From IMG/VR virus record IMGVR_UViG_3300032236_001850, positions 186,001 through 250,000 of that record: a stretch of DNA of 64,000 bases; one strand, written 5' to 3'. The translations under genes and the position numbers were made by a program. Shown here one piece after another: positions 1 through 64,000 of the stretch (position 1 is the first letter of the stretch; every line of letters begins with the position of its first letter). The notes beneath the pieces are model-generated. The model did not search any database. It was not told where the DNA came from and saw nothing but the letters and a program-made list of their open reading frames with translations.

Positions 1-117
1 ACCGCGGTTCATACTATGTTAGTAACATACTCTCCACGCGTATTGAATTTTAACGGTGGTTTGCATGGTAATTATGAAGTATTCATTATATTTGCTATGT
101 AATTAAAACAATTAAAC

Positions 118-312
118 ATGGAAGAACAAGTTAAAGAAGCCAGAGAACACTTCAGAAATCACAAATCACATATACACATTTATCAGATAGAAGATGATGT
201 CATAGCCGAACTCCTCGGGCGAGAGCATATTCAAAGATTATCTTTCGAGATGAAGATGGATTGCCTTTATGACCATTTGCTTTCCCAAGGTCTTTGTGAT
301 GTGACCGAATAA
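118..312 (+). CDS. hypothetical early protein
   Basis: ORF directly after a promoter repeat and A-rich leader. Confidence 0.7.
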   Translation: MEEQVKEAREHFRNHKSHIHIYQIEDDVIAELLGREHIQRLSFEMKMDCLYDHLLSQGLCDVTE

Positions 313-470
313 TTCACATGTAAACACATATTCACCGCCGGCCGAGGTGGTCTAGCGGGATCCCTGACAGGATAAAAAAATTCCGATGGATACTTGAAAT
401 TTTAACGTTTTATATCGTGGTTTATCAATAGGAATGCCTTATATTTGCCATGTAATTAAAACCAATCAAT

Positions 471-713
471 ATGAATCAAATCACACACGAACAATTAAGA
501 AATCGGCTTAGAGAAGGTTCAACCCGATTCTTTTTCAGAAAGACCAACGGTGAACTAAGACCTGCCTATGGCACAACAGATTTAACAAGAATTCCAAACC
601 ATTCCCATCCAAAGGGAGGTGACGCCCCGGTGGGTACCACTTGCTACTTTGACCTCGATAAGAATGCTTGGCGCTCAGTTTCACACACCCAAGAAATTTG
701 GTCCAATGAATAA
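471..713 (+). CDS. SH3-like beta-barrel protein (DUF2693/WYL_2-like)
   Basis: F.F.K.NGELR.A.GT...YFDLDK.AWRS pattern typical of this phage family. Confidence 0.7.
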   Translation: MNQITHEQLRNRLREGSTRFFFRKTNGELRPAYGTTDLTRIPNHSHPKGGDAPVGTTCYFDLDKNAWRSVSHTQEIWSNE

Positions 714-885
714 ACATGAAATCATAAGCAAGACCAGAAGACTGCTAAACTCCGCGGGCTTCGATGATATGGAATACACAATCAGCTTGCAAGGTCCAAC
801 GGTGATAATGGGAGAGGGCATGGAGGAAAAATTAACACCAGAATTACGAAAAGAAATCCTGGAAACAGGAATGAAGTTTCTATAA
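706..885 (+). CDS. hypothetical protein
   Basis: ATG at 706 overlaps the upstream stop; the ORF-track start at 619 is probably too long. Confidence 0.6.
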   Translation: MNKHEIISKTRRLLNSAGFDDMEYTISLQGPTVIMGEGMEEKLTPELRKEILETGMKFL

Positions 886-1153
886 CCAGGACTTCCTGCT
901 TTGGTCAGGTTATAGCTAAAGGGTGACATTTGAGAGTCACCCTTTTTTTTGTGGCATGAATTAGGCCTGGATACTTGCCCACCGAGGTCGACGGTGTGAC
1001 CGGATTCACATGCATTTTGATTCATGATGAAGCAAGCAATTGTTTTTCCGAATCGGATGATGCTTAACACCGAGGAAAAAACTTTAACGTTTAATATCGT
1101 TGTGAATTAACTATTATGTCTTATATTTGCTTTGCAATTAAAAAATCAAAATT

Positions 1154-1504
1154 ATGGGAACATTAAAAGCAGGAGACATGGTGATGGTAACCACACAGAA
1201 CGCAAACGGTGTGGGATTCATCTATAACACATATCCAGACAAACCAGAGGAAGGAGTCCTAAGAGCATCCATAGCCTGGAGCGACGGTGGATGTAGCGAC
1301 GGCCTTGTTATTTCGGAATTCAAAACCATAGAGAAAACCGGGGTGCTTACAGAAGAGAAAGGAAAAGAAATAATCAAGGAATTAGATGAATTTGCATCGG
1401 GTCTGGATAAGTATTCATTAGGCTTGCCTGGTGGAGTTGACCACACAGGAGAAATGGTTCATATAATCCGAATGGGTCTAATCAACGAGACCGTGGAAGC
1501 TTAG
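1154..1504 (+). CDS. hypothetical early protein
   Basis: ORF after promoter repeat. Confidence 0.7.
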   Translation: MGTLKAGDMVMVTTQNANGVGFIYNTYPDKPEEGVLRASIAWSDGGCSDGLVISEFKTIEKTGVLTEEKGKEIIKELDEFASGLDKYSLGLPGGVDHTGEMVHIIRMGLINETVEA

Positions 1505-1506
1505 TT

Positions 1507-1779
1507 ATGAGTGTTTCGATCAACGGTGAAGGCGCGAAGCTCTGGGGATTAGTCAGAGTTGATAGGGATCGCTACAGAGACACTTCACTGGAAATGTGGC
1601 TGGCCAACGATGAGGAACATCTTAAAGAGCAGATAAAGGAGGAATATCTACAGGATTACAATGACGGTGATTGGTTTAGAAAGGAGGTCGAGAAGGATTT
1701 TGAAGCGGATTGGGAATACACCATATTACCATTTGAAATAGACCTGAGCGGACTAGTAAAACCGTGGACCAAACTTTAA
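1507..1779 (+). CDS. acidic hypothetical protein
   Basis: Coupled to upstream ORF; D/E-rich. Confidence 0.7.
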   Translation: MSVSINGEGAKLWGLVRVDRDRYRDTSLEMWLANDEEHLKEQIKEEYLQDYNDGDWFRKEVEKDFEADWEYTILPFEIDLSGLVKPWTKL

Positions 1780-1844
1780 CGGTTTTTATCGTTGTGATTA
1801 CAAATAATTTCTTACTTTTACTCTGTAATTAAAATCAACCCATT

Positions 1845-2255
1845 ATGACAAAAGCAACATTAAGACAACAATTAGAAGCCTTCGATAGAGGCATTTACCT
1901 CGATTCCGACGGTAAGGAAAGTTGGTGCTACACTTTCTACGATTGGTTCTGTCAGGACTCATCACTGAAGAGAAAATCTGATAAATTATTCAAACAGGTT
2001 AAACGATTTGTAGCAGCAAACCCAAACATCAACCAGGATAAAACCTATGTGTTCTTCAAGAACAACTGTCCGATGAACGGACCTTTATACGATTCATTCT
2101 CAATCTGTGATATTGAAGGTGGTGGAGTTCTATACTGGGTTACAGGTAAGAGCGGACACACTTACCAAGCCGAGGTGTACTCCAGTGCTACTGGATTTGA
2201 AACTCCAGCAAGAACAGGTAAAAAATTCTCAGATTTAGTGAGGGATCCCCTATAA
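1845..2255 (+). CDS. hypothetical phage protein
   Basis: ORF after promoter repeat; FYDWFC and FKNNCP motifs. Confidence 0.75.
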   Translation: MTKATLRQQLEAFDRGIYLDSDGKESWCYTFYDWFCQDSSLKRKSDKLFKQVKRFVAANPNINQDKTYVFFKNNCPMNGPLYDSFSICDIEGGGVLYWVTGKSGHTYQAEVYSSATGFETPARTGKKFSDLVRDPL

Positions 2256-2509
2256 AATACATGCTCCATAATAATGGTGGTTTTAAAGGTGGGGGCCTCG
2301 TGAAAGCGAGGCTCTTTTTTTGTGACCAATCGCTAAGCAATTATCCACTGCTAGACACCGTTGACAACGGTGTGATGTAGATGATTCGATCGGGACCTCA
2401 AAAGATAGTATGTTACTAAGATACTCTCACGCGAGAAACTTTAACGGAATTTATCGTGGTTATATCAAATTGATTACTTACATTTACCATGTAATTTAAA
2501 CCAACCATT

Positions 2510-2767
2510 ATGAAAAAAGCAGCATTAATCTTTATCCGTTGGGGCATCTTCTACCCGATAACAATACCATTAATGTTTATATACGGTGTACCCACAGCGG
2601 CGGTGTTCTTCCTGTGGGAATGGATAGAAGATAAAAAGAAAACCAGTAACAAATTTGATAGCCGAGGTGCTAAGGCATTGAGAAAGTATGGTAGAATAAC
2701 ATCTATACCTTACTTCTTCTTGGCCCGGGTGGATGATAAGCTAAATCCAAATGGAAAGAGATTCTAA
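2510..2767 (+). CDS. membrane protein
   Basis: Hydrophobic N-terminal segment. Confidence 0.65.
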   Translation: MKKAALIFIRWGIFYPITIPLMFIYGVPTAAVFFLWEWIEDKKKTSNKFDSRGAKALRKYGRITSIPYFFLARVDDKLNPNGKRF

Positions 2768-3047
2768 TAAATTAATAAAGGCTAGGGAAGCAGCGTTAAA
2801 CTCCGTCGTCGGCGGTGTGATAGCGTGTCCATCCTGCGGAACACGCCACGCAAAATCCAGTTATCAATCAGTATTCTGTAAGTCAAAAGGCGGTACAAAA
2901 TGTAAAGATAATTACTGGAACAATGTCGACGGTGAGAAGCGGGACAACAAGACAAGAATTTCTCCAGCTAGAGAGAAATGGAATAAGCGAGTAAAGACAG
3001 AGAATAGTCTTAGAAAGGTTAAAAAAATGTTGGGTGTACTTAAATAA
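2751..3047 (+). CDS. zinc-finger protein
   Basis: CPSC...C...C motif. Confidence 0.65.
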   Translation: MERDSNKLIKAREAALNSVVGGVIACPSCGTRHAKSSYQSVFCKSKGGTKCKDNYWNNVDGEKRDNKTRISPAREKWNKRVKTENSLRKVKKMLGVLK

Positions 3048-3121
3048 AACTTTAACGTTTTTTATCGTTGATATCTCGAAAGGATCCCTTATATTTGCTT
3101 AGTAATTAAAACAAAAATAAA

Positions 3122-3358
3122 ATGGCTTCAGATTCTAAAAAAAATTCACATGATTCATTAAGAAACCCCAAGATTGGTGATAAAGTAGCTGTGCAGACTC
3201 ATTCCGACGGAAAAAAAATATGTGTTGTTGATAGTATTAATAATGAAAAAATTCATTTTAAAAATAGAAATTTTGGATTGGAGGTTAATCTTAATATGAT
3301 TTTTAATTTGGAAAAACCATATAGAGGTGCAAACTTTTTTTACCAATCCATTAATTAA
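3122..3358 (+). CDS. hypothetical protein
   Basis: ORF between two promoter repeats. Confidence 0.6.
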   Translation: MASDSKKNSHDSLRNPKIGDKVAVQTHSDGKKICVVDSINNEKIHFKNRNFGLEVNLNMIFNLEKPYRGANFFYQSIN

Positions 3359-3430
3359 AACCTTAACGGATTTTATCGTTATAACCACGAAAGGGTTTCT
3401 TATATTTGCTTAGTAATTAAAAATGAACAA

Positions 3431-3679
3431 ATGAACGAGATTAGAGACATTAACGATAGAGTACTTAAAAATCTGGATGTTATCGACCTTCACCAAACAG
3501 TCAACGGTGAAAACCTATTCATTGTGGCAGATTTGGAAGCCAAGGACATTCGATACTTTCATAATCCCTCATTGAAATACGAATACTCCGTTGATGACCT
3601 ATTCAGACCAGACAGGTACACAGGTGAGGTAGAATTTGAAATAATGGATAAGGAATGGGTAAATTGGGTAGAACTTTAA
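3431..3679 (+). CDS. hypothetical protein
   Basis: ORF between two promoter repeats. Confidence 0.7.
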   Translation: MNEIRDINDRVLKNLDVIDLHQTVNGENLFIVADLEAKDIRYFHNPSLKYEYSVDDLFRPDRYTGEVEFEIMDKEWVNWVEL

Positions 3680-3740
3680 CGTTTTATATCGTTGTTATCT
3701 CGAAAGGATCCCTTATATTTGCCCTGTAATTAAAACAAAA

Positions 3741-3941
3741 ATGACAAACACTATCATCTTCTTCCTTGCATTATGCTTCACCTTTTACTTCTTAGGTAAG
3801 CTAGCCACTTGGATGGTCTATAAAATAGCACCACAAAATTGTAAAAGAGAATTTGGAGGTAAAGATATTTTTATTACGAACACAGTGATGCTCATGGGTA
3901 TTATCCTTTGGACAATTTTATTTCACAATCTAACTCATTAA
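3741..3941 (+). CDS. two-helix membrane protein
   Basis: Two hydrophobic segments. Confidence 0.65.
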   Translation: MTNTIIFFLALCFTFYFLGKLATWMVYKIAPQNCKREFGGKDIFITNTVMLMGIILWTILFHNLTH

Positions 3942-3943
3942 AA

Positions 3944-4219
3944 ATGAAAAAATTCTCATATAAAATATTAATACTGGCGCTTATCCTAAGCCTAACCAGC
4001 TGCGCAGATGCAGAAACCGTGGACACTTGCTTGAAGGGACACACGTATGGATTTTGGGGTGGTCTCTGGCATGGACTTATAACACCATTCAGTTTTATAG
4101 GCTCATTAATCTGGGACGACATAACAGTCTATGCGGTTAACAACAACGGTGGATGGTACGATTTCGGCTTCTTGCTCGGCGTCGGCGGCTTGGGATTCGG
4201 TGGTGGTAGGAAAAGTTAA
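3944..4219 (+). CDS. lipoprotein-like membrane protein
   Basis: MKK signal with LTSC lipobox; GFWGGLWHG and WYDFGF motifs. Confidence 0.75.
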   Translation: MKKFSYKILILALILSLTSCADAETVDTCLKGHTYGFWGGLWHGLITPFSFIGSLIWDDITVYAVNNNGGWYDFGFLLGVGGLGFGGGRKS

Positions 4220-4717
4220 GGTTTCCATAATGCCTTAGAATTGGTTGGTTAATATGCTCGAAAAGGAAGACTTTGGTCTTCCTTTTTTTTGTGACCTTTT
4301 GACATGAAATCAGGGCGGCTCCCAATCCCACCGAGGACGACGGTATGATTGGATTATCCGATCGGGACCTCAAAAAATTGGAAAATAATTTTTTTTATTT
4401 GAAAGTTTTTCTTATATTTGTGGAGTAATTAAAATCAACACACATGTCAAAAACACACACAAGAGCTTCTCATAAGAGAACAATCTCAACAAGAACAGGT
4501 AACACCAATAGTAGAAAGACCATAACCGTTAGCAGTACCACGGTGAAAAGAAAGTAACCATGAGAAAGATTGGAAATTGGATACTTAAGGAATTATTATT
4601 GGAAATCAATCTAAACCCATCCCGAGGTGTTTACCACGTGAGAATGGGTTGGATTTGGATCATTTACTTCGGTGTTAAACTACTCGCAGGATTTCTTCAT
4701 CTATTAAAAGACCTATT

Positions 4718-5011
4718 ATGAAACTTTGGATGCTATTAATGGTTGGCTATGGTGTCTACCTTGCCTTCTTCAAGAAAGAGCCGGAGGTGCTAGAGGATCC
4801 GACCGAGCCCTCAAAAGATACTATGTTAGTAACATACTCTCCACGCGAGGGCCACGGTGAGAGACACGAGACGAGACATGAGCTAACCGAAGGAGCCAAG
4901 AGACTCATGGAATCTAATCTTAGTGATAAACAAAAGAATGATTATAAAGAAATATTTGGTAAAGATTTCTTAGACAAAAACGCTGAGGACACACCATTCA
5001 CCGATGTTTAA
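4718..5011 (+). CDS. membrane-anchored hypothetical protein
   Basis: N-terminal TM segment; contains an operator-like repeat in frame. Confidence 0.55.
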   Translation: MKLWMLLMVGYGVYLAFFKKEPEVLEDPTEPSKDTMLVTYSPREGHGERHETRHELTEGAKRLMESNLSDKQKNDYKEIFGKDFLDKNAEDTPFTDV

Positions 5012-5441
5012 CCCAACCCGAGGTATAAAGCATCAGACCGATTCGAAAGAGTCGGTTTTTTTGTGGGCTTTACCTTTTGATATGAATTAGGCCTGTCCTC
5101 TTTCTCACCGTCGACAACGGTGTATCTGAAGTTTATTTTAAGAGAATCTCCAATTGGAATCCTATGGAATCTCCAATGGGAAACACCGCGGAAAAACTTT
5201 AACGAAAAAATTCGTTGGGTATTAGTAAGTATTCATTATATTTGCTTAGTAATTAAAACAAACCAATCATGACAGAATCACAGGAAAAACAATTGGAATT
5301 AGAAATACTGATGTCATTAGAGAATGCAGCCTGTATAGGAAGAAGCCAACAAGACTACGGTGAATATTGTAAGAGACTAACTGCTGGTCTAATGACTAAA
5401 ATAAGAACATTTAACAAAAGTGAAACCACTAAAGAAAAATA

Positions 5442-5633
5442 ATGGCACGGATAATCAATAAAGTACACATCTCCACAATCCAACCAGGAGATGTTATATT
5501 TCACAACGGTGCTGACCGTACTCTCTCACAGAAAGATATTAAACATTGTCCTTTCATGGGCACAACGGTGTTTGGCGATTCTTACCATTTGGGGTACAAA
5601 CAAGTTAATAAAGTAACATTTAAAACTAATTAA
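5442..5633 (+). CDS. hypothetical protein
   Basis: ORF in early cassette. Confidence 0.65.
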   Translation: MARIINKVHISTIQPGDVIFHNGADRTLSQKDIKHCPFMGTTVFGDSYHLGYKQVNKVTFKTN

Positions 5634-5634
5634 G

Positions 5635-5820
5635 ATGGCAGAGTATAAAGTAACATTAACAATAGAACTCACGGTGCAAAGCTATTTAACAGAGGATGAA
5701 ATAGGCGATAACGTTGCAGAACAAATCAGCGTTAATTTCTTGGGCCAAGATATAACCGACGTTGAAATAGAGAGCGACCGTCTTGTTACTGTTGAGGTTT
5801 GGCAGGAAGGAAATGTATAA
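5635..5820 (+). CDS. acidic hypothetical protein
   Basis: Coupled to upstream ORF. Confidence 0.65.
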   Translation: MAEYKVTLTIELTVQSYLTEDEIGDNVAEQISVNFLGQDITDVEIESDRLVTVEVWQEGNV

Positions 5821-6094
5821 CGCACAACTAAACCGGCAACGGTGTAACCAAGAGGCTCAGCCTCTTTTTTTGTGGCCTTTTGACATGAAATCAGGGCGGC
5901 TCCCAATCCCACCGAGGACGGCGGTGGGAACAAGGGCAGGTCCTTAAACATAGTATGTTACTAAGATACTCCGCACGCGAGGGAGAAATCACCGAAGCCT
6001 TAGGTTACAGCTGAGCACAAGTGCTCCACACCGATGCCCGCGGAGGGTGCACGTCTTGCCCTTTTATTTTTTATGAGGTTTCCCACTGGGACCA

Positions 6095-6182
6095 CAAGAA
6101 AGGGCCTGGTAGATTACCTACCAGACCCTAACCAAACAAAACCAATTATTAAACCTATGGGATAACCAGTCCCTTATTATGA
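6095..6182 (-). ncRNA. putative small RNA
   Basis: Reverse-strand early promoter (6187-6237) and intrinsic terminator (hairpin 6101-6129) with no ORF between them. Confidence 0.55.
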
Positions 6183-6397
6183 TGGAGCAAATATAAGAAA
6201 TCCTTTTTGAATCCAAACGATACCAAACCGTTAAAGTTTCAACAACGGTGTGTTTCCAGAGGCTCCAAGAAAAATCCCCAGATGGAATTCAGATGGACCC
6301 GATGCTTTCCACCGTGAGAAAAACTTTAACGGATTTTATCGTTATTAATTAGTTTTTATACATTATATTTGCTTAGTAATTAAAACCAATTCACATT

Positions 6398-6871
6398 ATG
6401 AAAAAAATCACAATCTTATTAGCTTTGACCATCGGTGTATCAGCATGGTCTCAATGTCACAAATCTGAAATCCCTTCTTCAGTTACTGCAACCTTCAGCG
6501 GTGGATTCGCCAAGACCATGTGTGGGGAATTATCTTTTCGTCTCAGAACTTTCTATGTCGGCGCCGGTGTGGGAGTGATGGTCGATAATGAAATTAGAAA
6601 TGAAGGTGGTATCATTTATACTAGAAACGATCATGCTTACTTCGTAAACCTCGGGTTTCAAAAGGACAACATCCACTACGGTGTGAGAATCGGGAATCAA
6701 ACCCAAGTTCATGTTACTGGAACAGTCGGCGGTGTGAGACAGGAGCTACCTAATGAAAACAAACTCTTGGTAGGAGCGCTCATCGGCTACAGTGTTACAC
6801 CGCGAATCAGATTTAATCTCGGCTACGATACATTTAATAAAGTCAACCTAGGTGCTGCTTTCGGGCTCTAG
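6398..6871 (+). CDS. outer-membrane beta-barrel-like protein
   Basis: Signal peptide; alternating Gly/aromatic strands. Confidence 0.6.
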   Translation: MKKITILLALTIGVSAWSQCHKSEIPSSVTATFSGGFAKTMCGELSFRLRTFYVGAGVGVMVDNEIRNEGGIIYTRNDHAYFVNLGFQKDNIHYGVRIGNQTQVHVTGTVGGVRQELPNENKLLVGALIGYSVTPRIRFNLGYDTFNKVNLGAAFGL

Positions 6872-7292
6872 TTAAAACACCCAAACATAGTATGTTACTA
6901 AGATACTATGCACGCGAGGGCTCACGGTGAGGAACGTGAGCCTTTTTTTGTTTAAAGGTTAAGGAATTAGATTGAACAAACGTGTAAGCACCGTCGGCCG
7001 CGGAGAAATGCATGTGAAAGAAGAGAAAGCCATAAGAAAGGGAAGAGAAGAAAGAGAAAGAGATAAGAAGAAGATAAAGAAGAGACAGATGTAACACACC
7101 GTGGCCCTGGAGCACTTAGACCCCTATAGCTAAAATTAAAGTTAAGCTTAGGTAAAGCTAGGTAAAATAGTACTAAACCGTCGACGACGGTGGGACACGG
7201 ATTTGCTTATTTCAAAACGTTAAAGTTTGAAAGAAATTTTTTTTATTAAAAAGAAAGCCTTATATTTGCTCTGTAATTAAAACATAAACAAT

Positions 7293-7526
7293 ATGAAAAA
7301 TCTAATCATCTTAATTTTAATCGTCCTAGGTTTATCACTGCAATCTTGTGGTAGTGCTTGTGCAAGAACTCACAGATACTGGAACACTCATCGTTGCGTG
7401 CAAACAACGGTGAAGACAAGTAAGCAAGAAGAAAAATCATCTTCTCTATTTAACAACATAAACGCCGGTGCAGCACGGATGCTCTGTTTTGATCAGATGC
7501 AAACTGACCGAGGTGTAATCACATAA
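7293..7526 (+). CDS. putative lipoprotein
   Basis: LQSC lipobox. Confidence 0.6.
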   Translation: MKNLIILILIVLGLSLQSCGSACARTHRYWNTHRCVQTTVKTSKQEEKSSSLFNNINAGAARMLCFDQMQTDRGVIT

Positions 7527-7983
7527 GCATGTTTTAATTACACTCTAACTGCTCGAAAAGAGGCTCAGGGAAACCTGGGCCCTTTTTGTGGGGTGCCCCC
7601 AAATATCTATTATAAGCATGTAGCCCACCGATGCCGACGGTGAGCAAAGGGAAGACATCCTTAATTTAATGGCATGCTCTTGCCCGAGGTGAATTACCTT
7701 TTTACATTGCCTAATTTTAAAATGCAAATTTATGCATGTTAATCACCGTCAAAAACTAAGCCCCCCTCCAATATTATGAAGGGGGGTAAAATTAGGGTCC
7801 CCTATAGGGGCTATGAAGCCCCCTCGTATAAGGAGCATATTGGGGGCCTGAAAGAGCTTATTAGGGGACCCTTATTTTGGAGAAAGCCTTGTATACTATG
7901 TAAGGGACCCCGGTTTTGAAGGGCCAATTTGAGGGGGCCTCGTGCGTGGCATAGGGTGGGCACCGTGAGAACGCTTCGGCGGT

Positions 7984-8107
7984 TCTAACAAGAATGGGCA
8001 AGAGTTCCGACTTACTCTAACAAGAATGGACAAGAGTTTCTACTTACTCTAACAAGAATGGACAAGAGTTTCTACTTACTCTAACAAGAATGGGCAAGAG
8101 TTTCGAC
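7984..8107 (+). repeat. 4 x 32-bp tandem repeat
   Basis: TCTAACAAGAATGGRCAAGAGTT units at 7984, 8016, 8048, 8080, without spacers. Confidence 0.9.
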
Positions 8108-8286
8108 TCTCTACTCTCTCTACTCTAATAATGGATGGCAAGGGTCAATTCAGTTCCACTATAACTATGGCAGAGATCCCATTCTCTGATCCCATTCTCT
8201 ATATAGCAGCAAAGTACCCCTTCATTTGTTCCGTCTGGATAGGGACTTGGTTCACCTAGATATATAAGAGAAACAAATATCATTTT

Positions 8287-8607
8287 ATGAAACACCTTAA
8301 GCCAATCAACGAGTTCTTTTTCTTTGGAGGAACAACTAGATTCATCATCGTGGAAGGCACAGAGCCATTCCACACAGAGATCCAAGCCCGCATAGACGCC
8401 ATGGAGGAATCGGGAGAGTTGGCCATAGTTGATATGTCCACTTGTGATGTGGCAGAGATTGAAGCAGCTGTGGCATCTGATGCCATGAAGATCCTTTTCG
8501 TTAACGGAGACGAGTGTGATCGTGCCATTAGATACGCTGTCATGGATCTACATCCTGAGATCATCCCTGCCCCTGAGTTGTCTCAAGAAGATCTTGACGT
8601 GTCCTAA
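8287..8607 (+). CDS. acidic putative virion protein
   Basis: GATATATA upstream; MKHLKPINEF N-terminus. Confidence 0.7.
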   Translation: MKHLKPINEFFFFGGTTRFIIVEGTEPFHTEIQARIDAMEESGELAIVDMSTCDVAEIEAAVASDAMKILFVNGDECDRAIRYAVMDLHPEIIPAPELSQEDLDVS

Positions 8608-8723
8608 TCCCATCTTTAGAGTCAATAGCAATCCCTGGGTGTGGGCCCGGCCCCTAGAAAAATGAGGCGCAAAATGGCTCCACAGCGCCTTCGCCTTGGT
8701 TTTATTGGAAGATATATAGCAAC

Positions 8724-9116
8724 ATGAAAAGAATCAAAACATTTGAGGAACTCTTTGAGAGCATGCTAGACGGCTCGCTGAGAATTCAGAGGAACGAACT
8801 CGACAAGACATCCTGGGAATACAGCTGGTTGCTTGGTGGCAGAGAGGTTGGGGGGATGATGGTCTTTGTGGACGGAGGGAATGCTAGCATCGTGAGTTTC
8901 TTCAAACACAGAGGCAGGGAGACGCCGAGAGGTTGTGGGTATGTATTCATCAAGATGTGCATCGACGATCTGCTGGAATCTGGATTTGCTGTGCATCAGG
9001 CTGATCACACATCCAATGCAAACTCCCAAGTGATTTGGAGAAAGCTTGCAAATGAATACAAGGTGGAGACCACGACTTGGAGAGGAGATCCTGCCAAGGT
9101 TATTAGAAAAAAATGA
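8724..9116 (+). CDS. GNAT-like putative virion protein
   Basis: RGCG motif and N.NSQ.IW.KL resemble GNAT motifs; capsid-targeting-like N-terminus. Confidence 0.5.
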   Translation: MKRIKTFEELFESMLDGSLRIQRNELDKTSWEYSWLLGGREVGGMMVFVDGGNASIVSFFKHRGRETPRGCGYVFIKMCIDDLLESGFAVHQADHTSNANSQVIWRKLANEYKVETTTWRGDPAKVIRKK

Positions 9117-9330
9117 TACAAGATGTCAAAAGCAAAGAAGGTTGGCAAACAAAAAGCCAACAGAGGTAATCAAGTAAAAAGAGCTCGAGTGATTAAAGCC
9201 AACGAGACAATTCTTTCGAGATTAAAAGGTTAATTTAAAAGTTCATCACCACGATGGACTTTTTTGTGTGATTTCGAATTTTCACCGAGGGAATTGATTA
9301 TATTTGGGATTCAAATGAAGGATGTGAGAC

Positions 9331-10500
9331 ATGGCGAAAATTGTGGAGATTAAATTCATATACCTTGACACGATGGATCTGGGTCATATGGTGGGTAAAT
9401 ATCTTGTGGATGGCAATGAATATGAACTGAGGTACACCGAGGATAACCAAGTTACTGGATATCACAAAACCGGAATATATCGGATGATTGATGGAGAATT
9501 AAGGATGGACACAAAGATACAGATCACTGGCGATTCCTATATTGAGGTAAATAGATCCACTGGAGCAACTCATAGAGTCGATTCCAGATATGGCGCAGCG
9601 ATTGACAGGTATGATAAGAAGGGAAGGGATCTGGTGCAAATAATAAAAAATAGTATTGTTGAATGGAAGAGACTAAAATAGATTTCAGTTTCACTTGGTT
9701 TAAAGGAATGCCAGCGAGAAACTCAATGTATCTCTTCCATTATATGGATGGTGAAACTTATGATGTTGATGTATCAGGGTACATTAGTGGAAAATTTGTA
9801 TTAGGCGATGACATCCATGCTTGTTTCCCGTCACATCAAAGATTACATTTAACAGGAACCAATTTAGAGGAACTTCGAAATTTTTCAGTACAATGGGAAA
9901 AAATATTATAGACGTTGAAAGAGTCGAGTTTATCTATGATATTCGAATGAAGGAATCGGGTATCTCCGGGTATTTATTAGGAGAAGGATATAAGGATTCA
10001 TTGATAGAAAATATGAAATATGTAGCCAAGACCAGAAAATGGGGAGAACATAAAGACACAGGTAAACCCCTGATGGCAGTGGAGATTTTTGGTACATTTT
10101 TAATGAGTAGCGGAAATAAATTCACTACCAACGAAGGACAATGTAATAACGGATGGCTAATACCTGGATTAAGCTGGGATAAATTTAAGGTTCTAAATAT
10201 CGAATGGGTGAAAATTCAATAAAATCAGAATCCTGGGAATTTATCTATGATGTATCATTTGACCAATTTGATACATGGGAGATTCTGGGTAGTGGACCTG
10301 TTAGATTTGTTCATAATGAAAATTATAGGGTTCTGTTTGGGAGTGAAACATATTTCCTAGTTTATGGCAGATTCTTGGGTAAGGATAAATGGGCTACGGT
10401 AGACATGGTTTCCCAGGGATGGGCTTGTGATATAATGTACGCAGATAAAATGAAACTGTTTAATCCTCGTAAAAAGTGGATATCCCTTGGCGTCTTATAG
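9331..10500 (+). CDS. tandem array of four paralogous proteins (9331-9681, 9663-9911, 9893-10222, 10204-10500)
   Basis: Shared F.Y/W near the N-terminus and conserved Trp near the C-terminus; successive overlaps. Confidence 0.6.
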
Positions 10501-11245
10501 TTATCCATCTGATATTATCCAACACAAACATAGCAAATTCACTGAGCCCCTTAAATTCATCAGGAATTTCTCCAGTGGTTCCAATAAAAATTCTGGTTGA
10601 TATAAGACTGGACATTACTGGGACCCACGTTTGAAATATGGATTCTCTACTTTTTCTATCAAGATATTGAAAATCGTCAACGAATAAACAATCAACGTTT
10701 CTTCCCATTGGTCTACCAACAGGCCAAGCTGTTATTCTACCACCGTTTTCAAATCTCACACTAACATCCTCCATGCTTTCCACTCCAGGCTTCATATAGA
10801 ACGGTAACTCTGCGTACATTTCCATGATTCTTTTTATTGTTTCTGCAGACCTTTCCATTTTGGATGTAATTATAACAACGTCCCTGCCCTTAAATACTAG
10901 ATCATGAAGTGCCATAAATTTTATGGAAGAACTTAGTCCAGTTTGTCTTGGCAGGGCTACAGGATAGAATCTTTTTAATTCATGCTCCGTTAGGATCTTT
11001 TCCTGATTGTTATGCAATATAGGTTTACATTTATTACCACCAGGATAAACTATTCCATGATTATGTATGAAGCTAACTGGATTTCTATCATATTCATATA
11101 ACGTAATCATCTCCTGATCCGTTATTTTTATATTGACCCCACACCTTCTTATACCAGGAAGCTCCTTATACAATAAAGATTTCATCTTGGGATCATTAGT
11201 TGACTCCATCAGATCTATTTCTTTTTGTGTGTGTATTTGCTTCAT
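10460..11245 (-). CDS. terminase large subunit ATPase-like protein, truncated and degenerate
   Basis: LHNNQ, PRQTGLS (Walker A lacks Lys), LPFYMKPGV, FENGGRI, LFVDD; no nuclease domain. Confidence 0.75.
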   Translation of the reverse strand: MKQIHTQKEIDLMESTNDPKMKSLLYKELPGIRRCGVNIKITDQEMITLYEYDRNPVSFIHNHGIVYPGGNKCKPILHNNQEKILTEHELKRFYPVALPRQTGLSSSIKFMALHDLVFKGRDVVIITSKMERSAETIKRIMEMYAELPFYMKPGVESMEDVSVRFENGGRITAWPVGRPMGRNVDCLFVDDFQYLDRKSRESIFQTWVPVMSSLISTRIFIGTTGEIPDEFKGLSEFAMFVLDNIRWITIRRQGISTFYED

Positions 11246-11312
11246 TGTGTATTATATAGAATTATAACTTTATGTTTCCGATATATAGAGTATGAAAACT
11301 ATAAAATAAATC

Positions 11313-11876
11313 ATGAAAAATATAAAAACATTTAAGCAGCTTTTCGAGAATTCAATGATGGATAAACGACTTAAAATTGTTTCTTTTGGTGCTGACAAAT
11401 TTGACGAATTCATCTCTTATATTAATTCATTGGAAGGAAATTGGAGAATGCTAAGTAATGTATCTATCTTTAAAAGTTACACAGCGAGGAATGGTAATGT
11501 ATACATTATAAATGATGAATTTGTCATTCAGTACAAAGGTGAAACAATAGGTGATATAGAAGTGGTATCCGGCGCTGATGCTACTAATCGTACAGTAAGA
11601 GATCTTTCTCAAATTTCCGAAAAAATCGGATGTTCTGAAATAGTTTTAAAAATTGCTTTAATCATTACCAAAATGACAGGTGAATTTTCGATGGATCTCA
11701 ATAATAATATGGGATCAACAGAAATAATGGATTATCTATGTGATTATTTCAAAAAAAATCCACTTATGCTTTATACGCTTGATGGTTATCCTGAATTAAA
11801 AAAAGAGGTGATGGATAAAACAGGGATTAAAGATTATGGTTCTATTGGGAGAAAATTAAAATCTGGATTGATGTAA
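11313..11876 (+). CDS. putative virion protein, paralog family
   Basis: MKNIKTFKQLFE N-terminus; C-terminus shared with 12479. Confidence 0.75.
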   Translation: MKNIKTFKQLFENSMMDKRLKIVSFGADKFDEFISYINSLEGNWRMLSNVSIFKSYTARNGNVYIINDEFVIQYKGETIGDIEVVSGADATNRTVRDLSQISEKIGCSEIVLKIALIITKMTGEFSMDLNNNMGSTEIMDYLCDYFKKNPLMLYTLDGYPELKKEVMDKTGIKDYGSIGRKLKSGLM

Positions 11877-12469
11877 TGAAAAATATAAAAACATTTGCAC
11901 AACTATTCGAAAACACGATGGGTAATCAAAAATATCCAAACGTGGTTACCTTCGGAAGAGATGACTATGAAAAATTCTCAAAATACATCGATCATATAGA
12001 CAGATCAGGTGAAACCAATTTATCGAATTGGGACATCAAAAAGGATAAATCCAAATTTTATGAATTGATGGAAGATGTTTATATAAGCTTCGTTGATGAA
12101 AAGGATTTATTTGGGTGGTTCTATAACACTAGAAAGAAATCCTTATCTGCAGACAAAATTGAAACACCAGAAAATATAGAATTATTCTATACAGCAAAAA
12201 TAGAAAAATATTCACAACCATCCGAAGATTTTGTTGATTTTGTCACGATAGAGGATAGTGATGATCCTAAATGGGACGAATTAAAAACTATACTATGGTT
12301 ATCAACTCTAGACGATAATATAGATTTAATAGAAAGAGCAATAAAAAACTGCTCCAGAGGAGAGGAATTTAAAATGATGTCACGTATAAGAAAATACTCG
12401 CCAGACTTAGCAAATCAGCTGGGTATTGGTAGTAATGATATGGCTGATCTTGGAGACCTTGGATTTTAA
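11876..12469 (+). CDS. putative virion protein, paralog family
   Basis: MKNIKTFAQLFE N-terminus. Confidence 0.75.
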   Translation: MKNIKTFAQLFENTMGNQKYPNVVTFGRDDYEKFSKYIDHIDRSGETNLSNWDIKKDKSKFYELMEDVYISFVDEKDLFGWFYNTRKKSLSADKIETPENIELFYTAKIEKYSQPSEDFVDFVTIEDSDDPKWDELKTILWLSTLDDNIDLIERAIKNCSRGEEFKMMSRIRKYSPDLANQLGIGSNDMADLGDLGF

Positions 12470-12478
12470 TATTGAATT

Positions 12479-13237
12479 ATGAAAAATATAAAAACATTCA
12501 AACAACTATTCGAAAACCTTGTCCAGTTAACACCATCAAGTTATTGGTCTTTCGTTGTTTTCTTTCCTGATGAAAGGGTAGGTGCAACTAGGCTTTCAAG
12601 ATTTTTAGTTTCTGGTGATTCTACAAAAACGATAACAACCGAATTTTTGGAAAATTTACTACCTCAGTATCTAGGATTTGACTCATTGTATACTCTTTCT
12701 CCCGATGTTGCACCACCAGACATAAATGGATTTATGGAATTTGGTGAGTGGGTACACAATAACATAGACGAGATATCGGATAGAGCTGGAGTTGAAAAAA
12801 TATACATTAACGGTAGGGAAATTGCTAATGGACTAGACTTTCCTGAATTTTGGGATGCTTTTAATGATGAGCATGGTACGGACGAATACACTGAAATGTA
12901 TGGAGATCCAAATCACATAGCATGGTTAATAATGAACTTTTTCAGAAGCTTTTCGGAGGAGGACACACTGAAAGATATTTTCGAATTCTTTAACACACCA
13001 GTTGGTAATCCAGTAGGTAAGAACAATCACTTTCTGAAATTAGGTGAAAAATATCAGAATGTGCTCGAGAGGATTTTGGATTCAAAGGAGGGCGATTGGA
13101 TTTATGATTATTTTAAAAACAATCCACTAGAACTACATATTGTGGAATTACCAGAAATAAAGAAAAAAATACTTCTTAAAACAGGAATAAGGGATTTCAG
13201 CGAGATAGGCAGAAAACTAAAAAAAGGATTAATGTAA
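12479..13237 (+). CDS. putative virion protein, paralog family
   Basis: MKNIKTFKQLFE; YFKNNPL...GRKLKKGLM. Confidence 0.75.
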   Translation: MKNIKTFKQLFENLVQLTPSSYWSFVVFFPDERVGATRLSRFLVSGDSTKTITTEFLENLLPQYLGFDSLYTLSPDVAPPDINGFMEFGEWVHNNIDEISDRAGVEKIYINGREIANGLDFPEFWDAFNDEHGTDEYTEMYGDPNHIAWLIMNFFRSFSEEDTLKDIFEFFNTPVGNPVGKNNHFLKLGEKYQNVLERILDSKEGDWIYDYFKNNPLELHIVELPEIKKKILLKTGIRDFSEIGRKLKKGLM

Positions 13238-13309
13238 AAATAGACTCGGATGAGTCTATTTTTTTGTGTTATGTTTTTTTATTTCGAGATTATTTCATAA
13301 TTTTGCATT

Positions 13310-14207
13310 ATGAAAAAAATCAAATTTACTCATTACAATCACAATCCATACGGAGACAAATTAAACTCGTCGACTTACTCTTTAATTGACGGTGAGGAAT
13401 ATTTAGTGGAATTTGGTGAATGGGAAGGAGCTACAGGAGCATTGATCAAAGTTAGAGGATTCAGAATATCTGGAGTATTTATGGTTAATCCAAAATGGAG
13501 AATGATAAATGAAGATGGAACGGAGACAGAAATTCCAGGAATTAAAGCCCAAAATTCCATGTGGTTCAATAATAAACAGGGAGATAAAGATTACGAAAGA
13601 TTGCTAGAAGATATAAAAGAATCTATAATTGAATGGAGACCAGTAAGATAATTTATAAATTTACATATTACGAGCATCTCGGATTTGCTGATATAGCAAG
13701 CCGTGATTATTATCTTATAGATGGAGAAGAATATGTTATATTTAGAGCACCCAGCGATTATCATTCTATGTATAGAGGGACAAGAATTTTCTGCTACATT
13801 AGAGGTAATTTCTTTAGCCGATATAATAGTGAAATTGTAGATATGGGAATACAGCTGGATGAAATTAAAGAACTCACACCAATAATAGAAAAAACTGAAA
13901 TAAAATGGCAGAGCGTGGTGTATCCATAACGTATGCTGATATGGTTAAAAGAATATTAAACGATGAAACTATGAAATTATTAAGATTTACATTCTGGAGA
14001 CATTTATCGTTTGGTGATATTCTTGGTTATGCTGGTGTACAATTCATAGACGGCAATTCATATGAGATAGACAGAGTTTTTATAACTGGTGAATTCCTAA
14101 CAAAGGAGGGTAAAAAAATAATATCCACTTTTGCTTTGGGTATTGACGAGATAATAGTTATAATAGACGAAACATTGGAACTTAAATGGAAACTGATATC
14201 TCCGTGA
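13310..14207 (+). CDS. tandem array of three paralogs (13310-13651, 13633-13929, 13905-14207)
   Basis: (K/R)FT..H...D...IDG..Y and terminal (E/K)W; same family as 9.3-10.5 kb. Confidence 0.65.
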
Positions 14208-14217
14208 TATATAAGTT

Positions 14218-14532
14218 ATGAAAAATCTACTATTATTTGAAGCTTTCTCCAACGAGAAAAAGATTGTACTTACTTCCAGACAGAATCGTGAGATTACACT
14301 GACCGTATTAGGAGGCCGTATCAACACGATTGACAATCGATCAGGGGTAAACTTCCCTTACAAGATTGGAGAGCATTACACACGCTCTATTGAGACGTGG
14401 GCATGCAATAATGGATTCAAGATAGACGGAAAGGATCCTTGTCCGGAAGAAAAGATATTCGGAATAAGAAAAAAGGACATTCCGCAAGGACATGAATTAA
14501 GAATGCTATATCCAGGAAAATTTAGAAAATAA
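14218..14532 (+). CDS. putative virion protein
   Basis: GATATATA upstream; MKNLLLFEAF. Confidence 0.7.
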   Translation: MKNLLLFEAFSNEKKIVLTSRQNREITLTVLGGRINTIDNRSGVNFPYKIGEHYTRSIETWACNNGFKIDGKDPCPEEKIFGIRKKDIPQGHELRMLYPGKFRK

Positions 14533-14622
14533 AAATCCATCATTCGATGGATTTTTTTATGTTTTATTTTTTTATCCCGCAGGATTGTTATACATTTGCA
14601 ATCTAATTAAAAGGATATCAAA

Positions 14623-14985
14623 ATGGAAAATTTAAAAGACTCACAAAAACCGATTAAAAACAAATTCATTACGAATTTAAGTGCATCAGATTCTTCAATC
14701 AAAGAAACAAGGGCTACACTCTTATCTAAAGGTGCATCCATAGCAGCAAATGCTTTGGTTCAAAGAATTGAAACTGAAAAGCTTGCTTTAGAAATGGAGA
14801 TTTCTAAACTTACGGATCTTGCTCCAGACACAAGCTACTCATTAAAACCAGGGGGAGACAAATTTGATGCCGCTACTTGGGTTGAACAATTACATAAAAC
14901 AAAGCTTAAATTAAGCCTAAAGGAAATTGAGTTGAAATCAGCTCAGGAGATTGTTAACGAATGGTTCGAAACTGATGCTAAATAA
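14623..14985 (+). CDS. coiled-coil hypothetical protein
   Basis: Follows a TAnnTTTG promoter. Confidence 0.75.
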   Translation: MENLKDSQKPIKNKFITNLSASDSSIKETRATLLSKGASIAANALVQRIETEKLALEMEISKLTDLAPDTSYSLKPGGDKFDAATWVEQLHKTKLKLSLKEIELKSAQEIVNEWFETDAK

Positions 14986-15661
14986 TAAAGTATATTTTTC
15001 GAAGAGCAATTCTGTACCTAAGGAGACGGTTGATAAGATTCGGAGATATATTTTAAAGTTTGATTTGGAGCTAAAGGAATTCTCAGGGGGAACATACAGC
15101 AATTCTGCTATGGACGACTGCGAATTCCTTATTGTCCTTCCCCCGCCACTTCCAAAAAAAGGATCGGGGTCTTCAAATGTTGCAAATGTTGGTAGAGGTA
15201 TATTTCAACAAACACAATATTTCTACGATAAGAGAAGTAAGATAAACAACATCCTTATTATTACATCTTATGGTCTATGTTCAGATAAGGAAGTAGCTTA
15301 TGTCGAATTTTCAACACCGGATTATTGGCGGGTAACGAATCAGAATGACTATGTCAATTATGGGGATATACATCTACAAAGATTTAACTCACACATTTCT
15401 GATTATTTCTCACTAAAACATTTCCCGCTGGAAAAATCTATTGCAGTTCTCGATGATGTCTTCGACATAAGCGGATCCGTAAAAGAATGCGATTTATCAG
15501 ATCGGGATAAACCTATCATTTATACAGAATTTACAGCATGGGATGAAGTTTATGAGGAATGGTTTACTAAACCAGAAAAAAAGGAAGATAAACAATCTAC
15601 TAACGATCTTGTTATAAATCCGGATGATCCAGAAGATTATTCACTTCTGCTAACATTATAA
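14975..15661 (+). CDS. hypothetical protein
   Basis: Long ORF coupled to upstream gene; terminator follows. Confidence 0.7.
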   Translation: MLNNKVYFSKSNSVPKETVDKIRRYILKFDLELKEFSGGTYSNSAMDDCEFLIVLPPPLPKKGSGSSNVANVGRGIFQQTQYFYDKRSKINNILIITSYGLCSDKEVAYVEFSTPDYWRVTNQNDYVNYGDIHLQRFNSHISDYFSLKHFPLEKSIAVLDDVFDISGSVKECDLSDRDKPIIYTEFTAWDEVYEEWFTKPEKKEDKQSTNDLVINPDDPEDYSLLLTL

Positions 15662-15729
15662 AAAGAGCCATCGGCTCTTTTTTTATGATATTTTGTTTGG
15701 ATATATAACATAAATTAAATTCAAACAAA

Positions 15730-16878
15730 ATGAATAGAATAAAAGACTTTTTAACCTTCATAAATGAGGCTGAGATTGCTTCAACTAGTACAGGTAGTGC
15801 AGGAGCTAGATTTCAATTTCCTTTAGGTAAATATAAGATAGAGGATATCGCACCAGCTGATCTTTCAACTCTTAGAGAAAATATCGCAAAAGACATTATA
15901 GCTAAACTTAAGGATGGTAACGCATACACTGGTCCAACTGAGATAAATTTGGTAGCATCAACATCTACAATAAACGTAACACCAGCTCTTAGAAAACAAT
16001 TAGCAAGCGAAGGATTCCCAGAAAAACCTGGTGATAAAACTGGTAACTATGCTCTATGTCAAGCAAGATTAAAAACAATAACAGACCTTATGTTTGGTAT
16101 GTTACAAATAGATCCTACTAATCAAGACCAGATGGGTCAATTTGAAAAAATCTATACAGTTAAAAAGACACCAATCCCAGATCAGAGTCCAAGTGAAAAA
16201 TCCCAGTACATAGAATCAACAATTAAATACACTGGACAAAAAATTAAGGATCAGATAAATTGTGATACACCATTACAATTAAGTGGAAAACAAGCATCAG
16301 AATCTGAAAATTTCGTGGGATATTCCAATGATAATGTTGCGCTTGTTGCTTCACCAAACACAAAAGTTACATTCAAATTCAGACCTGGTAATATACCCGA
16401 TTGCTTATTCTGGTATCAAAATCCAACAAGTTATGGACTTACCCCATTTTTGGGTAATAAACAATCCAGAGAAAAAACAGGGAATGAAGAATACAGAGGT
16501 AAGGTTAATGCTTTAGGTAAATATGCAGAAAAAGGAAACTTCGAGAAGAGATTAAACGCACAAAAAGATGCACTTATTACTGCAATGAAAACTGAGATAT
16601 CTAAATTTATAGATGCAGGTTCAGCTGAAAAACTAATAAATTCTGTTGTGCTTGACAAGGATGGCAATATTTCGGTAAGAGAAGAGGATCAAAAAAATGC
16701 ACAGCTATACAATGTTGATGTGGTAAAAAGTCCATATTCAAAAGACGTTAAATTGAGAGCATTTTCACCTTTAAGTGACACCCAATTCGGTATAGCTACA
16801 TTATGCTCACTTCCACAGATAGACACAGCAACTGGTAAAATATCAGGATATACACCATATCAACCAACTCAAGCATAA
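15730..16878 (+). CDS. putative virion protein with OmpA-like region
   Basis: F..G.Y, ASTS, N..L..ARL pattern; paralog of 16880. Confidence 0.55.
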   Translation: MNRIKDFLTFINEAEIASTSTGSAGARFQFPLGKYKIEDIAPADLSTLRENIAKDIIAKLKDGNAYTGPTEINLVASTSTINVTPALRKQLASEGFPEKPGDKTGNYALCQARLKTITDLMFGMLQIDPTNQDQMGQFEKIYTVKKTPIPDQSPSEKSQYIESTIKYTGQKIKDQINCDTPLQLSGKQASESENFVGYSNDNVALVASPNTKVTFKFRPGNIPDCLFWYQNPTSYGLTPFLGNKQSREKTGNEEYRGKVNALGKYAEKGNFEKRLNAQKDALITAMKTEISKFIDAGSAEKLINSVVLDKDGNISVREEDQKNAQLYNVDVVKSPYSKDVKLRAFSPLSDTQFGIATLCSLPQIDTATGKISGYTPYQPTQA

Positions 16879-16879
16879 G

Positions 16880-17992
16880 ATGAGCAGGATAAAAGATTTT
16901 TCTTCATTTATAAAGGAGGCTGAAAACCCAGCAGTATCTGTTGAGATGGTTAATGGTGACGTTAACAAAACAAGATTCCAATTTCCACTTGGTGAATATA
17001 AGGAGGAGAATCTAAAACCGGAAGAGCTCATAAAACTTAAAAACGATATTGCAGAAACAATTGTATCTAAACTTAAGAATGGTAGTATCTACAAAGGTGT
17101 CACTACCATACTATTAACAGCTTCGACTTCAACCATTCCAGTAACACCGGAGTTAAAAAATCAACTGGCAAAGGACGGGTATAAAAGAATGCCTGGTGAC
17201 AAATCAGACAATGCACCGCTATGTAGAGCAAGACTTGATACAGTTAAAAAACTAGTAATGGAAATGCTAGGTATAGAAACGGACGAGCAAAGAGAGGGGT
17301 TTGCCAAACACTTTATTTTTAAGATGTCTTTATTACCTGACCAGGGTAAAGAGGAGAGTTTCCAATATATAGAAACTGAACTTAAATTTTCAGGTGAAAG
17401 ATACAAAGAAATAATAAATTGTTCGGATAAATTTAAGAAAAAGGGTAAACAAGGTACTGAGGAAAACGGTTACGTTGGATATTATTCAGAGGATGAAATA
17501 GGTTTATATGCTTCACCTAATACCATAATAAATCTTAATTTTGACCCTTTAATAATACCAGACTGTTTCGCAATATATCAGGGTGAGGATAACTTTTATG
17601 TTACACCATTTATAGGGACAAGAGTAGGTAAGGATGCTTATTATGATGCACCAATAAATTACACAAGCAAACTTAACACTATAAAGGGTAAAATTTTAAA
17701 AGGTCTTAGAAAAAAATTAGCAGAATTGGGAATACCTGCAGATAAGATTGAGGAAATAATAACAACTAAAATATTAGACGAGAATAGAAAAATTAGAATC
17801 GTACAAAAGGGTGACGTTAAAGGAGATCCTGATTTTAAGGCGTCAATAGTTAAAAAACCATACTATAACCAATCAATAAAGCTTATGGTTTTTGCACCCT
17901 TAGACACAACAGTTTTTGAAATAAATACTACGTGTACCATACCAACAATGGATAAATCAACGGGAAAAATAAATATACCAACCAAAAAATAA
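16880..17992 (+). CDS. putative virion protein with OmpA-like region
   Basis: RFQFPLG, ASPNT and IPDC shared with 15730. Confidence 0.55.
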   Translation: MSRIKDFSSFIKEAENPAVSVEMVNGDVNKTRFQFPLGEYKEENLKPEELIKLKNDIAETIVSKLKNGSIYKGVTTILLTASTSTIPVTPELKNQLAKDGYKRMPGDKSDNAPLCRARLDTVKKLVMEMLGIETDEQREGFAKHFIFKMSLLPDQGKEESFQYIETELKFSGERYKEIINCSDKFKKKGKQGTEENGYVGYYSEDEIGLYASPNTIINLNFDPLIIPDCFAIYQGEDNFYVTPFIGTRVGKDAYYDAPINYTSKLNTIKGKILKGLRKKLAELGIPADKIEEIITTKILDENRKIRIVQKGDVKGDPDFKASIVKKPYYNQSIKLMVFAPLDTTVFEINTTCTIPTMDKSTGKINIPTKK

Positions 17993-18026
17993 AAAAAAAG
18001 CAGATTCTTTAAAGAATCTGCTTTTT

Positions 18027-18386
18027 TTAGAAATATACCGTTCTGTCGTCTATTAGACCTGTATCAGTCTCATTCAATATTTTCTCAACTATCCATGAAC
18101 TCTCACACATGGAATAGACTCCTCCAGTTTTTATAAACCAATCTTGATATAAATCAGCAAGTGAATCGTCAAGGTCATCCAGCATTATATCATAAGAATC
18201 AAGTTTTTCCTTTGTTTCCTCATCAACTGGACAGGGATTATCAGCAAAGAATTTATCCAATGCTTCCTTATATTTTACCTTTCCCTCCTCGGCTAATTCC
18301 TGGGTAGAGTATATACCAAGTATATGTGTCATGTAATCATCATAAGCTCCTGATGATGTCATTAATATGTATATTTTACCTTCCAT
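18027..18386 (-). CDS. hypothetical phage protein
   Basis: IYIL...G.Y......GIYST.ELA motif; coupled to the sigma gene. Confidence 0.7.
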   Translation of the reverse strand: MEGKIYILMTSSGAYDDYMTHILGIYSTQELAEEGKVKYKEALDKFFADNPCPVDEETKEKLDSYDIMLDDLDDSLADLYQDWFIKTGGVYSMCESSWIVEKILNETDTGLIDDRTVYF

Positions 18387-19288
18387 TAGAAAATATCAGA
18401 CATTTTATAATTAAGTTTTTGTGCGTATTTGGCCATCTTTTTTATGCCTTTCATGTACCTGATTCTAACAGTCTCCCCGGTAAGACCCATGCCCATGTTT
18501 ATTGATATCTGAGTGTAATTTTCTTCACCATCATCGTATGGAAACACACCATGTTTTCTTAATATAATTTCGGTCTCATGTGAATCTAAAACCTCGGTCA
18601 ATTTAAGAAGTATCGAATTTTTATCCTTAACATCAGTTTCAATGTCACTGTAATAATCTCCGGAGTCCATTATGTCTATCAATGTTCCTGAACCCGCTTC
18701 GTCACCCAAAGGTGAATCAAAAGATGATGGTTTTATATCAGCACCTATTGCGTTATGAATAATGTTTGTTTTTATTCTTGAGAATTTTTCAAGCTTTTTT
18801 ATCTCCTCTACAGTTTCTTCGAATGTTGCATTTCTCCCTTCCTTCATGGAAATTTCGTTTGCTACGTCCTTCATTGCTTTAAGTGTATTAACTTGATTTA
18901 AAGGTATTCTAACAGTTCTACCGTTATCACTAAGATGTTTTAATATCTCTTTTCTTATGTGCCAAACTGCAAAGGATATAAATTTAAAACCCCTACTTGG
19001 ATCAAAAATAGAAGCAGCCTCGACTAGACCTATATTTCCAACTGCTACTATTTCTGCAAAATCCTCGGGGTCCTTTGCATAATTTTTTGCTACCGTAAGA
19101 ACGAATCTTAAATTTGCATTAATCAATTTCAATCTGGCTTCTTCGTCGCCATTAAAAGCAAGAAATGCAATTTCTGCTTCTTTCTGTGGATCTATGACTT
19201 TCGTTCTGTCAACTTCCTTTAAATATAACGCTGAAGCTTTTGTGGTCCTTGGGGTAAAAGCCTCTTTGTTAACTTTGATTTGTCTCAT
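18386..19288 (-). CDS. RNA polymerase sigma factor, sigma70 (RpoD/RpoS-like) family
   Basis: ANLRFV..VAK.Y, GNIGL..A...FDP.RGFKFISFAVW.IR, RTVRIP, region-4 ETVR. Confidence 0.92.
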   Translation of the reverse strand: MRQIKVNKEAFTPRTTKASALYLKEVDRTKVIDPQKEAEIAFLAFNGDEEARLKLINANLRFVLTVAKNYAKDPEDFAEIVAVGNIGLVEAASIFDPSRGFKFISFAVWHIRKEILKHLSDNGRTVRIPLNQVNTLKAMKDVANEISMKEGRNATFEETVEEIKKLEKFSRIKTNIIHNAIGADIKPSSFDSPLGDEAGSGTLIDIMDSGDYYSDIETDVKDKNSILLKLTEVLDSHETEIILRKHGVFPYDDGEENYTQISINMGMGLTGETVRIRYMKGIKKMAKYAQKLNYKMSDIF

Positions 19289-19395
19289 TTTTTTGTTTTA
19301 TAGTTCATATAATTTTACGCAAAGATATAATATACGTGCGGTATAAAAAAATAAAAATGAATTTTTTTGATATATAATAAAATTAATTTAAAGTA

Positions 19396-20031
19396 ATGAT
19401 TAATATAAAGGGTTTTGCTGATTACATTTTAGCAGTAAATGAGGCTGTAATTATGCCAATTGATTACAGTGATCTTATGAGAGAATTGGCAGAAGCTTGT
19501 GCTGCTAGACCAATATCAATAGACCAGGCAAATATGATTTCATGGAATCATGATGTGAAATTTAAAAGATATGATGATTTTTACAGGGAGTTACCTGATG
19601 ATTTTAAACATACAGCACCTCCTAGAAACACGCCATTATTTGGATTCATTGATAGTGACAATAATGTTAATATAGTTTTAAGTATACCAGCTATAGGATT
19701 TAGAGAGCTTGGGTTTATATCACATATGATGCAGCATGAGAGTGTACATAAAGGTCAATGGGAAAGAAGACCTGATGTTGAATACACACTTCCTGACGCC
19801 AATGATAGGGCATCATATTTTTCCAACAAGGATGAGATAATGGCATTTTCCCAATCGATCATAGAAATGATGTTATCCAGAGAAGGACTTAGAAACATCT
19901 CCCAACTTAGAGATCTATTAAGAAGAAATCCCCTTTATAACGATATAAAAAGGGTGGTGAGCGAGGATGTATTAAAAAAATACAATAAGTACATCTACCA
20001 ATATGCAGAACAATATTTAAACGAAGAGTAA
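19396..20031 (+). CDS. HExxH putative metallopeptidase
   Basis: HESVH followed by a distal E..A. Confidence 0.55.
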   Translation: MINIKGFADYILAVNEAVIMPIDYSDLMRELAEACAARPISIDQANMISWNHDVKFKRYDDFYRELPDDFKHTAPPRNTPLFGFIDSDNNVNIVLSIPAIGFRELGFISHMMQHESVHKGQWERRPDVEYTLPDANDRASYFSNKDEIMAFSQSIIEMMLSREGLRNISQLRDLLRRNPLYNDIKRVVSEDVLKKYNKYIYQYAEQYLNEE

Positions 20032-20609
20032 TGAAATATATAAAAACATTCGAATCCCAGACTAATGATTTTTCGGAAATAAGTGAGGGATTAAGTTACC
20101 ATTTGGAATTTGAAATTCCACTTATGGAAAGTGTTTATAGAATAGAATCTGATGCTTGGTTATCTCTTATCAACGAATCCAGAGTTTTATGGGAGTCAAA
20201 TAAAATAGATCTTTGTGATAACGATCTATTCTTAATAAGTACGGACGCGGGCACGTACGGGACGTACGAGGGCGAGAGAGTAATGCTTGACGTTCCTTTT
20301 ATGGTTTGGAATGAATTAGATGAAGCTGAATATCAAGGAAAAAAAGTACAATTGAATCACCCAAGAAGAACTCCAGGAGGACCTAGAAAATTTGCAGTTT
20401 ACACCAAAAATGGAAGCGGTAAGGTTGTCCAGGTTAGATTTGGTCAACCAGGAATGAAGGTTAGAAATAATAATAGAGCTGCAGCTAAATCTTTTAGAGC
20501 CAGAATGCAATGTGATAACCCAGGTCCAAGATGGAAGGCAAGATGGTGGGCTTGCAACGTGTCAAGATATAGAAAATTATTAGGAATTAAATCTAGTAAT
20601 CCATGGTAA
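20031..20609 (+). CDS. putative virion protein with basic C-terminal domain
   Basis: MKYIKTFES; KFAVY...VRFG...SFRAR..C...ARWWAC. Confidence 0.7.
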   Translation: MKYIKTFESQTNDFSEISEGLSYHLEFEIPLMESVYRIESDAWLSLINESRVLWESNKIDLCDNDLFLISTDAGTYGTYEGERVMLDVPFMVWNELDEAEYQGKKVQLNHPRRTPGGPRKFAVYTKNGSGKVVQVRFGQPGMKVRNNNRAAAKSFRARMQCDNPGPRWKARWWACNVSRYRKLLGIKSSNPW

Positions 20610-20869
20610 AACCCTACGATGAGGTGGAATTATCAGATACCGAATTTATCAGAACATTTAGTGAATCCCTGAATAACGAGGAACTTAAATGGCACTGGGA
20701 CGAAGAGGATAGAATAATAGAACCCCTACACGAAACGGATTGGATGTTTCAGTTTGATAATCAATTACCAATTAAAATTGAAGGCGTAATAGAGGTAAAG
20801 AAAGGAGTCTGGCATAGACTAATAAAGGGGACTTCGGAGATCAAATTAAAAATCAAAAAAATAAGCTAA
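20603..20869 (+). CDS. cupin-like protein
   Basis: WHWD.EDR and WHRLIKG. Confidence 0.6.
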   Translation: MVKPYDEVELSDTEFIRTFSESLNNEELKWHWDEEDRIIEPLHETDWMFQFDNQLPIKIEGVIEVKKGVWHRLIKGTSEIKLKIKKIS

Positions 20870-20880
20870 TGTAAATTAGC

Positions 20881-21573
20881 TTATTTTTTGTTTACTAGGT
20901 TTGTATATTCCTTAGTTATATTTCTTAGGTAAGCTCCACTATCCTTAGCAGCTTGAGTTATTTTGGCAGCAACCTGAGAAGCGTTTCCTTTTTTGAATGT
21001 TACTTTATAAACCATATATTCATAATCTCCACCATCAACTATAGGAGGAGCAACATTTTTAATCTTGTCCAACTTCGGTACAACAACTGCAGTATTATCT
21101 CTTTCAAGTTCAAATTTAACCGTGCTTCCGTGCTCTTTAATTTTAAAAGTAACATTTTGTTCAGCATTTGCAGCTGGACTATTTGGTACGGTTGCTTTAC
21201 CAACTACTGAATTAATTATATACCTGGATGTATTAACGCCAGCAGCTTTAAGAGCCTCCACAAAATTTTTAGCTCTATTAGCTGCAAGTTTTTTATTATC
21301 ATAACCTTTGTCGCTACCAACCGCTGATGCTGATCCGGTAACAACAATGGCAGAATCCCTCATAGGTTTAAGAATCTCAACAGCTCTTTTGAATTGATCA
21401 TTGTCAGTATCTATTTCATCCTTACCTAATTTGAATAAGGATCCATCAAGAACCACTATTTTGGAGTAATTAAAATTCTTTACTCCTCCCTCTTTTGTGT
21501 TATCTCTCCCGCCACCAAGTGATTCGTTTAGATCGTCGTGGTAGAAATTTGAAAATGGTATTATATTTTCCAT
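20881..21573 (-). CDS. OmpA-like domain protein
   Basis: F..G....I, V.GSAS..G....N..LA.NRA. Confidence 0.65.
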   Translation of the reverse strand: MENIIPFSNFYHDDLNESLGGGRDNTKEGGVKNFNYSKIVVLDGSLFKLGKDEIDTDNDQFKRAVEILKPMRDSAIVVTGSASAVGSDKGYDNKKLAANRAKNFVEALKAAGVNTSRYIINSVVGKATVPNSPAANAEQNVTFKIKEHGSTVKFELERDNTAVVVPKLDKIKNVAPPIVDGGDYEYMVYKVTFKKGNASQVAAKITQAAKDSGAYLRNITKEYTNLVNKK

Positions 21574-21628
21574 AGGTTATACGTTATCAATTAAATTTTG
21601 ATATATATCTAAAAAATAATTATCAATA

Positions 21629-21838
21629 ATGGAAAACATAAAAAACTACTCAGATTTCCTATTCGAGGCAAAGGGGATAAGTCCAGCAATATATTCGGAT
21701 TTACATAAATACTTTGAAACATCGGGGAAACATACTTACGAGGGTGCAAAAGAATTTCTTAGTAAGACTAAAAAGAAATGGCATTTAACAGAGGAGGATT
21801 TTGTTGAAGCTGCAATAGAATTTAAAAATAAAAAATAA
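21629..21838 (+). CDS. small putative virion protein
   Basis: MENIKNYSDFLFEA; palindromic GATATATATC upstream. Confidence 0.7.
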   Translation: MENIKNYSDFLFEAKGISPAIYSDLHKYFETSGKHTYEGAKEFLSKTKKKWHLTEEDFVEAAIEFKNKK

Positions 21839-21844
21839 GCATAG

Positions 21845-22090
21845 ATGTCTACGGTACTAACAGCAAGATACAATAAGGAGGCAAGACACGTAAGAGAATT
21901 TAGTGTTAAAGGGTATAACCACGAAATTGTTGAGCTATTCCAGGAAACTCATGACGAATATAAAAATAAATGTGAATGTGAGGTCGAATATGAAAAGGAC
22001 GTTGCAACCATAAGAATAAGTATAAATGAATACTCTGAAATAGACCCGGAGCTATTCATAAAAAAACTAGATTCAAAAATCAAACATTAA
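21845..22090 (+). CDS. hypothetical protein
   Basis: Coupled ORF followed by a terminator. Confidence 0.7.
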   Translation: MSTVLTARYNKEARHVREFSVKGYNHEIVELFQETHDEYKNKCECEVEYEKDVATIRISINEYSEIDPELFIKKLDSKIKH

Positions 22091-22158
22091 AAATAAGGGA
22101 TTTATTCCCTTATTTTTTTATTCCGGGAATTTTGTTTAATCTTGCAAAAAATAAAAAC

Positions 22159-22716
22159 ATGGATCAAATAAAATTCGCAATTCTCACAACGCTGAAACTA
22201 ACAGTAATTTGTTTAGCAGTAACCATACTCTATTTAGCAATAGGTATATTTCTTGGTGAGAACTACTCCTACTATTTTGCAATAAATCCTTTTACTAGCG
22301 GATTGATACATTCTGGATTCAGTCATTTAGAATGGAACATATTTGGTATCTTTATTTCGTTGAATATGGCATGTAATAGGCATTACACAACGGAGAAAAT
22401 ATTTTGGATAACATCACTAATAGCAATCATATATCTTCCATTAATAATAATAGATTCAGAGTTTGCTTCTGTAGGGATATCAGGAACATGTTATTTTCTA
22501 CTGATCAGAGGTCTTGGATCACAAAGCAGAAAAGCAATAAAAATATTTTGCTATTTTTTACTCTCCAATATAATAATTAAGGAAGCTTTAGAGATTGGAA
22601 ACACTGATAAAATAGCACACTCAGTCCATTTTATAGGTTCAATACTTGGTTTAATTTCTCTCTATCCATACAGATTGAAATTTTTACATGATAAAATATA
22701 TGAAATAATAAGCTAG
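22159..22716 (+). CDS. rhomboid-family intramembrane serine protease
   Basis: H....H...N, GISG, AH..H..G...G; multiple TM segments. Confidence 0.8.
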   Translation: MDQIKFAILTTLKLTVICLAVTILYLAIGIFLGENYSYYFAINPFTSGLIHSGFSHLEWNIFGIFISLNMACNRHYTTEKIFWITSLIAIIYLPLIIIDSEFASVGISGTCYFLLIRGLGSQSRKAIKIFCYFLLSNIIIKEALEIGNTDKIAHSVHFIGSILGLISLYPYRLKFLHDKIYEIIS

Positions 22717-22770
22717 AATTTTTTTATTCCGAAATTATTTATTAATCTTGCATTGTAAAAATAAAACAAT

Positions 22771-23505
22771 ATGAAAAAATTATTATTATTTATTTTATTA
22801 CTATCAGCTCCGTGTATTGCTCAAGATAGTAAAAAGACATATTCGATAATATACACATCGGAATCTATGAATAAGTCATTTAGCAAGGCTTATAAAAAAT
22901 ACGCTGCTGAATATTTTTATCAAACAACCGGTAAAAAAAGAATCATAGAGAGAGATCCTGTATTGGATACAGTTGCAGCAGGAAGAAGTGAGTATTCTGT
23001 TTTGGTGTTTAAGGAATCATCAAAAAATACTTCATTTAGAAATTTATTGGATTATGTTCCACCTGGAGCAAGAGGTCATAAAAGACTCTATGATACACCA
23101 TCGGTGTTTAAAGAACCAAAAGGATGCATTTTTCCAGATAAGGATAATTTACCAATATTAAAAAGAAATAATCTTGATTGGAGTTCCGAGTTATTTGTGG
23201 AGGATGCATATTCATATAAAACACAGAATGGAAATGTTGATAATGCTGAGGTGATTGAGAAATATGTAAGATTCATGAGAAAAACAACTGCATCTTCAAG
23301 CGGTGACAGTTTTCTTGATAGTTATTTAAGTTCCACCGATCACAAAAATGCCATACATAAGTATGGCAATTGGAAATTCGGATGTAGCACCATGCTAATA
23401 ATTTCTAAACAATATCTTGAATCTAGCGGAATGTGGAAATATGATGTTTTTGTTTGTCACACCATAATTATATTGAAGAATTATACAGATTCTAATGTTT
23501 ATTAA
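22771..23505 (+). CDS. exported protein, possibly CAP-like
   Basis: Signal peptide; L...A..R and YL.S..H..AI. Confidence 0.45.
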   Translation: MKKLLLFILLLSAPCIAQDSKKTYSIIYTSESMNKSFSKAYKKYAAEYFYQTTGKKRIIERDPVLDTVAAGRSEYSVLVFKESSKNTSFRNLLDYVPPGARGHKRLYDTPSVFKEPKGCIFPDKDNLPILKRNNLDWSSELFVEDAYSYKTQNGNVDNAEVIEKYVRFMRKTTASSSGDSFLDSYLSSTDHKNAIHKYGNWKFGCSTMLIISKQYLESSGMWKYDVFVCHTIIILKNYTDSNVY

Positions 23506-23507
23506 TA

Positions 23508-24101
23508 TTATCTAAGTGAAATTAGATATTTAGTTTGATCTATTGATCCAAGTATTTCATCAATTATATTAAGTATTTCTGAGTCTTTTTCCTCATCGAA
23601 TAATTCTCTACAATCAACTCTATACCATTGGTAAAGCTCATTCATAAATTTGGATAAATCTCCACTCTTAGGATCAGCAAAATTGTACAATTTTATATTG
23701 AGATCTTCACCCACAAGTGTTGGTCTACCGTATTTACCCATTACCGTTTCCACTAAGGTGTCACCGTTATCAATCATTCTATTAAAAAGCTTATCCAGTG
23801 CCTTATGTTGACCATATAGCAAGCATTGCCAATGTAACAATTTAGTCTGTGAGATGTTTCTTAAAACTGTACTAACCATCTTGCCATATTTTGTTTCACC
23901 GTCACCAGATTCCTTTCCTTTAGCTATCACCGTTCTGAAATCCATACCTTTGTCAGGAATTGGGAGTGGTCTTGGTTCAGGAAAATCCTCGGCAGGAGGT
24001 AATGCTCTTTGAGGTTCATCAGCAATCTCTATATCTTGTTTGCTTCTTGGATCTTTGATAACATCCCCGAATGCACTAAGATTTAATACTCTTGGGTCCA
24101 T
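23508..24101 (-). CDS. ferritin/Dps-like four-helix protein
   Basis: LHWQ......HKALD...D.LVE..MGKYGR, NIIDEI. Confidence 0.7.
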   Translation of the reverse strand: MDPRVLNLSAFGDVIKDPRSKQDIEIADEPQRALPPAEDFPEPRPLPIPDKGMDFRTVIAKGKESGDGETKYGKMVSTVLRNISQTKLLHWQCLLYGQHKALDKLFNRMIDNGDTLVETVMGKYGRPTLVGEDLNIKLYNFADPKSGDLSKFMNELYQWYRVDCRELFDEEKDSEILNIIDEILGSIDQTKYLISLR

Positions 24102-24209
24102 ATAATTAGATTATTTTTACATTATATATCCAATTAACAAAATTCTTTATTGAATACAGAAACAAAAGATCAATATATAGCTTAAATAAAACAATAAATA
24201 TTTTTAACC

Positions 24210-24662
24210 ATGGAATGGAAAAGTCTAACTACGAAAAAGTCCATCGACCTATCTAGCTACTTAGCTGATTGGATGGCAAACAACCCTGAAGACAAGATCT
24301 ACATAGGGTGTGATTCGCAAAATCACAACGGCACTACGACATTCGCTACGGTTATTGTATTACATCAACCGAACAGGGGAGGACACGTGCTTTACAGCAA
24401 GATGACAATACCTAGAATACAAGCTAGGTACGAAAGGCTGTGGAAGGAAATCGAATTAAGTGCAGAAACAGCACACGAAATTATGGAGAATGCTGGGCAA
24501 ACTCCTGACTTCATTGATATCGACCTTAATCCAGATCCTAGACATCAATCTAATACGCTGTTAAGATCCGCTGTAGGTTTAATAGAGGGTATGGGTCTAA
24601 AGGCTAGATACAAGAGTGCATCTAACTGGTCCATCTCTATTGCAGATTCTATATGTAAATAG
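24210..24662 (+). CDS. RNase H-like YkuK/DUF458 family protein
   Basis: IYIGCDSQ, RLW.E...S, DIDLN, AD. Confidence 0.85.
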   Translation: MEWKSLTTKKSIDLSSYLADWMANNPEDKIYIGCDSQNHNGTTTFATVIVLHQPNRGGHVLYSKMTIPRIQARYERLWKEIELSAETAHEIMENAGQTPDFIDIDLNPDPRHQSNTLLRSAVGLIEGMGLKARYKSASNWSISIADSICK

Positions 24663-24748
24663 AAAAAATTCTGATAATTGAAACAAATTTCAAAATTTCG
24701 GTACAATTATTGATATATAAAATCTCTAAACATTAAAAAATTACAAAA

Positions 24749-24928
24749 ATGAAAAGGACATTATTCTTACTTGCAGTACTCTTCTCGCTGAGTCTAACAT
24801 CATGCAAACACGTAGATGCTAAAGCTTCTACTGATGCAGCAGTTGACACCACAGCAGTTGATACGACTAAAGTTGATTCTACAGCAGTAGACACAACAGC
24901 AGTTAAAGTAGACACAACAAAGGCATAA
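24749..24928 (+). CDS. small lipoprotein with VDTT repeats (not in ORF track)
   Basis: MKRTLFLLAVLFSLSLTSC lipobox; GATATATA upstream; terminator downstream. Confidence 0.75.
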   Translation: MKRTLFLLAVLFSLSLTSCKHVDAKASTDAAVDTTAVDTTKVDSTAVDTTAVKVDTTKA

Positions 24929-25059
24929 ATCAGAATAAGGTTTATATCTAAAGGGTCTAGTTTACTAGACCCTTTTTAATTTAAAAAAGATTCAAAAATA
25001 TTTTTTTATCTCGAAAACATTTCATATATTTGCAATGTAATTAAAAATAAAATAAAACT

Positions 25060-25133
25060 GGCCCCGTAGCTCAGCTGGATAGAGCATCAGATTTCTAATC
25101 TGAGGGTCGAAGGTTCGAATCCTTCCGGGGTCA
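25060..25133 (+). tRNA. tRNA-Arg(TCT)
   Basis: Full cloverleaf; loop TTTCTAA. Confidence 0.95.
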
Positions 25134-25147
25134 CTAAATTAAAAATT

Positions 25148-25243
25148 GGGTATAATTACTACAATGTCTGACATAATCAATTGGTAATCCTAGGGAGGAG
25201 TAAGTCTGTACCAGTAGTTTGGGTTCGAGTCCCAATATATCCA
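25148..25243 (+). ncRNA. tRNA-like RNA (acceptor stem and T arm, non-canonical core)
   Basis: GGGTATA/TATATCC-A, TTGGG-TTCGAGT-CCCAA. Confidence 0.55.
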
Positions 25244-25305
25244 CAAATAAACTAAAATGAAAAAACGATACGATATGCATTAGGTTTAATATAACCAAAT
25301 GCAAA

Positions 25306-25554
25306 ATGTCAAAAAACAGAAACAGAGCAAAGCTCAACAAGTGTTTAACTCCAAGAGAGTACAAATTAACATATCTAAAGCATGAATATGATTATTGCTT
25401 TACATGTTGCAAAAGAGCTGGAAGCTTTTATTATGATTGTTCTCCCATGTCAATGAAAAAGAAAGGGAGACACGGAAACGGTAAAATAATTTCTACATTT
25501 GATGCTAGATCTTATAGAACCTGGAAGCATACTAGAAGAACACAGTATAAATAA
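25306..25554 (+). CDS. basic Cys-containing protein
   Basis: C..CC motif; R.YRTWK..R..QYK. Confidence 0.6.
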   Translation: MSKNRNRAKLNKCLTPREYKLTYLKHEYDYCFTCCKRAGSFYYDCSPMSMKKKGRHGNGKIISTFDARSYRTWKHTRRTQYK

Positions 25555-25561
25555 TAACCCT

Positions 25562-25634
25562 GCCCGGGTGGTGGAATGGAAGACACGCTAGTTTTAGGCA
25601 CTAGATTTTGAGGGTTCGAGTCCCTCCTCGGGTA
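25562..25634 (+). tRNA. tRNA-Leu(TAG), short variable region
   Basis: Cloverleaf; loop TTTAGGC. Confidence 0.85.
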
Positions 25635-25841
25635 CAAAATACAAAAAAATGAAAGTAGATATAAATTACGTAAGCACAAAGCATTTTCCGATTAACAAGT
25701 TGGGATGGTGGGCATTTTACTTTAAGAGGTATACCTACATTAGAGGTTTTAATTTAAGAATATTTGGGATTCATTTCAACATAAGAGAAGCCCATGCAAC
25801 TGAAAAACTTTTGAATTTCAGTAAATAGTAAATCATAAAAT

Positions 25842-25920
25842 GCGTTTGTGGTGGAATGGTAGACACGCTAGTTTAAGGAGCTAGTGCTTAGGCGTGGGAG
25901 TTCGAGTCTCCCCAGACGTA
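25842..25920 (+). tRNA. tRNA-Leu(AAG)
   Basis: Cloverleaf; loop TTAAGGA. Confidence 0.85.
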
Positions 25921-25933
25921 CAAAACTATAAAA

Positions 25934-26203
25934 ATGCCAGAAGTACATATAATTGATAGCATTCAGGGTATGGGATGGAATAATCCAAATGAATCTTTAC
26001 CATCATTTGGTAAATATGTTTTAGTATTTGGGATCGACAACTCTATGTACGGAATTGAAAATTTCCACGTTTGTAGTATGGACGACCTAGAGGATGGCAT
26101 GGAATTTTTAGAAACCGGAAATTTTTACTGGTTAACTGAATCTGGTAAAAAGATAGATAGTGTTAGAGCATGGACACATCTTCCTGACTCACCAAATATA
26201 TAA
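25934..26203 (+). CDS. DUF551-like phage protein
   Basis: W......LP...VLV ... V.AW..LP..P. Confidence 0.6.
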   Translation: MPEVHIIDSIQGMGWNNPNESLPSFGKYVLVFGIDNSMYGIENFHVCSMDDLEDGMEFLETGNFYWLTESGKKIDSVRAWTHLPDSPNI

Positions 26204-26211
26204 ACACATCA

Positions 26212-26637
26212 ATGATCTCAATCTACTTAGACGACACTAGAACGCCATTAGAACACCCTTTAGGTAAAGAATGGATCACAGTAAGAGATTATGATCAATT
26301 CGTTGATTTGGTCTCTAAAACAGGCTTAAACAACGTAGAATTAATATCATTGGACCACGATCTTGGTCCATTAGCAGTAGATCATTTCTTCGGACACACT
26401 AGAGAAAATTACGAGATAATATACAAATGGATTCCGGAGAAAACAGGAATGTGTGTTGTTAAGTGGTTAATCAAACACGCGAGAGAAAACAATTTGGATC
26501 TTCCACAGTGTTATGTTCATAGTGCTAATCCAATAGGATCTGGCAATATGATGGGTTACATCAACATGTATCTCAAAGAAAGAAGAAAGGCTCAGAACTG
26601 CATAAGAGCCAAATGGAAGCACAACTACATAAAATAA
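26212..26637 (+). CDS. cyclic-phosphate-processing receiver-like domain protein
   Basis: YLDD.R.P, ISLDHDLG, TG, HSANP.G. Confidence 0.8.
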   Translation: MISIYLDDTRTPLEHPLGKEWITVRDYDQFVDLVSKTGLNNVELISLDHDLGPLAVDHFFGHTRENYEIIYKWIPEKTGMCVVKWLIKHARENNLDLPQCYVHSANPIGSGNMMGYINMYLKERRKAQNCIRAKWKHNYIK

Positions 26638-26662
26638 GAATGCGAATCCGGATATATAACGG

Positions 26663-27349
26663 ATGAAACATTTACAACTATTCGAAGAATTTACATATTC
26701 ACAAGAATCACTAAACGAGGATCTTCTTGCTGATATAATTGATAAAGCAAAAAAAGGTGTGGCTGCTGGAGCTCTAGTTGCTGCCCTATTAGGTTCACCC
26801 GATGTTAGTGCACAGGATAAAACTGCAATCCAACAAGCAAACCAAAAAACAGAAGCTCCACAGGAAGCCAATGGTGTTGGAGTTGGTATATCGCCAGACC
26901 TTTCATTTTCAAAGGACATCTCACTGACAAGAGCTATAGCTGATCTTGCAAAAAATTTACCAGATGGCACAACACTATCGTATGAGATGGTTGATCAAAA
27001 AACAGTTATGGAAGGTAAAAATTATAAGACAACAACAATTCTAAAGATATCAGCGGATGGTACCAAAGTGAGTCCAGCTCAATTGACAATCAAGAAAAAA
27101 TTGGTCGTTAGAGATGATGCTAGACTTAAAAGAGAATCCCACATGGAGGATGTTAATGCTGAACTTCTTGCAAGAGCTAAAAGATTTGGATTTGATACAG
27201 TTGAGGAATATATGGCTTGGCAAGAGGAAAGAAATAAAGGTAAGGACCAGCCATTAGATGGCTTGGAAGGACCAAATTTCTCACATGGAAAATGTGGTAT
27301 CTCTAAAGCAGGAGCAAAGGATGCTAAAAAGGAGTGGAGTAAAAAATAA
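26663..27349 (+). CDS. putative virion protein
   Basis: MKHLQLFEEF...LNE; GATATATA upstream. Confidence 0.7.
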   Translation: MKHLQLFEEFTYSQESLNEDLLADIIDKAKKGVAAGALVAALLGSPDVSAQDKTAIQQANQKTEAPQEANGVGVGISPDLSFSKDISLTRAIADLAKNLPDGTTLSYEMVDQKTVMEGKNYKTTTILKISADGTKVSPAQLTIKKKLVVRDDARLKRESHMEDVNAELLARAKRFGFDTVEEYMAWQEERNKGKDQPLDGLEGPNFSHGKCGISKAGAKDAKKEWSKK

Positions 27350-27353
27350 AGAT

Positions 27354-27599
27354 ATGAAACATATACAGAAATTTAATTCTACATTGCTCGAGGATGCAAT
27401 GAATAAAAATACTAACACTTCACTAAGAACCGTTTTGGTAACATATGAAGGAAAAGAAATGAAAGCCCTTGCGATAGGATACGGATCCGGACCATATTTC
27501 GTGGAAAAATACTATATTCTTGAGGATACCCCCTACGACACAACAGATTTTGATGATGTGAAAGAGATCAACCCGGAGGAAATAATTAAAAATATTTAA
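27354..27599 (+). CDS. putative virion protein
   Basis: MKHIQKFNSTLLE. Confidence 0.6.
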   Translation: MKHIQKFNSTLLEDAMNKNTNTSLRTVLVTYEGKEMKALAIGYGSGPYFVEKYYILEDTPYDTTDFDDVKEINPEEIIKNI

Positions 27600-27698
27600 A
27601 AAAATCAAAAATAATTTTTTTTATTCGAAACTTTTTCCTAAATTTGCATAAAATATTAAAATCAACTAGATATATAAATCTATAATTTAAAAAACTCA

Positions 27699-27827
27699 AT
27701 GAAAACAACTTTCAGAAATATTGTAAAACCGTTTATGCCGCAGAGCGTTGCACCCTTTAATCAGGTGGGCATTGCCAAATGGTATAATGGGTACAGCAAG
27801 GGATCTGGAGGTCACAATATAATTTAA
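27699..27827 (+). CDS. leader peptide 1 (42 aa; not in ORF track)
   Basis: MKTTFRNIVKPFMPQSVAPFNQVGIAKWYNGYSKGSGGHNII between promoter and terminator. Confidence 0.75.
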   Translation: MKTTFRNIVKPFMPQSVAPFNQVGIAKWYNGYSKGSGGHNII

Positions 27828-27897
27828 TGTAAAGCACTAGTCAAATAAGCATTAAATATTTTTACTCCAGATCCTAAAAGATCTGGAGTTTTTTTTT
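27801..27897 (+). terminator. attenuator 1: terminator 27864-27897 with antiterminator strand 27801-27810
   Basis: ACTCCAGATC/GATCTGGAGT plus T run; GGATCTGGAG is a perfect complement of CTCCAGATCC. Confidence 0.8.
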
Positions 27898-27918
27898 GAA
27901 TTAGAAACAATAAAAAAA

Positions 27919-27991
27919 CTGGGTGTGGCGCAGTTGATAGCGCGGTTGCTTTGGGAGCAACAGGTCGTCGGTTTGAGTCCGGCCACCCAGA
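27919..27991 (+). tRNA. tRNA-Pro(TGG)
   Basis: Cloverleaf; atypical D loop and T loop (TTTGAGT). Confidence 0.8.
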
Positions 27992-28071
27992 AATGATCAA
28001 AAAGGAATGCTTCCACGTAGCGATCATTGGTAACATCCGAAAGGATGGCTAGATTCCTTATTAATAGAATT

Positions 28072-28911
28072 ATGAAAGAAATAGATATAATATTAAAATC
28101 CGGTTCAATGGGGGATGCAAGTCTATCCATATATGGTTATTGCAACACTGTGACAACTAGAAAAATCAGAAAGATATTAAATGACAATAATGTATCGGAA
28201 GAAATTTTTATAAAAAATGATAGTAAAAGAAATATAATAACCAAAAAATGCCCGTCATGCGGAAATGAATTTAAAACTAGAGCTGATAAAAAGGAAAGAA
28301 CTTGTTGCAGTATAGCATGTGCAAATTCACATAAACCAAAAAGAATTAAGGACCCATATTTAGTAGGAAAAAAGTCGGAGATAAAAACAGTAAGGAAACA
28401 AATAATTAAAAAAATAGATAGAAAATGTCAACTCTGCGATTCTGACTATATAGGTTCAAAAAAATCTAAATTTTGTTCAGCTATATGTAGAAACCAGCAT
28501 CAATCGGAAACAATGAAATTGAATATTAAAAATGGGATATGCAAGGGTTGGCAATCAAGGAACATAGAGAGCTATCCCGAGAAATTTTTTAAGACTGTAT
28601 TATCAAATAATAACATAGATTTTATATTAAATCATCCAGTTTCAAAAAAATCATTAGGAGTCGATAGCAATGCATATTATTTTATCGATTTTTATATAGT
28701 AAAGGACGGAAAAAATATAGACCTAGAGATTGATGGCAAACAACATAAACTTTTAGATCGTAGAGATAGTGACACTGAAAGAGATATGCTTTTGAATAAT
28801 AATGGATATTTAGTATATAGAATCGAATGGAATGACATAAATTCAAAAGCTGGCAAAATAAGAATAGAAGAAAAAATAAATAACTTCTTAATATTCTATA
28901 ATAAATTATAA
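28072..28911 (+). CDS. free-standing endonuclease, DUF559/Vsr-like, with zinc fingers
   Basis: CxxC...CSxxC repeats; YFIDF, LEIDGKQH, D..RD..L...GY.V.RI.W. Confidence 0.8.
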   Translation: MKEIDIILKSGSMGDASLSIYGYCNTVTTRKIRKILNDNNVSEEIFIKNDSKRNIITKKCPSCGNEFKTRADKKERTCCSIACANSHKPKRIKDPYLVGKKSEIKTVRKQIIKKIDRKCQLCDSDYIGSKKSKFCSAICRNQHQSETMKLNIKNGICKGWQSRNIESYPEKFFKTVLSNNNIDFILNHPVSKKSLGVDSNAYYFIDFYIVKDGKNIDLEIDGKQHKLLDRRDSDTERDMLLNNNGYLVYRIEWNDINSKAGKIRIEEKINNFLIFYNKL

Positions 28912-28916
28912 ATGAA

Positions 28917-29144
28917 ATGGCAACAATAAAAGAAATCGTAAAAGACAACAAAGTTAGATTCTCACATCTAAAGAATGACATCGCTTATTACAATGTTTTT
29001 ATTGAAGGAGCGGATCACACATTTCCAGTTAGACTGAATGATATAGGTGAAGCAACTTTGTTAGCTGAAGATAATGCCATCTTCTTTATGAGATACATTA
29101 GAAAGGCTTTAGAGAACAACGAGTTCCATAAGGCATCTAGGTAA
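28917..29144 (+). CDS. hypothetical phage protein
   Basis: FPV...DIG.AT......AIFFMRYIRK. Confidence 0.75.
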   Translation: MATIKEIVKDNKVRFSHLKNDIAYYNVFIEGADHTFPVRLNDIGEATLLAEDNAIFFMRYIRKALENNEFHKASR

Positions 29145-29148
29145 ACAT

Positions 29149-29219
29149 ACGGGCTTGGTGCAATGGTAGCATACCGGTCTCCAAAACCGACGATGAAGGT
29201 TCGAATCCTTCAGTCCGTG
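29149..29219 (+). tRNA. tRNA-Trp(CCA)
   Basis: Cloverleaf; loop CTCCAAA. Confidence 0.93.
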
Positions 29220-29228
29220 CAAATTTAA

Positions 29229-29299
29229 TGGGATATGGTGTAACGGTAACACAACTGGTTTTGGTCCAGTTATTCCAGGTTCGAATCCTGGTATCCCAA
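29229..29299 (+). tRNA. tRNA-Gln(TTG)
   Basis: Cloverleaf; loop TTTTGGT. Confidence 0.93.
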
Positions 29300-29475
29300 C
29301 AAATAAAATTAAAAAATTATCAAAAAATATTTTTTTAATTCGAAAGCATTTCATACATTTGCGATGCAGATAAAGAAGGATCTTTGACATAATGGAAACT
29401 AAATCAATACGATAAAGTGGAAAAGTTTTAATAAACCAGACAGGTTTATTAAACAAAATGAGCTTTATCATTACT

Positions 29476-29549
29476 GACCTCGTAGCTCAGCTGGCTAGAG
29501 CACCTCACTTTTAATGAGGGAGTCATGGGTTCGAGTCCCATCGGGGTCA
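29476..29549 (+). tRNA. tRNA-Lys(TTT)
   Basis: Cloverleaf; loop CTTTTAA. Confidence 0.95.
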
Positions 29550-29554
29550 CAATA

Positions 29555-29632
29555 GGGATATTGGCACAGCGGCGACTGCACCTGACTGTAAATCAGGCAT
29601 ACCACACGGAGGTTCGAGTCCTCCATATCCCA
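29555..29632 (+). tRNA. tRNA-Tyr(GTA)
   Basis: Cloverleaf; loop CTGTAAA. Confidence 0.9.
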
Positions 29633-29728
29633 CTAAAAATAACCAAACCAAAATGAAAAAGATATTAGACTTTTTATTTGGCTATCTTCCTAAGAATGAT
29701 AGCAACAACATTCTAATGTAAAACAAAC

Positions 29729-29839
29729 GGAGTAAAAGGGCTGGGAAATGCCTGATAGGGTCTGCTTCAGATTCTAGATAGCAAGAGTAAGACTATTAGT
29801 GCTTATCCCAGATAGCGTGGTTCAATTCCAGCTACTCCA
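29729..29839 (+). ncRNA. tRNA-like RNA with a long helix replacing the D and anticodon arms
   Basis: GGAGTA/TACTCC-A; T loop TTCAATT; CTGGGA/TCCCAG; CTGATAG/CTATTAG. Confidence 0.6.
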
Positions 29840-29845
29840 CAACAT

Positions 29846-29919
29846 TCTTCTGTAGCTCCAACGGTCAGAGCGAAGGTTTGTTAAACCTGGGGTTGCTGGT
29901 TCGAATCCAGCCAGAAGAG
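29846..29919 (+). tRNA. tRNA-Asn(GTT)
   Basis: Cloverleaf; loop TTGTTAA; G73. Confidence 0.9.
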
Positions 29920-29930
29920 CAAATTAAAAA

Positions 29931-30003
29931 GGTGCGGTAGCTCAGTTGGTAGAGCACTAGACTGAAAATCTAGGTGTCGCCGGTTCGATCCCGGCCCGTA
30001 CCA
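29931..30003 (+). tRNA. tRNA-Phe(GAA)
   Basis: Cloverleaf; loop CTGAAAA. Confidence 0.95.
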
Positions 30004-30181
30004 CAAACAAAATAGCTATGTACACAAAAAAAGTTAAAGTTGTTATTTACTTCGATACAACATATGAAAGAGCAGAGTATATCTATGTTGACGAAGGAAC
30101 TTCCAAGGAAGATATAACTAAAATGATAAATGAAAAATTCGAGGATTGGTTCTGTTGGGATTCCTTTCCTGGATTATAAAA

Positions 30182-30253
30182 GGGTGGATAGCTCAGCGGT
30201 AGAGCAGCGCACTGTTAATGCGCTGGTCGTGGGTTCGAATCCCACTCTGCCCT
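30182..30253 (+). tRNA. tRNA with GTT (Asn) anticodon and U73
   Basis: Cloverleaf; loop CTGTTAA. Confidence 0.88.
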
Positions 30254-30256
30254 CTA

Positions 30257-30340
30257 GGGTGCCTGGTCAAGCCTCTTACTTCATTGTAACGTAACCAGTG
30301 GGTATAGAGCTAACACGTAATAGTTAGCTCGACGCTACCC
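30257..30340 (+). ncRNA. unidentified structured RNA
   Basis: GGGTG/TACCC closing stem, CTGGT/ACCAG, GAGCTAAC/GTTAGCTC. Confidence 0.45.
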
Positions 30341-30360
30341 AAAAATTTAAAATTATATTG

Positions 30361-31062
30361 ATGGAGGAATCAATTTGCGAAAAATGTTTAAAAGAGCATA
30401 ACGGTAAATATGGAAGCGGAAGATTCTGCTCTTCCTCGTGTTCCAGATCTTTTTCTAGCGTGAAAAATAGGAATGAAACAAACAGAAAAATATCAGAAAA
30501 ACTTAAAATCAATGGTAATGGGGGTATGGTTACGATTGATTGTATATACTGTAACAAAAAATTTACCACCAGAAGACGAGGAAACAGGAATCAAAGATAT
30601 TGCTCAAATTCGTGTTCATCCAGAGATATTTCGGATCTGTCCAGATTGAAAATTTCTGAAAAAATGAAAGTAATAAATAAAGGTGAAAAAAATCCAATGT
30701 TTGGAATATCACCAAAAAATACAAGTAGTGTACAAGCTATCTCTGATAAACACAACGGAGATCCTATATTTAATGTAAGATCCACATATGAAAGAGAATA
30801 TGTGAGATTGCTTAATGATAAAGATTCCGTTCTGTATTTCGTGTATGAGCCAAAAAAATATAGATGTGAATATGAGTTGGAAGGGGTTAGAAGAACCTAT
30901 CAACCTGATTTTTATGTTAAGGAGATTGATATTGAATATGTAACTGAGGTAAAAGCATTATGGCAATTAGAAACAAACGAAACATTAGCAAAGAAGGATG
31001 GATTCATTAGAAAATTCACAATACCATATAAAATATGGACAAAAGAAAACAAGCGGAAGTAG
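30361..31062 (+). CDS. free-standing PD-(D/E)XK (TnsA-like) endonuclease
   Basis: HNG.YGSGRFCS..C, NUMOD3-like GEKNPMFG, YQPDF...EVK. Confidence 0.8.
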   Translation: MEESICEKCLKEHNGKYGSGRFCSSSCSRSFSSVKNRNETNRKISEKLKINGNGGMVTIDCIYCNKKFTTRRRGNRNQRYCSNSCSSRDISDLSRLKISEKMKVINKGEKNPMFGISPKNTSSVQAISDKHNGDPIFNVRSTYEREYVRLLNDKDSVLYFVYEPKKYRCEYELEGVRRTYQPDFYVKEIDIEYVTEVKALWQLETNETLAKKDGFIRKFTIPYKIWTKENKRK

Positions 31063-31125
31063 CTCAATTGGTAGAGCTCCTGCCTTCCAAGCAGGGGGTT
31101 GCCGGATCGTACCCGGTCTTCCGCT
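31053..31125 (+). tRNA. tRNA-Gly(TCC)
   Basis: Cloverleaf; T loop ATCGTAC; overlaps the endonuclease stop codon. Confidence 0.9.
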
Positions 31126-31139
31126 CAAAAATTAAACAG

Positions 31140-31427
31140 ATGTCTAAAGTAGTAAACGTCAAGACCGACCAATATGATGTTTATATAGGAAGACCATCAA
31201 AATGGGGTAATCCATATTCACATAAGGAAGGCACATTAGCAGAGTTTAAAGTTGCTTCGAGAAAAGAAGCAATTGATAAGTATGAGGAATATCTTCTTCA
31301 GAACAACGAGCTAATGGATTCGCTACACGAGATTAAAGGAAAAACTCTAGGATGTTGGTGTAAACCAAAAAGATGTCACGGAGAAATATTAGTAAAATAT
31401 GCTAATAAAGGAAACAAGTTATTTTAA
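31140..31427 (+). CDS. DUF4326 family protein
   Basis: YIGRPSKWGNPY, GKTLGCWCKP..CHG. Confidence 0.88.
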   Translation: MSKVVNVKTDQYDVYIGRPSKWGNPYSHKEGTLAEFKVASRKEAIDKYEEYLLQNNELMDSLHEIKGKTLGCWCKPKRCHGEILVKYANKGNKLF

Positions 31428-31494
31428 AAATATAATAGAACAAATGAAAGCAATCACAGACAGCTCGTAGACCATAATTGTTAGATAAGCAATT

Positions 31495-31728
31495 ATGACT
31501 CAGAAATTGAGAATTTGGAGAGTAGTTCCTACCAGTAAGACTGGTGTTCAGGCTCCCACTTTTTTCGTAGAGACTACGGAAGAAGGACGCGAGAAGGCAG
31601 AGCAATCTGCAACTAAACAAGCAAGACAAAGATCTGGCTTGGGTTCATTTGAAAACTGGAACTTTAACATCACTAAGATGGAAGTTAGAGTTGATAGATT
31701 TGGCAGATACGTCAAACATCACCAGTAA
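31495..31728 (+). CDS. hypothetical protein
   Basis: ORF inside tRNA array. Confidence 0.7.
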   Translation: MTQKLRIWRVVPTSKTGVQAPTFFVETTEEGREKAEQSATKQARQRSGLGSFENWNFNITKMEVRVDRFGRYVKHHQ

Positions 31729-31770
31729 CAGTGATTGTTTTCATAGGTTCAATTTAAAAACCTATGAATT

Positions 31771-31844
31771 GGCGGGGTAGCTCAGATGGTAGTAGCGTTG
31801 GAGTCATAACCCAAAGGTCAGCGGTTCGATCCCGCTCCCCGCTA
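31771..31844 (+). tRNA. tRNA-Met(CAT)
   Basis: Cloverleaf; loop GTCATAA. Confidence 0.88.
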
Positions 31845-31852
31845 CAAAATTT

Positions 31853-31925
31853 GGGGCTGTAGCTCAACTGGCTGAGCGCCTCCCTTGCACGGAGGAGGAT
31901 GTGGGTTCGAATCCCATCAGCTCCA
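31853..31925 (+). tRNA. tRNA-Ala(TGC)
   Basis: Cloverleaf; G3:U70. Confidence 0.95.
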
Positions 31926-31988
31926 CAAAATATTTTTAATAATGAAAAAGAAATTCGACATGTATTAGGTAAAATAACCTAATACAAC

Positions 31989-32219
31989 ATGAAAACAAAA
32001 AAGAGATGGTCTTGGACCGAAGCACAAAGAAGACGCCACACAAAAGGCAGATATCATTATTGGAATAACGTTCCTGCTGACTTCGTTAGACAATTTAACA
32101 AAGCAAACAGAACAAAAGAAAAAGTATCAATGCATGAATTCATCAGAGGTGGAGATCTAGATTTCATAGATTTCACACCAAAGTATTCTAAGAGATGCGC
32201 AGGGTGGATTTATTTTTAA
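31989..32219 (+). CDS. basic hypothetical protein
   Basis: ORF inside tRNA array. Confidence 0.65.
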   Translation: MKTKKRWSWTEAQRRRHTKGRYHYWNNVPADFVRQFNKANRTKEKVSMHEFIRGGDLDFIDFTPKYSKRCAGWIYF

Positions 32220-32229
32220 AATAAGAAAG

Positions 32230-32799
32230 ATGGCAAGAAAAAAAGAAGAAACAGGTTTAAAATTTTATGAGATATCACAAAACAATAGTGGAGGTTCGTT
32301 TATAACGAATGACAAACTATGTCACAGATTATTCATAGAAGCAAACAGCTCAAGCGAAGCAGATTCTATCGCTGAAGATCTTGGATGTTATTGGAACGGT
32401 GTTGATGAAGATATGGACTGTCCGTGTTGCGGAGATCGTTGGTACGGTTCACATTCTGTTGATATAACTTCTATGACAAAAGAAAAAGACAGCAGATATC
32501 CGGTTGAAAGATGGGTTAATGCAAAAGGTCTTAGTGCTGAAGATGAATTGAAAGTATTGCTTGAGCGATATTCAGGAATGGAATGGATTGAAGCTCCATC
32601 GATAAATGAAAAATACGGATCTCGAATAATTGAGGGATCTATTAAACTTAATAGCATAGAAGATTATGTACAGGTAGTTGCTGATCAGTATGGTTGGACC
32701 TATCCGGATGCTAGAATATTCTACTATGACGGAAGGGTAAAAGAGATATTCTCGTCCAATGTGGAAGCACCCAAGAAAAAGAAAAATAAAATAGTCTGA
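32230..32799 (+). CDS. conserved phage protein
   Basis: QNNSGG and DCPCCGDRW. Confidence 0.75.
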   Translation: MARKKEETGLKFYEISQNNSGGSFITNDKLCHRLFIEANSSSEADSIAEDLGCYWNGVDEDMDCPCCGDRWYGSHSVDITSMTKEKDSRYPVERWVNAKGLSAEDELKVLLERYSGMEWIEAPSINEKYGSRIIEGSIKLNSIEDYVQVVADQYGWTYPDARIFYYDGRVKEIFSSNVEAPKKKKNKIV

Positions 32800-32816
32800 T
32801 AGAGATATCAGCAACT

Positions 32817-32891
32817 GGTTCATTAACTCAGTTGGTTCAGAGTGCAACTCCTACAAAGTTGAAGTCATAGGTTCGAATCCTATATGAACTA
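32817..32891 (+). tRNA. tRNA-Val(TAC)
   Basis: Cloverleaf; loop CCTACAA (C33). Confidence 0.85.
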
Positions 32892-32942
32892 CAAGCACAC
32901 AGAAAAGAGAAGGTTCGAAGATATATAGAATAAAAATTAAAA

Positions 32943-33623
32943 ATGTATATTTGCGAAAAATGTAATTCCAATCACAATGGCGAATATGGCTCGGGAAGAT
33001 TTTGTTCACCGAAGTGCAGCAGATCATATAGCACATCATTAAATAGAATATCAATTAATGAAAAAATAGGCAAAGCTATAAAAGGGTCGGGTAATCCACC
33101 ATCCATAAAAAATTGCATATATTGTGGAAATGAATTCATAGCTTCGTGGAAAAGAAAAGATCAAAAAAGCTGTTCAATGTCTTGTTCTATGAAATCCAAT
33201 TGGGAGAATCCTGAATATAAAAAAAATATTACGGAAAAAAATAAAGCAAGATGCATTGATATAAACGAGAGGAACCGGATGAGGGATATTGGTAGAAAGG
33301 GGGGATTTGGGAAAAAAGGTACAACAGAGGGTGGTACCAGATATGATTCAAATCTAGAAAAAATTTGTTTTGAATATCTTGAATCAAAAAATATCAAATT
33401 CGAAGCTCATAAAAATATACCTAATTCATCTAAGATTAGCGATGTATATTTAATAGACCAGAATATCTGGATCGAATTGGATGGAATAAACAGAGAAAAA
33501 AGAAAAGACTGGCTAGGAAAGGATTACGAATACTGGTTAGAAAAAATAATCATATACAAAAGAGAATCCTTAGATATGCGAATAGCATACAATTTGGGTG
33601 ATTTAATTAGGATAATAGAATGA
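32943..33623 (+). CDS. free-standing PD-(D/E)XK endonuclease
   Basis: N-terminus paralogous to 30361; S.LE, SD.Y, WIELDG. Confidence 0.8.
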   Translation: MYICEKCNSNHNGEYGSGRFCSPKCSRSYSTSLNRISINEKIGKAIKGSGNPPSIKNCIYCGNEFIASWKRKDQKSCSMSCSMKSNWENPEYKKNITEKNKARCIDINERNRMRDIGRKGGFGKKGTTEGGTRYDSNLEKICFEYLESKNIKFEAHKNIPNSSKISDVYLIDQNIWIELDGINREKRKDWLGKDYEYWLEKIIIYKRESLDMRIAYNLGDLIRIIE

Positions 33624-33815
33624 GATCCAATTAGTTCGAAAGAGCAAAAAAGGAGGAATAAGATGAACAGACGAAAGTCATCACCAAAGGGTAGAAAATA
33701 GATGTTATTCTGAGTATGGAGCGACGGCTCTAGGAAGGTTCGATTCCTTCACATCACATTTCAAGAGTATGGATAAATGGTGTTAGTAGCGGTCTAAAGT
33801 CTGAATTGGATCTCA
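33621..33815 (+). ncRNA. unidentified ~195-nt structured RNA with T-arm-like hairpin
   Basis: 12-bp closing stem TGAGATCCAATT/AATTGGATCTCA; GAAA tetraloops; GAAGG-TTCGATT-CCTTC. Confidence 0.6.
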
Positions 33816-33905
33816 ATAGGAAATGAAGCTCACAAAGCCCCTCATTTGTAGATCAATTTCGAGCATTTTTGAGCTTAAAGTTGGGTCCACTGTGAGCTTC
33901 AAATT

Positions 33906-33995
33906 GATCGGGTAATATAATGGCAGTATAGGTCGGGGGTCTTACGTGAGTAAGTGGCCTCTGGTCGTGCACAGGTTCGACTCCTGTTCTGATCA
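33906..33995 (+). ncRNA. tRNA-like RNA with extended, GNRA-capped anticodon arm
   Basis: Acceptor, D and T arms present; anticodon loop replaced by TTAC-GTGA-GTAA. Confidence 0.7.
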
Positions 33996-34016
33996 CTAAT
34001 TTTTAAACATTTCGAA

Positions 34017-34406
34017 ATGGACAAGGAAAGATTGGAATCATTAGCTAATAGATTATTGGAGATTCCTGCAAAGGTTGTAGAAGCGCAGTTGGAGTTATTG
34101 ACATTAACTGAAACTTCACAATCCCAATCAGAGAGGATCACTCAGATTGAATCTGTAATTAAAACAGAAATAAGTGCTGCTGTTGACGGAGCTGGTAAAA
34201 AAGCTTATAGCAACGCAGAAGCAAGAGATGCTGCTTTTATTGAAAAGACTACAGATAATTACGAATTATCCGTTGCTAAAACAGATCTTGCTAAAACACA
34301 AAGATCTGTACAGGAGAAAAGAATCAAAATAGAAGCTCTCGGAAACGAACAAAGAAATATAAGAGCAGTTCTTTATTTCATAGGAGGCGGAGAAGGAGCA
34401 ATCTAA
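34017..34406 (+). CDS. coiled-coil hypothetical protein
   Basis: Heptad pattern; YSNAEARDA. Confidence 0.75.
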   Translation: MDKERLESLANRLLEIPAKVVEAQLELLTLTETSQSQSERITQIESVIKTEISAAVDGAGKKAYSNAEARDAAFIEKTTDNYELSVAKTDLAKTQRSVQEKRIKIEALGNEQRNIRAVLYFIGGGEGAI

Positions 34407-34469
34407 GAATTTGTCACCAAGGGTCGGCCCATTGGGGGTGATTAAGAAATACCCATAAACCCCGGCCAC

Positions 34470-34538
34470 GGGATAAAAGCACAAGCGGATGTGCAATCGC
34501 TAAACAGCGAGAGGCAGGGTTCGAGTCCCAATATTCCA
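34470..34538 (+). pseudogene. tRNA-like RNA with collapsed anticodon loop
   Basis: D arm GCAC/GTGC; TCGCT-AAAC-AGCGA; T loop TTCGAGT. Confidence 0.55.
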
Positions 34539-34553
34539 CTAAAAATTGAAAAC

Positions 34554-35027
34554 ATGACACTAAAGGATAAAATCAATGCTGATTATATTACAGCATTCAA
34601 GGCAAAAGACACTGTAGCAAAAAGTGCATTAAGTGGTTTAAAGTCAAAAATTCTAGAAGCTGAGAAATCTGGACCTGCTGGTACAGAGCTTAGTGATGCA
34701 GATGTTTTAAAGATTGTCATAAGCACAATTAAACAAAGAAAACAATCGGTTGAGGAATTTACAAAGGCAGGTAGAATGGATCTTGTTGAACAGGAAACAT
34801 TAGAGCTAGCACCAATTGAAGCTTATCTTCCTAAACAAATGGACGATTCTGAAATCACTTCAGCAGTGAAGGAACTTATAGCTGAGTTTGATGGAGCAAA
34901 CCTTAATATACAAGCTCTTACAGGTAAAGTTATTGGTGCTTTCAATAAAAAGTTTCCAGGTATGGCAAGTCCAGTTAAAGTGAAAGAAATTATTACAGAA
35001 AATATTGTTGAAAAAATTATAAATTAA
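34554..35027 (+). CDS. yqeY: GatB/YqeY domain protein
   Basis: LKDKI..D...A.KAKD, IKQRK.S.E.F.KAGR.DL...E..E...IE.YLPKQM. Confidence 0.9.
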   Translation: MTLKDKINADYITAFKAKDTVAKSALSGLKSKILEAEKSGPAGTELSDADVLKIVISTIKQRKQSVEEFTKAGRMDLVEQETLELAPIEAYLPKQMDDSEITSAVKELIAEFDGANLNIQALTGKVIGAFNKKFPGMASPVKVKEIITENIVEKIIN

Positions 35028-35086
35028 TTTTTTTATTCCGAAAGGATGCCATATATTTGCATCATAATAATTAAACACATTTAAAA

Positions 35087-35260
35087 ATGGCAACAACCCA
35101 AAGAAGATCTAGACAAGCAAGAGCATTGTCTATGTTGGAGGCACAATTGAAAAGCGGTGTTAAAACCGAAAAAGGTACAAGAGATACCAAAATTGCATTA
35201 ACAGACTCTGACGTCAAGAGATTGAATAAAGAGATCGCTATATTGCAATCTAGGTTATAA
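35087..35260 (+). CDS. small basic protein (not in ORF track)
   Basis: 57-aa ORF directly after a TATATTTG promoter. Confidence 0.65.
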   Translation: MATTQRRSRQARALSMLEAQLKSGVKTEKGTRDTKIALTDSDVKRLNKEIAILQSRL

Positions 35261-35264
35261 TAAG

Positions 35265-35431
35265 TTAATTCTCTGTGTGTCCGTAGAGGCGAATTTCCAA
35301 AGTGTAACCTAATACGTGAGAAAGGAAGGCGGTATCTAAGTGCTGATTAGCTGCAACTGAGTCTATAGGGCGATTCAGCGAAAGGGGAAACACATTTATT
35401 GCTACTTGTAGATGGAGGCACGGAGAATTAA
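35265..35431 (+). ncRNA. unidentified ~165-nt structured RNA
   Basis: Closing stem TTAATTCTCTGTGT/GCACGGAGAATTAA with G-U pairs; internal CTGAGTC/GATTCAG. Confidence 0.6.
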
Positions 35432-35435
35432 ATAA

Positions 35436-35509
35436 GGTCCCGTAGTTCAGCGGAAGAATTCCAGAATACGGATCTGGAGACGGGGGTTCGAATCCCTCCG
35501 GGATCTCCA
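35436..35509 (+). tRNA. tRNA-Arg(ACG)
   Basis: Cloverleaf; encoded CCA. Confidence 0.9.
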
Positions 35510-35516
35510 AAAAATA

Positions 35517-35590
35517 CGGTAGGTAGCTCAGTTGGTTAGAGCGTCTCGCTGATACCGAGAAGGCCGGAGGTTCAAGTCCTCCTCTACCGA
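35517..35590 (+). tRNA. tRNA-Ile(GAT)
   Basis: Cloverleaf; loop CTGATAC. Confidence 0.92.
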
Positions 35591-35594
35591 CAAA

Positions 35595-35759
35595 AACGTT
35601 CTTAGAAATATTGGTTAGTGGTAAATTGAAAGGTTACTTCGTTTTTTAGCCCAGTTGGTAGGGCGTAAATTTTTGGTATTTAAGGTCGTGGGTTCAACTC
35701 CCACAAAAACTATTAGCTCCCTTTCTAAATATTCCCTTCCCAATATCTCTAAGCACGTT
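35595..35759 (+). ncRNA. Y-RNA-like unit 1 (colinear tRNA module, TTG loop)
   Basis: AGTGGT..GTTACTTCG..ATTCCCT scaffold enclosing D, anticodon and T arms; near TROVE gene. Confidence 0.75.
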
Positions 35760-35849
35760 AAATTTTAAAAAAATATTGATTTTTTTATGAAACAAAGAGG
35801 ATTTCCTCACATATAAAGATCACAAAACGTTCATTGAAAAGATAATTTA

Positions 35850-35984
35850 TTGTAAGTGGTAACGGAATATGAGTTACTTCGTTTTTTAGCTCATTTGGTA
35901 GAGCAAGAGTCTCTTAAACTTTAGGTAGCTGGTTCAACTCCGGCAAAAACATCCATTGAAACTCACCCGGACATTCCCTTACAA
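35850..35984 (+). ncRNA. Y-RNA-like unit 2 (colinear tRNA module, CTT loop)
   Basis: Same scaffold; TTGTAAG/CTTACAA terminal stem. Confidence 0.8.
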
Positions 35985-35990
35985 AACATA

Positions 35991-36149
35991 TTATAAGTGG
36001 TCAGTAAAATAGTTACTTCGCATGCATTGAAAGCACGGTGTCGGTGGTTCGAATCCATCTTCCCCCACTAAACAAATTAAAAATTTGGGGGAATAGCTCA
36101 GTTGGTAGAGCACGTTAGAAAAAACGCTATTTACATCATTCCCTTATAA
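35991..36149 (+). ncRNA. Y-RNA-like unit 3 (circularly permuted, YrlA-like)
   Basis: T arm, then loop-closed acceptor TTCCCCC/GGGGGAA, then D arm. Confidence 0.8.
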
Positions 36150-36156
36150 AGCATAC

Positions 36157-36300
36157 GACAGTAGTAAGTATAGAAGTTACATCGCACATCGGTTCGACTC
36201 CGATAGTTTCCGCCAAAACTGGAAATTTAGACAAGTGGTTAAGTCATCTGACAGTAAATCAGACATTAAATTGTTCACACTTCTTACATCATTCTCTGTT
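36157..36300 (+). ncRNA. Y-RNA-like unit 4 (permuted, retains anticodon arm with GTA)
   Basis: T arm, AGTTTCC-GCCA/GGAAATT, D arm, TCTGA-CAGTAAA-TCAGA. Confidence 0.75.
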
Positions 36301-36308
36301 AGTTTTAT

Positions 36309-36346
36309 AAAGGGATTAGGACGCCAAGCGACTTAATCCCTTTTTT
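36309..36346 (+). terminator. intrinsic terminator after the Y-RNA array
   Basis: GGGATTAGG/CTTAATCCC plus T run. Confidence 0.75.
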
Positions 36347-36393
36347 ATTAGAGTAAATTTAAAAGTAAAATATAAAAACAAAAATTAGAAATT

Positions 36394-37317
36394 ATGAAAA
36401 GAAATTCATTAGCATCAAAAGGATTATCAATGTCTCAAGCTCAATCTGTATCAAATCTTTGCAACCAAAGATCTAAAGATATTACTGCAGCTTTAGCAGA
36501 CATCAACAACGCATCAAAAACGATAAGAATCTCCAAGGAGGATCATCAGTTAACTGCTGCAAAACCTTTGCCTGAGAATGTTGTTGAACTTCTTAAGAAT
36601 AAGGCAAGGTTGCATGCAACACAGGCTTTCCTAATGGAGAACATAAAAGCCAAGGACGAATTAATAAACTCGATCAAAAGAGAATATTTTGATTACGAGG
36701 ATCAAAATCCAGCTCCCACAAGAGAGCCTAATGTTCAACCTGAAGTTCTTGTTCAAGTTGGTGAGGATTGGGGTTGGGAACAACTCTCAATGGACGAGTA
36801 TAATGAATTCATTGAGGCTGAGGCTTATGCTTCACACATAGGTCAATTTATTCATAAAGGTGGAACATTAGATCGTCTGAGAGCTGAGCTACCAAAAATC
36901 CAGCTTCTTGAGTTCATGGAGGTTGAGATTGGAAAGAAAACTCCCGTTAAAGTCAACGTGCACCACAAGTCTGAGGAGCTGTTAAAAACTCATGAGGAGT
37001 TGGCAGCTCTTCATAGAGGTTACGAACAAAGAGTTAACTACTTCAAATCTAAGGTTAAGAATGCTGTAACCAAGGAGAACGCAAGGATTTCTAAAATTAA
37101 TGCTGACGCACAGGCAGAAGCTAACGAAAAGAATGCTCTTGTGATGAACGAGTATTCAAAAAAGAAAGAAACCTGGTTAGCAGATTACAAGAAAGCAAGT
37201 CTTGATTTTGAGACTGAGCGTCAAAATAGAATCAGCGAAGCTGTAAATCTTAAGATCCAGGTGGATGCTAGATTCCAACCAGTTGTTGATGAATTTTTGA
37301 AACAACTAGAAAAATAA
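36394..37317 (+). CDS. coiled-coil protein of unknown function
   Basis: 307 aa, helical; lies between the Y-like RNAs and the large ncRNA. Confidence 0.85.
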   Translation: MKRNSLASKGLSMSQAQSVSNLCNQRSKDITAALADINNASKTIRISKEDHQLTAAKPLPENVVELLKNKARLHATQAFLMENIKAKDELINSIKREYFDYEDQNPAPTREPNVQPEVLVQVGEDWGWEQLSMDEYNEFIEAEAYASHIGQFIHKGGTLDRLRAELPKIQLLEFMEVEIGKKTPVKVNVHHKSEELLKTHEELAALHRGYEQRVNYFKSKVKNAVTKENARISKINADAQAEANEKNALVMNEYSKKKETWLADYKKASLDFETERQNRISEAVNLKIQVDARFQPVVDEFLKQLEK

Positions 37318-37321
37318 AAAT

Positions 37322-37701
37322 AAATTGAGGTGCTGAAGGGGTAAGCACAAGCCGATTCCCCCGATGCTTTGATTCGGAGAGATAAGGTCCTTTAATTAAT
37401 GGCGTCAAGCCATTATCTTATAAGATAAATGACTATTAATCATATACAGCAATCAGAGGTTCCTTCGGGAGCCTCTATAACTCCGCTTCTTCTATAAAAT
37501 TAAACAAAACTGAGATAGAACTCAATTGTTAGACAAGTTACTGAAAGCCATAGAGAAAGAGAAATCTTTACCACTAGGCAGATAATTGGCTAACTACAGA
37601 GACTTAGTTTTTGTCCTTGCCTTTGCGATAGAGGAAGGTCTTTGACATTGATCTTGCATTTGACGTGGTCTATATGCTTTATCTTTCCGATAACTCAATT
37701 T
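37322..37701 (+). ncRNA. ~380-nt multi-branched structured RNA
   Basis: Nested long-range helices with G-U pairs; cUUCGg hairpin; no ORF of 60 aa or more. Confidence 0.7.
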
Positions 37702-37731
37702 TAAAATATTAACGAATAAACAATTATAATC

Positions 37732-39312
37732 ATGTCACGTTACAACCAAAAAGTAAAAAGAACTGTAGAGACAGTTACAAACCACCAAGGTGGTACAGGT
37801 GTGAAGTATGATCCAAAATTGGAATTAATTGCGATTCTTACTACTGGATTAGACAATTCATACTATGAAAAATTATCGGATAGAGAGAACAGATTTGTTC
37901 AACTTATTGACGAATTATCTAAGAAAGATATCGAATTCGTCGCGAAAGCGCTCGTATACGCGAGAACTGTTGTTGGTCAAAGATCAGTAACACACTTCGG
38001 TTCGGTGTCATTAGTTAAGCATTTATCAGGTTCTGCTATAGGTAGAAGATTCTTCTCTAAAAGAGATAAGAATGCTAAAACCGGAGGTATTGTATACCGT
38101 TTAGATGACGTATTAGAGATCATCGCAGCTTACCAACACTTCAATCCAGGTAAACCATTACCTAACTCGATGAAGAAAGGTTTCAAAGCAGCTTTGGAAT
38201 CAGCTGATGCGTACGAATTAGCTAAATATCAAGGTAAAGGTAAAGCAGTTTCGCTTGTAGATGTTGTTAACTTGGTTCGTCCAAAACCAACAACACCACA
38301 AATGGAAGGTGTTTTCAAAGATCTTATGACTGGTAAATTAAAACAGTTCAACACGGTTGAGGATAAAAACTCAAAAGCTGGACAAGATGTTGCTGCAAAA
38401 GTTAAATCTGGAGAAATCACTAAAGCACAAGCTGAGATTGAATTGACACAGTCTAAAGAAAGCAACTATGCTGAATTGATTAAAACAAGAAAAATTGGTT
38501 ACTTGGCATTGCTTCGTAACTTAAGAAACATCATCAACACGAGTTCAAACTCTGAATTGGTTAGCGGTGCATGTGAACTTTTAATCGATGAAAAATTGAT
38601 CAGAAAATCTTTGGTTTTCCCTCACCAAATCGATATTGCTTTGGAGATTCTTTTACAAGAAACTAGTGCTTCTGCATCCAGACCATTCGTTACAGCTTTA
38701 AATAAAGCCTACGAATTAGCAATACCAAACTTGGTTGAATTGTTCTCACACGGTAGAACAGCGGTTGTTATAGATACATCTGGATCTATGCACGGAATGG
38801 GTCACGGTGTTAAAATGAATGGTAAAGCTATCAATAAACACTGTATCGATAAGGCTGCTCTTATTGGAGCAACTTTAGCAAAAGGTATTGGTGCTGATTT
38901 ATATCAATTTGCAACAACAACTGAGAGTATTAGATACAACCCAGGTGATAGTATAAACACTATCAAAAACACATGTTTAAGCTTACAAGGTAGAGTTGGA
39001 CACGGTACGGACTTCGGTTCAATCTTCTCAACTTTACAGTCAAGTGGTAAATATGATCGTATCTTTATCATATCGGATTTACAAGGAGGTGATAGAATCG
39101 TTACAAACAGTTCTTTCCAATCCTATAAATCTAAGCATGGTGAACCGTTCATCTACACGGTAGATATTCAAGGATATGGTACAACCATGTTCAAACCAGG
39201 TAACAAATTAGTTCAACTTTTTGGTTACTCTGCTGATATCTACGAGATGATCAAAAAAGCTGAGATTGATCCAAAAGCAATTTTGAGAGAAATTGAAGCT
39301 ATCGTGATCTAA
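37732..39312 (+). CDS. Ro60/TROVE domain RNA-binding protein with vWA domain
   Basis: LAKYQG....VSL.DV..LV.PKP, ALLRNLRNI, DTSGSM MIDAS, GTD, IISD.Q. Confidence 0.93.
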   Translation: MSRYNQKVKRTVETVTNHQGGTGVKYDPKLELIAILTTGLDNSYYEKLSDRENRFVQLIDELSKKDIEFVAKALVYARTVVGQRSVTHFGSVSLVKHLSGSAIGRRFFSKRDKNAKTGGIVYRLDDVLEIIAAYQHFNPGKPLPNSMKKGFKAALESADAYELAKYQGKGKAVSLVDVVNLVRPKPTTPQMEGVFKDLMTGKLKQFNTVEDKNSKAGQDVAAKVKSGEITKAQAEIELTQSKESNYAELIKTRKIGYLALLRNLRNIINTSSNSELVSGACELLIDEKLIRKSLVFPHQIDIALEILLQETSASASRPFVTALNKAYELAIPNLVELFSHGRTAVVIDTSGSMHGMGHGVKMNGKAINKHCIDKAALIGATLAKGIGADLYQFATTTESIRYNPGDSINTIKNTCLSLQGRVGHGTDFGSIFSTLQSSGKYDRIFIISDLQGGDRIVTNSSFQSYKSKHGEPFIYTVDIQGYGTTMFKPGNKLVQLFGYSADIYEMIKKAEIDPKAILREIEAIVI

Positions 39313-39405
39313 TAAATCACCGTAAACAAAAAAGCCATTCGAAAGAATGGCTTTTTTTATTGTTATGGGAAATGATATATACAATAAAAAAATCAAATCA
39401 GTAAT

Positions 39406-39759
39406 ATGATACATCTATATGAATTCGAAAAATTCAATGAAAGTTTAAACATTGAAAATTACTGTCAAACATATCTTAAAGATTCGGGGTTTGATCATAG
39501 AATACTAAATAAAAATATTTTCATAACTCGTGGGGAAGGTAAACCTAAATTTACTTACGATGAAATTAAAAAACATCTTAGACCACTAGTTACATTTTTG
39601 GATAGAGATATGGGTGTAAAGGAAATAATTCTTAAGGAGAGTCCATCCAATAGAACCAGCAGAACAACAAGACACAGATGCACGGTTAAGGAATTCATGG
39701 GTGATACTAACACTGCAGCGAAATGCGAGCATTTAAGAGAAGTTGAAATAATTTTGTAA
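39406..39759 (+). CDS. putative virion protein
   Basis: MIHLYEFEKFNES; GATATATA upstream. Confidence 0.7.
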   Translation: MIHLYEFEKFNESLNIENYCQTYLKDSGFDHRILNKNIFITRGEGKPKFTYDEIKKHLRPLVTFLDRDMGVKEIILKESPSNRTSRTTRHRCTVKEFMGDTNTAAKCEHLREVEIIL

Positions 39760-39855
39760 TTTTTTCAAAAATATTTTTTTTATTCGAAACATTTCCTTAA
39801 ATTTGCATAAAATATTAAAATCAATTAGATATATAAATCTATAAAAATAAAAATC

Positions 39856-39948
39856 ATGTCACAAATACAGTACATATTAGATACATTACATTTAGATCAC
39901 ACAAGTTCAACTTGTGAATCGTCTATTGTGATGAGGAGAGAGTATTGA
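39856..39948 (+). CDS. leader peptide 2 (30 aa; not in ORF track)
   Basis: MSQIQYILDTLHLDHTSSTCESSIVMRREY between promoter and terminator. Confidence 0.75.
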   Translation: MSQIQYILDTLHLDHTSSTCESSIVMRREY

Positions 39949-40004
39949 TATTAAGTAACGTAATAAATATCAAAAAGGTCTCCTCGAAAAAGGAGGCCTT
40001 TTTT
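39933..40004 (+). terminator. attenuator 2: terminator 39972-40004 with antiterminator strand 39933-39939
   Basis: AGGTCTCCT/AGGAGGCCT plus T run; GAGGAGA is complementary to TCTCCTC. Confidence 0.78.
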
Positions 40005-40035
40005 ATTGTTCATTGAAATATTGTAAAAGTAAATT

Positions 40036-40123
40036 GGAGAGGTGCGCAAGTGGTCAAAAGCGCCTAGACTTGAAATCTAGTGTGAGCTAATTACTCCCGT
40101 GGGTTCGAATCCCACTCTCTCCG
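40036..40123 (+). tRNA. tRNA-Ser(TGA)
   Basis: Cloverleaf with long variable arm. Confidence 0.93.
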
Positions 40124-40237
40124 CTTAGGTTACCCTTCTTGTTCCGTATGGGGTTATAAAGACGAATCAGTCAACGGAGCCCATGATGGTACCTATACCG
40201 AAGAAAATAGGAAAGATTCTATATGTCAGCCCTCAAT

Positions 40238-40323
40238 GGAGAGGAATCCTAAACGGTGATAGGTCATGCCTGGAAAGCATCGGGTGCGGGCAACTGCATG
40301 GAGTTCGATCCTCCTTCTCTCCT
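40238..40323 (+). tRNA. tRNA-Ser(GGA)
   Basis: Cloverleaf with long variable arm. Confidence 0.82.
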
Positions 40324-40331
40324 CAAAAAAT

Positions 40332-40404
40332 GCCTAAGTAGCTCAGTTGGTAGAGCAGCTGATTTGTAATCAGCAGGTCGCAGGTTCGACCCCTGTCTTA
40401 GGCT
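40332..40404 (+). tRNA. tRNA-Thr(TGT)
   Basis: Cloverleaf. Confidence 0.95.
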
Positions 40405-40412
40405 CTAATTCC

Positions 40413-40495
40413 GGTGCCTTGCCTGAGTGGCTGAAAGGGGCGGTCTGCAAAACCGCTAGAGAAATCTCACGTCAGTTCGAATCTGACAGGCACCT
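40413..40495 (+). tRNA. tRNA-Cys(GCA) with long variable arm
   Basis: Loop CTGCAAA; U73; GAGA-AA-TCTC extra arm. Confidence 0.88.
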
Positions 40496-40514
40496 CTAAT
40501 AAAAATTAGTAATC

Positions 40515-40961
40515 ATGGAACAAGACAAAAAACAGAAAATCGAACAGATCAGAAAGTTCCTTGAGGAAAAAAGGGAAATTGATCGAAGAAATTTTGAGGA
40601 ACTTAGAAGAAAAAGATGGGACAATCTTAAACCCTTCAAAACACCTCAAGATGTACCGGAAATACCAAGAGTCGGAGAAAAGGAATATAAAGAATATTAT
40701 ATACCAAGACTCATCGAAGCTGGAGCAATTCCAAAAACAGAACTTGAAGATGGAGCATTCTATCTTGGAGATCACAGAAGAGCAAAAATTGGTAAATGGA
40801 ACGACGCTATGAATGTCTTCGAGTATTGGAGATTTAAAATGGGAAATTATTTCATGGATAAATGCAATCACTTCGAAGACGATGATGGATTCGCTTTATT
40901 TACACCAATTAAAAAAGTAACAGAAGAAGAATTTAATAAGACAGGAAAAAATGAAAATTAA
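40515..40961 (+). CDS. hypothetical phage protein
   Basis: L.DG..Y.G..RRA....W, H.EDDDG..LF.P. Confidence 0.75.
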   Translation: MEQDKKQKIEQIRKFLEEKREIDRRNFEELRRKRWDNLKPFKTPQDVPEIPRVGEKEYKEYYIPRLIEAGAIPKTELEDGAFYLGDHRRAKIGKWNDAMNVFEYWRFKMGNYFMDKCNHFEDDDGFALFTPIKKVTEEEFNKTGKNEN

Positions 40962-41229
40962 ATTAAGAAATGTGATGCTTGGTCTAAAGGATCAACTTCC
41001 ATTAAAAAGAGCATTTCGAAATTTTTTCATAACAGGTAACGCTTTAGGTTTATTCGATAAAAGAAGCCATTATAGAATGGACGGCAAGGAGAAACAAGGA
41101 TTTCCAACAAAGGAATCGGGTAGAAAAGCAGCAGACGCAATGCAAAGAAAACATGGTAAATATTTTAGTGTTTATAAATGCATCTTCTGTGATGGTTATC
41201 ATCTAGGAAAAAATAGAGACAATAAATAG
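40951..41229 (+). CDS. hypothetical protein with CxxC..H motif
   Basis: YKCIFCDGYHLG. Confidence 0.75.
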   Translation: MKIKLRNVMLGLKDQLPLKRAFRNFFITGNALGLFDKRSHYRMDGKEKQGFPTKESGRKAADAMQRKHGKYFSVYKCIFCDGYHLGKNRDNK

Positions 41230-41284
41230 CATCTCCCTAGGGAGAAGGCACTGGCTGACGATCTGGCCTTATAGATCGTAACAT

Positions 41285-41358
41285 GGTGGACGTAGCTCAA
41301 TCGGTAGAGCGCTGGTTTGTGGTACCAGAGGTAGCGGGATCGTAACCCGTCGTTCACC
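41285..41358 (+). tRNA. tRNA-His(GTG)
   Basis: Cloverleaf; G-1:C73. Confidence 0.92.
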
Positions 41359-41370
41359 CAATTTATAAAT

Positions 41371-41688
41371 ATGAGAAAATTATTGATTGCACTATTTCTA
41401 TTTACGTCAATCTCATATGCACAGATGACAACATCAAGCATATCAGGCAGCATAGAAATAGACGGAGTTCCAGCTGGAAAGGTAAAGCTTATAATAAAGC
41501 ATCTACCTACAAATTACGCAACGGAAGCAGAAACAAATAACAGAGGTGACTTCAGTATAGAGGATCTCGACGTTGGTGGTCCTTACGGATTAACAATAAC
41601 AATAAACGGAATCATATATTATAGAAAATATGAATATCTAAATCTTGGCGAAAATGATGTTAAGAAAATAGAGATATTCACAAAATAA
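41371..41688 (+). CDS. exported carboxypeptidase-regulatory-like domain protein
   Basis: AQ.TTSSISG, H.PT, TN..G.F....L.VGGPY, as in N-termini of Bacteroidota TonB-dependent receptors. Confidence 0.75.
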   Translation: MRKLLIALFLFTSISYAQMTTSSISGSIEIDGVPAGKVKLIIKHLPTNYATEAETNNRGDFSIEDLDVGGPYGLTITINGIIYYRKYEYLNLGENDVKKIEIFTK

Positions 41689-41691
41689 CAA

Positions 41692-41778
41692 GCCCCGATG
41701 GCGAAACAGGTTAGACGCCCCAGATTTAAACTCTGGTGTTCCGAAAGGAGCGTGCCGGTTCGACTCCGGCTCGGGGTA
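41692..41778 (+). tRNA. tRNA-Leu(TAA)
   Basis: Cloverleaf with long variable arm. Confidence 0.92.
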
Positions 41779-41833
41779 CAACAATTTCCAGAACGCCTCT
41801 GCTCAGCATGCGCAATTTTCTGGGCTTGTATTC

Positions 41834-41919
41834 GGAGATGTAAGCATAGTGGTACTGCAGCGGTTTGCTAAACCGTTCGGCGTTCATTCGCCGCGGAGGT
41901 TCGAATCCTCTCATCTCCG
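41834..41919 (+). tRNA. tRNA-Ser(GCT)
   Basis: Cloverleaf with long variable arm. Confidence 0.9.
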
Positions 41920-41927
41920 CTAATATT

Positions 41928-42001
41928 CGGAGCAAGGTCCACTGGCGAAGGATGCCGCCCTGTCACGGCGTGCGAACCGGGTTCGAATCCCGGTGTTCCG
42001 G
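41928..42001 (+). tRNA. tRNA-Asp(GTC)
   Basis: Cloverleaf. Confidence 0.88.
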
Positions 42002-42133
42002 CAGGGGTGACAAAAAATTATTTTTGAAAATTTTCAAAAAAATATCAAAAATAATTTTTTTATCCCGAAAGAATATCATACTTTTGCAATACAATAATAA
42101 ACAAAGAAACAACGTTCATTAACATAAAGAATT

Positions 42134-42290
42134 AAAAGAAATATTTTTGGAGAAGATCAAGTCTATTGGTTGCCATACCCTGACGCAATAGACCGTTCTA
42201 ATATCAGAAATGAGATTAGACCAGCACAGTCACGCAAGACTGGTAAACCAAAGAGTAAAGGGATGTGAAAGTGGTTTGGATATTTCTTTT
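42134..42290 (+). ncRNA. unidentified multi-hairpin RNA
   Basis: AAAAGAAATATTT/GGATATTTCTTTT closing stem with four internal hairpins. Confidence 0.6.
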
Positions 42291-42298
42291 TTTATAAC

Positions 42299-42373
42299 GG
42301 TCTCTTAGCTCAGTTGGTTAGTAGCACCTGACTCATAATCAGGGGGTCGCTGGTTCGAGCCCAGCAGGGACCA
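42299..42373 (+). tRNA. tRNA-Ile2(CAT), probably lysidine-modified
   Basis: CAT anticodon on an Ile2-like body. Confidence 0.8.
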
Positions 42374-42374
42374 C

Positions 42375-42519
42375 TAGGAAATAATGGTTTCCGCTGAAGA
42401 CAAGGTGTCGACGCCCTCTTCAGCTCTACAGGATTCACACACCCTCTGCCGGTGCACTGTAAAACTATTACTAAGCAGCAAAGATTGGAGCGATATTGGT
42501 ACTCCATCATTATTTCCTA
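42375..42519 (+). ncRNA. unidentified multi-branched RNA
   Basis: TAGGAAATAATGG/TCATTATTTCCTA; GCTGAAGA/TCTTCAGC; TACAG/CTGTA; TGGAG/CTCCA. Confidence 0.6.
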
Positions 42520-42524
42520 AATTT

Positions 42525-42596
42525 GCTCCCATCGTCTATCGGTTAGGACGTCAGGTTTTCATCCTGGAAAGTCGGGTTCGACTCCCGGTGGGAGTA
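42525..42596 (+). tRNA. tRNA-Glu(TTC)
   Basis: Cloverleaf. Confidence 0.93.
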
Positions 42597-42687
42597 CAAA
42601 AAATTGAGAGAGTGGAGAAATCCCTGCAAGTTTCAAATTAGCATGCGATGAAATTAAATTGCAATGAAGCATATCAGTTTTAAAGTA

Positions 42688-42814
42688 TAAATAAGTGGTA
42701 ATTAAGAGAGTTACTTCGTAGATCATTTGGTTAGATCAATTGTTTCACTCACAATGGGTAGCTGGTTCGAGTCCAGTCGGATATTAAATACTTTCTTTAG
42801 TATTCCCTTATTTA
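42688..42814 (+). ncRNA. Y-RNA-like unit 5 (D, anticodon and T arms, no acceptor stem; CAC loop)
   Basis: AAGTGGT..GTTACTTCG..ATTCCCTT scaffold as in units 1-4. Confidence 0.75.
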
Positions 42815-42817
42815 AAC

Positions 42818-42891
42818 GGTATCGCAGCATATTGGTGTATGGCGCCACCCTGTCACGGTGGAGATTGCGGGTTCGAGCCCCGTCGATACCG
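42818..42891 (+). tRNA. tRNA-Asp(GTC)
   Basis: Cloverleaf. Confidence 0.9.
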
Positions 42892-42906
42892 CTAAAAAAT
42901 ATAAAT

Positions 42907-42985
42907 CGCGAAATGGTGGAAGATGGCCTATCCCGCCGGGCTCATATCCCGGAGATCCCAAGTTCGAATCTTGGTTTCGCTACCA
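42907..42985 (+). tRNA. initiator tRNA-fMet(CAT)
   Basis: C1:U72 mismatch; three G-C pairs in the anticodon stem; encoded CCA. Confidence 0.88.
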
Positions 42986-43060
42986 AAAAACCCAATATTT
43001 GTTCAAATATTGGGTTTTTAATTTTTATGCGGATATATACTTTAAATCTAATATATATTT

Positions 43061-43609
43061 ATGAAAATCCCAAATAGACACTCCGCAGGTGGAGTTGCAA
43101 CCGCAATAAAATTCAGAGCTGAGGCTTTAATAAGATATTATAAAGATCCAGTTCTATGCAAATGTTGCAATATCATAATAGATGTAAAAGATAGTGAGAA
43201 AGTTTCATCGGTAAGACAAAGAGTATTCTGTAGTAAAAATTGTTCAGCTATTTATAACAATACCAGAAGAGAGAAAAAGAAAGTCCAAATTAAGGAATTG
43301 AGGGATCTGGAAAGAGCTGAGTCATCAATAAATAATTTAACAAAAATAGAATTATTAAATAGATGCAAAACATATGCTAGTTACAGATCATCGATTTGCA
43401 AGAATGCAAGAAAATCATTTTCGATATCAGAAAAGGAAAGGAAATGCTTAATATGCGGCTATGATAAGCACACTGATATAGCACATATAAAATCAGTATC
43501 ATCTTTTCCTGATGATGCAAAAATATCAGAAATAAACAGTTCAGAAAATTTAATGGCTCTGTGTCCTAACCATCACTGGGAATTTGATTCTGGACTTATA
43601 AAGTTATAA
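43061..43609 (+). CDS. HNH endonuclease
   Basis: CLICGY....IAHIK...N...NL..LCPNHHWEFD. Confidence 0.88.
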   Translation: MKIPNRHSAGGVATAIKFRAEALIRYYKDPVLCKCCNIIIDVKDSEKVSSVRQRVFCSKNCSAIYNNTRREKKKVQIKELRDLERAESSINNLTKIELLNRCKTYASYRSSICKNARKSFSISEKERKCLICGYDKHTDIAHIKSVSSFPDDAKISEINSSENLMALCPNHHWEFDSGLIKL

Positions 43610-43734
43610 TTCCAGAGCTTCGCTACTATCAGCCATGGCATCCTTGATGTCATGGCTTTTTTGTTTATTGTCCAAATAGCAATATCTTTTTCGAATATAT
43701 AGTTTGTCGTATTCAATTATAAACAAACGGATAA

Positions 43735-44541
43735 ATGCAAAAGATATTAAACTTTAAAGGATTCATAAACGAGGAAGCATCACAAAGTGAAGCCCATCTT
43801 CTATTCAATGGCAACACATTAGATTTCATTGAAAATGGTAGCGTTGTAAAATCCTGGAAAGCTTGTTCAGGCAGAACATATTATCAATGGTACGTTAAAC
43901 CAGAATCTTGGAAAAAAAGATACACCATGTCACCAGTGGAATGGTCCAAAGTAAAATCAGAAGGACCGATACCACAAGGTAAATACAAACTTGGGCCGAC
44001 GGAAGAAAGGGATCTCAATGCCAGATGGAGAAATGATGAAAATTTTGTAAAGCTAACACTTGCCAAGCAAACGGTTCTTCTTCTACCTGACAATGACGTC
44101 ACATTAAGCACAGATGATTTTAAGGAGATAACAGATCCGTCCAGAATAGCGTGGGGTAATTTTAGATTTGCAATAATACCACAGAAAGGAACAAACACAT
44201 TCGGCAGAGGTGGATTCTTTCTCCATGGAGGAAGTTTACCAGGATCGATTGGTTGTATAGATCTTGTTACTGGAATAAGGGAATTTGGCCAATTTTATAA
44301 AGATTGGTTACAAAAAACAGGTAACACCACAATTGATCTTATAGTTGATTATAGTACATTCGACAGAAATGAAACCATAGACGTGGATTCCCAACCGTAT
44401 AAGATGGATTATGATCCTCTTGGTTCAGATCCAGGATATGATAAGTGGTATAAAGAAAGTGATGCACAAATTCAAGATGTGTTATCTGCTAATAAAATCA
44501 GAATGGATTATAAGAAAGTTCTTGCTGCAAGAAGAAATTAA
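43735..44541 (+). CDS. Tlde1/DUF2778-like L,D-transpeptidase-fold protein
   Basis: GPIPQG.Y, GR.GF.LHGG...GS.GCI. Confidence 0.8.
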   Translation: MQKILNFKGFINEEASQSEAHLLFNGNTLDFIENGSVVKSWKACSGRTYYQWYVKPESWKKRYTMSPVEWSKVKSEGPIPQGKYKLGPTEERDLNARWRNDENFVKLTLAKQTVLLLPDNDVTLSTDDFKEITDPSRIAWGNFRFAIIPQKGTNTFGRGGFFLHGGSLPGSIGCIDLVTGIREFGQFYKDWLQKTGNTTIDLIVDYSTFDRNETIDVDSQPYKMDYDPLGSDPGYDKWYKESDAQIQDVLSANKIRMDYKKVLAARRN

Positions 44542-44588
44542 ATCCACAAGAATGAATATATACAAGGAAGTAAAAAAATCAAACCAAA

Positions 44589-45218
44589 ATGGCATACAGA
44601 ATATTATTAAGAAGAGACACATTAGGAAATTGGCAAGCAAACAATCCTGTCCTTTTATCGGGTGAACCTAGTTACGTAACAGATACAGGTAAACTTAAAG
44701 TTGGTGACGGGATAACCCCATGGAACCAACTTGATTATTATTATGGAGCTACAGGAGCTACGGGTTTAACCGGTCCGATTGGTGTGACTGGACCAACAGG
44801 AGCGATCGGTGTGACTGGACCAACTGGAGATATGGGTGTGACTGGACCAACAGGATCAGTGGGACCAACAGGACCGATTGGTGTGACTGGGCCAACAGGT
44901 ATTGATTTTTCTTTGATTCTACAGAATTCTAAAACAGGTAATTATGCTTTAGAAATAACGGATAAAAATAAAATAGTTACCGTAACTTCTTCCGGATCCT
45001 CAACAATTCTTGTGCCTGCTGACACATCAGTTGCATTTGAATATGGCACAATGATAAGGCTGAAAAGAGGAGGAACTGGAGCAGTCGGGGTAACTGGGGA
45101 AGGTGGAGTTGTTATTCAATCTGCTCAAGGTCTATCAAATTTGAAATATCAATATTCAATTGCAATGCTATTGAAAAATGGAGCTAATACTTGGTCACTA
45201 TATGGCGATCTTTCCTAA
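44589..45218 (+). CDS. collagen-repeat fibre protein
   Basis: RRD...W...NPVL.SGE....TDT...K.GDG.TPW domain plus GPT/GVT repeats. Confidence 0.8.
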
Positions 45219-45233
45219 AAAATTAAAAGAAAA

Positions 45234-46253
45234 ATGGCATTTAGAGTACAGATAAGAAGAGATCCATCAGGTAAATGGATAGTAAATAATCCCATTTTAT
45301 TAAGTGGTGAGTTTGGTTATGAAACTGACACCTCTTACATGAAAATAGGAGATGGTGCTACCCCGTGGAATTATCTTCCTTATTGGAACACCGGCCAGGG
45401 AGTCACTGGTCCAAGTGCTTCATTATATTCTTTACCCTCTCCCGCTATAAGTCTAGTTAGAATTCCTGTAAATGGAGCAACTGGAGCAACTTCTTGTTAT
45501 CTAGATAGTAGAATGACAGGTGGAGTAACAGGTGACAAATTTGTTCTGACTAATGGGCCTTCCGTATCCACAACAAATTTAACAACCGAACAAATAGATG
45601 CTGGTGTTTGGATTGAAATGGTTTATTATAGAACTGCTAGGGGAAAACAGAACAGCTCAGGTAAATATTTAAGAGACAAGGGGTTTAAAATATTAACACC
45701 ACAAATTAACGGGGTAAACACATTAACTAATGATATTATAAATCTTTACCCTGAACAAACACATAAATTTAATACAAGGGGAGGTATACATACTGAAATT
45801 CACATGAATGTTTACAATCATTTCAAGGTGACACAGCCTAATACAAGTATTGATATGACACCATATTTTAATGGTCTTTTTAGTTATAAGGATATAGGTT
45901 TCAGAGGTCAAAATCCGGAAAGAAATAACAATGAAGGATTATTAAACTGTCTTGTTCCAGCAATGAGATTTATGTCAAGTACCGATTATGGGAGAAGATT
46001 CTGCTACGACACCAATTATAGACCTCTTTATGTTAAATTTAGATATATAATGTGGGATCCAAAAGCAAATTCAAATAGAGGTGGATTCATAACTGGACCA
46101 TTATCAGAAACAGTAAAAATAGCATCACCAGTACCTCCCTTTTTAATTGATTTTAATAGAAGCTACACAACACAAAGTGCCTGCGGAATAATAAATCCAA
46201 ATTATAAACCGGAAGTTCTAAGATGCTGGATAGAATCAAATATACCATTATAG
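45234..46253 (+). CDS. fibre-like protein, paralog
   Basis: Same N-terminal domain as 44589. Confidence 0.75.
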   Translation: MAFRVQIRRDPSGKWIVNNPILLSGEFGYETDTSYMKIGDGATPWNYLPYWNTGQGVTGPSASLYSLPSPAISLVRIPVNGATGATSCYLDSRMTGGVTGDKFVLTNGPSVSTTNLTTEQIDAGVWIEMVYYRTARGKQNSSGKYLRDKGFKILTPQINGVNTLTNDIINLYPEQTHKFNTRGGIHTEIHMNVYNHFKVTQPNTSIDMTPYFNGLFSYKDIGFRGQNPERNNNEGLLNCLVPAMRFMSSTDYGRRFCYDTNYRPLYVKFRYIMWDPKANSNRGGFITGPLSETVKIASPVPPFLIDFNRSYTTQSACGIINPNYKPEVLRCWIESNIPL

Positions 46254-46256
46254 AAT

Positions 46257-46359
46257 GTAGCAGGTGGGCATTAGTTCAACGTTAAACCTCCGGGTTTGAT
46301 GCAGTTCAACGTTAAACCTTCGGGTTTGATGCAGTTCAATTATTCCACCTGCTACTTTT
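46257..46359 (+). repeat. 30-bp hairpin tandem repeat inside a closing stem
   Basis: AGTTCAA at 46273, 46303, 46333; GTAGCAGGTGG/CCACCTGCTAC. Confidence 0.8.
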
Positions 46360-46378
46360 ACCAAATAAAAATAAAAAA

Positions 46379-46966
46379 ATGGGTCATAATACATTATACA
46401 TTCCACCAAAAAACACATTAAGCTATGTTGCCTTGCTAACACAGAATGGCGGAACATACCCACAATCACAAACTAGCGGTTCTTTAGTTATTGGTAGAAC
46501 ATACTATGTATATTACAATGGTTTTGGTGATGATTTTTCAAATGTCGGTGGGCGATTGACTGCCTCCGGATATTATTTTATCGCAACGGGGACAACACCA
46601 ACAAATTGGACACATGGAAGTGTTCTTAATTATACTGACGGAGCACCTGTCGTGCTGAGCGTGGTTGAAAACACATTCTATGATTCATTCGAGAGTTGGA
46701 ATGGACTTTATTTTACTGCTGATGAGGACGGAACATATTATTTTAATAGCTCATTTCCATTATTCCCACAAAATAGAACAATAGTGGATGTAACAAATCC
46801 TACAGATGGGTCATATGTTATAAATGCATACCGAACTGGTGACACAGAAATTAGAATATCCACGTTAGTAAATCAATCTGCACAAGCTGATGTACTTAAT
46901 CCACAAAACGGAGCATTCGCGGAAGCAAGTTGGTTTAAAGTCACAGTTTATCCAACAACTCAATAA
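46379..46966 (+). CDS. virion structural protein
   Basis: Y.ALL and ENT motifs shared with the C-terminal domain of 46980. Confidence 0.65.
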   Translation: MGHNTLYIPPKNTLSYVALLTQNGGTYPQSQTSGSLVIGRTYYVYYNGFGDDFSNVGGRLTASGYYFIATGTTPTNWTHGSVLNYTDGAPVVLSVVENTFYDSFESWNGLYFTADEDGTYYFNSSFPLFPQNRTIVDVTNPTDGSYVINAYRTGDTEIRISTLVNQSAQADVLNPQNGAFAEASWFKVTVYPTTQ

Positions 46967-46979
46967 ATAAAGAAAAACT

Positions 46980-47804
46980 ATGCCATATAGAATACTACTC
47001 AGAAGGGACTTATCCCAAAATTGGAATTATAATGATCCAGTACTTATGTCAGGTGAACCTGGATATGAGATGGATACCAGAAAATTCAAGATGGGAGATG
47101 GTCAAACCCCATGGTCACAGCTTCCATATTCTTCCGGTGTAACAGGAGCTAAAGGTTCCACTGGGGATGCAGGTCACTCCGCAGAATTAATCGGAACATT
47201 TCCAAGCAGAACAGCTCTAACGAACGCATACCCTACTCCACCTCATCCTTATTATTGGGCTTTCGCAATAGGTGATCAGCCAGAAGATCTATGGGTATAC
47301 AGAGCTGATCCGACTGGTATATGGAATTATGAAATGATAACCCTACCAGCAGGACCCACTGGTGCAACAGGACCAATCGGAGTAACTGGGCCAATTGGGA
47401 TAACTGGTGTAACTGGAGCGACTGGACCAATTGGAGTGACTGGTGCAACTGGACCAATTGGAGTGACCGGACCCACAGGCTCATTTTCGTATAAAGTTTA
47501 TACAGCTCTATTGGGAAGAACTGGAGCCACTGCACCAAACCCAATAGTTTTACAGAATACGTTAGGAGCAGTCACATTTAATTATCTCTCACTTGGAAAC
47601 TATAGAGCAGCATCATCCAACTTATTTACAACAAATAAAACAACGGTATTTATCCAGCAACAAACTAGCGGACCTTTTGGTAATACTTTAAATGCTGTAA
47701 GAGTAGACCAATCTAACATATACATAGCACAAAATAGCTCCAGCGGACCAAATGATCAGGATTGGTATTTCCCAGTATCTTTTGAAATAAGAGTTTATCC
47801 TTAA
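46980..47804 (+). CDS. collagen-repeat fibre protein
   Basis: Same N-terminal domain; Gly-X-Y repeats. Confidence 0.8.
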
Positions 47805-47883
47805 AATAAATTAATCAATATTTATTTTTAAATTTCGAAATTTTATCCTATATTTGCATAAAATAAAGGATAAAATTTTTTTT

Positions 47884-49980
47884 ATGAGAAGAGGAGACGA
47901 CTACAAAAAGAAAATCTCACCATCGATGGACCAATACACTGGTGGTGACGAAGAAGATTACCAAAGCGATTACAAATCCAAAAAAGGAACTGGTAAAACG
48001 CCAGTTCTCGATTCACACTCCACAGATCTAACAGATCTTGCTTCTAGAGGTGAACTTGATCCCATTATAGGAAGGGATCCAGAGATAGAAAGAATTTCAC
48101 AAATCCTTTCCAGAAGAAAAAAGAACAACCCAGTACTTATCGGTGAACCAGGAGTTGGTAAATCTGCAATAGCAGAAGGACTTGCTTTAAAGATAGTTCA
48201 AAGAAAAGTTTCACAAACCTTGTTAAACAAAAGAATTCTGACATTGGATATGGGTTCTCTTGTGGCAGGAACCAAGTATAGAGGCCAATTCGAGGAAAGA
48301 ATTAAATCCATTATAGATGAGCTTAAAAAGAATCGTGATATCATTATATTCATCGACGAGCTACACACTATAATTGGAGCAGGTGGATCTTCGGGATCAC
48401 TTGATGCTTCCAATATGTTTAAGCCAGCATTAGCTAGAGGTGAAATTCAATGCATCGGAGCAACAACTCTGAATGAATATCGTCAACATATCGAGAAGGA
48501 CGGTGCACTGGAAAGAAGATTTCAAAAGGTTCTTGTAAATCCACCGGATATGGAAACCACTATAGATATTCTAAATAGTGTAAAATCCAAATATGAGGAT
48601 CATCACAACGTCAAATACACGGACGATGCCATAATCAACTGCGTAAAGCTCACAGAACGCTATATAACGGATCGAAACTTCCCGGACAAGGCTTTAGATG
48701 CCTTAGACGAAGCGGGCAGTAGAACGCAGCTAAGCGATGTTAAAGTGCCTGACACAATAACCAGATTGGAAAAGAATCTGTCACAGATCGCAATCGACAA
48801 ACAACTTGCAGTAAAAAGACAAGATTACGAGGGAGCAGCAAAATTCAGGGATCTACAAAGACACACAGAGGTTTCATTGGAATCAGAAATTAAACTCTGG
48901 GAGGCAAAGCTTAAGGGCAAAAAGAAAACAGTAGACGGTGAGAAGGTAGCTGAGGTTGTTGCTATGATGTCAGGAGTTCCTCTTAAGAAAGTTAACCAAG
49001 ACGAAAATTACAAGTTGGCTAATATGAGCTCTGAGCTTAAAGGTAAAGTGATTGGACAGGATCATGTTATAGAGAAAGTATCTAGAGCTGTTTTAAGAAA
49101 CCGAATGGGTATAAAAGATCCAAATAAACCAATTGGAACTTTTCTATTTCTTGGTCCTACCGGGGTAGGTAAAACTCAGTTGGCTAAGGAACTTGCTAAA
49201 TATATGTTTGGTGAGAGTGATTCCTTGATAAGAATCGACATGAGTGAATATGGCGAAAAGTTTGACGCAACAAAAATGTTTGGAGCACCTCCGGGATATG
49301 TTGGTCACGAAGATGGTGGACAACTCACAGAAAAAGTGAGAAGAAAACCATACTCGATTGTTCTATTCGACGAGATCGAAAAAGCACATCCTGAGATTTT
49401 CAATACACTTCTACAAATCCTGGACGAAGGTCATTTAACAGATGGACAAGGAAGAAAAATAAATTTCAAAAACACTCTAATCATTCTAACTTCGAATGTG
49501 GGTCAGAGAAAATTATCAGAGTTTGGGTCGAGTAGTGGATTTGCAATCTCAGCAAAAGCTAACAATAAGGAATTCGAAAACGAAGCTCTTCTTAAGAAGG
49601 AGTTGGAAAAGAAATTTTCACCAGAATTCATTAACAGACTAGACGATATTGTTTATTTCAAAGAATTAGCTAAAGAAAACATGTTGGATATTCTTGATGT
49701 TGAATTAAATAAAACATTACCAAGAATAGAATCACTAGGTTACAAAATCAAAATATCAGCAGATCTAAAAGAAAAGATATGTGATGAAGGATTCAATCCA
49801 AAATTTGGAGCAAGACCTTTAAAAAGAGTGGTTCAAAAATATATCGAGGACACCTTAGCGGATCTTATGGTACAAACCAAAGTAACGGAAGGAGACACAA
49901 TAACTCTTTCCTTCGATAAAGCAAAGGATGGAGGTATCCAACCACCAATAAAAGTCAAGGTAACAAAACCAAAAAAATAG
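47884..49980 (+). CDS. clpC: ClpC-type AAA+ ATPase lacking the N-terminal Clp domain
   Basis: GEPGVGKS, FIDELH, UVR-like middle domain, GPTGVGKT, FDEIEKAH, GARPL. Confidence 0.92.
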   Translation: MRRGDDYKKKISPSMDQYTGGDEEDYQSDYKSKKGTGKTPVLDSHSTDLTDLASRGELDPIIGRDPEIERISQILSRRKKNNPVLIGEPGVGKSAIAEGLALKIVQRKVSQTLLNKRILTLDMGSLVAGTKYRGQFEERIKSIIDELKKNRDIIIFIDELHTIIGAGGSSGSLDASNMFKPALARGEIQCIGATTLNEYRQHIEKDGALERRFQKVLVNPPDMETTIDILNSVKSKYEDHHNVKYTDDAIINCVKLTERYITDRNFPDKALDALDEAGSRTQLSDVKVPDTITRLEKNLSQIAIDKQLAVKRQDYEGAAKFRDLQRHTEVSLESEIKLWEAKLKGKKKTVDGEKVAEVVAMMSGVPLKKVNQDENYKLANMSSELKGKVIGQDHVIEKVSRAVLRNRMGIKDPNKPIGTFLFLGPTGVGKTQLAKELAKYMFGESDSLIRIDMSEYGEKFDATKMFGAPPGYVGHEDGGQLTEKVRRKPYSIVLFDEIEKAHPEIFNTLLQILDEGHLTDGQGRKINFKNTLIILTSNVGQRKLSEFGSSSGFAISAKANNKEFENEALLKKELEKKFSPEFINRLDDIVYFKELAKENMLDILDVELNKTLPRIESLGYKIKISADLKEKICDEGFNPKFGARPLKRVVQKYIEDTLADLMVQTKVTEGDTITLSFDKAKDGGIQPPIKVKVTKPKK

Positions 49981-50017
49981 TCAATAAAAAAGCCTAGATA
50001 TTATCTAGGCTTTTTTA

Positions 50018-50344
50018 TTATTTTTCTTCTCCCGATAGAGGTACACCAGGAATATCCATGGTCTTTATAGCTTTTAATGCTTTTCTAAAAACTGATTTTC
50101 CACCTTTACCTGGCCAGTTAGCTGCAAAAGCAAGCATGGATGTTGCTTTTCTTCTAACATCCTTAGCTGGTACTATTTTAGATTTTTTTACTCCACGAAG
50201 CATAGCTTTAGCTAGTTCCTCTCCGCTTTTATAAGCATCAGTTATTTCCTCCTCAGGTTTAATTTTAAGAATTTTGTGCATAAGACCTTTTTCTGCTTCA
50301 TTGATTGAATCGACAAAAGATTCGAATAGCATTAAGTTTTTCAT
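50018..50344 (-). CDS. putative virion protein
   Basis: MKNLMLFESFVDSINEAE; GATATATA upstream on the minus strand. Confidence 0.7.
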   Translation of the reverse strand: MKNLMLFESFVDSINEAEKGLMHKILKIKPEEEITDAYKSGEELAKAMLRGVKKSKIVPAKDVRRKATSMLAFAANWPGKGGKSVFRKALKAIKTMDIPGVPLSGEEK

Positions 50345-50395
50345 TTTTGTACTTTTTTTTTTGATATGATTATATATCATAAAAAAGAAAGAAAA

Positions 50396-50605
50396 ATGGG
50401 AATGTTACCTGAGGAAGATATGGAATCGAGGGATCTTCTAAAAGAAAATTATGTACTTAAAAGTAAAATAGCATATTCACTAGGATCATTGGAAGCAATA
50501 AGTTATCTTCTGAATAACGATGATCCTGAAATGCTAAGTAAAAATATGGATCACCTCAAAAACACAGTTGAGAGAGTTCTTTGTGATCTTAAAAAGAATT
50601 ACTAG
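50396..50605 (+). CDS. hypothetical protein
   Basis: Short helical ORF. Confidence 0.55.
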   Translation: MGMLPEEDMESRDLLKENYVLKSKIAYSLGSLEAISYLLNNDDPEMLSKNMDHLKNTVERVLCDLKKNY

Positions 50606-51258
50606 ATTTTTACTGTTATAAATCTAGTGTGATTTGTTAACATCTTATCTTCTATTTTTGTGTATTTTAAGGTTGATAGTCCATCTTTCATGATAGACTC
50701 AGGAGTGGCATTACCTATGAATCTGTTTAGTCGGTCTATATTTTTCATATATGGTGCATGTTCTATATGTCTCTCATGATCTAGAGATCTATATCTACAT
50801 TGTTTTCTATATATTGGTATATTCATGATCGAGCATCTATAAAGAACATCATCGTCCTCCGCACCCCAACCCCAATAATCATTTGAATAACCATTTATCT
50901 TAAGAAAGCTTGGTTTATCAAAGATAGTAACGCCACCAAAGTAACCATCATATGGCAATTTATAATCAAACTGCTCAGCTTGAGAAGCAAGGTGCGTTGG
51001 CCCATCGGTGTAATCATAATCGGAATCCTCAGGAAGCATATCAACATCATGGAAAACGTGATAATCACAGTTCACAGTTTCCTTGAAACCAATGTTTAAA
51101 AGTTTAGCTCTATTGAATCCCTTATCGCTTGTTTGGTTTACTATTATTATTTCAAATGGAATTTCTTCATCAGTCAACCATTTCTCCATATGTGGTATAA
51201 ACTGTTTAAGATGCTCATCTCTGTCTCTAAAAGGAACCACAACCGATAATTTTTTCAT
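50602..51258 (-). CDS. GT7 (beta-1,4-galactosyltransferase-like) glycosyltransferase
   Basis: VPFRDR..HL, FNRAKLLNIG, FHDVD, WGWGAEDDD. Confidence 0.9.
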   Translation of the reverse strand: MKKLSVVVPFRDRDEHLKQFIPHMEKWLTDEEIPFEIIIVNQTSDKGFNRAKLLNIGFKETVNCDYHVFHDVDMLPEDSDYDYTDGPTHLASQAEQFDYKLPYDGYFGGVTIFDKPSFLKINGYSNDYWGWGAEDDDVLYRCSIMNIPIYRKQCRYRSLDHERHIEHAPYMKNIDRLNRFIGNATPESIMKDGLSTLKYTKIEDKMLTNHTRFITVKI

Positions 51259-51361
51259 AAGATCACTTTTATATTTTTTAGCTTATTAATGTCTTTTTGT
51301 TCCTATAAAAGAGGAACTAAAAAGAAAAAAAGCAGTAAAATTATAAACAAGTAGAAAAAAT

Positions 51362-52156
51362 ATGATAACTTTCAATAATATCGGATATATGGGAAGGCTT
51401 GGAAATCAAATGTTTCAGCTGGCCTCGACTATTGGAATAGCAAGAAGACTGGGTTTGGATCCAGTTTTTCCTCTAGAAAACTTTGGAAGTCAATCTCCAT
51501 ATTCACATGAAGGATGCGATCTATTGCAATGTTTTAATATTCCAGAGGCATTTATAAAACCGATTTCTGATATTCAAATAAATTACATATATTCAGAATC
51601 TGGATTTAATTATAATCGGGAAATATCTGATATACCAGATTACACAGCACTTTCCGGATATTTCCAAACTGAAAAATATTTTGAGCATATAGAATCTGAA
51701 ATAAGGGAGATATTCACATTCAGAGATTCAATAGAAAATATTACAGAATCTATGGATATTAATACAAATAATTCGGTTTCAATCCATATACGTAGAGGAG
51801 ATTATTTATCATCTCCAGATCATCACCCAACACAAGATGCTGAATATTATAAAAAGAGTATATCTGAATTTGGATCTGATAAAATATTTTACATATTTTC
51901 TGATGATATTGAGTGGTGCAGACAAATATTTACGGGAAGCAATTTCAGATTTATAGATAGCGGAAATCCATATGTAGATTTATGCATCATGTCGAAATTA
52001 AAGAATCACATCATAGCAAATAGTTCATTTAGTTGGTGGGGTGCATGGCTATCTGGCAAGGATTCAAAAGTGGTGGCACCCATAAGATGGTTTGGACCAG
52101 CTCTAGCAAACAAGGATACGTCGGACATCTATTGTAAAAATTGGATAAAAATATGA
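51362..52156 (+). CDS. GT11 alpha-1,2-fucosyltransferase
   Basis: GRLGNQMFQ, HIRRGDY, FSDD..WC, NSSFSWWGAWL. Confidence 0.92.
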   Translation: MITFNNIGYMGRLGNQMFQLASTIGIARRLGLDPVFPLENFGSQSPYSHEGCDLLQCFNIPEAFIKPISDIQINYIYSESGFNYNREISDIPDYTALSGYFQTEKYFEHIESEIREIFTFRDSIENITESMDINTNNSVSIHIRRGDYLSSPDHHPTQDAEYYKKSISEFGSDKIFYIFSDDIEWCRQIFTGSNFRFIDSGNPYVDLCIMSKLKNHIIANSSFSWWGAWLSGKDSKVVAPIRWFGPALANKDTSDIYCKNWIKI

Positions 52157-52824
52157 AAAATAACATAACATACATTACGTATGCAACTGGTGAAAAATAT
52201 ATAGAGGCTTCATCTAGAATTTTTGAAGAAACCAGAGGATTATTTGATTCCTCTATAATATACGGAAGAGAAGACCTCGATATGGATTTTTATAAAAAAA
52301 ATTCAAAAGTATTAGACTCTAAAAAAGGTGCTGGATATTGGTTATGGAAACCATATCTAATACTAAAGACAATGGAGAAAATTAGTAATGATGATATAGT
52401 ATTTTATCTTGATCTTGGAGATCAACTATATAATAGCATTAGTAATTTTATCAGAGAAACAATAGCTGAAAATTCTGGATTTTTTCTCGTTAGCGGAAAT
52501 TTCATTAATAAGGATTGGACAAAACAGGAATGCTTCAACCTGATGGAAAGCTATGGTGAAAATTATAAGGAAACAAATCAATTAGAAGCAGGATGTTGCG
52601 CTTTTCAAAAAAGTGATAATGTTATATCATTTCTGAAAGAATGGCTATTTTTTTGTAGTGATTATCGGGTAGTATCTGATGACACATCAATAGCAAACGA
52701 TCGACATTTTATCGAGCATAGATACGATCAAAGCATATTAACAAACCTTGCTATTAAACATAATGTAAAAACTGTACCAATTTCAACAGTTTCAAATTAT
52801 ATCACATATAACAAATACTTCTAA
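52153..52824 (+). CDS. putative glycosyltransferase, paralog of 58374
   Basis: GAGYWLWK, FYLD, HRYDQSIL. Confidence 0.7.
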   Translation: MKNNITYITYATGEKYIEASSRIFEETRGLFDSSIIYGREDLDMDFYKKNSKVLDSKKGAGYWLWKPYLILKTMEKISNDDIVFYLDLGDQLYNSISNFIRETIAENSGFFLVSGNFINKDWTKQECFNLMESYGENYKETNQLEAGCCAFQKSDNVISFLKEWLFFCSDYRVVSDDTSIANDRHFIEHRYDQSILTNLAIKHNVKTVPISTVSNYITYNKYF

Positions 52825-53501
52825 TGATAGTGGGCAATGGTTTAATAGGAAGAAGTTTAAGAGAAATTGACAGAGATGATGTTATATTTTTTGCATCCGG
52901 TGTTTCTAATTCAAAATGTAGAGACGACAAAGAATTTAAGAGAGAAATAGATCTACTATCAAAATATACTGGAACAGATAATATATTTATATATTTTAGT
53001 TCAGTTCATTCCTATATAACAAATGAATTCTATCTGGAGCATAAAAGAAAAATGGAGAAATTAATATCATCAAGTATTAAGAATCATATCATAATAAGGC
53101 TCCCACAAATAATAGGGGACGAAGGTAATCAGAGCAATCTCATAAATTTTCTGCTTGAAAAAATAAAAAATGGTGAGGAATTTGATATGTACCAAACAAA
53201 AAGAAGTTTGCTTGACATCAGCGATTTAGTTAAAATAGTTAAATTCCTAATAGAATCTAAATATGTTGGATTTTTTGATATAAATTACACCGAGACGATT
53301 AAAGTGGACGATATTATAAAAATAATAAGCGATTTTACTAAAAATAAACCATTAATTAGATCCGTAATTAATATGGATATAGAGATACCAGAAAATACTG
53401 AATTTGTTAACATGGTTCTAGGGATATACATAAAAGAAATAAACTACAATAAAAAAATAATAACAAAGTATCTAAATAAAAAATACAAACAGAATGAATG
53501 A
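52824..53501 (+). CDS. NAD-dependent epimerase/dehydratase-like protein
   Basis: IVGNGLIG, FASGVSNS, Y..HK. Confidence 0.8.
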   Translation: MIVGNGLIGRSLREIDRDDVIFFASGVSNSKCRDDKEFKREIDLLSKYTGTDNIFIYFSSVHSYITNEFYLEHKRKMEKLISSSIKNHIIIRLPQIIGDEGNQSNLINFLLEKIKNGEEFDMYQTKRSLLDISDLVKIVKFLIESKYVGFFDINYTETIKVDDIIKIISDFTKNKPLIRSVINMDIEIPENTEFVNMVLGIYIKEINYNKKIITKYLNKKYKQNE

Positions 53502-54243
53502 ATTTAATAAAGATTTTGAAAAATTTTCAAATGAATGGACAAATACCGAGGATTATAATGATTTAGTTTATAACTATTTCGACAATAAGGTGACAGAAAT
53601 ACCATATCTATCAAAGCATTTTGATATTGTATCGAAACATCAACTTGGATATGGAGAAAAACCATTTAGATACCTTTGGCTACTTATATTTAATGAATTA
53701 CCAGATAATGCAAAATTTTTAGAGATCGGGGTATTTAAAGGGTCCATATTGGCACTCTCACAAATTTGCGCAAGCAACCTACAAAAAGAAATAAAATGTT
53801 ATGGGGTTACTCCATTAAGTCCCGTTGGCGATAAATACTCCATTTATGATAACGATAATTATGACGATAGCATATCATTTCTTTTCTCCCAGCTAGAAAT
53901 AGACAGAAAGAATACAACCATAATAAACGGATTATCGACAGACGATGTAATAAAGGAGAAAGTAATAACAACCGGAAAATTCGACGCGATTTATATTGAT
54001 GGGGGTCACGATTATGAAACTGTCATTAACGATATAGATCTAGCAGATTTAGCACTGAAGGATAATGGATTACTAATAATGGACGATGCATCATCGCTAT
54101 TAAATTTATCTGATAACTACCCAGGAAGATTCAAAGGACATATGGACGTGGCTAAAGCAATAGTGGATGATCTAGATAAAAGGAAAAATTATAAACATCT
54201 ATTTGCATGCGGTCATAACAGGGTATGGAAAAAAATATCATAG
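53494..54243 (+). CDS. class I SAM-dependent methyltransferase
   Basis: LEIGVFKG, IYIDGGHDYE, GLLIMDD. Confidence 0.85.
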   Translation: MNEFNKDFEKFSNEWTNTEDYNDLVYNYFDNKVTEIPYLSKHFDIVSKHQLGYGEKPFRYLWLLIFNELPDNAKFLEIGVFKGSILALSQICASNLQKEIKCYGVTPLSPVGDKYSIYDNDNYDDSISFLFSQLEIDRKNTTIINGLSTDDVIKEKVITTGKFDAIYIDGGHDYETVINDIDLADLALKDNGLLIMDDASSLLNLSDNYPGRFKGHMDVAKAIVDDLDKRKNYKHLFACGHNRVWKKIS

Positions 54244-54248
54244 ATAAT

Positions 54249-55037
54249 ATGAATCCAAAAATAGCAATGTGTATATCTGGAGAAATGAGAAATTTTACAG
54301 ATCCACTAATAATAGATAATTTAAAAAAGGTAATAAAGGATCTTGGTTGCGACTTGTTTATATCCACATGGTCACATGGAGGTGTATCTTATAATAAAAT
54401 AAATAGCAACATACTAGATAGAAAAAATGACATCATAGAAAATCTTCAGGATAATATACATGACGTATTCTCAGAAAATTTAAAATTGCTAGAGATTGAA
54501 AGCTATAATAATTGGATAGATAACCTTGATCCGGCAATCATAGAGATGATGTCATCAAAACTAATCGGAGGTGAGGCTGTAACCTCACCTCCTCAATTGT
54601 ATAAAATATACAAATGTAACCAATTAAAAACAACATACGAGAAATTAAATTCATTTGAATATGATATAGCTATAAGAGTCAGACCAGATCTTATATTTAT
54701 GGAAACACCAGAAATGACCAATCTTGATAAGATAAATCACATAAATTTTGGAATAAAAGGAGCATATTGGCCAATGAGAATCTTTGATATATTTTTCTAC
54801 TCAAATAATGATTCTATGAATAAGATATCAAATTCATGGCTATCAATTTTAGAGGATTCGAATAACCCAATCAATAATGAATTAGATCCAAGAGATGCAT
54901 GTAGCTTACTATACATAAACGCAATTAAGAATAATATAGGTGTTAACGATCTACAAAAAAGAATATGTGGGGTTTATAGGGGTGAGGGTTATGAACAATT
55001 TGTCAGAAGCATAGAATGGATGAACAATGGAAAATAG
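54249..55037 (+). CDS. glycan-modification-associated hypothetical protein
   Basis: IA.CISG..R, D.FISTW, YD..IR.RPD. Confidence 0.6.
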   Translation: MNPKIAMCISGEMRNFTDPLIIDNLKKVIKDLGCDLFISTWSHGGVSYNKINSNILDRKNDIIENLQDNIHDVFSENLKLLEIESYNNWIDNLDPAIIEMMSSKLIGGEAVTSPPQLYKIYKCNQLKTTYEKLNSFEYDIAIRVRPDLIFMETPEMTNLDKINHINFGIKGAYWPMRIFDIFFYSNNDSMNKISNSWLSILEDSNNPINNELDPRDACSLLYINAIKNNIGVNDLQKRICGVYRGEGYEQFVRSIEWMNNGK

Positions 55038-56922
55038 CATGAATATAATAATACCAGTTTGCGGGGAAGGAAAGAGATTCTCTGAAGAGAATTATGACCA
55101 CCCAAAACCACTAGTTAGAGCTCTAGGAAAACAAATTATATTCTGGAATCTCCAGAATATAATAACAGATGTCAATGACACAATATTTATAATATACAGA
55201 AAAGAATTTGAGATTTATAATTTTGAATCGTTGCTTAATAACGAGTTTCCAAAATATAACTTTAAATATGTAAAAGTAGCAAATAATACTAGGGGAGCTG
55301 CAGAAACAGTATTGTGCGCAATTGATATTATGGATGACGATGAGCTAGAAAGGCAAACTTTAATCCTTGATTCGGATAACATATACCAAAAAGATATAGT
55401 GGATGTAACTAGAAGATTGGGTGGAAATATAATTTTTTTTACTGTTGATAAAAACGAGCTACCTATATTTTCATATATAAAAACATCCAATGATTCATCC
55501 GTTATCGATATAAGGGAGAAAGAAAAAATATCGGACAATGCCTGTACTGGTGCATACGCATTCACAAATTCTAAGATATTGAGAGAATATTCAATAGATC
55601 TAATAAAAAGTGGGGAAACCCAGAAAAAAGAATATTATATATCAAGCGTATATAAAAGCATGCTGGAGAATGGTGAGAATATAAAGTCAATAGAATCTAC
55701 CGATTTTGACTGTTTAGGTACACCAAATCAACTTAAAACATTTTCCTCAAGTTTCAATGACAAAATGCAGAAATGTAGATTTTGTTTCGATCTTGATAAC
55801 ACTTTGGTAACATATCCGGAGAAAAGTGGTGATTATTCAACGGTCAAGCCGATTAAAAAAACAATAGATTTTCTAAATTTTTTACATTCACTTGGACACA
55901 CTATCATAATCCACACTGCTAGAAGAATGAAAACACATAAGGGAAATGTAGGAGCTGTACAAGCAGATATAGCGTCAATCACTCTTAAAACATTGGAAGA
56001 CTTTGGAATAAATTATGATGAAATATATTTCGGTAAACCCTATGCAAATTTCTATATAGATGATCTTTCATTAAATCCATCCAGAGATCTAGAAAAAGGT
56101 ACAGGATTCTATAACATACATCCAGAAACCAGAAGTCACAATAAAATAGAAATTCTTGAAAATTCAATAAAAAAATATTCCTCAAATATATCAGGAGAAA
56201 AATACTTCTATCAAAATATACCCTCAGATGTAAAGAATTTTTTTCCATCAATATTAGACAGCGGTGAAAATTACATAACGATAGAAAAAATAAAGGGTAT
56301 ACCATTATCTTTTATAAATTCTAATAAAACGTTAACTAAAGATATAATATTTTCAATATTGAATCACATAGAAGTCTTACATTCAGCAAAAAAATGTGAG
56401 GAAGAAATTGACATCTATGAAAACTATTCAAAAAAACTTAGAGAAAGAATTTTAAATTATGATACAAAAAAATTTAATAATTCAGAAAAGATCATAAATC
56501 ATAACTTAGAATATCTTGAAAATTACGAGAAAGAAAAAAGGGGAAGATTAAGTGTTATACACGGGGATCCAGTTTTTAGTAATATATTAATAGACAATAA
56601 TAATCAAATAAAATTCATAGATATGAGGGGTAAAATAGGTGATACACTAACAATATTTGGTGATTCATTATACGATTATTCCAAAATATATCAATCTATC
56701 ATAGGATATGATTTTATTCTCATGGATAAAGAAATAGATTCACCTTATATAGAAAGGAATAAAGAAATATTTTGCAGCTGGATACTGGAAAAATATAATG
56801 ATGAGTGTATAACCATATTATCAGATATAAAAGAAATAACAAAAAGTCTAATATTATCACTGTTACCAATCCACGATAATGAAAAATGTATCCATTATTA
56901 TAAACTTATAGAAATGCTATGA
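55027..56922 (+). CDS. nucleotidyltransferase - HAD phosphatase - kinase fusion
   Basis: G.GKRF....PKPL; FDLDNTL...GKP....YIDD; HGDP..SN, IDMRG. Confidence 0.85.
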   Translation: MENSMNIIIPVCGEGKRFSEENYDHPKPLVRALGKQIIFWNLQNIITDVNDTIFIIYRKEFEIYNFESLLNNEFPKYNFKYVKVANNTRGAAETVLCAIDIMDDDELERQTLILDSDNIYQKDIVDVTRRLGGNIIFFTVDKNELPIFSYIKTSNDSSVIDIREKEKISDNACTGAYAFTNSKILREYSIDLIKSGETQKKEYYISSVYKSMLENGENIKSIESTDFDCLGTPNQLKTFSSSFNDKMQKCRFCFDLDNTLVTYPEKSGDYSTVKPIKKTIDFLNFLHSLGHTIIIHTARRMKTHKGNVGAVQADIASITLKTLEDFGINYDEIYFGKPYANFYIDDLSLNPSRDLEKGTGFYNIHPETRSHNKIEILENSIKKYSSNISGEKYFYQNIPSDVKNFFPSILDSGENYITIEKIKGIPLSFINSNKTLTKDIIFSILNHIEVLHSAKKCEEEIDIYENYSKKLRERILNYDTKKFNNSEKIINHNLEYLENYEKEKRGRLSVIHGDPVFSNILIDNNNQIKFIDMRGKIGDTLTIFGDSLYDYSKIYQSIIGYDFILMDKEIDSPYIERNKEIFCSWILEKYNDECITILSDIKEITKSLILSLLPIHDNEKCIHYYKLIEML

Positions 56923-57566
56923 TAAACAAAATATTCGAAAAAATATACTGCATTAATCTCGATAAAAGAACAGATCGATGGGAGAGATGTAAAAAAATAT
57001 TTCAGGATAATAAAATAGAGGTTGAAAGAATATCAGCAATGGAAGGTGAATCCATACAACTTGATGTACCAAATGATTTAAAACCAGGGGAACTTGGTTG
57101 TATGTTTTCACATCTTAATATTATCAAAAATGCAAAGGATAATGGAATAGAATCTGTGCTTATATTCGAGGATGATGTGGAATTTGCTGAAGATTTCAAT
57201 AATCTATTCGAAGCATATATGAAACAAGTACCAGAAGATTGGCAACTTTTATATCTCGGAGGAAATCATTCTTTATGTAATATACATATGAGAACCGATG
57301 ATATTCCACCAGTTCAGATTTCCGAAAATGTATATAAAATAAACAGAGCATTCTCATGTCATGCATATGCAGTTAGAAATAATATGTACGAGAGGTTAAT
57401 AGAAAAAGCAAACCACGCATCATACAATCTTCCAATAGATGTATTATACTCCCAATTGCAGTATGATTCGAGATCCTATCTAATCAGACCGCATTTATGT
57501 TGGCAAAGAGAAGACTATTCAGATATACAAAAAGAAAATGTAAATTACGAATTTTTAAGATATTAA
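56919..57566 (+). CDS. GT25 glycosyltransferase
   Basis: INL..R.DR, GE.GC..SH, IFEDD. Confidence 0.88.
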   Translation: MINKIFEKIYCINLDKRTDRWERCKKIFQDNKIEVERISAMEGESIQLDVPNDLKPGELGCMFSHLNIIKNAKDNGIESVLIFEDDVEFAEDFNNLFEAYMKQVPEDWQLLYLGGNHSLCNIHMRTDDIPPVQISENVYKINRAFSCHAYAVRNNMYERLIEKANHASYNLPIDVLYSQLQYDSRSYLIRPHLCWQREDYSDIQKENVNYEFLRY

Positions 57567-57567
57567 A

Positions 57568-58377
57568 ATGTTTAGATTAAATATGAAATCGAGCGAATTC
57601 TCTACTGGTACATGTTCAACCGGGAACAGAGAACTGAATAAATTCACATGGGATTTCTTCTCGTCGGAAAACAACATCTCAGTATACCTAGATTCCGATG
57701 CAAGAATGGGTATAGAGAATAAAAATGACGGAAAGATAAAATTTCTATGGACCATAGAATCGAGATGTTTTAATAATGGAACATTCGATTTCATCAAAAA
57801 TAATATGAATGAGATATTAGAAACATATGAAATGATATTTACATATAATGATGAACTTCTAAAATATAGTGATAAATTCAAATGGATATTTGCTATGGGT
57901 TCATGGATAAAAAATCCAGAGATTCATAAAAAAACAAAGTTATTGTCCATGATAACATCAAACAAAATAGGAACCGAACAACAAATATACAGGTACAATT
58001 TTGCAATAAATAATATTGGGAAGTTTGATATTTATGGTAGAGGATTTAGAGAAATAGTAGACAAGGAAGAGGGACTAAACGATTATATGTTTTCCGTATG
58101 CATAGAAAATGATACCCTTGACACATATTTCACCGAAAAGATATTAGATTGCTTTGCAACTGGAACAATACCAGTATATAAGGGTACAAGAAATATAGTT
58201 AATCATTTCAATTCTGATGGAATTATATTTCTTGATGATATCGAATTATCAGAACTTACTCCAGATCTGTATAATTCGAAATTATCAGCAATTGCGGACA
58301 ACTTTGAAAGGGTTAAAAATTATATGTTACCAGAGAATTATATGTATGACGAATATCTAAAATTTTTTAACAAGTGA
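57568..58377 (+). CDS. GT10-like fucosyltransferase
   Basis: Y.FS.CIEN.....YFTEKI.D.F..GTIPVY.G. Confidence 0.8.
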   Translation: MFRLNMKSSEFSTGTCSTGNRELNKFTWDFFSSENNISVYLDSDARMGIENKNDGKIKFLWTIESRCFNNGTFDFIKNNMNEILETYEMIFTYNDELLKYSDKFKWIFAMGSWIKNPEIHKKTKLLSMITSNKIGTEQQIYRYNFAINNIGKFDIYGRGFREIVDKEEGLNDYMFSVCIENDTLDTYFTEKILDCFATGTIPVYKGTRNIVNHFNSDGIIFLDDIELSELTPDLYNSKLSAIADNFERVKNYMLPENYMYDEYLKFFNK

Positions 58378-59084
58378 AAAAATATCTTATAAATTATGCT
58401 GATCTTTCGCATACATTGGCACAAAAAAGAAATACAACATCCGGGTATGATGTGGGTGGATTTGATGAAATAATCGAATACAATAGAAACAGCATAGATC
58501 CAGTATTTTTAGAATCAAATAAAACAATATTCGACAGCTCAAGAGGTGCTGGATATTGGTTATGGAAATCCTATATAATAAATAAAACACTTGAATCGAT
58601 GAGCGAGGAAGACGTATTGTTTTATTCGGATTCGGGTATAACATTCATAAATAATATAGATCCACTCATTGAGAAATTAAATAGATCAGAGAATGGAATA
58701 TTGTTATTCGAACTGGAGGATTACCACACAAATAAAAAATGGACAAAGCGGGATACTTTTTACTACATGGGATGTGACTCAGCAGAATACTCAGACAGGA
58801 CACAAATACTTGCAAGCTATATTATATTAAGAAAAAACAACTTCACAGTATCATTTATAAAAGAGTGGCTTAATTTCTCACAGGATTCTAGAATCATAAC
58901 AGATTCACCGAATGAATGTGGACTACCAAACTACGAAGAATTCATAGATCATAGACACGATCAAAGTATATTAAGTCTACTCGGAAGAAAATACCAAATA
59001 GATACACTTCCCGATATATCTCAATACGGAGAAGGAAGAAACACAATGAAGCAAATAATAGATCATAATAGAAATAGAGATTAA
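58374..59084 (+). CDS. putative glycosyltransferase, paralog of 52153
   Basis: GAGYWLWK, YSDSG, HRHDQSIL. Confidence 0.7.
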   Translation: MKKYLINYADLSHTLAQKRNTTSGYDVGGFDEIIEYNRNSIDPVFLESNKTIFDSSRGAGYWLWKSYIINKTLESMSEEDVLFYSDSGITFINNIDPLIEKLNRSENGILLFELEDYHTNKKWTKRDTFYYMGCDSAEYSDRTQILASYIILRKNNFTVSFIKEWLNFSQDSRIITDSPNECGLPNYEEFIDHRHDQSILSLLGRKYQIDTLPDISQYGEGRNTMKQIIDHNRNRD

Positions 59085-59086
59085 TC

Positions 59087-59788
59087 ATGAAAAAAATATC
59101 AATAGCTATACCAACATCAGGGTATAAGGGTAATGGTGATAAATATCTTGGAGATCTTCTGGAATCAATAAGAAAGCAAACATACAGGAATTTCAACATA
59201 GTCATATCAGATCACTGTCAGGACTCATTAATAGAGAATAAGATTGCAGAGTTTAGTGACATGGAAATAATATATCATAAAAATCCAAATGATATAGGAA
59301 ATAGTCCATTAAATCTAAACAAAGCAATAGAACTCTGTGATGGTGAGATAATAAAAATAATGTTCCAGGATGATGTTTTTTTCTCAGAAAATTCACTTGC
59401 TATCATATCGGAAAATCTAGGAAATTCTGAAAAAATGTGGCTTCTCAACGGGTGCAATCATATGGACGATGGTACAAATGTAACCTACGGTACAATGGTA
59501 CCCCGACATAACCCAAATTTATTAATGGGTGCAAATACAATAAGCTCACCGTCTGTATTATCAATTAGAAAAGAATGTGAAGTTAGATTCGATGGAAACT
59601 TGACTTATTTTATGGATGTTGAATATTACTATGCAATGTGGGAAAAATACGGGGATCCTGTAATAATAGACGAAACACTTATAACAAATAGAAATAGTAA
59701 CAACTCGATATCCGGATCGGTAAATGATTGGAGCGAAATATCAAACATTGAAAGAGAATATTGTCGTAAAAAATATAATAAACAATGA
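59087..59788 (+). CDS. GT2 glycosyltransferase
   Basis: SIAIP, L.SI.KQTY, QDD. Confidence 0.85.
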   Translation: MKKISIAIPTSGYKGNGDKYLGDLLESIRKQTYRNFNIVISDHCQDSLIENKIAEFSDMEIIYHKNPNDIGNSPLNLNKAIELCDGEIIKIMFQDDVFFSENSLAIISENLGNSEKMWLLNGCNHMDDGTNVTYGTMVPRHNPNLLMGANTISSPSVLSIRKECEVRFDGNLTYFMDVEYYYAMWEKYGDPVIIDETLITNRNSNNSISGSVNDWSEISNIEREYCRKKYNKQ

Positions 59789-60369
59789 TAACTTTTGTAA
59801 TTCCTAGTATAGGAAGGCCAACATTAAAAAGATCACTAGAATCTCTAATAAATCAGAAGAATAAAAACTGGAAGTGTATTGTTGGATTTGATGGCATAGG
59901 AGAAGAATCTGTAGACAATAATTTATTAGTCGATGATCCAAGAATAAGTTATCTCTATTTCAATGAAAAGATTGGACAATCAGCAGAGCATGGAAACGGT
60001 GGTATGGTTAGGAATAGAATAATGAGCCATGTTGATACTGAATGGATAGGGTTTCTTGACGATGATGATTGCTTATACGAAAACTATACAGAGGAGCTAG
60101 AGCTATGCAATCCTGATGATCTTGATTGTGTAGTTTTTAGAATGAGATATGAAAATAATCCATCAGTCGTATTACCACCTCCTGGAATGAATATATTAGC
60201 ACAAAATCTTGTTGGTATATCTTTTGCTGTTAGAAACGATTTCATAAAAAATAAAAACATCGAATTTATAAATTCCAACTCGGAGGATTTTAACTTTCTT
60301 TCCTCTGTATTAGCAAACGATGCAAGATTGAAAATATCTGAAAGTATAACATATTTAGTTTGTAGTTAA
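59785..60369 (+). CDS. GT2 glycosyltransferase
   Basis: VIP..GR, RN, FLDDDD, ED. Confidence 0.85.
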   Translation: MITFVIPSIGRPTLKRSLESLINQKNKNWKCIVGFDGIGEESVDNNLLVDDPRISYLYFNEKIGQSAEHGNGGMVRNRIMSHVDTEWIGFLDDDDCLYENYTEELELCNPDDLDCVVFRMRYENNPSVVLPPPGMNILAQNLVGISFAVRNDFIKNKNIEFINSNSEDFNFLSSVLANDARLKISESITYLVCS

Positions 60370-61295
60370 TGAAAAAAATATTGGTAACAGGAGCTTATGG
60401 CTTAGTTGGATCACAGTTTACTGGGAACGAATACGAAAGAATTGGTTCGGGTGATCTGAATCTACTTAATCAAAAGTATATAGATGAACATTTCAAACGG
60501 TCGGAAAAATTGGATGAATTACCGGAAGGTATAATTCACTGCGCAGCTAAAGTTGGCGGGATACAAGGTAATATGGAGGGACAGGGTAAATTCTTTTATG
60601 AAAATATTTCAATGAATACTTCAATAATAGAATCAGCAAGGAAATTCGGCATAAAAAAATTCATTGCTTTCCTATCAACTTGCGTTTTTCCAGATGCGAT
60701 TGAATATCCATTAACACCGGATAAAATACATCTTGGACCACCACATCCTTCTAACTACGCATATGCATATGCTAAAAGAATGGCAGAGGTACAAATAAGA
60801 GCATATAGAGAACAATATGGTGTGAATTATTTTAGCGTAATTCCGTGTAACATATACGGACCTTCAGATAATTATAATCTTGAATCAGGTCATGTTATAC
60901 CAATGCTAATACACAAGATGTATCTTGCAAAAAAGAATAACACCGAATTTAAAGTTTGGGGATCAGGAACACCGCTAAGAGAATTCATATTCTCTGAGGA
61001 TGTTGCAAGATTGACACGGTTGTTGTATGACAATTACGAAGGATCAGATCCAGTAATACTTTCAACATCAGAGGAAATATCAATAGGATCCGTTGTTGAA
61101 ATCATTGCAGAGATAATGGAATATGATGGTGAGATTATATTTGATAAAACCAAACCAGATGGGCAATACAGAAAGCCAAGTGATAATTCAGTGATAAAGG
61201 AATTATTTCCAAATTTTGAATTTACTCCAATCAGGAAGGGATTGAAAAAATCGATCGATTGGTTTAATGAAAACTATCCAAAAGTTAGACTATAA
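60369..61295 (+). CDS. fcl: GDP-L-fucose synthase
   Basis: AAKVGGI, STC, YAYAK, NIYGP.DN, VWGSG.P.REF. Confidence 0.95.
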   Translation: MKKILVTGAYGLVGSQFTGNEYERIGSGDLNLLNQKYIDEHFKRSEKLDELPEGIIHCAAKVGGIQGNMEGQGKFFYENISMNTSIIESARKFGIKKFIAFLSTCVFPDAIEYPLTPDKIHLGPPHPSNYAYAYAKRMAEVQIRAYREQYGVNYFSVIPCNIYGPSDNYNLESGHVIPMLIHKMYLAKKNNTEFKVWGSGTPLREFIFSEDVARLTRLLYDNYEGSDPVILSTSEEISIGSVVEIIAEIMEYDGEIIFDKTKPDGQYRKPSDNSVIKELFPNFEFTPIRKGLKKSIDWFNENYPKVRL

Positions 61296-61300
61296 TAAAG

Positions 61301-62293
61301 ATGGAAAATAAAAAAAGAGCACTTATAACGGGAATCAATGGCCAGGATGGAAGTTATCTTGCCGAATTCCTAATTTCAAGGGGATATGAGGTATTTGGAA
61401 CAATAAAAAGAAACTCAGTTGCGGAGAATCAAACTGTAAGATTGGATTCAATATATGACAAAATAAAAGATAATCTAATATACGCAGATCTTCTTGACGT
61501 GCCGTCATTATTACATGCACTAAAAATATCAGATCCACAGGAAGTCTATAACCTAGCTGCACAGTCACACGTAAGAATATCCTTCGATCAACCAGTCTAT
61601 ACAGCACAAGCAACAGGTATAGGTACATTAAATCTACTGGAGGCAATAAGATTACACAATCCAAAAATAAAGGTGTATCAGGCATCATCTTCGGAAATGT
61701 TTGGAAATTCTATAGATGATGACGGCTATCAAAGGGAGACAACCCCAATGAATCCAGTTTCTCCGTACGGATGCGCGAAGGTCTTCTCGTATAATATTTG
61801 TAGGAACTACAGGAATTCTTACGACATGTTCATAAGTAACGGTATCCTGTTCAATCACGAATCACCTCGTAGAGGCACAAATTTTGTCACTAACAAGGTT
61901 GTAAAGACCGCGGTGAGGATTTATATGGGATTGGAAAAAAAGCTTGTCTTAGGCAATCTAAATGCGACGAGAGATTGGGGACATGCAAAAGATTATGTGG
62001 AAGCAATGTGGATGATGTTACAGCAGGAAAAATCTGGAGATTATGTTTGTTCAACTGGCGTCTCGCATTCAGTGCAAGATCTTGTTGAGTATGTTTTTGG
62101 AAAGCTTGGTCTAGATTGGAAACAATTCACTGAAACAGATCCCAAGTTTTTAAGACCAGAAGAACTGGAGGATCTTAAAGGTGATTCTACTAAACTTATA
62201 AAAGAAACTGGATGGCAACCTAGATACACATTCGAATCAATGTTGGATGAAATGATAGAATATTGGTTAGATTATTATATGATTCCACAGTAA
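61301..62293 (+). CDS. gmd: GDP-mannose 4,6-dehydratase
   Basis: GINGQDGSYL, NLAAQSHV, QASSSE, FNHESPRRG, RDWGHA. Confidence 0.97.
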   Translation: MENKKRALITGINGQDGSYLAEFLISRGYEVFGTIKRNSVAENQTVRLDSIYDKIKDNLIYADLLDVPSLLHALKISDPQEVYNLAAQSHVRISFDQPVYTAQATGIGTLNLLEAIRLHNPKIKVYQASSSEMFGNSIDDDGYQRETTPMNPVSPYGCAKVFSYNICRNYRNSYDMFISNGILFNHESPRRGTNFVTNKVVKTAVRIYMGLEKKLVLGNLNATRDWGHAKDYVEAMWMMLQQEKSGDYVCSTGVSHSVQDLVEYVFGKLGLDWKQFTETDPKFLRPEELEDLKGDSTKLIKETGWQPRYTFESMLDEMIEYWLDYYMIPQ

Positions 62294-62385
62294 AGGTAAA
62301 AATATCAGAAGCTAACAAAAACCATAACATATTACGTTATGGTTTTTTTTGTTGATATATACATTAAAAATTATACGTCATAAAT

Positions 62386-63882
62386 ATGAAAAGAGTATTA
62401 GATTTTAGTGGATATAGCAAAATATTCGAAGCAGATACACCACCTGCACCTGCACCAGCGGGAGGAGCAACACCAGCTCCAACAACAGGAACAACACCTG
62501 CACCAGCGGGAGGAGCAACACAAGCTCCAGCAACGGGAACAACACCTGCACCAGCGGGAGGAGCAACACCTGCACCAGCAGGCGATAAAAAAGAAGCTGC
62601 TCCTGATAAAAAAGATGCCACTCCAGATAAAGCAAAATCATCCAATGCGCCAACAGCTGCCACATCAGTTGGGGATCAGCTATATAATGCTTTTATTGAC
62701 ATATATTTCATATTAGTTTCAGGTATAGATGGGGGATATCCAGACGTGGTTGCTGATCTTCAAAGTGTTTCACAACAAACAGATGCAACTAAAAAAGGTG
62801 ATGCAATGGCAGATGCTCTTAATAAGGTTTCGCAAAAATTAAATGCTGATTATAAATCACAAATAGGTGGAGATGTTAAAGGATTTAGCGACGATCTTAA
62901 AAAAGCATACACTACACTTGTTACTTCTGACGAGGGTAAAAAATCATTGGATGGTATTAACAAGAGAATAGACGATTCGATTAATAAATATGTAACTGAA
63001 CTTGCTGCTGAGCTTAAAAAAGCAAAAGCACCTATTAAGGAATCATTCCAAGCTTGGAGAGAATCTGAACAATTAAACGAGGGATTATTTGATAAAAATC
63101 TATTTCCAGAAAGAAGACAAGAATTACTTAGCACCATAATAACTCCTAAAATGTCGCAATTTAAAACGATTGCTGACACCACGATGGATAGCGCTTACAA
63201 GCAAGCTGCTCAAACAGCATATGATGCAATGAGTAAGTTATCTGATGAATTATCCAAGGATGACACTTGGGACAAAATGAAGAGAAGAGAAAGAAAGGAT
63301 AGATTAGAAGCTATTCCTGGTGATGTTGATAAGATACAATCTGCAATGAATGATGCTACAACTAAATTTACTGCTCAACTTAAGATAGACAAGGATGTGA
63401 CTGATAGTCTTAAATCAGTTGATGATAAAGCTAAAGACATCAAATCAAAAGCAACGGAACTTGTTAATAAACAAGCTGCTGCTGAAGCTAAGAAAAAAGA
63501 AGAGGAAGAAAAGAAAAAAGGTGGTGATAAAAAAGAGGAAGATAAAAACGCTCCTAAAGAAATAAAATCGGGTAATATAGATAAAGATAATCTTAAGAAA
63601 ACTGGATCTAATTATCAAGCAATTAAAGACTTCCAAGGAAAACTTAATACAATTCTACCAGATAATCAGCAGATAAAAGCTGACGGTGGTTACGGTAAAA
63701 ATACAGAAGAAGCAATTAGAAGGGTTGCTAGACTTATAGGCGGTTCAACTGGTGAAGATCTAGTTAAGAGCACGGACGATGGTAAAAAACTAACACCAGA
63801 ATTCCAAACAATGGTTGCTAATTGGATAGATCCAAAGGTGCAGGCAAAAATGAAAGATCTAGTAAGCGGAAAGACATCATAA
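62386..63882 (+). CDS. putative virion protein with Pro/Ala/Thr repeats and C-terminal peptidoglycan-binding-like motif
   Basis: PAPAGGAT repeats; IKDFQ..L.....ADG.YG.NT..AI. Confidence 0.7.
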   Translation: MKRVLDFSGYSKIFEADTPPAPAPAGGATPAPTTGTTPAPAGGATQAPATGTTPAPAGGATPAPAGDKKEAAPDKKDATPDKAKSSNAPTAATSVGDQLYNAFIDIYFILVSGIDGGYPDVVADLQSVSQQTDATKKGDAMADALNKVSQKLNADYKSQIGGDVKGFSDDLKKAYTTLVTSDEGKKSLDGINKRIDDSINKYVTELAAELKKAKAPIKESFQAWRESEQLNEGLFDKNLFPERRQELLSTIITPKMSQFKTIADTTMDSAYKQAAQTAYDAMSKLSDELSKDDTWDKMKRRERKDRLEAIPGDVDKIQSAMNDATTKFTAQLKIDKDVTDSLKSVDDKAKDIKSKATELVNKQAAAEAKKKEEEEKKKGGDKKEEDKNAPKEIKSGNIDKDNLKKTGSNYQAIKDFQGKLNTILPDNQQIKADGGYGKNTEEAIRRVARLIGGSTGEDLVKSTDDGKKLTPEFQTMVANWIDPKVQAKMKDLVSGKTS

Positions 63883-64000
63883 TGGAAATTAAAAAATTCA
63901 GTGAATTTTCTGTTCTTCAAAGGGTATACGAAAAAAACGGAGACCCGGTTGAGCAGAACACACCAACAAAGACTGGCATAAAATATAGGGATAATATAAA

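Follow-up and report, generated by a model that had tools for sequence, protein, structure and literature searches.

An array of palindromes and half-sites marks the early region of a 434-kb phage of Bacteroidota

A block of small early-type genes, roughly 19 kb in length, in a 434,509-bp phage record carries a conserved 17-bp palindrome closely downstream of its transcription terminators, and the 8-bp half-site of this palindrome is written into about a third of the silent coding opportunities on the sense strand. These features point to an unidentified DNA-binding protein that marks the block, which is probably the terminal repeat of the genome. We analyzed a 64-kb window of the record (window position 1 corresponds to genome position 186,001), in which CACCG-N7-CGGTG palindromes had been noticed in the first 8 kb. 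The observation holds and is stronger than first described, whereas its interpretation, that a dimeric protein coats the first-entering DNA for protection, injection control or silencing, is only partly supported.

Structure and distribution of the motif

Exact CACCG-N7-CGGTG occurs five times in the window, whereas dinucleotide-preserving shuffles give 0. With one mismatch or fewer, there are 11 copies, all located before position 7,642 and the only ones in the window, which agrees with the original prediction of at least 11 copies and of none beyond ~8 kb. Among spacings of 0-24, only the N7 spacing occurs, and CGGTG is the most enriched 5-mer of the region. The predicted half-sites inside ORFs were also confirmed, and the duplicated blocks at 4283-4345 and 5864-5926 are 59/63 identical. 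In 42 exact copies from four genomes, two further positions, G8 and C10, are invariant although the search did not require them, giving 12 invariant positions, while the flanks carry about 0 bits of information. The full motif is hence CACCGnnGnCnnCGGTG, and its half-site is CnnCGGTG. The features of the window are as follows (a dot denotes no strand).

1-8060 (+), right-hand 8 kb of the motif island, with small early-type ORFs, all on the + strand, at 40-42% GC against about 34% in the rest of the genome; the whole island is about genome 175,250-194,050 (window -10,750 to 8,050)
333-349 (.), palindrome with one mismatch (CACCGCCGGCCGAGGTG); the same variant is kept in G001 and G004, two of the related records described below
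980-996 (.), exact palindrome, 29 nt after the terminator at 918-950
2356-2372 (.), exact palindrome, 34 nt after the terminator at 2291-2321
2801-2817 (.), one-mismatch copy inside the ORF at 2751-3047, which encodes a basic zinc-ribbon-like protein
4329-4345 (.), one-mismatch copy, 38 nt after the terminator at 4261-4290
5106-5122 (.), exact palindrome, 43 nt after the terminator at 5035-5062
5910-5926 (.), exact palindrome, 38 nt after the terminator at 5832-5871
6029-6045 (.), one-mismatch copy in a non-coding stretch
6989-7005 (.), one-mismatch copy, 39 nt after the terminator at 6916-6949
7176-7192 (.), one-mismatch copy upstream of the promoter at 7261
7626-7642 (.), last exact palindrome, 38 nt after the terminator at 7556-7587; no promoter follows it
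545-7642 (+), 31 sense-strand half-sites CnnCGGTG, starting at 545, 625, 797, 989, 1282, 1521, 2365, 2598, 2810, 2927, 3502, 4144, 4538, 4667, 4852, 5115, 5355, 5504, 5563, 5837, 5919, 6243, 6430, 6496, 6562, 6676, 6727, 7185, 7405, 7463 and 7635; most sit in ORFs in the frame xxC-NNC-GGT-Gxx
333-7633 (-), 14 antisense half-sites, read as CACCGnnG on the + strand; nine are the left arms of palindromes listed above (333, 980, 2356, 4329, 5106, 5910, 6029, 6989, 7626), and the other five (1068, 4999, 5184, 5990, 7097) lie mostly between genes
918-7587 (+), seven intrinsic terminators (hairpin plus T run, then GTG(G/A)) at 918-950, 2291-2321, 4261-4290, 5035-5062, 5832-5871, 6916-6949 and 7556-7587
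87-7290 (+), Bacteroidota-type promoter blocks sharing a -7 box TAnnTTTG and the leader GTAATTAAAA, with -7 boxes at 87, 440, 1813, 2479, 3090, 3401, 3714, 4413, 5237, 6364 and 7261; those with the island-specific upstream element AACTTTAACG-N6-7-ATCGTTG are termed class B here
7750-7985 (.), conserved non-coding block rich in G and C runs, directly after the last palindrome; present in G001, G002 and G004
7984-8108 (.), tandem array of a 32-nt unit, 3.9 copies, containing GGRCAAGAGTT; contigs break and depth halves here, at the putative right end of the terminal repeat

A uniform motif density across the genome would have spoken against the original prediction, and counting the motif along the record shows the opposite. 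The window starts inside the cluster, which continues about 10.7 kb upstream, and the window start is not a genome end. The array spans about 175.25-194.05 kb, where the half-site occurs at 2.96/kb (+) and 1.22/kb (-), against 0.108/kb and 0.063/kb outside, i.e., it is 27x and 19x denser in the island, respectively. One further terminator-linked palindrome lies outside the cluster at genome position 151,503. Isolated CGGTG words in the island have C at -3 in 46/55 cases, against 44/227 outside (p=5e-19), and their -2/-1 preference (R, A) matches that of the palindrome arms, indicating the same word in isolation.

The same motif and layout are found in four related huge-phage records (G001, G002, G004 and G411), even where the flanks are unalignable and the gene order is shuffled. 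Across seven orthologous triplets in G000, G001 and G004, the 12 fixed positions differ in 2/252 pairwise comparisons and the five free positions in 49/105, although these sites were chosen because they match the motif, which biases the comparison towards conservation. It is possible to regard the palindrome as a passenger in a terminator-plus-promoter cassette that spread by duplication and recombination, since some copies lie in longer duplicated blocks, gene order is shuffled between relatives and assemblies break at the repeated modules. However, this reading is contradicted by the divergence of the flanks to noise around 12 fixed positions and by the maintenance of half-sites at silent positions inside unrelated ORFs, and it is considered the least likely. 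A signal acting in RNA, whereby CnnCGGUG in early mRNAs and a hairpin with a 5-bp stem and 7-nt loop in read-through RNA would be read by an RNA-binding protein or nuclease that times early mRNA decay, on the model of T4 RegB, which cuts at GGAG, is also very unlikely. It would fit the sense-strand preference in ORFs and the confinement to early-type transcripts, but the arms are invariant without compensatory changes, the inner positions are often not complementary, and the invariant G8 and C10 cannot pair with each other. In addition, the palindromes lie beyond the terminators and are mostly untranscribed, a word is unlikely to be read alike when base-paired and when single-stranded, and antisense sites are still 4.7x enriched.

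Link to terminators and polarity inside ORFs

The earlier remark that the palindromes often lie just after terminators proved to be nearly a rule. All seven strong terminators in window 1-7,700 have a copy 29-43 nt downstream, and in the genome-wide scan 12 of 13 island terminators have a palindrome, against 1 of 64 outside. In contrast, promoters that follow a stop codon directly, with no terminator, have none. Such a location at the 3' ends of transcription units, together with the many strong co-directional promoters of the island, would also suit topological or chromatin organizers that relieve or confine supercoiling in a densely transcribed, torsionally constrained block, resembling REP/BIME elements at operon ends, through the protein itself or a gyrase-like enzyme that it recruits. 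One of the two proteins found in all five islands has an SH3-like barrel with lysine/alanine/proline-rich tails and Cren7-like fold matches, but these matches are weak (E of 0.09 or higher). This reading, which does not explain the sense-biased saturation of ORFs, is unlikely, and no match to the Y1 (IS200/IS605-like, RAYT) transposase that accompanies REP elements was found in the genome, although the position at gene 3' ends agrees with such elements.

In island ORFs, 39 of 105 codon contexts (37%) that could silently hold the sense half-site do hold it, against 41 of 2336 (1.8%) elsewhere, and the antisense occupancy is 4 of 56 (7%; sense against antisense, p=2.6e-5). In-ORF sites are fully conserved in 21/29 cases in G001 and 14/25 cases in G004, against 18-40% for same-frame control words. 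Of 59 isolated sites, 42 lie inside ORFs. The orientation bias would equally suit any process that runs left to right, such as DNA entry or replication.

The word is a polar, G/T-rich 8-mer with degenerate positions, embedded in ORFs through common codons and confined to the probable genome ends, and it could hence be a Chi-like signal read by a RecBCD- or AddAB-type helicase-nuclease, protecting the terminal repeats and promoting the repeat-to-repeat recombination that forms concatemers, with the palindromes as two opposed signals back to back. We regard this as unlikely. The invariant 1-bp gap between the halves in 42 copies, without insertions or deletions, is not needed for two independent polar signals, the terminator link is unexplained, and the majority orientation suits an enzyme entering from the right end, not from the left end that would enter first by analogy with T5 and T7. 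In 101 Bacteroidota genomes, the ratio of the 8-mer to its reversed control was mostly 0.4-2.8 (maximum 6.3), and strand counts in two 200-kb stretches were 53:39 and 25:32, so neither excess nor skew was seen in this sample; the host of the phage is not known, and these counts therefore do not settle whether the word is a Chi- or KOPS-type word of the host. Similarly, the palindrome occurs 0-8 times per genome in 401 Bacteroidota genomes, about the same as the reversed control, and is not a chromosomal motif in those searched.

Island boundaries and the probable terminal repeat

Per-contig depth is about 2x to the left of window 8,040-8,064 in four runs, and the drop also occurs against an adjacent contig of similar GC. 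The rare word GGRCAAGAGTT occurs six times in the genome, once at the left boundary and four times in tandem at the right boundary, bracketing the island. The island is therefore probably a collapsed long direct terminal repeat, as in T5, which would give a linear genome of about 453 kb. The evidence leaves a long exact repeat undecided, since it rests on the depth of assembled contigs, which is not a copy number, no raw reads were examined and only the right boundary was measured directly. Next to this boundary, the non-coding block at 7750-7985 is conserved in four genomes, and each genome has its own tandem array beside it.

The first-entering position of this DNA, originally guessed from the window start, may thus be correct after all, but coating, protection or control of injection is not shown. 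In this alternative, a host or virion-delivered protein would bind the first DNA to enter at about one site per 240 bp, acting as a ratchet that pulls in the huge genome, as a shield, or as part of a two-step injection pause like that of T5. The confinement to the probable terminal repeat, the dense and fairly even spacing (median gap 177 bp), the words pointing in the direction in which the left end would enter, and the conserved block and tandem array at the right boundary, as in the T5 repeat region 3 and injection stop signal (bioRxiv 10.1101/866236), are consistent with it. However, the strict placement 29-43 bp after terminators has no role in this model, which end enters first is not known, there are no DnaA boxes as proposed for T5, and the absence of over-representation in the 401 genomes argues against a common host protein. 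This alternative is doubtful, though less so than the other rivals. Marks by which terminase or a partner recognizes or measures the repeat during concatemer processing would fit the sharp boundaries, but they are unlikely, because terminase recognition usually needs a few sites at the boundary instead of about 80 spread through ORFs, the boundary has its own distinct repeats, and the terminator link and polarity are unexplained.

Proposed function and comparison with known systems

Our preferred reading, held tentatively (probability about 0.4), is that an unidentified sequence-specific protein, probably phage-encoded, reads CnnCGGTG, binding as a dimer at CACCGnnGnCnnCGGTG and singly at isolated words, and controls transcription of an early block driven by host-type promoters, probably present at both genome ends and first to enter the cell. 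Isolated sites, placed almost only in the sense orientation inside ORFs, would stop or slow RNA polymerase that runs into them, and the dimer sites beyond terminators would insulate each short transcription unit from read-through, so that the early block would be shut off or partitioned once the protein is present. The analysis itself demonstrates the motif, its geometry, its confinement, its terminator link, its orientation bias and its selective maintenance, whereas protein binding, terminal-repeat status and the roadblock function are deduced from these. The dimeric-protein part of the original prediction fits the fixed spacing, the invariant positions and the lack of hairpin covariation, but the terminator link and the sense-strand preference point to transcription at least as strongly as to injection. 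Some facts sit poorly with the roadblock reading: strong intrinsic terminators should not need a backup, and a steric roadblock does not by itself explain why the post-terminator site must be two-fold symmetric. Furthermore, profile searches of the genome returned no match to HTH_3, HU, ParB_N (E<=0.001) or Y1 transposase, and 47 island ORFs gave no DNA-binding Pfam domain. The ParB-family protein that is encoded alongside the clustered palindromic sites of a ParB/parS-type centromere or KorB-type operators was not found at this threshold.

The precedent for polar, multi-site elongation blocks is provided by the stoperators of cluster A mycobacteriophages (L5 gp71 and relatives), which are many copies of a short site for one phage protein, act on elongating RNA polymerase and lose repression when reversed (PMC9283540). 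In both systems, site orientation correlates with the direction of transcription. However, stoperators are 13-bp asymmetric sites bound by a monomer, lie mostly in short intergenic gaps over the whole genome of a temperate phage and serve immunity, whereas the sites here combine an 8-bp word with a two-fold 17-bp form, lie mostly inside ORFs or just beyond terminators, and are confined to about 19 kb of what looks like a lytic huge phage. No repressor homologue was found, but the stoperator domain itself was not searched for, and the presence of such a repressor is thus left undecided by the HTH_3 and Pfam results.

In the case of T5, a terminal repeat of about 10 kb is, like the terminal repeat that is inferred but not mapped here, full of small, poorly conserved early genes read by host polymerase and has a highly conserved untranslated region with palindromes and tandem direct repeats at its right end (bioRxiv 10.1101/866236), a feature that is matched here. 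In T5, the repeats are concentrated in three untranslated regions and include paired DnaA boxes, whereas the palindrome here is dispersed at terminators, the half-site saturates the ORFs, and only one DnaA-box-like word (TTWTNCACA) was found on the two strands of the whole island. No Pfam or PHROG function was assigned to island ORFs, and no homologue of A1, A2 or dmp was seen, although A1 and A2 were not searched for specifically.

DNA uptake sequences (Neisseria DUS and Haemophilus USS) have a similar statistical architecture, with a short word at high density, placed in ORFs in a favored reading frame and found as inverted pairs downstream of genes, and KOPS and Chi are also polar 8-mers with degenerate positions; this comparison was not tested here. 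Those words are chromosome-wide and are read by host machines, while the word here is confined to one viral block, and its inverted pair has a fixed 1-bp gap and sits beyond the real terminator instead of forming it. The PeSL cassettes of T4-type phages are repeated promoter and stem-loop modules that flank small novel ORFs in a plastic early region and favor shuffling, as the gene order is shuffled between relatives here, but PeSLs carry no extra conserved protein-site palindrome and have no half-site enrichment inside ORFs.

Motif, terminator link and silent-site conservation

We found that the pattern CACCG-N7-CGGTG occurs five times exactly in the window (980, 2356, 5106, 5910, and 7626), against none in 100 shuffles, and 11 times with at most one mismatch, all between 333 and 7,642, while no other spacing from 0 to 24 occurs. 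The original prediction that such palindromes are concentrated in the early region is confirmed, although the cluster is cut by the window start. In the complete 434,509-bp IMG/VR virus record (G000, in which the window covers 186,001-250,000), there are 11 exact copies, at 180,267-193,642 plus one at 151,503. A uniform motif density along the genome had been named in advance as the outcome that would speak against the pattern; in contrast, the density of CGGTG rises sharply only in the bins between 175 and 195 kb, which hold the motif island (about 175.25-194.05 kb). The record reads well under code 11, 87% of its ORFs lie on the + strand, and its 70-bp end overlap only shows that it assembled as a circle. 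A nucleotide search of the phage collection with window 1-8400 found no match.

We collected 42 exact copies from four genomes. Positions 8 (G) and 10 (C) are invariant although the search did not ask for them, so that the site is CACCGnnGnCnnCGGTG, and the flanking positions carry essentially no information. The inner nn positions are often not complementary, G8 and C10 could not pair across a one-base loop, and the arms never show compensatory changes; the conservation is therefore of sequence, not of a stem. A signal acting in RNA is considered very unlikely. Isolated CGGTG words in the island carry C at -3 in 46 of 55 cases, against 44 of 227 elsewhere (p=5e-19), and share the R-A preference of the palindrome arms. 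The unit is thus the 8-bp word CnnCGGTG, and the palindrome is two such words facing each other across one base. Chi-like signals, an unlikely alternative, do not explain this invariant one-base gap, and the majority orientation of the word faces the wrong end for them. The word occurs at 2.96/kb (+ strand) and 1.22/kb (- strand) in the island, against 0.108/kb and 0.063/kb outside, i.e., 27-fold and 19-fold. In addition, the word CCGAGGTG, which differs from the half-site at one position and is unexplained, occurs 8 times on the + strand and never on the - strand in the island, where 0.2 are expected (window 2170, 2664, 4622, 5020, 7508, 7684, and others), and the shorter word CCGAGGT is also enriched in the relatives' islands.

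A scan for hairpin-plus-T-run terminators on the + strand found 78 in the genome. Of the 13 between 180.2 and 192.9 kb, 12 have a palindrome 27-43 nt downstream, as does the one at 151,469, whereas none of the other 64 does. A separate scan of the window, with a slightly looser T-run rule, gave 7 of 7 strong terminators with a copy at +29 to +43 nt. Promoter blocks that follow a stop codon directly, with no terminator, have no palindrome, while the last terminator has a palindrome although no promoter follows it, and the distance from the palindrome to the next promoter varies from about 70 to 440 bp. The site is therefore anchored to the terminator, not to the promoter.

Inside ORFs, most words sit as xxC-NNC-GGT-Gxx. 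This frame is also preferred genome-wide (85% against 79%), so the frame alone proves nothing, and frame bias as proof of a protein-level cause was rejected. We therefore counted every codon context that could carry the word without changing the protein. The sense word occupies 39 of 105 such contexts in the island ORFs (37%), against 41 of 2,336 in the rest of the genome (1.8%), and the antisense word occupies 4 of 56 (7%) in the island, against 23 of 1,512 (1.5%) in the rest; sense against antisense within the island gives p=2.6e-5. Strand bias as pure codon usage holds in part for the 5-mer but is rejected for the 8-mer by this opportunity-normalised test. In orthologous ORFs of two relatives at 70-85% nucleotide identity, the in-ORF words are fully conserved in 21/29 and 14/25 cases, whereas same-frame control words are conserved in 18-40% of cases. 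At seven orthologous intergenic palindromes, which were picked because they match the motif, the 12 fixed positions differ in 2 of 252 pairwise comparisons and the 5 free positions in 49 of 105. A passive cassette without function of its own is contradicted by these silent-site and orthologue tests. Such an opportunity count can be reused as a general way to detect DNA-level signals hidden in coding sequence.

Related genomes and content of the island

A scan of viral contigs for the shared promoter and leader, and a second scan for the palindrome, led to four more records.
G001 (430 kb): 15 exact copies, mostly at 158.5-170.4 kb.
G002 (373 kb): 7 copies at 296.3-306.0 kb.
G004 (a 66.6-kb fragment): 10 copies.
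G411 (290 kb): 7 copies.
G002 and G411 share almost no alignable DNA with G000 in the island, and the roughly 11 shared small proteins are in a different order. Yet the layout is the same in all: a terminator, then 27-46 nt, then the palindrome, with a sharp right-hand end to the half-site zone.

The island holds about 45 small ORFs of unknown function. Pfam gives only DUF4314, WYL_2, an OmpA-like barrel, and SEC-C, a relative's first island gene gives a weak DUF4313 match, and PHROGs gives no functions. Rfam and tRNA scans found nothing in the island. Each operon has a promoter with the Bacteroidota -7 box TAnnTTTG and an A-rich leader, and an island-specific upstream element, AACTTTAACG-N6-7-ATCGTTG, marks many of them. 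The island is GC-richer than the rest of the genome (40-42% against 34%) and is flanked on both sides by a different family of paralogous genes. Further features of the island and its surroundings are as follows.
Window 12-35, 2406-2430, 4819-4843, 5951-5975, and 6888-6912 (genome 176,368-192,888, plus one copy at 131,301): a second island-specific palindrome, AT-rich, CATA(C/G)TATGTTA(C/G)TAACATACT followed by (C)CACGCGAG, with 10 copies in the genome, 9 of them in the island, often directly upstream of the island-type promoter block; it is probably the site of a second regulator.
Window 5930-6320 and 6950-7260: two non-coding stretches of 300-400 nt inside the island, the second very purine-rich (AGAAAG-type repeats), with no Rfam match.
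Genome 172-176 kb (locus L005) and window 8287-13237: the flanking genes, a paralogous family with a conserved N-terminus (MKxIKTFxQLFE) and C-terminus (W-I/V-K-I-R/Q/K); a second small family near 152-154 kb ends in W-K-K/R-I/L-R. The function is unknown, and the conserved termini may be a targeting or coupling signal.
Window 24278-42985: 31 tRNA genes covering nearly all amino acids.
Window 18389-19288 (-), 37732-39309, 45234-46250, and 47884-49977: a sigma-70-like protein (region 2), a TROVE/Ro60-like protein, a protein with an Mtd_N domain (as in the targets of diversity-generating retroelements), and a ClpC/ClpB-like double AAA+ ATPase, of which the best bacterial matches are all from Bacteroidota (58-63% identity).

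Boundaries of the island and the probable terminal repeat

The sequence elements at the boundaries are as follows.
Window 7750-7985: a non-coding block of about 230 nt with runs of G and C, nearly invariant in four genomes, including the distant G002. It could form several stems, but no covariation is available to tell RNA from DNA function; it may be a packaging or injection signal, or a small RNA.
Window 7984-8108: a tandem array of a 32-nt unit repeated 3.9 times, with the core GGRCAAGAGTT.
Genome 175,248: a single copy of this core in the non-coding gap at the left edge of the island.
Window 10463-11245 (-): a truncated 261-aa paralogue of the terminase large subunit, with the ATPase half only, 2.4 kb right of the island boundary and conserved in G001.
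The word GGRCAAGAGTT occurs six times in 434 kb: once at 175,248, four times in the tandem array at 193,996-194,092, and once elsewhere. Each relative has its own, different tandem array at the same place, preceded by the conserved block. The terminase gene next to the boundary was rejected as support for a genome end, since the ORF is a truncated paralogue and the full-length terminase genes of the relatives lie elsewhere. Packaging marks are an unlikely reading of the motif.

Mapping of the genome ends had been proposed beforehand as a check, and was approached here through assembled contigs of public runs. In all four runs examined, from three studies plus the probable source sample, contigs break at the tandem array at window 7,984-8,108, and the per-contig depth is about twice as high on the left as on the right.
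Run X1: 46.5-52.6 against 27.3.
Run X2: 25 against 11.8.
Run X3: 15.3 and 10.8 against 4.4-7.5.
Run X5: 9.5 against 2.1-5.8.
The drop is also seen against the directly adjacent contig of similar GC content. A 37.1-kb contig of the source run has an intermediate depth of 38.7; by its repeat matches we place it at genome 153.2-190.3 kb, which is an inference, and its depth fits a left boundary near 171-175 kb. Two independent assemblies of a relative (L353 and L354), a 403-kb ENA contig and an 8.8-kb Logan contig, end at exactly the same point inside the island. This is uninformative about physical ends; the repeated regulatory modules evidently break short-read assemblies. Together, the boundary evidence makes a collapsed direct terminal repeat of about 18.8 kb the most likely reading (about 0.7), with the caveats that contig depth is not a copy number and that molecule ends could not be seen in assembled contigs. 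The organisation is like that of T5, where a 10-kb repeat carries the pre-early genes and ends in a conserved untranslated region full of palindromes and tandem repeats (bioRxiv 10.1101/866236).

Candidate binding proteins and possible mechanism

The genome has no match to HTH_3, HU, ParB_N, or Y1 transposase, and a ParB-like reading of the 120-aa ORF left of the island was not confirmed. The palindrome is not a common chromosomal motif in Bacteroidota, with 0-8 copies per genome in 401 genomes, 296 of them with none, similar to the reversed control. The 8-mer shows no striking excess in 101 genomes, and an apparent all-plus-strand distribution in two of them was an artefact of how matches are listed, the true counts being 53:39 and 25:32. 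A phage-encoded or virion-borne protein is therefore more likely than a host one, though the true host was not identified. Phylogenetic profiling for the binder was not possible, because G003, a record that lacks the motif, looks unrelated and G005 is a fragment. Only two proteins are present in all five islands: an 80-aa WYL_2 barrel protein, and a 167-aa protein whose conserved core is predicted as an SH3-like barrel (pLDDT 81-91) between disordered lysine/alanine/proline-rich tails, with only weak fold matches, to SH3 and Cren7. Neither can be tied to the motif, and both are leads rather than findings.

The fixed geometry argues for a dimer on double-stranded DNA, and the same word scattered singly argues for weaker monomer or cooperative binding at about one site per 240 bp. 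The sense preference inside ORFs shows that orientation matters to something that moves left to right, and the anchoring just beyond the terminators ties the two-fold sites to the ends of transcription units. The closest precedent is the stoperator system, in which many asymmetric sites oriented with transcription let one phage protein stop elongating polymerase, and reversing a site abolishes the effect (PMC9283540). We therefore tentatively favour polar control of early transcription, with the palindromes acting as insulators after each unit (a probability of about 0.4). The motif, its placement, and its selective maintenance were read directly from the sequences, whereas binding by a protein, the terminal-repeat status, and the action on polymerase are inferred. 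Three points count against this view: no binder has been found, strong terminators hardly need a backup, and DNA entry or replication runs in the same direction as transcription here. The original prediction, that a dimeric protein coats the first-entering DNA for protection, injection control, or silencing, is partly supported; its entry or protection idea stays alive as a doubtful alternative, which gains from the terminal-repeat evidence and loses on the terminator link. Topological organisers are unlikely.

A more speculative possibility, which we consider doubtful, is that the phage writes a polar 8-bp 'address word' into a third of all silent opportunities of its terminal repeat, and that a directional machine would read it. 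Such a machine could be a DNA-import ratchet or translocase that reels in a 450-kb genome, or a factor that rides on RNA polymerase, and the two-fold sites after each terminator would be its loading or stopping points. That would be a viral counterpart of uptake sequences or KOPS, a kind of signal not described for phage genomes.

How phages with genomes above 400 kb get their DNA into the cell, and how they time their first genes, is unknown, and nearly all such phages are uncultured. This clade offers a clean, conserved cis-code, comprising a 17-bp inferred dimer site at nearly every early terminator (12 of 13), a polar half-site maintained at silent codon positions, and sharp boundaries that coincide with a probable terminal repeat. 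If the reading is right, the code defines the early or first-entering module from sequence alone, gives a direct bait for finding the regulator, and would extend the idea of multi-site, orientation-dependent control, known from small temperate mycobacteriophages, to huge phages of Bacteroidota. Literature searches for the motif, or for comparable arrays in huge phages, found nothing specific. Multi-site, orientation-dependent protein-site arrays and early-gene terminal repeats are both known; compared with these, what we did not find described is the combination of a terminator-anchored, inferred dimer site with near-saturation of silent coding positions by its half-site, confined to the probable terminal block of huge Bacteroidota phages.

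What the first reader, a model, noticed from the sequence alone, without database searches (positions are those of the whole stretch)
2267..7560. Putative antisense RNAs against translation-initiation regions
Seen: a stand-alone minus-strand unit (6095-6182) has a promoter and terminator, no ORF, and contains AAUUGGUUUUGUUUGGUU. Several 3' UTRs hold similar tracts: 2267-2287 is the reverse complement of TTTAAAACCACCATTATTATG (compare leader 2495-2512); 7529-7542 is a perfect 14-nt complement of its own leader (7272-7285); 4239-4253 reads AATTGGTTGGTTAAT. Established: Bacteroidota initiate on A-rich leaders without Shine-Dalgarno sequences. Inference: small RNAs that block early-phage or host start regions.
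Basis: partly seen in the sequence, partly recalled or inferred. Interest (0 to 1): 0.6.

Follow-up and report, generated by a model that had tools for sequence, protein, structure and literature searches.

The report
Phage anti-leader 3'UTRs and small RNA
In the early-gene array of a 434-kb uncultured phage, several mRNA tails carry conserved sequences complementary to the shared first bases of the phage's own early messages, and next to them lies a conserved ~90-nt non-coding RNA gene; together they look like an untested RNA-pairing control of translation in a host group that lacks Shine-Dalgarno sites.

Summary
The window lies in a 434,509-bp phage genome. Window 1-7600 is an array of tiny plus-strand gene cassettes with Bacteroidota-type promoters, G-free A/C-rich leaders and hairpin terminators.

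**Minus-strand unit (6183->6094).** It is a real, ORF-free promoter-to-terminator unit, conserved in one relative and in a pond strain. All stem changes keep pairing, and only on the minus-strand RNA. However, its U/G tract is not conserved. Its fit to the leaders is no better than composition-matched shuffles (p=0.34), and no outlier target exists genome-wide.

**3'UTR tracts.** These are the stronger result.
- 6 of 12 pre-terminator segments are complementary to the leaders beyond chance, against 4% of random segments.
- Four of these sites are conserved in relatives.
- The strongest two are inverted copies of the invariant transcript start GUAAUUAAAAC (2 copies against 0.09 expected).
- For gene 7293-7526 the mRNA is predicted to close on itself (P 0.89-0.97 in three phages).

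No RNA data exist, so function is inferred. The most likely mechanism is 5'-end/leader occlusion of the icaR type, in cis or in trans. Verdict: observation partly confirmed, interpretation partly supported, a new variant of a known kind.

The parts
6188..6240 (-). Promoter of the non-coding unit: upstream CTTTAACGG..TATCGTT element, then the -7 box TTATATTTG (6196->6188). Predicted +1 at 6183.
   Evidence: This is the only minus-strand copy of the full cassette promoter in the 434-kb genome. It is conserved in L010. The +1 rule (G of the -7 box is at -5) comes from PMC6847099.
6094..6183 (-). Predicted ~90-nt non-coding RNA: 5' hairpin, C-free U/G-rich linker, intrinsic terminator.
   Evidence: It has no ATG. 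It folds better than shuffles, z=-2.7. It has no Rfam match. It is conserved in L010, L048 and L049 and in a pond strain, and absent from the complete relative G001.
6159..6173 (-). 5' hairpin of the RNA (GGGA..UCCC).
   Evidence: A hairpin is retained in L010 in a register shifted by one base. This is weak evidence.
6130..6158 (-).
   Evidence: It is not conserved in L010, which has a 7-nt deletion. Complementarity to leaders gives p=0.34. It shares a 13-nt identity with the 3'UTR tract that lies 180-192 nt left of the window.
6101..6129 (-). Terminator hairpin (12-13 bp) followed by the tail UUCUUGUGG (6100->6092).
   Evidence: It is the best terminator-like site in 1-9000. Between the window and L010 there is one G-C to A-U double change and two wobble changes, all still paired. 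The pond strain changes 6102 G>A and 6105 C>T keep pairing only on the minus-strand RNA.
5927..6246 (.). 320-bp accessory cassette carrying the RNA unit. It is an insertion/deletion relative to the closest complete relative, and its ends lie in the CACCG..CGGTG palindrome.
   Evidence: Alignment A9; BLAST synteny.
7522..7542 (+). Invariant 21-mer spanning the stop codon and the 3'UTR. Its core, 7529-7542, is the inverted copy of the early transcript start (anti-leader).
   Evidence: It is 100% identical in L018, L010 and L006, while the coding 3' end upstream has diverged. The 12-mer occurs twice in this orientation against 0.09 expected. Both sites are conserved in relatives. z=-8.5.
7273..7295 (+). 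Predicted 5' end and leader of the gene 7293-7526 mRNA (GUAAUUAAAACAU...AUG).
   Evidence: In the fold of the whole 320-nt mRNA, nt 1-13 pair with 7529-7541 with P=0.94-0.97. The orthologous mRNAs give 0.89 and 0.90.
7562..7587 (+). Intrinsic terminator of the gene 7293-7526 transcript.
4220..4262 (+). 3'UTR with an anti-leader tract (CCAUAAUG...GAAUUGGUUGGUUAAU) just before the terminator at 4263-4290.
   Evidence: p=0.007 against shuffles. The orthologous tracts in G001 and G002 are also complementary to their own leaders. The tract is partly conserved.
6376..6400 (+). Leader of the OmpA-like gene 6398-6871, the best predicted partner of the 4220-4262 tract (-17.6 kcal/mol over almost the whole leader and the start codon).
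   Evidence: The ortholog's leader is also the best partner in G001, but not in G002. OmpA_membrane domain, E=8.4e-6.
2256..2290 (+). 3'UTR with the window-specific anti-leader tract 2267-2287.
   Evidence: p=0.027 for the best leader and <0.003 for the mean. The predicted own-mRNA closure is P=0.63. The tract is absent from L018 and L010.
2491..2512 (+). Leader of gene 2510-2767, the best predicted partner of the 2267-2287 tract (-14.1 kcal/mol).

Best explanation
Window 1-7600 is the right-hand part of an array of small, presumably early, gene cassettes of a 434-kb phage.

**The cassettes.** Each is read by a Bacteroidota-type host promoter. Each gives an mRNA that starts with the near-invariant GUAAUUAAAAC and has a short, G-free, SD-less leader.

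**Two kinds of RNA element sit on this array.**
1. Anti-leader tracts lie between the stop codon and the terminator of some cassettes. The strongest are inverted copies of the invariant transcript start. They pair with early-mRNA 5' ends and start regions. For gene 7293-7526 this happens within the same molecule (5'-3' closure). For others it would have to act on other early mRNAs. Because initiation in this host group depends on an unstructured A-rich leader, pairing would lower translation and could create double-stranded substrates for RNases.
2. A separately transcribed ~90-nt non-coding RNA (6183->6094) sits in a 320-bp accessory cassette. It carries a C-free U/G-rich linker related to one of the 3'UTR tracts. 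It may work the same way, but its target is not identifiable.

**Shown:** the elements exist, they are non-random, they are conserved, they are strand-specific, and the fold predictions favour pairing.
**Inferred:** transcript ends, actual pairing in cells, and any effect on translation or decay.
For: **Promoter class and +1**
- Promoter class.
- +1 rule: PMC6847099.
- 21 leaders without G.

**Anti-leader tracts**
- 6 of 12 pre-terminator 36-mers have z<=-2, against 3 of 70 random 36-mers.
- Four orthologous sites stay significant in G001, G002 and G003 against their own leaders.
- The inverted 12-mer occurs twice against 0.09 expected. Both copies lie just before early terminators and both are conserved in relatives, with 0 hits for the reversed control pattern.
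- The 21-mer at 7522-7542 is invariant while the adjacent coding sequence diverges.

**Predicted pairing**
- 5'-3' closure has P=0.97, 0.89 and 0.90 in three phages, while most other early 5' ends are unpaired at 0.1-0.3.
- The 4220-4262 tract pairs best with the leader of the same orthologous OmpA-like gene in two of three genomes.
- A distant relative with a different leader motif has a pre-terminator tract matching that motif.

**Non-coding unit**
- Its promoter and terminator are conserved.
- All five stem substitutions keep pairing. The G.U pairs exist only on the minus-strand RNA.

**Precedent:** icaR 5'-3' UTR pairing (PMC3868564).
Against: - No transcript data exist. None of the 16 listed runs that hold this DNA is on record as RNA.
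- The stand-alone RNA's tract is not conserved, is not specifically complementary (p=0.34), and has no outlier target.
- By raw energy the A/U-rich duplexes are weak. G-rich coding windows score as well against leaders.
- Partners are inconsistent. Some tracts fit their own leader, others fit another gene's leader. The tract 740-775 nt left of the window fits its own variant leader poorly.
- The 2267-2287 tract is lineage-specific.
- The same start motif also precedes a tRNA gene at 25024. It may therefore be a promoter or initiation signal at the DNA level, whose inverted copies could be protein sites.
- Only one of nine pre-terminator segments is significant in the distant relative.
Confidence: 0.42

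Rival explanations
1. **DNA-level reading.** GTAATTAAAAC is a promoter-proximal initiation or operator motif. Its core TAATTA is palindromic. On this reading the inverted copies before terminators, and the inter-cassette palindromes, are protein-binding or recombination sites, or scars of cassette inversion and duplication. The RNA complementarity would then be a by-product.
For: - The motif follows the -7 box in about 30 promoters, including a tRNA promoter.
- The cassette array is clearly shuffled at CACCG..CGGTG palindromes. The 320-bp indel sits exactly there.
- The reverse complements of the 3'UTR tracts look like whole leaders including ATG. This fits an origin by inverted duplication.
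- The invariant 21-mer does not co-evolve with its own gene's variable leader.
Against: - The weaker tracts (4220-4262, 2256-2290) match the variable leader bodies and start codons, not the DNA motif.
- Complementarity begins at the predicted +1.
- Only two inverted 12-mers exist genome-wide, and both lie inside transcripts just before terminators.
- An origin by inverted duplication does not exclude a present RNA function.
Confidence: 0.22
2. **No function in leader control.** U/G-rich pre-terminator tracts and A/C-rich leaders are independent compositional features. The minus-strand unit is an orphan or decayed cassette, a promoter plus terminator that has lost its ORF, or it is only a transcriptional insulator between divergent units.
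For: - The unit is accessory: it is absent from complete G001.
- Its linker drifts quickly.
- Its complementarity is at the level expected from composition.
- In the pond strain it starts with the canonical leader motif, as the protein cassettes do.
- Many 3'UTRs have no such tract.
Against: - The shuffle tests keep composition, and 6 of 12 pre-terminator segments are still outliers.
- Conservation of the 21-mer exceeds that of the neighbouring coding sequence.
- No variant of the unit has an ORF, and its stem changes are all pairing-preserving on one strand only.
Confidence: 0.18
3. The stand-alone RNA, and possibly RNAs processed from the 3' ends, act on the host rather than on phage leaders. 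They would pair with host mRNAs or titrate a host RNA-binding protein. The RNA has four AGG motifs and a long U/G tract. Alternatively they counter a defence system.
For: - The unit is an accessory, moron-like cassette.
- It has no convincing phage target.
- It has no known family.
- Trans-acting small RNAs that target start regions are known in Bacteroides (title and abstract of PMC7366714).
Against: - The host is unknown, so nothing could be tested.
- The linker is not conserved between the two phages that carry it. That is unusual for a seed region.
- No related unit was found in other relatives with the covariance model.
Confidence: 0.15

Closest known systems
icaR mRNA 5'-3' UTR pairing in Staphylococcus aureus (PMC3868564)
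   Same: A motif in the 3'UTR is complementary to the translation-initiation region of the same mRNA. The pairing blocks initiation and creates an RNase III substrate. Gene 7293-7526 shows the same geometry in silico (P about 0.9-0.97).
   Different: - Here the target is not a Shine-Dalgarno site. It is the extreme 5' end, +1 to +13, of an SD-less leader.
- The motif is shared by about 20-30 transcripts, so action in trans is equally possible.
- The 3'UTR is only about 35 nt long.
- Nothing here is experimentally shown.
hbs mRNA 5'/3'-UTR interaction in Bacillus subtilis (PMC5737220; title and abstract only)
   Same: An interaction between the two mRNA ends influences ribonuclease access. This is a possible stabilising, rather than repressing, role for the predicted closure.
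   Different: The organism and the RNases differ, and no data exist here.
3'UTR-derived and stand-alone base-pairing small RNAs (enterobacterial CpxQ and SroC recalled from memory; Bacteroides GibS, PMC7366714)
   Same: The architecture is a single-stranded pairing tract followed by an intrinsic terminator, either at an mRNA 3' end or as its own gene. The targets are start regions.
   Different: - No processing or accumulation is shown.
- The linker of the stand-alone RNA is not conserved, and no target was found.
- No chaperone is known for this host group.
Phage antisense regulators (P1/P7 c4, P22 sar, lambda OOP; recalled from memory, not tested)
   Same: Phage-encoded RNA pairs with the start region of a phage mRNA. 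The c4 RNA is cut from the transcript that it regulates.
   Different: Those act on one specific gene. Here the complement addresses a start motif common to a whole promoter class, and there is no sequence relationship.

Membership tests
Bacteroidota sigma-A type promoter (-33 TTG / -7 TAnnTTTG) | A -7 box TAnnTTTG with G at -5, and a TTG about 19 nt upstream. | tested here: met
   TTATATTTG is present in all cassette promoters and in the minus-strand unit, with ..CGTTG 19 nt upstream. Rule from PMC6847099.
Cis 5'-3' UTR pairing element (icaR type) | The 3'UTR is complementary to the initiation region of the same mRNA. | tested here: met
   7529-7541 pairs with 7273-7285, 13 nt from the predicted +1. 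The pairing probability is 0.94-0.97, and 0.89-0.90 in orthologs. This is met for this gene only. Other tracts fit other genes' leaders better.
Cis 5'-3' UTR pairing element (icaR type) | Both partners lie on one mapped transcript, and pairing lowers translation or triggers cleavage. | not testable with these tools
   No RNA run holds the region. Transcript ends are predicted only.
Trans-acting base-pairing small RNA | Own promoter, intrinsic terminator, no ORF. | tested here: met
   The promoter and terminator are conserved in L010.
Trans-acting base-pairing small RNA | A conserved single-stranded seed. | tested here: not met
   The linker differs in L010 by a 7-nt deletion and substitutions. 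Only GGUUUAAU and UGGUUAG-like pieces persist.
Trans-acting base-pairing small RNA | Target complementarity beyond chance. | tested here: not met
   p=0.34 against the 21 early leaders. Across 1046 phage start regions the best energy is -28.0, against -24.4+-2.4 for shuffles, whose best is -30.1. Host targets could not be tested.
Trans-acting base-pairing small RNA | The RNA accumulates in infected cells. | not testable with these tools
   All 16 runs that hold the DNA are DNA runs.
3'UTR-derived small RNA | The 3' end of the mRNA is more conserved than its coding sequence. | tested here: met
   Alignment A3: 7522-7600 is almost invariant in three phages, while the last ~30 coding nt diverge. 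Processing was not testable.
Any Rfam family | A covariance-model match. | tested here: not met
   There is nothing at gathering score in the finding region. At E<=5 there are only three chance-level hits elsewhere in 1-9000.

The most novel reading that the evidence does not exclude
The phage group carries a sequence-addressed switch for a whole promoter class. Every early transcript begins with the same 11-12 nt. Conserved 'anti-5'-end' RNAs, embedded in a few 3'UTRs and in a stand-alone accessory RNA, recognise that common tag. They close or occlude the SD-less leaders, and so time or shut off early translation globally. This would be an RNA counterpart of T4 RegB-type early-mRNA shut-off, adapted to Bacteroidota-style initiation.
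Probability: 0.15. Interest if true: 0.75.

Novelty: new variant of a known kind. Interest (0 to 1): 0.45.

Why it matters
How translation is regulated in Bacteroidota is poorly understood. Their start sites are chosen without Shine-Dalgarno pairing and depend on unstructured A-rich leaders. Almost nothing is known about this for their phages, or for phages of several hundred kilobases.

The finding gives a small, well-defined set of elements that can be tested directly with reporters and compensatory mutations in Flavobacterium or Bacteroides:
- a 21-nt invariant 3'UTR element;
- three further conserved tracts;
- one ~90-nt RNA gene.

If the pairing is real, it would show that 3'UTR-to-5'-end pairing can substitute for anti-SD mechanisms. 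It would also show that a phage can address a whole class of its own transcripts through their common first bases. If it is not real, the elements still mark the grammar of these phage gene arrays (promoter, start motif, terminator, junction palindrome), which is useful for annotation.

Tried and rejected
**Database and run searches**
- DNA searches of the phage collection, near and distant modes: no match.
- Rfam at gathering and at permissive thresholds: no family.
- RNA evidence: none of the 16 listed runs that hold the DNA is on record as RNA. Laying four pond runs gave only a strain variant.

**Search for more copies of the non-coding unit**
- Exact patterns found only L010, plus two metagenome contigs identical to it.
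- The covariance model R1, built from two sequences, found no convincing copy in G001, G003, G004 or G005. Its marginal hits were a coding stretch and another U/G-rich 3'UTR.

**Readings considered and rejected**
- Minus-strand genes behind the inverted leaders: rejected. There is no -7 box upstream, and the frames are 3-40 codons long and inconsistent.
- A local hairpin that would hide the 7529-7542 tract (7513-7545): it is not conserved in relatives.
- A sliding 24-nt energy scan as the sole criterion: rejected as uninformative. G-rich coding windows score as well as the tracts.
- The stand-alone RNA as the Y RNA of the Ro60-like gene: unlikely. It lies 31 kb away, and a weak YrlA-like hit sits next to that gene instead.

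**Limits and failures**
- The pair-count statistics on two sequences have no power: 253 of 500 shuffles do as well.
- A first attempt to fold all transcripts timed out. It was repeated for transcripts up to 650 nt.
- A CRISPR-repeat-mimic (RNA anti-CRISPR) reading of the terminator hairpin was only considered from memory and not tested.

Full report
**Context.** The window is bases 186,001-250,000 of a single 434,509-bp virus record with direct terminal repeats and 35% G+C. It carries 31 tRNA genes. It has no DNA match in the annotated phage collection. A ClpB-like protein in the window is about 58% identical to ORFs of 635-642-kb uncultured phages.

Window 1-7600, together with about 6 kb to its left, is an array of very small plus-strand ORFs. 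Each cassette has:
- a strongly conserved promoter, AACTTTAACG-N-ATCGT-N~17-TTATATTTGC, followed by GTAATTAAAAC;
- a short leader;
- a hairpin terminator with a T-run followed by GTGRCC.

The -7 box is the Bacteroidota TAnnTTTG. In Flavobacterium johnsoniae the G of that box lies at -5 (PMC6847099). The transcripts are therefore predicted to start at the G of GUAAUUAAAAC. All 21 leaders listed lack G before the ATG, so there is no Shine-Dalgarno sequence. Of ten small proteins tested, only 6398-6871 matched a family, the OmpA-like beta-barrel.

**Check of the observation.** Every quoted string is at its coordinates.

**The minus-strand unit**

*Anatomy.*
- The full promoter, including its upstream element, occurs about 19 times on the plus strand between genome positions 180.3 and 192.3 kb. 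It occurs exactly once on the minus strand, at window 6240->6188.
- The predicted start is 6183.
- The hairpin at 6129->6101, followed by UUCUUGUGG, is the best terminator-like site in 1-9000.
- The ~90-nt product has no ATG and folds better than shuffles, z=-2.7.
- No Rfam family matches it.

*Conservation.*
- A homologous unit is present in a 66.6-kb IMG/VR fragment (L010, G002) at about 75% identity, and in two metagenome contigs identical to L010.
- Between the window and L010 the terminator stem shows one G-C to A-U double change and two wobble changes, with all 15 modelled pairs intact.
- A strain variant in four pond or viral metagenome runs changes 6102 G>A and 6105 C>T.
- In all three versions the stem contains a G.U pair that would be an A.C mismatch on the plus strand. 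The hairpin is therefore kept as a minus-strand RNA.
- In the pond strain the unit begins with the canonical GTAATTAAAA.

*An accessory element.* The closest complete relative (G001, 430 kb, 72-83% identical across the array) lacks window 5927-6246 precisely. The deletion or insertion ends lie in the CACCG..CGGTG palindrome that follows most terminators.

*What fails.*
- In L010 the quoted tract AAUUGGUUUUGUUUGGUU is replaced by a shorter, different U/G-rich sequence.
- Its best duplex with the 21 leaders is -11.9 kcal/mol, against -11.4+-2.1 for dinucleotide shuffles, p=0.34.
- Its 10-nt perfect match to the neighbouring leader at 6382-6391 is one of roughly ninety such 10-mer matches in the genome.
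- A scan of 1046 phage start regions gives no outlier.

The unit is a real, conserved non-coding gene, but the case that it targets leaders rests on composition alone: a C-free RNA facing G-free leaders.

**The 3'UTR tracts.** These gave the stronger result. I took the 36 nt before each of the 12 terminator hairpins of the array and compared the mean duplex energy with all leaders against shuffles.
- Six segments have z<=-2: -8.6, -8.5, -3.4, -2.9, -2.2 and -2.0.
- Only 3 of 70 random 36-mers of the same region reach z<-2; the null has mean z 0.05 and sd 1.07.

The same test in the relatives, each against its own leaders, finds four orthologous sites that remain significant:
- the site at 7522-7542;
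- the site at 4220-4262;
- two sites left of the window, 740-775 nt and 160-195 nt before window base 1.

The tract at 2267-2287 is missing from both relatives.

The two strongest sites are inverted copies of the shared transcript start.
- TGTAATTAAAAC occurs twice in this orientation in the whole genome, against 0.09 expected.
- Both copies lie just before early terminators.
- Both are kept in G001 and G002, and one in the G003 fragment. The reversed control pattern gives no hits.
- The 21-mer at 7522-7542 is identical in all four genomes, although the last ~30 coding bases before it have diverged. In IMG/VR it occurs only in these relatives.

The orthologous genes' own leaders differ after position 11-12. 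What is conserved is therefore the complement of the common start motif, not of a private leader.

**Cis or trans.**
- Folding the whole predicted mRNA 7273-7592 pairs nt 1-13 with 7529-7541 at P=0.94-0.97. The orthologous mRNAs give 0.89 and 0.90.
- Most other early mRNAs keep a free 5' end, with P(paired) of 0.1-0.3.
- The 2315 unit closes at 0.63.
- The 4283-type unit closes at 0.65 and 0.64 in the two relatives, but at only 0.05 in the window. In the window its tract instead fits the leader of the OmpA-like gene 6398 at -17.6 kcal/mol, covering nearly the whole leader and the AUG. The ortholog of that gene is also the best partner in G001, but not in G002.
- The site 740-775 nt left of the window fits canonical leaders at -15.4 kcal/mol but fits its own variant leader poorly.

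The set is not uniform: one clear cis case, and others that would have to act in trans.

A more distant 373-kb relative (G004) uses a different leader motif, GTAACCAAtTAAAAC. It has one pre-terminator U/G tract that matches that motif, at z=-2.8 and -21 kcal/mol. The other eight segments there are unremarkable.

**Mechanism proposed.** In F. johnsoniae, initiation is tuned by secondary structure around the start and by upstream adenines (PMC6847099). A duplex over +1 to +13, or over the whole 20-nt leader and the AUG, should therefore reduce ribosome loading. It might also give RNase III a substrate, as shown for the icaR 3'UTR and its SD region (PMC3868564). Protection of the mRNA ends, as reported for hbs (PMC5737220), is the opposite possible outcome. 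None of this is shown here. No RNA run holds the phage, so transcript ends, accumulation of 3' fragments and any effect are all inferred.

**Rivals.**
1. *A DNA-level role.* The start motif also precedes a tRNA gene, and its core TAATTA is palindromic. The reverse complements of the tracts look like entire leaders with ATG, which fits inverted duplication in a cassette array that visibly recombines at palindromes. Against this, the weaker tracts match variable leader bodies rather than the motif, and the only two inverted 12-mers lie inside transcripts.
2. *No function.* This is contradicted for the 3'UTRs by composition-preserving controls and by conservation, but it remains a live option for the stand-alone RNA's supposed targeting.
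3. *Host-directed or protein-titrating RNA.* This is untestable without the host.

**Verdict.**
- The stand-alone RNA is real, but not demonstrably an anti-leader RNA.
- The 3'UTR anti-leader elements are real, non-random and conserved. The best of them is more likely a cis 5'-3' closure element than a separate small RNA.
- Compared with known systems this is a new variant of 3'UTR/5'UTR pairing and antisense control: an SD-less target at the extreme 5' end, shared by a promoter class, in a very large phage.
- I put the probability that RNA pairing of these elements regulates early-gene expression at about 0.4. I put the probability that the stand-alone RNA specifically targets phage leaders at about 0.2.

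Noticed in passing
window 980, 2356, 5106, 5910, 7626 (and five more just left of the window): A 17-bp near-palindrome, CACCGnnGnCnACGGTG, lies about 40 nt after 10 of the early terminators. The half-site ACGGTG is 11-fold enriched on the plus strand of the array (39 copies against 3.5 expected), also inside ORFs, with strand bias. The 320-bp cassette indel relative to G001 has its ends in this element. It may be an operator, an RNA hairpin or a recombination junction.
   Followed up: partly
window 10-40, 2405-2440, 4818-4850, 5948-5985, 6886-6920: A repeated element, (G)ATAGTATGTTACTAAGATACT..CACGCGAG, with an internal 5-7-bp inverted repeat. It occurs before promoters, before a terminator, and once inside ORF 4718-5011. 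It is also repeated in the relatives.
   Followed up: no
window 7760-7960: A G+C-rich island directly after the last cassette. It is highly conserved in four phages and is built of repeated GGGGNCCC-like palindromic units plus a CCCCCC..GGGGGG hairpin. It could be a structured RNA, iterons or a packaging site. The aligned stretch is 7585-8010.
   Followed up: partly
window 37732-39312 and 36035-36117: The ORF has a TROVE (Ro60-like) domain, E=2e-10. About 1.6 kb upstream is a sub-threshold YrlA (Y RNA-like) match of 31.9 bits, E=0.00095, among tRNA genes. This may be a phage Ro60 and Y-RNA module.
   Followed up: partly
window 24278-42985: 31 tRNA genes in clusters. At least one, tRNA-Arg at 25060, sits behind a promoter with the same GTAATTAAAA start motif as the protein cassettes.
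   Followed up: no
window 6398-6871: A cassette gene encodes a 157-aa protein with a signal-peptide-like N-terminus and an OmpA-like beta-barrel domain (E=8.4e-6). Genes 3944-4219 and 7293-7526 look like small lipoproteins, with LTSC and LQSC lipobox-like motifs seen by eye.
   Followed up: partly
window 45234-46253: The ORF has an N-terminal major tropism determinant (Mtd_N) domain, E=4.5e-10. This hints at a diversity-generating retroelement target or a receptor-binding protein.
   Followed up: no
window 47854-49980: A ClpB/Hsp100-type double AAA+ chaperone gene. It is 58-59% identical to ORFs in the 642-kb and 635-kb uncultured phages LR756502 and LR745206.
   Followed up: no
window 6042-6075: A plus-strand terminator-like hairpin with a T-run faces the minus-strand RNA's terminator. 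No recognisable plus-strand promoter lies between 5880 and 6040. It may catch read-through from the terminator at 5850-5872.
   Followed up: no

What the first reader, a model, noticed from the sequence alone, without database searches (positions are those of the whole stretch)
27601..40010. Two leader-peptide attenuators whose codons match their own downstream tRNA arrays: a candidate tRNA-depletion sensor
Seen: both main tRNA arrays start with a near-identical ~75-bp promoter block (27605-27685 and 39765-39844; TAAATTTG plus GATATATA), then a short unannotated ORF, then an intrinsic terminator just before the first tRNA. In each case the 3' end of the ORF can pair with the 5' arm of the terminator. 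Array 1 encodes Pro, Trp, Gln, Lys, Tyr, Asn, Phe, Gly, Met, Ala, Val, Arg, Ile; 36 of 42 residues of leader 1 are from this set, and it has no Leu, Asp, Glu or Cys. Array 2 encodes Ser x3, Thr, Cys, His, Leu, Asp x2, Ile2, Glu, fMet; 22 of 30 codons of leader 2 match, and it has no Pro, Trp, Lys, Asn, Phe, Gly or Ala. Established: ribosome-mediated attenuation in trp, his and ilv operons. Inference: stalling on any depleted tRNA (for example after host anticodon nuclease activity) frees the antiterminator and induces the array that supplies the missing tRNA. I do not know of a described multi-tRNA attenuator for phage tRNA arrays. Caveat: internal promoters near 29330, 35027 and 42055 may partly uncouple distal tRNAs.
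Basis: partly seen in the sequence, partly recalled or inferred. Interest (0 to 1): 0.95.

Follow-up and report, generated by a model that had tools for sequence, protein, structure and literature searches.

The report
Leader-peptide attenuators controlling phage tRNA arrays
Each of this huge phage's two tRNA gene arrays sits behind a promoter, a tiny translated reading frame and a transcription terminator arranged like the classic trp attenuator, and the tiny frame is written almost only in codons read by the tRNAs downstream, so the phage probably makes more tRNA when ribosomes run short of those tRNAs; this control has not been described for tRNA genes.

Summary
Both arrays start with a 93%-identical promoter/5'UTR block, a short ORF (42 and 30 aa), an intrinsic terminator, and the first tRNA 20-30 nt later.

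Relatives turn it into a strong case. I recovered about 50 leader-1 variants and 6 leader-2 types from a clade of 340-435 kb uncultured phages.
- The ORFs are kept in frame.
- Their cores evolve under amino-acid-level selection.
- Their last codons are conserved as RNA, even in different reading frames. These codons pair with the terminator's 5' arm, and also with N-terminal codons. This gives a 1:2 / 2:3 / 3:4 attenuator.
- Codons where a stalled ribosome would leave the antiterminator free are 94% (leader 1) and 82% (leader 2) cognate to the downstream array. Later codons are at background.
- Leader-1 cores almost never contain Leu, Asp, Glu, His or Cys (2 of 1508 residues).
- Leu codon use in leader 2 follows which Leu tRNAs the array holds.

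Two other huge phages (LR756501, LR756500) carry three leaders with different sequences built the same way. One is a Leu leader before five Leu tRNAs.

Everything is in silico. The trigger (anticodon nucleases versus simple supply and demand) is open. I found no prior description.

The parts
27605..27685 (+). Promoter/5'UTR block 1. It contains a T-run plus TTCGAAA (27616-27631), the -7-type box TAAATTTG (27639-27646), a GATATATAA box (27669-27677) and the small hairpin TAGAT..ATCTA (27667-27682).
   Evidence: 68/73 identical to block 2. Member of promoter family D2/D5. GATATATAA occurs 12 times in the window against 2 expected, mostly 3-30 nt upstream of ORF starts.
27699..27827 (+). Leader 1 ORF, 42 aa (MKTTFRNIVKPFMPQSVAPFNQVGIAKWYNGYSKGSGGHNII). 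The sensor core is codons 2-31.
   Evidence: About 50 unique homologues of 40-45 aa were found. Indels keep the frame. In the core, third codon positions vary 2.7 times more than positions 1 and 2. The core is 94% array-1 amino acids, with L/D/E/H/C at 2 of 1508 residues.
27707..27717 (+). Segment 1 (AACTTTCAGAA, codons 4-7). It pairs with segment 2 as the anti-antiterminator.
   Evidence: The best partner of segment 2 lies at the same ORF position in all lineages. Codon 6 is mostly AGA where segment 2 has TCTGG and GGA where it has TCCGG; L047 is an exception. RNAalifold predicts a long-range helix with compensatory pairs.
27800..27811 (+). Segment 2 (GGGATCTGGAGG, codons 35-38). This is the antiterminator strand and a copy of the terminator's 3' arm.
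   Evidence: Duplex with the 5' arm is -15.1 kcal/mol against -5.7 +/- 2.0 for shuffles. The nucleotide motif is conserved across lineages in different reading frames.
27864..27897 (+). Intrinsic terminator 1 (segments 3 and 4 plus T9).
   Evidence: Found by the terminator scan. The stem is 100% paired in 16 variants, 3 pairs covary, and 0 of 500 shuffles reach the observed score.
27919..35955 (+). tRNA array 1: Pro, Trp, Gln, Lys, Tyr, Asn, Phe, Asn, Gly, Met, Ala, Val, Arg(ACG), Ile, Gln, Lys(CTT). Inserted ORFs lie between the tRNAs (endonuclease-like, YqeY-like and others).
   Evidence: There is no room for a promoter between the T-run and tRNA-Pro (21 nt).
29307..29374 (+). Internal promoter of the same family. 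Further copies lie at 35005-35072 and 42032-42099.
   Evidence: These internal promoters are present only in the window's lineage.
39765..39844 (+). Promoter/5'UTR block 2 (TAAATTTG at 39798-39805; GATATATAA at 39828-39836).
39856..39948 (+). Leader 2 ORF, 30 aa (MSQIQYILDTLHLDHTSSTCESSIVMRREY). The sensor core is codons 7-23. Segment 2, TGAGGAGA, lies at 39932-39939.
   Evidence: The peptide is identical in 6 phages, with 4 synonymous and 0 non-synonymous changes. Six diverged types all have cores built only from S, T, L, C, H, D, E and (ATA) Ile. Segment 2 forms 7-8 of 8 pairs with the terminator 5' arm in every lineage, and three positions are compensatory.
39972..40004 (+). Intrinsic terminator 2 (core stem GGTCTCCT / AGGAGGCC at 39977-39998, then a T-run).
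40036..42985 (+). tRNA array 2: Ser(TGA), Ser(GGA)-like, Thr, Cys, His, Leu(TAA), Ser(GCT), Asp, a CAT tRNA (Ile2-like), Glu, Asp, a CAT tRNA (initiator-like).
   Evidence: A terminator-like hairpin follows at 42986-43019.

Best explanation
Each array is a single transcription unit gated by a ribosome-mediated transcription attenuator of the trp/his/leu type.

Proposed mechanism:
- A strong host-type promoter starts a transcript whose first roughly 130 nt (leader 1) or 95 nt (leader 2) encode a short peptide.
- The last codons of the ORF (segment 2) can pair with the N-terminal codons (segment 1) or with the 5' arm of the terminator (segment 3).
- If the ribosome runs through to the tail or stop codon, it covers segment 2. 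If the leader is not translated, 1:2 forms. In both cases the 3:4 hairpin forms and transcription stops 20-30 nt before the first tRNA.
- If the ribosome stalls anywhere in the core, segment 2 is free. It captures segment 3 as that emerges, and RNA polymerase reads into the array.
- The core is written almost only in codons read by the tRNAs encoded downstream. The leader therefore acts as an OR gate over a dozen (array 1) or eight (array 2) tRNA species. Shortage of any of them raises transcription of the array that supplies it, and abundance shuts it down. This is negative feedback, a demand-driven tRNA supply.

Shown by sequence and comparison: the anatomy, its conservation, the alternative pairings, amino-acid-level selection on the core, RNA-level selection on the tail, and the codon-to-array correspondence.

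Inferred: that the ORFs are translated, that stalling causes read-through, and what causes the shortage (codon demand of the AT-rich phage, loss of host tRNAs, or host tRNA-cleaving defences).
For: 1. Architecture. A promoter, sORF and terminator are followed by the first tRNA 11-30 nt after the T-run in every lineage. Most lineages have no other promoter inside the arrays, so the tRNAs can only be made by read-through.

2. Translation.
- The ORF is kept in about 50 variants with frame-preserving indels.
- A +1/-1 pair of indels in the tail restores the stop position.
- Third codon positions vary 2.7 times more than positions 1 and 2.
- Invariant P, Q, G, A and K columns use several synonymous codons.
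- Leader 2 shows 4 synonymous and 0 non-synonymous changes, while the spacer after the stop varies.

3. Alternative structures.
- The tail:5'-arm duplex lies at -27 to -9 nt from the stop in all leader-1 lineages (-9 to -17.6 kcal/mol; p <= 0.02 in most; the L025 group is weak).
- The same holds in leader 2 (-12 to -14 in types c-f).
- The motif ATC[C/T]GGA is read in different frames (RSGY against NPDM).
- Register tables show 7-10 of 10 pairs (leader 1) and 7-8 of 8 pairs (leader 2). Leader 2 has three compensatory positions between types, and own-lineage pairing exceeds cross-lineage pairing.
- The 1:2 helix is found by RNAalifold with compensatory pairs, and codon 6 A/G mostly follows segment-2 U/C.
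- The terminator stem covaries (0/500 shuffles).

4. Geometry.
- With a ribosome-footprint mask, the window's leader 1 switches from antiterminator to terminator between A-site codons 30 and 32. That is exactly where the conserved core ends.
- Codons from which a stall leaves segment 2 free are in-set at 312/331 (leader 1) and 107/131 (leader 2). Occluding codons are in-set at 78/115 and 20/44, which is background.

5. Specificity.
- The window's permutation tests give a joint p of 2.5e-5.
- Leader-1 cores exclude L/D/E/H/C (2 of 1508 residues, against 25% in the tails), although I, V, M and F interchange freely.
- Leu codons follow the arrays. An array with only Leu(TAA) has a leader with only TTA. 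Arrays with Leu(TAA) and Leu(TAG) have leaders with TTR and CTN. An array with no Leu tRNA (checked with Rfam) has no Leu in the leader core.

6. Independent replication with leaders of different sequence.
- LR756501: the run SKHSKHFSSSSKWF precedes Trp, His, His, Phe, Lys, Ser.
- LR756501: a leader with 7 Leu using all six Leu codons precedes five Leu tRNAs, and its tail copies the terminator's 3' arm.
- LR756500: VHIIHIWEHLLEEV precedes His, Glu, Val, Trp, Leu.
- Binomial p values are 7e-4, 5e-4 and 7e-3.
Against: - There is no experimental or transcriptomic evidence, and the host is uncultured and unknown.
- At thermodynamic equilibrium the terminator wins in all variants except the window's leader 1. 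A kinetic argument is therefore needed, as it is for trp.
- The formal shuffle control for the 2:3 helix of leader 1 is not significant: one compensatory pair, with 74/500 and 140/500 shuffles reaching the observed values. Part of the reason is that one lineage is out of register in the alignment.
- The window's leader-2 antiterminator is only 7-8 bp.
- The codon match is not perfect:
  - Ser and Thr make up 5.7% of leader-1 cores.
  - The N-terminal codons of each leader contain residues of the other set. These codons double as segment 1.
  - R6 = AGA is read by Arg(TCT) of the unattenuated upstream array.
  - With strict wobble rules only 29/42 and 21/30 codons are read by the leader's own array.
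- By ARAGORN alone, L023 lacks Ala and Met tRNAs and L047 lacks an Ile tRNA. L051 lacks Ser(GCT), which Rfam also failed to find. All three leaders keep those codons.
- The order of residues in the leader-1 core is more conserved than a pure codon counter needs. An invariant inner helix (TTATGCC / GGTATAA) explains part of this, but a peptide-specific role is not excluded.
- The window's lineage has internal promoters that uncouple the distal tRNAs.
- No such unit was found in four cultured tRNA-rich phages.
Confidence: 0.72

Rival explanations
1. The element is a generic translation-coupled attenuator. The leader only reports whether ribosomes are translating at all (overall translational capacity), and the resemblance between leader composition and array content has no function.
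For: The 1:2 / 2:3 / 3:4 anatomy would work with any codons. Some array tRNAs are not mirrored in the leaders, and the reverse also occurs.
Against: - The composition match is significant in the window.
- The match is restricted to the stall-competent codons.
- It is maintained by avoiding Leu, Asp, Glu, His and Cys over about 50 variants.
- It recurs with different amino-acid sets in three leaders of different sequence.
Confidence: 0.1
2. The short ORFs are ordinary small phage genes (functional peptides) with their own terminators. The tRNAs downstream are made by constitutive leakage through those terminators.
For: The leader-1 core sequence is highly conserved, with 18 invariant residues in the five-sequence alignment. 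JGI annotates several homologues as hypothetical proteins.
Against: - The C-terminal tails are conserved as nucleotides across different reading frames and follow the terminator arm.
- Leader 2 conserves its composition but hardly its sequence.
- The alphabet of each peptide equals the tRNA set downstream, and this also holds in other phages.
- No Pfam annotation is recorded for any homologue, and there is no homologue in GenBank phages.
Confidence: 0.06
3. The leader is an untranslated structured RNA (riboswitch-like, T-box-like or protein-binding) that senses something directly, and the ORF is incidental.
For: The leaders are significantly structured: z = -4.3 and -4.4. They contain an invariant inner helix.
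Against: - No Rfam family, including T-box, matches at E < 0.1.
- Third-position variation, frame-preserving indels and restoration of the stop position all point to translation.
- Leader 2 varies strongly in sequence but keeps its ORF and its amino-acid alphabet.
Confidence: 0.05
4. The leaders work through nascent-peptide arrest, as TnaC, SecM and Erm leaders do. The conserved leader-1 peptide would stall the ribosome in response to a small molecule or factor, not to tRNA supply.
For: The order of residues in the leader-1 core (FMPQ..PF.QVGIAKWYNG) is conserved beyond what codon counting needs.
Against: - Leader 2 and the three leaders in LR756500 and LR756501 share no sequence motif, only the match to their arrays.
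- Variable core positions of leader 1 still stay within the array-1 alphabet.
Confidence: 0.05

Closest known systems
Ribosome-mediated transcription attenuators of amino-acid biosynthesis operons (trpL, hisL, leuL, thrL, ilvL, pheL)
   Same: - A short leader ORF lies between the promoter and the first gene, followed by an intrinsic terminator.
- Segments 1:2, 2:3 and 3:4 pair in mutually exclusive ways.
- Regulatory codons lie upstream of segment 2.
- The terminator is more stable than the antiterminator, so the decision is kinetic.
- thrL and ilvL already sense two or three amino acids.
   Different: - The regulated genes are tRNAs, not enzymes.
- The regulatory codons are not a run of one codon but roughly one or a few of each of 8-13 amino acids.
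- Segment 1 lies at the very start of the ORF and segment 2 at its end, so the whole ORF body is the sensor.
- The element is phage-encoded and sits behind a TAnnTTTG-type promoter (the Bacteroidota assignment of that type is from my own knowledge).
- The Leu leader of LR756501 is the closest formal analogue of leuL.
pheM leader of the pheST operon (attenuation of an aminoacyl-tRNA synthetase gene)
   Same: A leader peptide with cognate codons controls a component of the translation apparatus by attenuation.
   Different: It controls a synthetase rather than tRNA genes, senses a single amino acid, and is cellular.
T-box riboswitches
   Same: They sense tRNA status and switch a terminator/antiterminator in front of translation-related genes.
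   Different: A T-box binds uncharged tRNA directly, without a ribosome or an ORF. No T-box match is found here.
Phage tRNAs as counter-defence or as replacement of host tRNAs (PMC10264068, PMC11555353, PMC11464382; titles and abstracts as listed, papers not read)
   Same: These papers give a rationale for phages to resupply tRNAs that the host's tRNA-cleaving defences deplete.
   Different: Their titles and abstracts concern the tRNAs themselves. None of my literature searches turned up a sensor that controls tRNA transcription.

Membership tests
Ribosome-mediated transcription attenuator (trp/his/leu type) | A short ORF lies in the transcribed leader between the promoter and the first regulated gene. 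| tested here: met
   ORFs 27699-27827 and 39856-39948 lie directly behind promoter blocks. They are conserved in all lineages.
Ribosome-mediated transcription attenuator (trp/his/leu type) | An intrinsic terminator lies upstream of the first regulated gene. | tested here: met
   Terminators at 27864-27897 and 39972-40004. The stem covaries. The first tRNA lies 11-30 nt after the T-run, and most lineages have no promoter in between.
Ribosome-mediated transcription attenuator (trp/his/leu type) | An antiterminator (2:3) excludes the terminator and has one strand within ribosome reach of the ORF. | tested here: met
   The tail:5'-arm duplex is found in all lineages of both leaders. Compensatory changes are clear in leader 2. 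Leader 1 has a single compensatory pair, and its formal shuffle control is not significant.
Ribosome-mediated transcription attenuator (trp/his/leu type) | An anti-antiterminator (1:2) makes untranslated leaders terminate. | tested here: inconclusive
   Leader 1 has a helix between codons 4-7 and segment 2, with mostly A-U/G-C covariation. Leader 2 types c-f have a closing helix in the minimum-free-energy fold, but it is not above shuffles. The window's leader 2 shows no 1:2 pairing with segment 2.
Ribosome-mediated transcription attenuator (trp/his/leu type) | Regulatory codons are cognate to what the operon supplies and are placed so that a stall frees segment 2. | tested here: met
   with replication in other phages. 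What is supplied here is tRNA, not an amino acid.
Ribosome-mediated transcription attenuator (trp/his/leu type) | Read-through depends on translation of the leader and rises on stalling. | not testable with these tools
   This needs reporters, Term-seq, or a defined transcription-translation system.
T-box riboswitch | A specifier loop and a conserved T-box sequence are recognised by the Rfam model. | tested here: not met
   No hit at E < 0.1 in 23500-44000.
Nascent-peptide arrest leaders (TnaC, SecM, Erm) | A conserved arrest motif in the peptide is needed for stalling. | tested here: inconclusive
   The leader-1 core is conserved. Leader 2 and the leaders of other phages conserve only their composition.

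The most novel reading that the evidence does not exclude
Huge phages in general gate their tRNA arrays with 'codon-barcoded' leader peptides. Each leader would be a multi-input OR gate that detects depletion of any tRNA species encoded behind it, and it would serve as an inducible counter-measure to host tRNA-cleaving immunity (anticodon nucleases such as PrrC/RloC, retron effectors, PARIS, Schlafen-like nucleases). The division of tRNAs into arrays would then reflect which tRNAs are sensed together.
Probability: 0.3. Interest if true: 0.95.

Novelty: new variant of a known kind. Interest (0 to 1): 0.86.

Why it matters
Why phages carry tRNAs has been debated for decades (PMC10264068 abstract), and I found nothing published on how phage tRNA genes are regulated. 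This finding gives a concrete and testable control logic. tRNA transcription is tied by classical attenuation to the ribosome's own read-out of whether those same tRNAs are available.

It extends leader-peptide attenuation in two ways. The target class is new (tRNA genes). The sensor design is also new: one or a few codons each for up to 13 amino acids, instead of a run of one codon.

The elements are short (130-200 nt), modular and defined by sequence. They can be moved into reporters or a reconstituted translation system. They could also serve as natural biosensors of individual tRNA pools.

The same design occurs in at least three groups of uncultured huge phages, with different amino-acid sets, so it may be widespread and has gone unannotated.

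Tried and rejected
- GenBank phages: nucleotide searches hit only tRNAs. tblastn of leader 1 found nothing.
- One genome per bacterial/archaeal species: leader 1 occurs only on one 5-kb MAG contig, so it is not a cellular element.
- Rfam: no T-box or other cis-regulatory family matches in the leaders.
- Searches for more leader-2 relatives with protein patterns failed. The alignment was too divergent, and MKNLFH[IT] recovered only a known contig.
- MAFFT alignments of the tails put some lineages out of register by one column. This weakened the formal 2:3 covariation test. I replaced it with explicit register tables.
- Equilibrium folding with ribosome masks gave a clean switch only for the window's leader 1. 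For the other variants it shows only that segment 3 pairs upstream before segment 4 exists.
- The 1:2 pairing for the window's leader 2 was not found.
- The same detector found no unit in Xanthomonas phage RTH11, Alishewanella phage Slickus01, Vibrio phage VF16 or Agrobacterium phage OLIVR5.
- Five literature searches and a term search of the huge-phage paper found no description of attenuators for tRNA genes.
- The roughly 110-nt conserved insert between the two Ser tRNAs is not unusually structured (z = 0.1).

Full report
**What the window is**

The window is part of IMGVR_UViG_3300032236_001850, a 434-kb uncultured phage (loci L002, L009 and L017 are identical to it). It is AT-rich, about 35% GC. 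It carries at least 31 tRNA genes covering all 20 amino acids. Its promoters are repeated copies of a T-run/TTCGAAA element followed by a TAnnTTTG box. From my own knowledge this is the Bacteroidota -7 promoter type. No GenBank phage is related outside the tRNAs.

**Check of the observation**

- The two blocks 27613-27685 and 39772-39844 are 68/73 identical, and 46/47 identical downstream of TAAATTTG.
- Each block is followed by a short ORF: 27699-27827 (42 aa) and 39856-39948 (30 aa).
- Each ORF is followed by a strong terminator-like hairpin with a T-run (27864-27897 and 39972-40004).
- A tRNA follows 21 and 31 nt later.
- In leader 1 the ORF segment GGATCTGGAG is a copy of the terminator's 3' arm and pairs with its 5' arm. 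The duplex energy is -15.1 kcal/mol, against -5.7 +/- 2.0 for shuffles.
- In leader 2 the pairing is only 7-8 bp (-8.4, p about 0.09).

The composition claim holds.
- 36/42 residues of leader 1 are in the array-1 set, and 20/30 of leader 2 are in the array-2 set (22/30 counting the two ATA codons as Ile2).
- Binomial p values are 0.0012 and 0.002.
- Random windows from the phage's own proteins reach both values jointly at 2.5e-5.
- A Fisher test without Met and Ile gives 1.8e-5.
- A run of 16-18 in-set residues in leader 2 was never reached in 200,000 samples.
- Every amino acid of each array is represented in its leader.

**Relatives**

Exact-pattern and peptide-pattern scans gave relatives in viral and metagenome contigs. 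The protein collection gave 30 further clusters. Together this is about 50 unique leader-1 peptides from 340-435 kb phages. Six diverged leader-2 types were found in the same loci. Only one 5-kb MAG contig among 185,579 species genomes has leader 1, so the element is phage-specific.

In every lineage the order is the same: promoter, leader 1, terminator, an array of Phe/Pro/Lys/Ala/Trp/Gln/Ile/Asn/Gly/Met/Val/Tyr/Arg tRNAs, then promoter, leader 2, terminator, and an array of Ser/Thr/Cys/His/Leu/Asp/Glu/Met tRNAs. The first tRNA starts 11-30 nt after the T-run. Outside the window's own lineage, promoters of this family occur only in front of the two leaders. The arrays therefore depend on read-through of these terminators. 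This by itself makes the elements attenuators. The remaining question is what sets the read-through.

**Evidence that the ORFs are translated**

- Leader 1 keeps 40-45 codons.
- A 9-nt insertion (L053) and 6-nt length differences preserve the frame.
- In the tail, a +1 and a -1 indel between two lineages restore the stop position.
- In codons 12-31, third positions differ 2.7 times more often than first or second positions.
- Invariant Pro, Gln, Gly, Ala and Lys columns use two to four synonymous codons.
- Leader 2 is identical in six close relatives, with four synonymous and no non-synonymous changes. The spacer behind the stop varies.

**Evidence for the RNA switch**

- The last roughly 11 codons of leader 1 vary freely as amino acids (GSGGHNII, KNPDMIS, KRSGYGS, KPEDVIVG). 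They keep a nucleotide motif, ATC[C/T]GGA or TCGGA, that is read in different frames and is complementary to the terminator's 5' arm.
- This duplex lies at -27 to -9 nt from the stop in all lineages and follows the three terminator types (CTCCAGATC, CTCCGGATC, CTCCGATTC).
- In leader 2 the tail and arm change together at three positions: GAGGAGA/TCTCCTC, CTAAGGGA/TCCCTTAG and CCGAGGGA/TCTCTTGG. Pairing is 7-8 of 8 in every lineage, against 5-6 across groups.
- Segment 2 of leader 1 can also pair with codons 4-7. Codon 6 is mostly AGA where segment 2 has TCTGG and GGA where it has TCCGG; L047 is an exception. RNAalifold predicts this long-range helix with compensatory pairs, together with an invariant inner helix and the terminator.
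- The terminator stem covaries strongly.
- The formal shuffle test for 2:3 in leader 1 is not significant. It shows one compensatory pair, and 75.5% of cells are paired against 27-55% in slid controls. I therefore rate the 2:3 covariation as clear for leader 2 and modest for leader 1.
- A 1:2 helix for the window's leader 2 was not found.

**Geometry**

I masked a 27-nt ribosome footprint and computed pairing probabilities.
- The window's leader 1 is antiterminated for A-site codons 2-30 and terminated for codons 32-42. The boundary coincides with the end of the conserved core at G31.
- In the other variants, and in leader 2, the terminator always wins at equilibrium. Only the state before segment 4 is made shows segment 3 pairing upstream.
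- From my knowledge of the trp attenuator, the decision there is also kinetic.

I then defined stall-competent codons as those whose A-site start lies at least 12 nt upstream of segment 2.
- These codons are cognate to the array at 312/331 in leader 1 and 107/131 in leader 2.
- The remaining, occluding codons are at background, 78/115 and 20/44.

**Specificity for the downstream tRNAs**

- Among 50 leader-1 peptides, residues 2-31 are 94% in the array-1 set.
- Leu, Asp, Glu, His and Cys together occur twice in 1508 residues. In the tails of the same peptides they occur 130 times in 510.
- Variable core columns exchange I, V, M, F, N and A freely but essentially never Leu. This is hard to explain by peptide chemistry and easy to explain by selection on which tRNA is needed.
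- The window's array 2 has only Leu(TAA), and its leader uses only TTA.
- Lineages with Leu(TAA) and Leu(TAG) use both TTR and CTN codons.
- The lineage whose array 2 has no Leu tRNA (checked with Rfam) has no Leu in its leader core.

Counter-examples exist.
- Ser and Thr are tolerated in leader 1.
- R6 = AGA is read by Arg(TCT) of the upstream, unattenuated array.
- Some lineages lack an array tRNA whose codon the leader keeps.

**Independent replication**

I ran the same detector on two other uncultured huge phages in GenBank. It found three more units whose leaders differ in sequence from those here.
- LR756501, unit 1: the leader MLQTSKHSKHFSSSSKWFTTFGVETDLLCVS precedes Trp, His, His, Phe, Lys, Ser. 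Fourteen consecutive residues are in a set with background frequency 0.25. ATTCGGGGT in the ORF pairs with the terminator arm (-12.2, p = 0.008).
- LR756501, unit 2: the leader MNNILHINLLNSLCLLGIKLIG has seven Leu written with all six Leu codons. Its tail, TGATTGGG, copies the terminator's 3' arm. It precedes an array consisting only of Leu(TAG), Leu(GAG), Leu(CAA), Leu(TAA) and Leu(TAG).
- LR756500: the leader MKAISVHIIHIWEHLLEEVNINIM precedes His, Glu, Val, Trp and Leu. It sits behind a promoter of the same type as in the window.

Four cultured tRNA-rich phages showed no such unit.

**Interpretation**

The best explanation is a ribosome-mediated attenuator in which the leader's codon set is the set of tRNAs encoded downstream. 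This gives negative feedback on tRNA supply. It is also an OR-gate response to depletion of any of those tRNAs.

The neighbourhood fits an RNA-damage theme: a cyclic-phosphate-processing receiver domain, a YqeY-like protein, a TROVE/Ro60 protein with a Y-RNA-like element, and an HDV-like ribozyme hit after tRNA-Pro. This is context only. It is not evidence that host anticodon nucleases are the trigger.

**Novelty**

Five full-text searches and a term search of the huge-phage paper found no description of leader-peptide attenuation of tRNA genes. The mechanism class is classical. The target (tRNA genes), the multi-codon sensor design and the phage setting are new, so I rate it a new variant of a known kind with high interest.

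Noticed in passing
window 27992-28060 and 28027-28911: An HDV-like ribozyme hit (RF02682, 36 bits, E = 0.0016, below the gathering score) lies immediately 3' of tRNA-Pro. A DUF559/Vsr-like endonuclease ORF follows. This may be a tRNA 3'-processing ribozyme together with a homing endonuclease insertion.
   Followed up: no
window 35990-36120 and 37732-39312: Permuted tRNA-like pieces are present: a T-arm plus 3' acceptor strand, then the complementary 5' acceptor strand plus D-arm. There is a weak Rfam YrlA (Y RNA-like) hit here. A TROVE/Ro60-domain protein gene lies next to it (Pfam 2e-10). This is probably a phage Ro60/Y-RNA module.
   Followed up: partly
window 8259, 14206, 15700, 19369, 24122(-), 24712, 26651, 27669, 39828 and others: GATATATAA occurs 12 times against about 2 expected. 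Most copies lie 3-30 nt upstream of ORF starts, including both leaders. It may be a second (phage-specific?) promoter element or a translation-initiation element. A sigma-70 region-2 protein is encoded at 18389-19288(-).
   Followed up: partly
window 26212-26637, 34491-35027, 43061-43609, 30358-31062: Genes lying among the tRNAs include a cyclic-phosphate-processing receiver domain (cREC_REC, 7e-22), a YqeY-like protein (4e-32), an HNH endonuclease and a TnsA-like endonuclease. These suggest an RNA-repair theme plus homing-endonuclease insertions that spread the arrays apart in this lineage.
   Followed up: partly
window 40125-40237 (also L003, L004, L005, L036): A roughly 110-nt insert between tRNA-Ser(TGA) and the tRNA-Ser(GGA)-like gene is conserved across lineages. 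It is not unusually structured (z = 0.1) and has no Rfam match.
   Followed up: partly
L019:16259, L023:15435, L041:4082, L042:12091: Relatives carry suppressor-like tRNAs (anticodon TTA, or TCA called 'SeC') inside array 1. This hints at stop-codon recoding in some lineages.
   Followed up: no
L057 (LR756500.1, reverse strand) about 41460-41710: An ORF of about 84 aa ends with a Ser-rich tail (SENSSLNSDSSSSLLYS) a few nt before tRNA-Ser(GCT) and tRNA-Ser(TGA). No terminator was detected. It may be a different kind of coupling between cognate codons and tRNA genes.
   Followed up: no
window 1-7300: A second, dense promoter family (AACTTTAACG..TATCGTT..CTTATATTTGC..GTAATTAAAAC; about 8-13 copies) and a 38-nt repeat (ATAGTATGTTACTAAGATACTC..CACGCGAGGG) are spaced through a region of small ORFs.
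   Followed up: no
window 47807-47880: The promoter in front of a ClpB-like AAA+ gene (47854-49980) shares the TTTGCATAAAATA start of the leader blocks but has no leader ORF or terminator.
   Followed up: no
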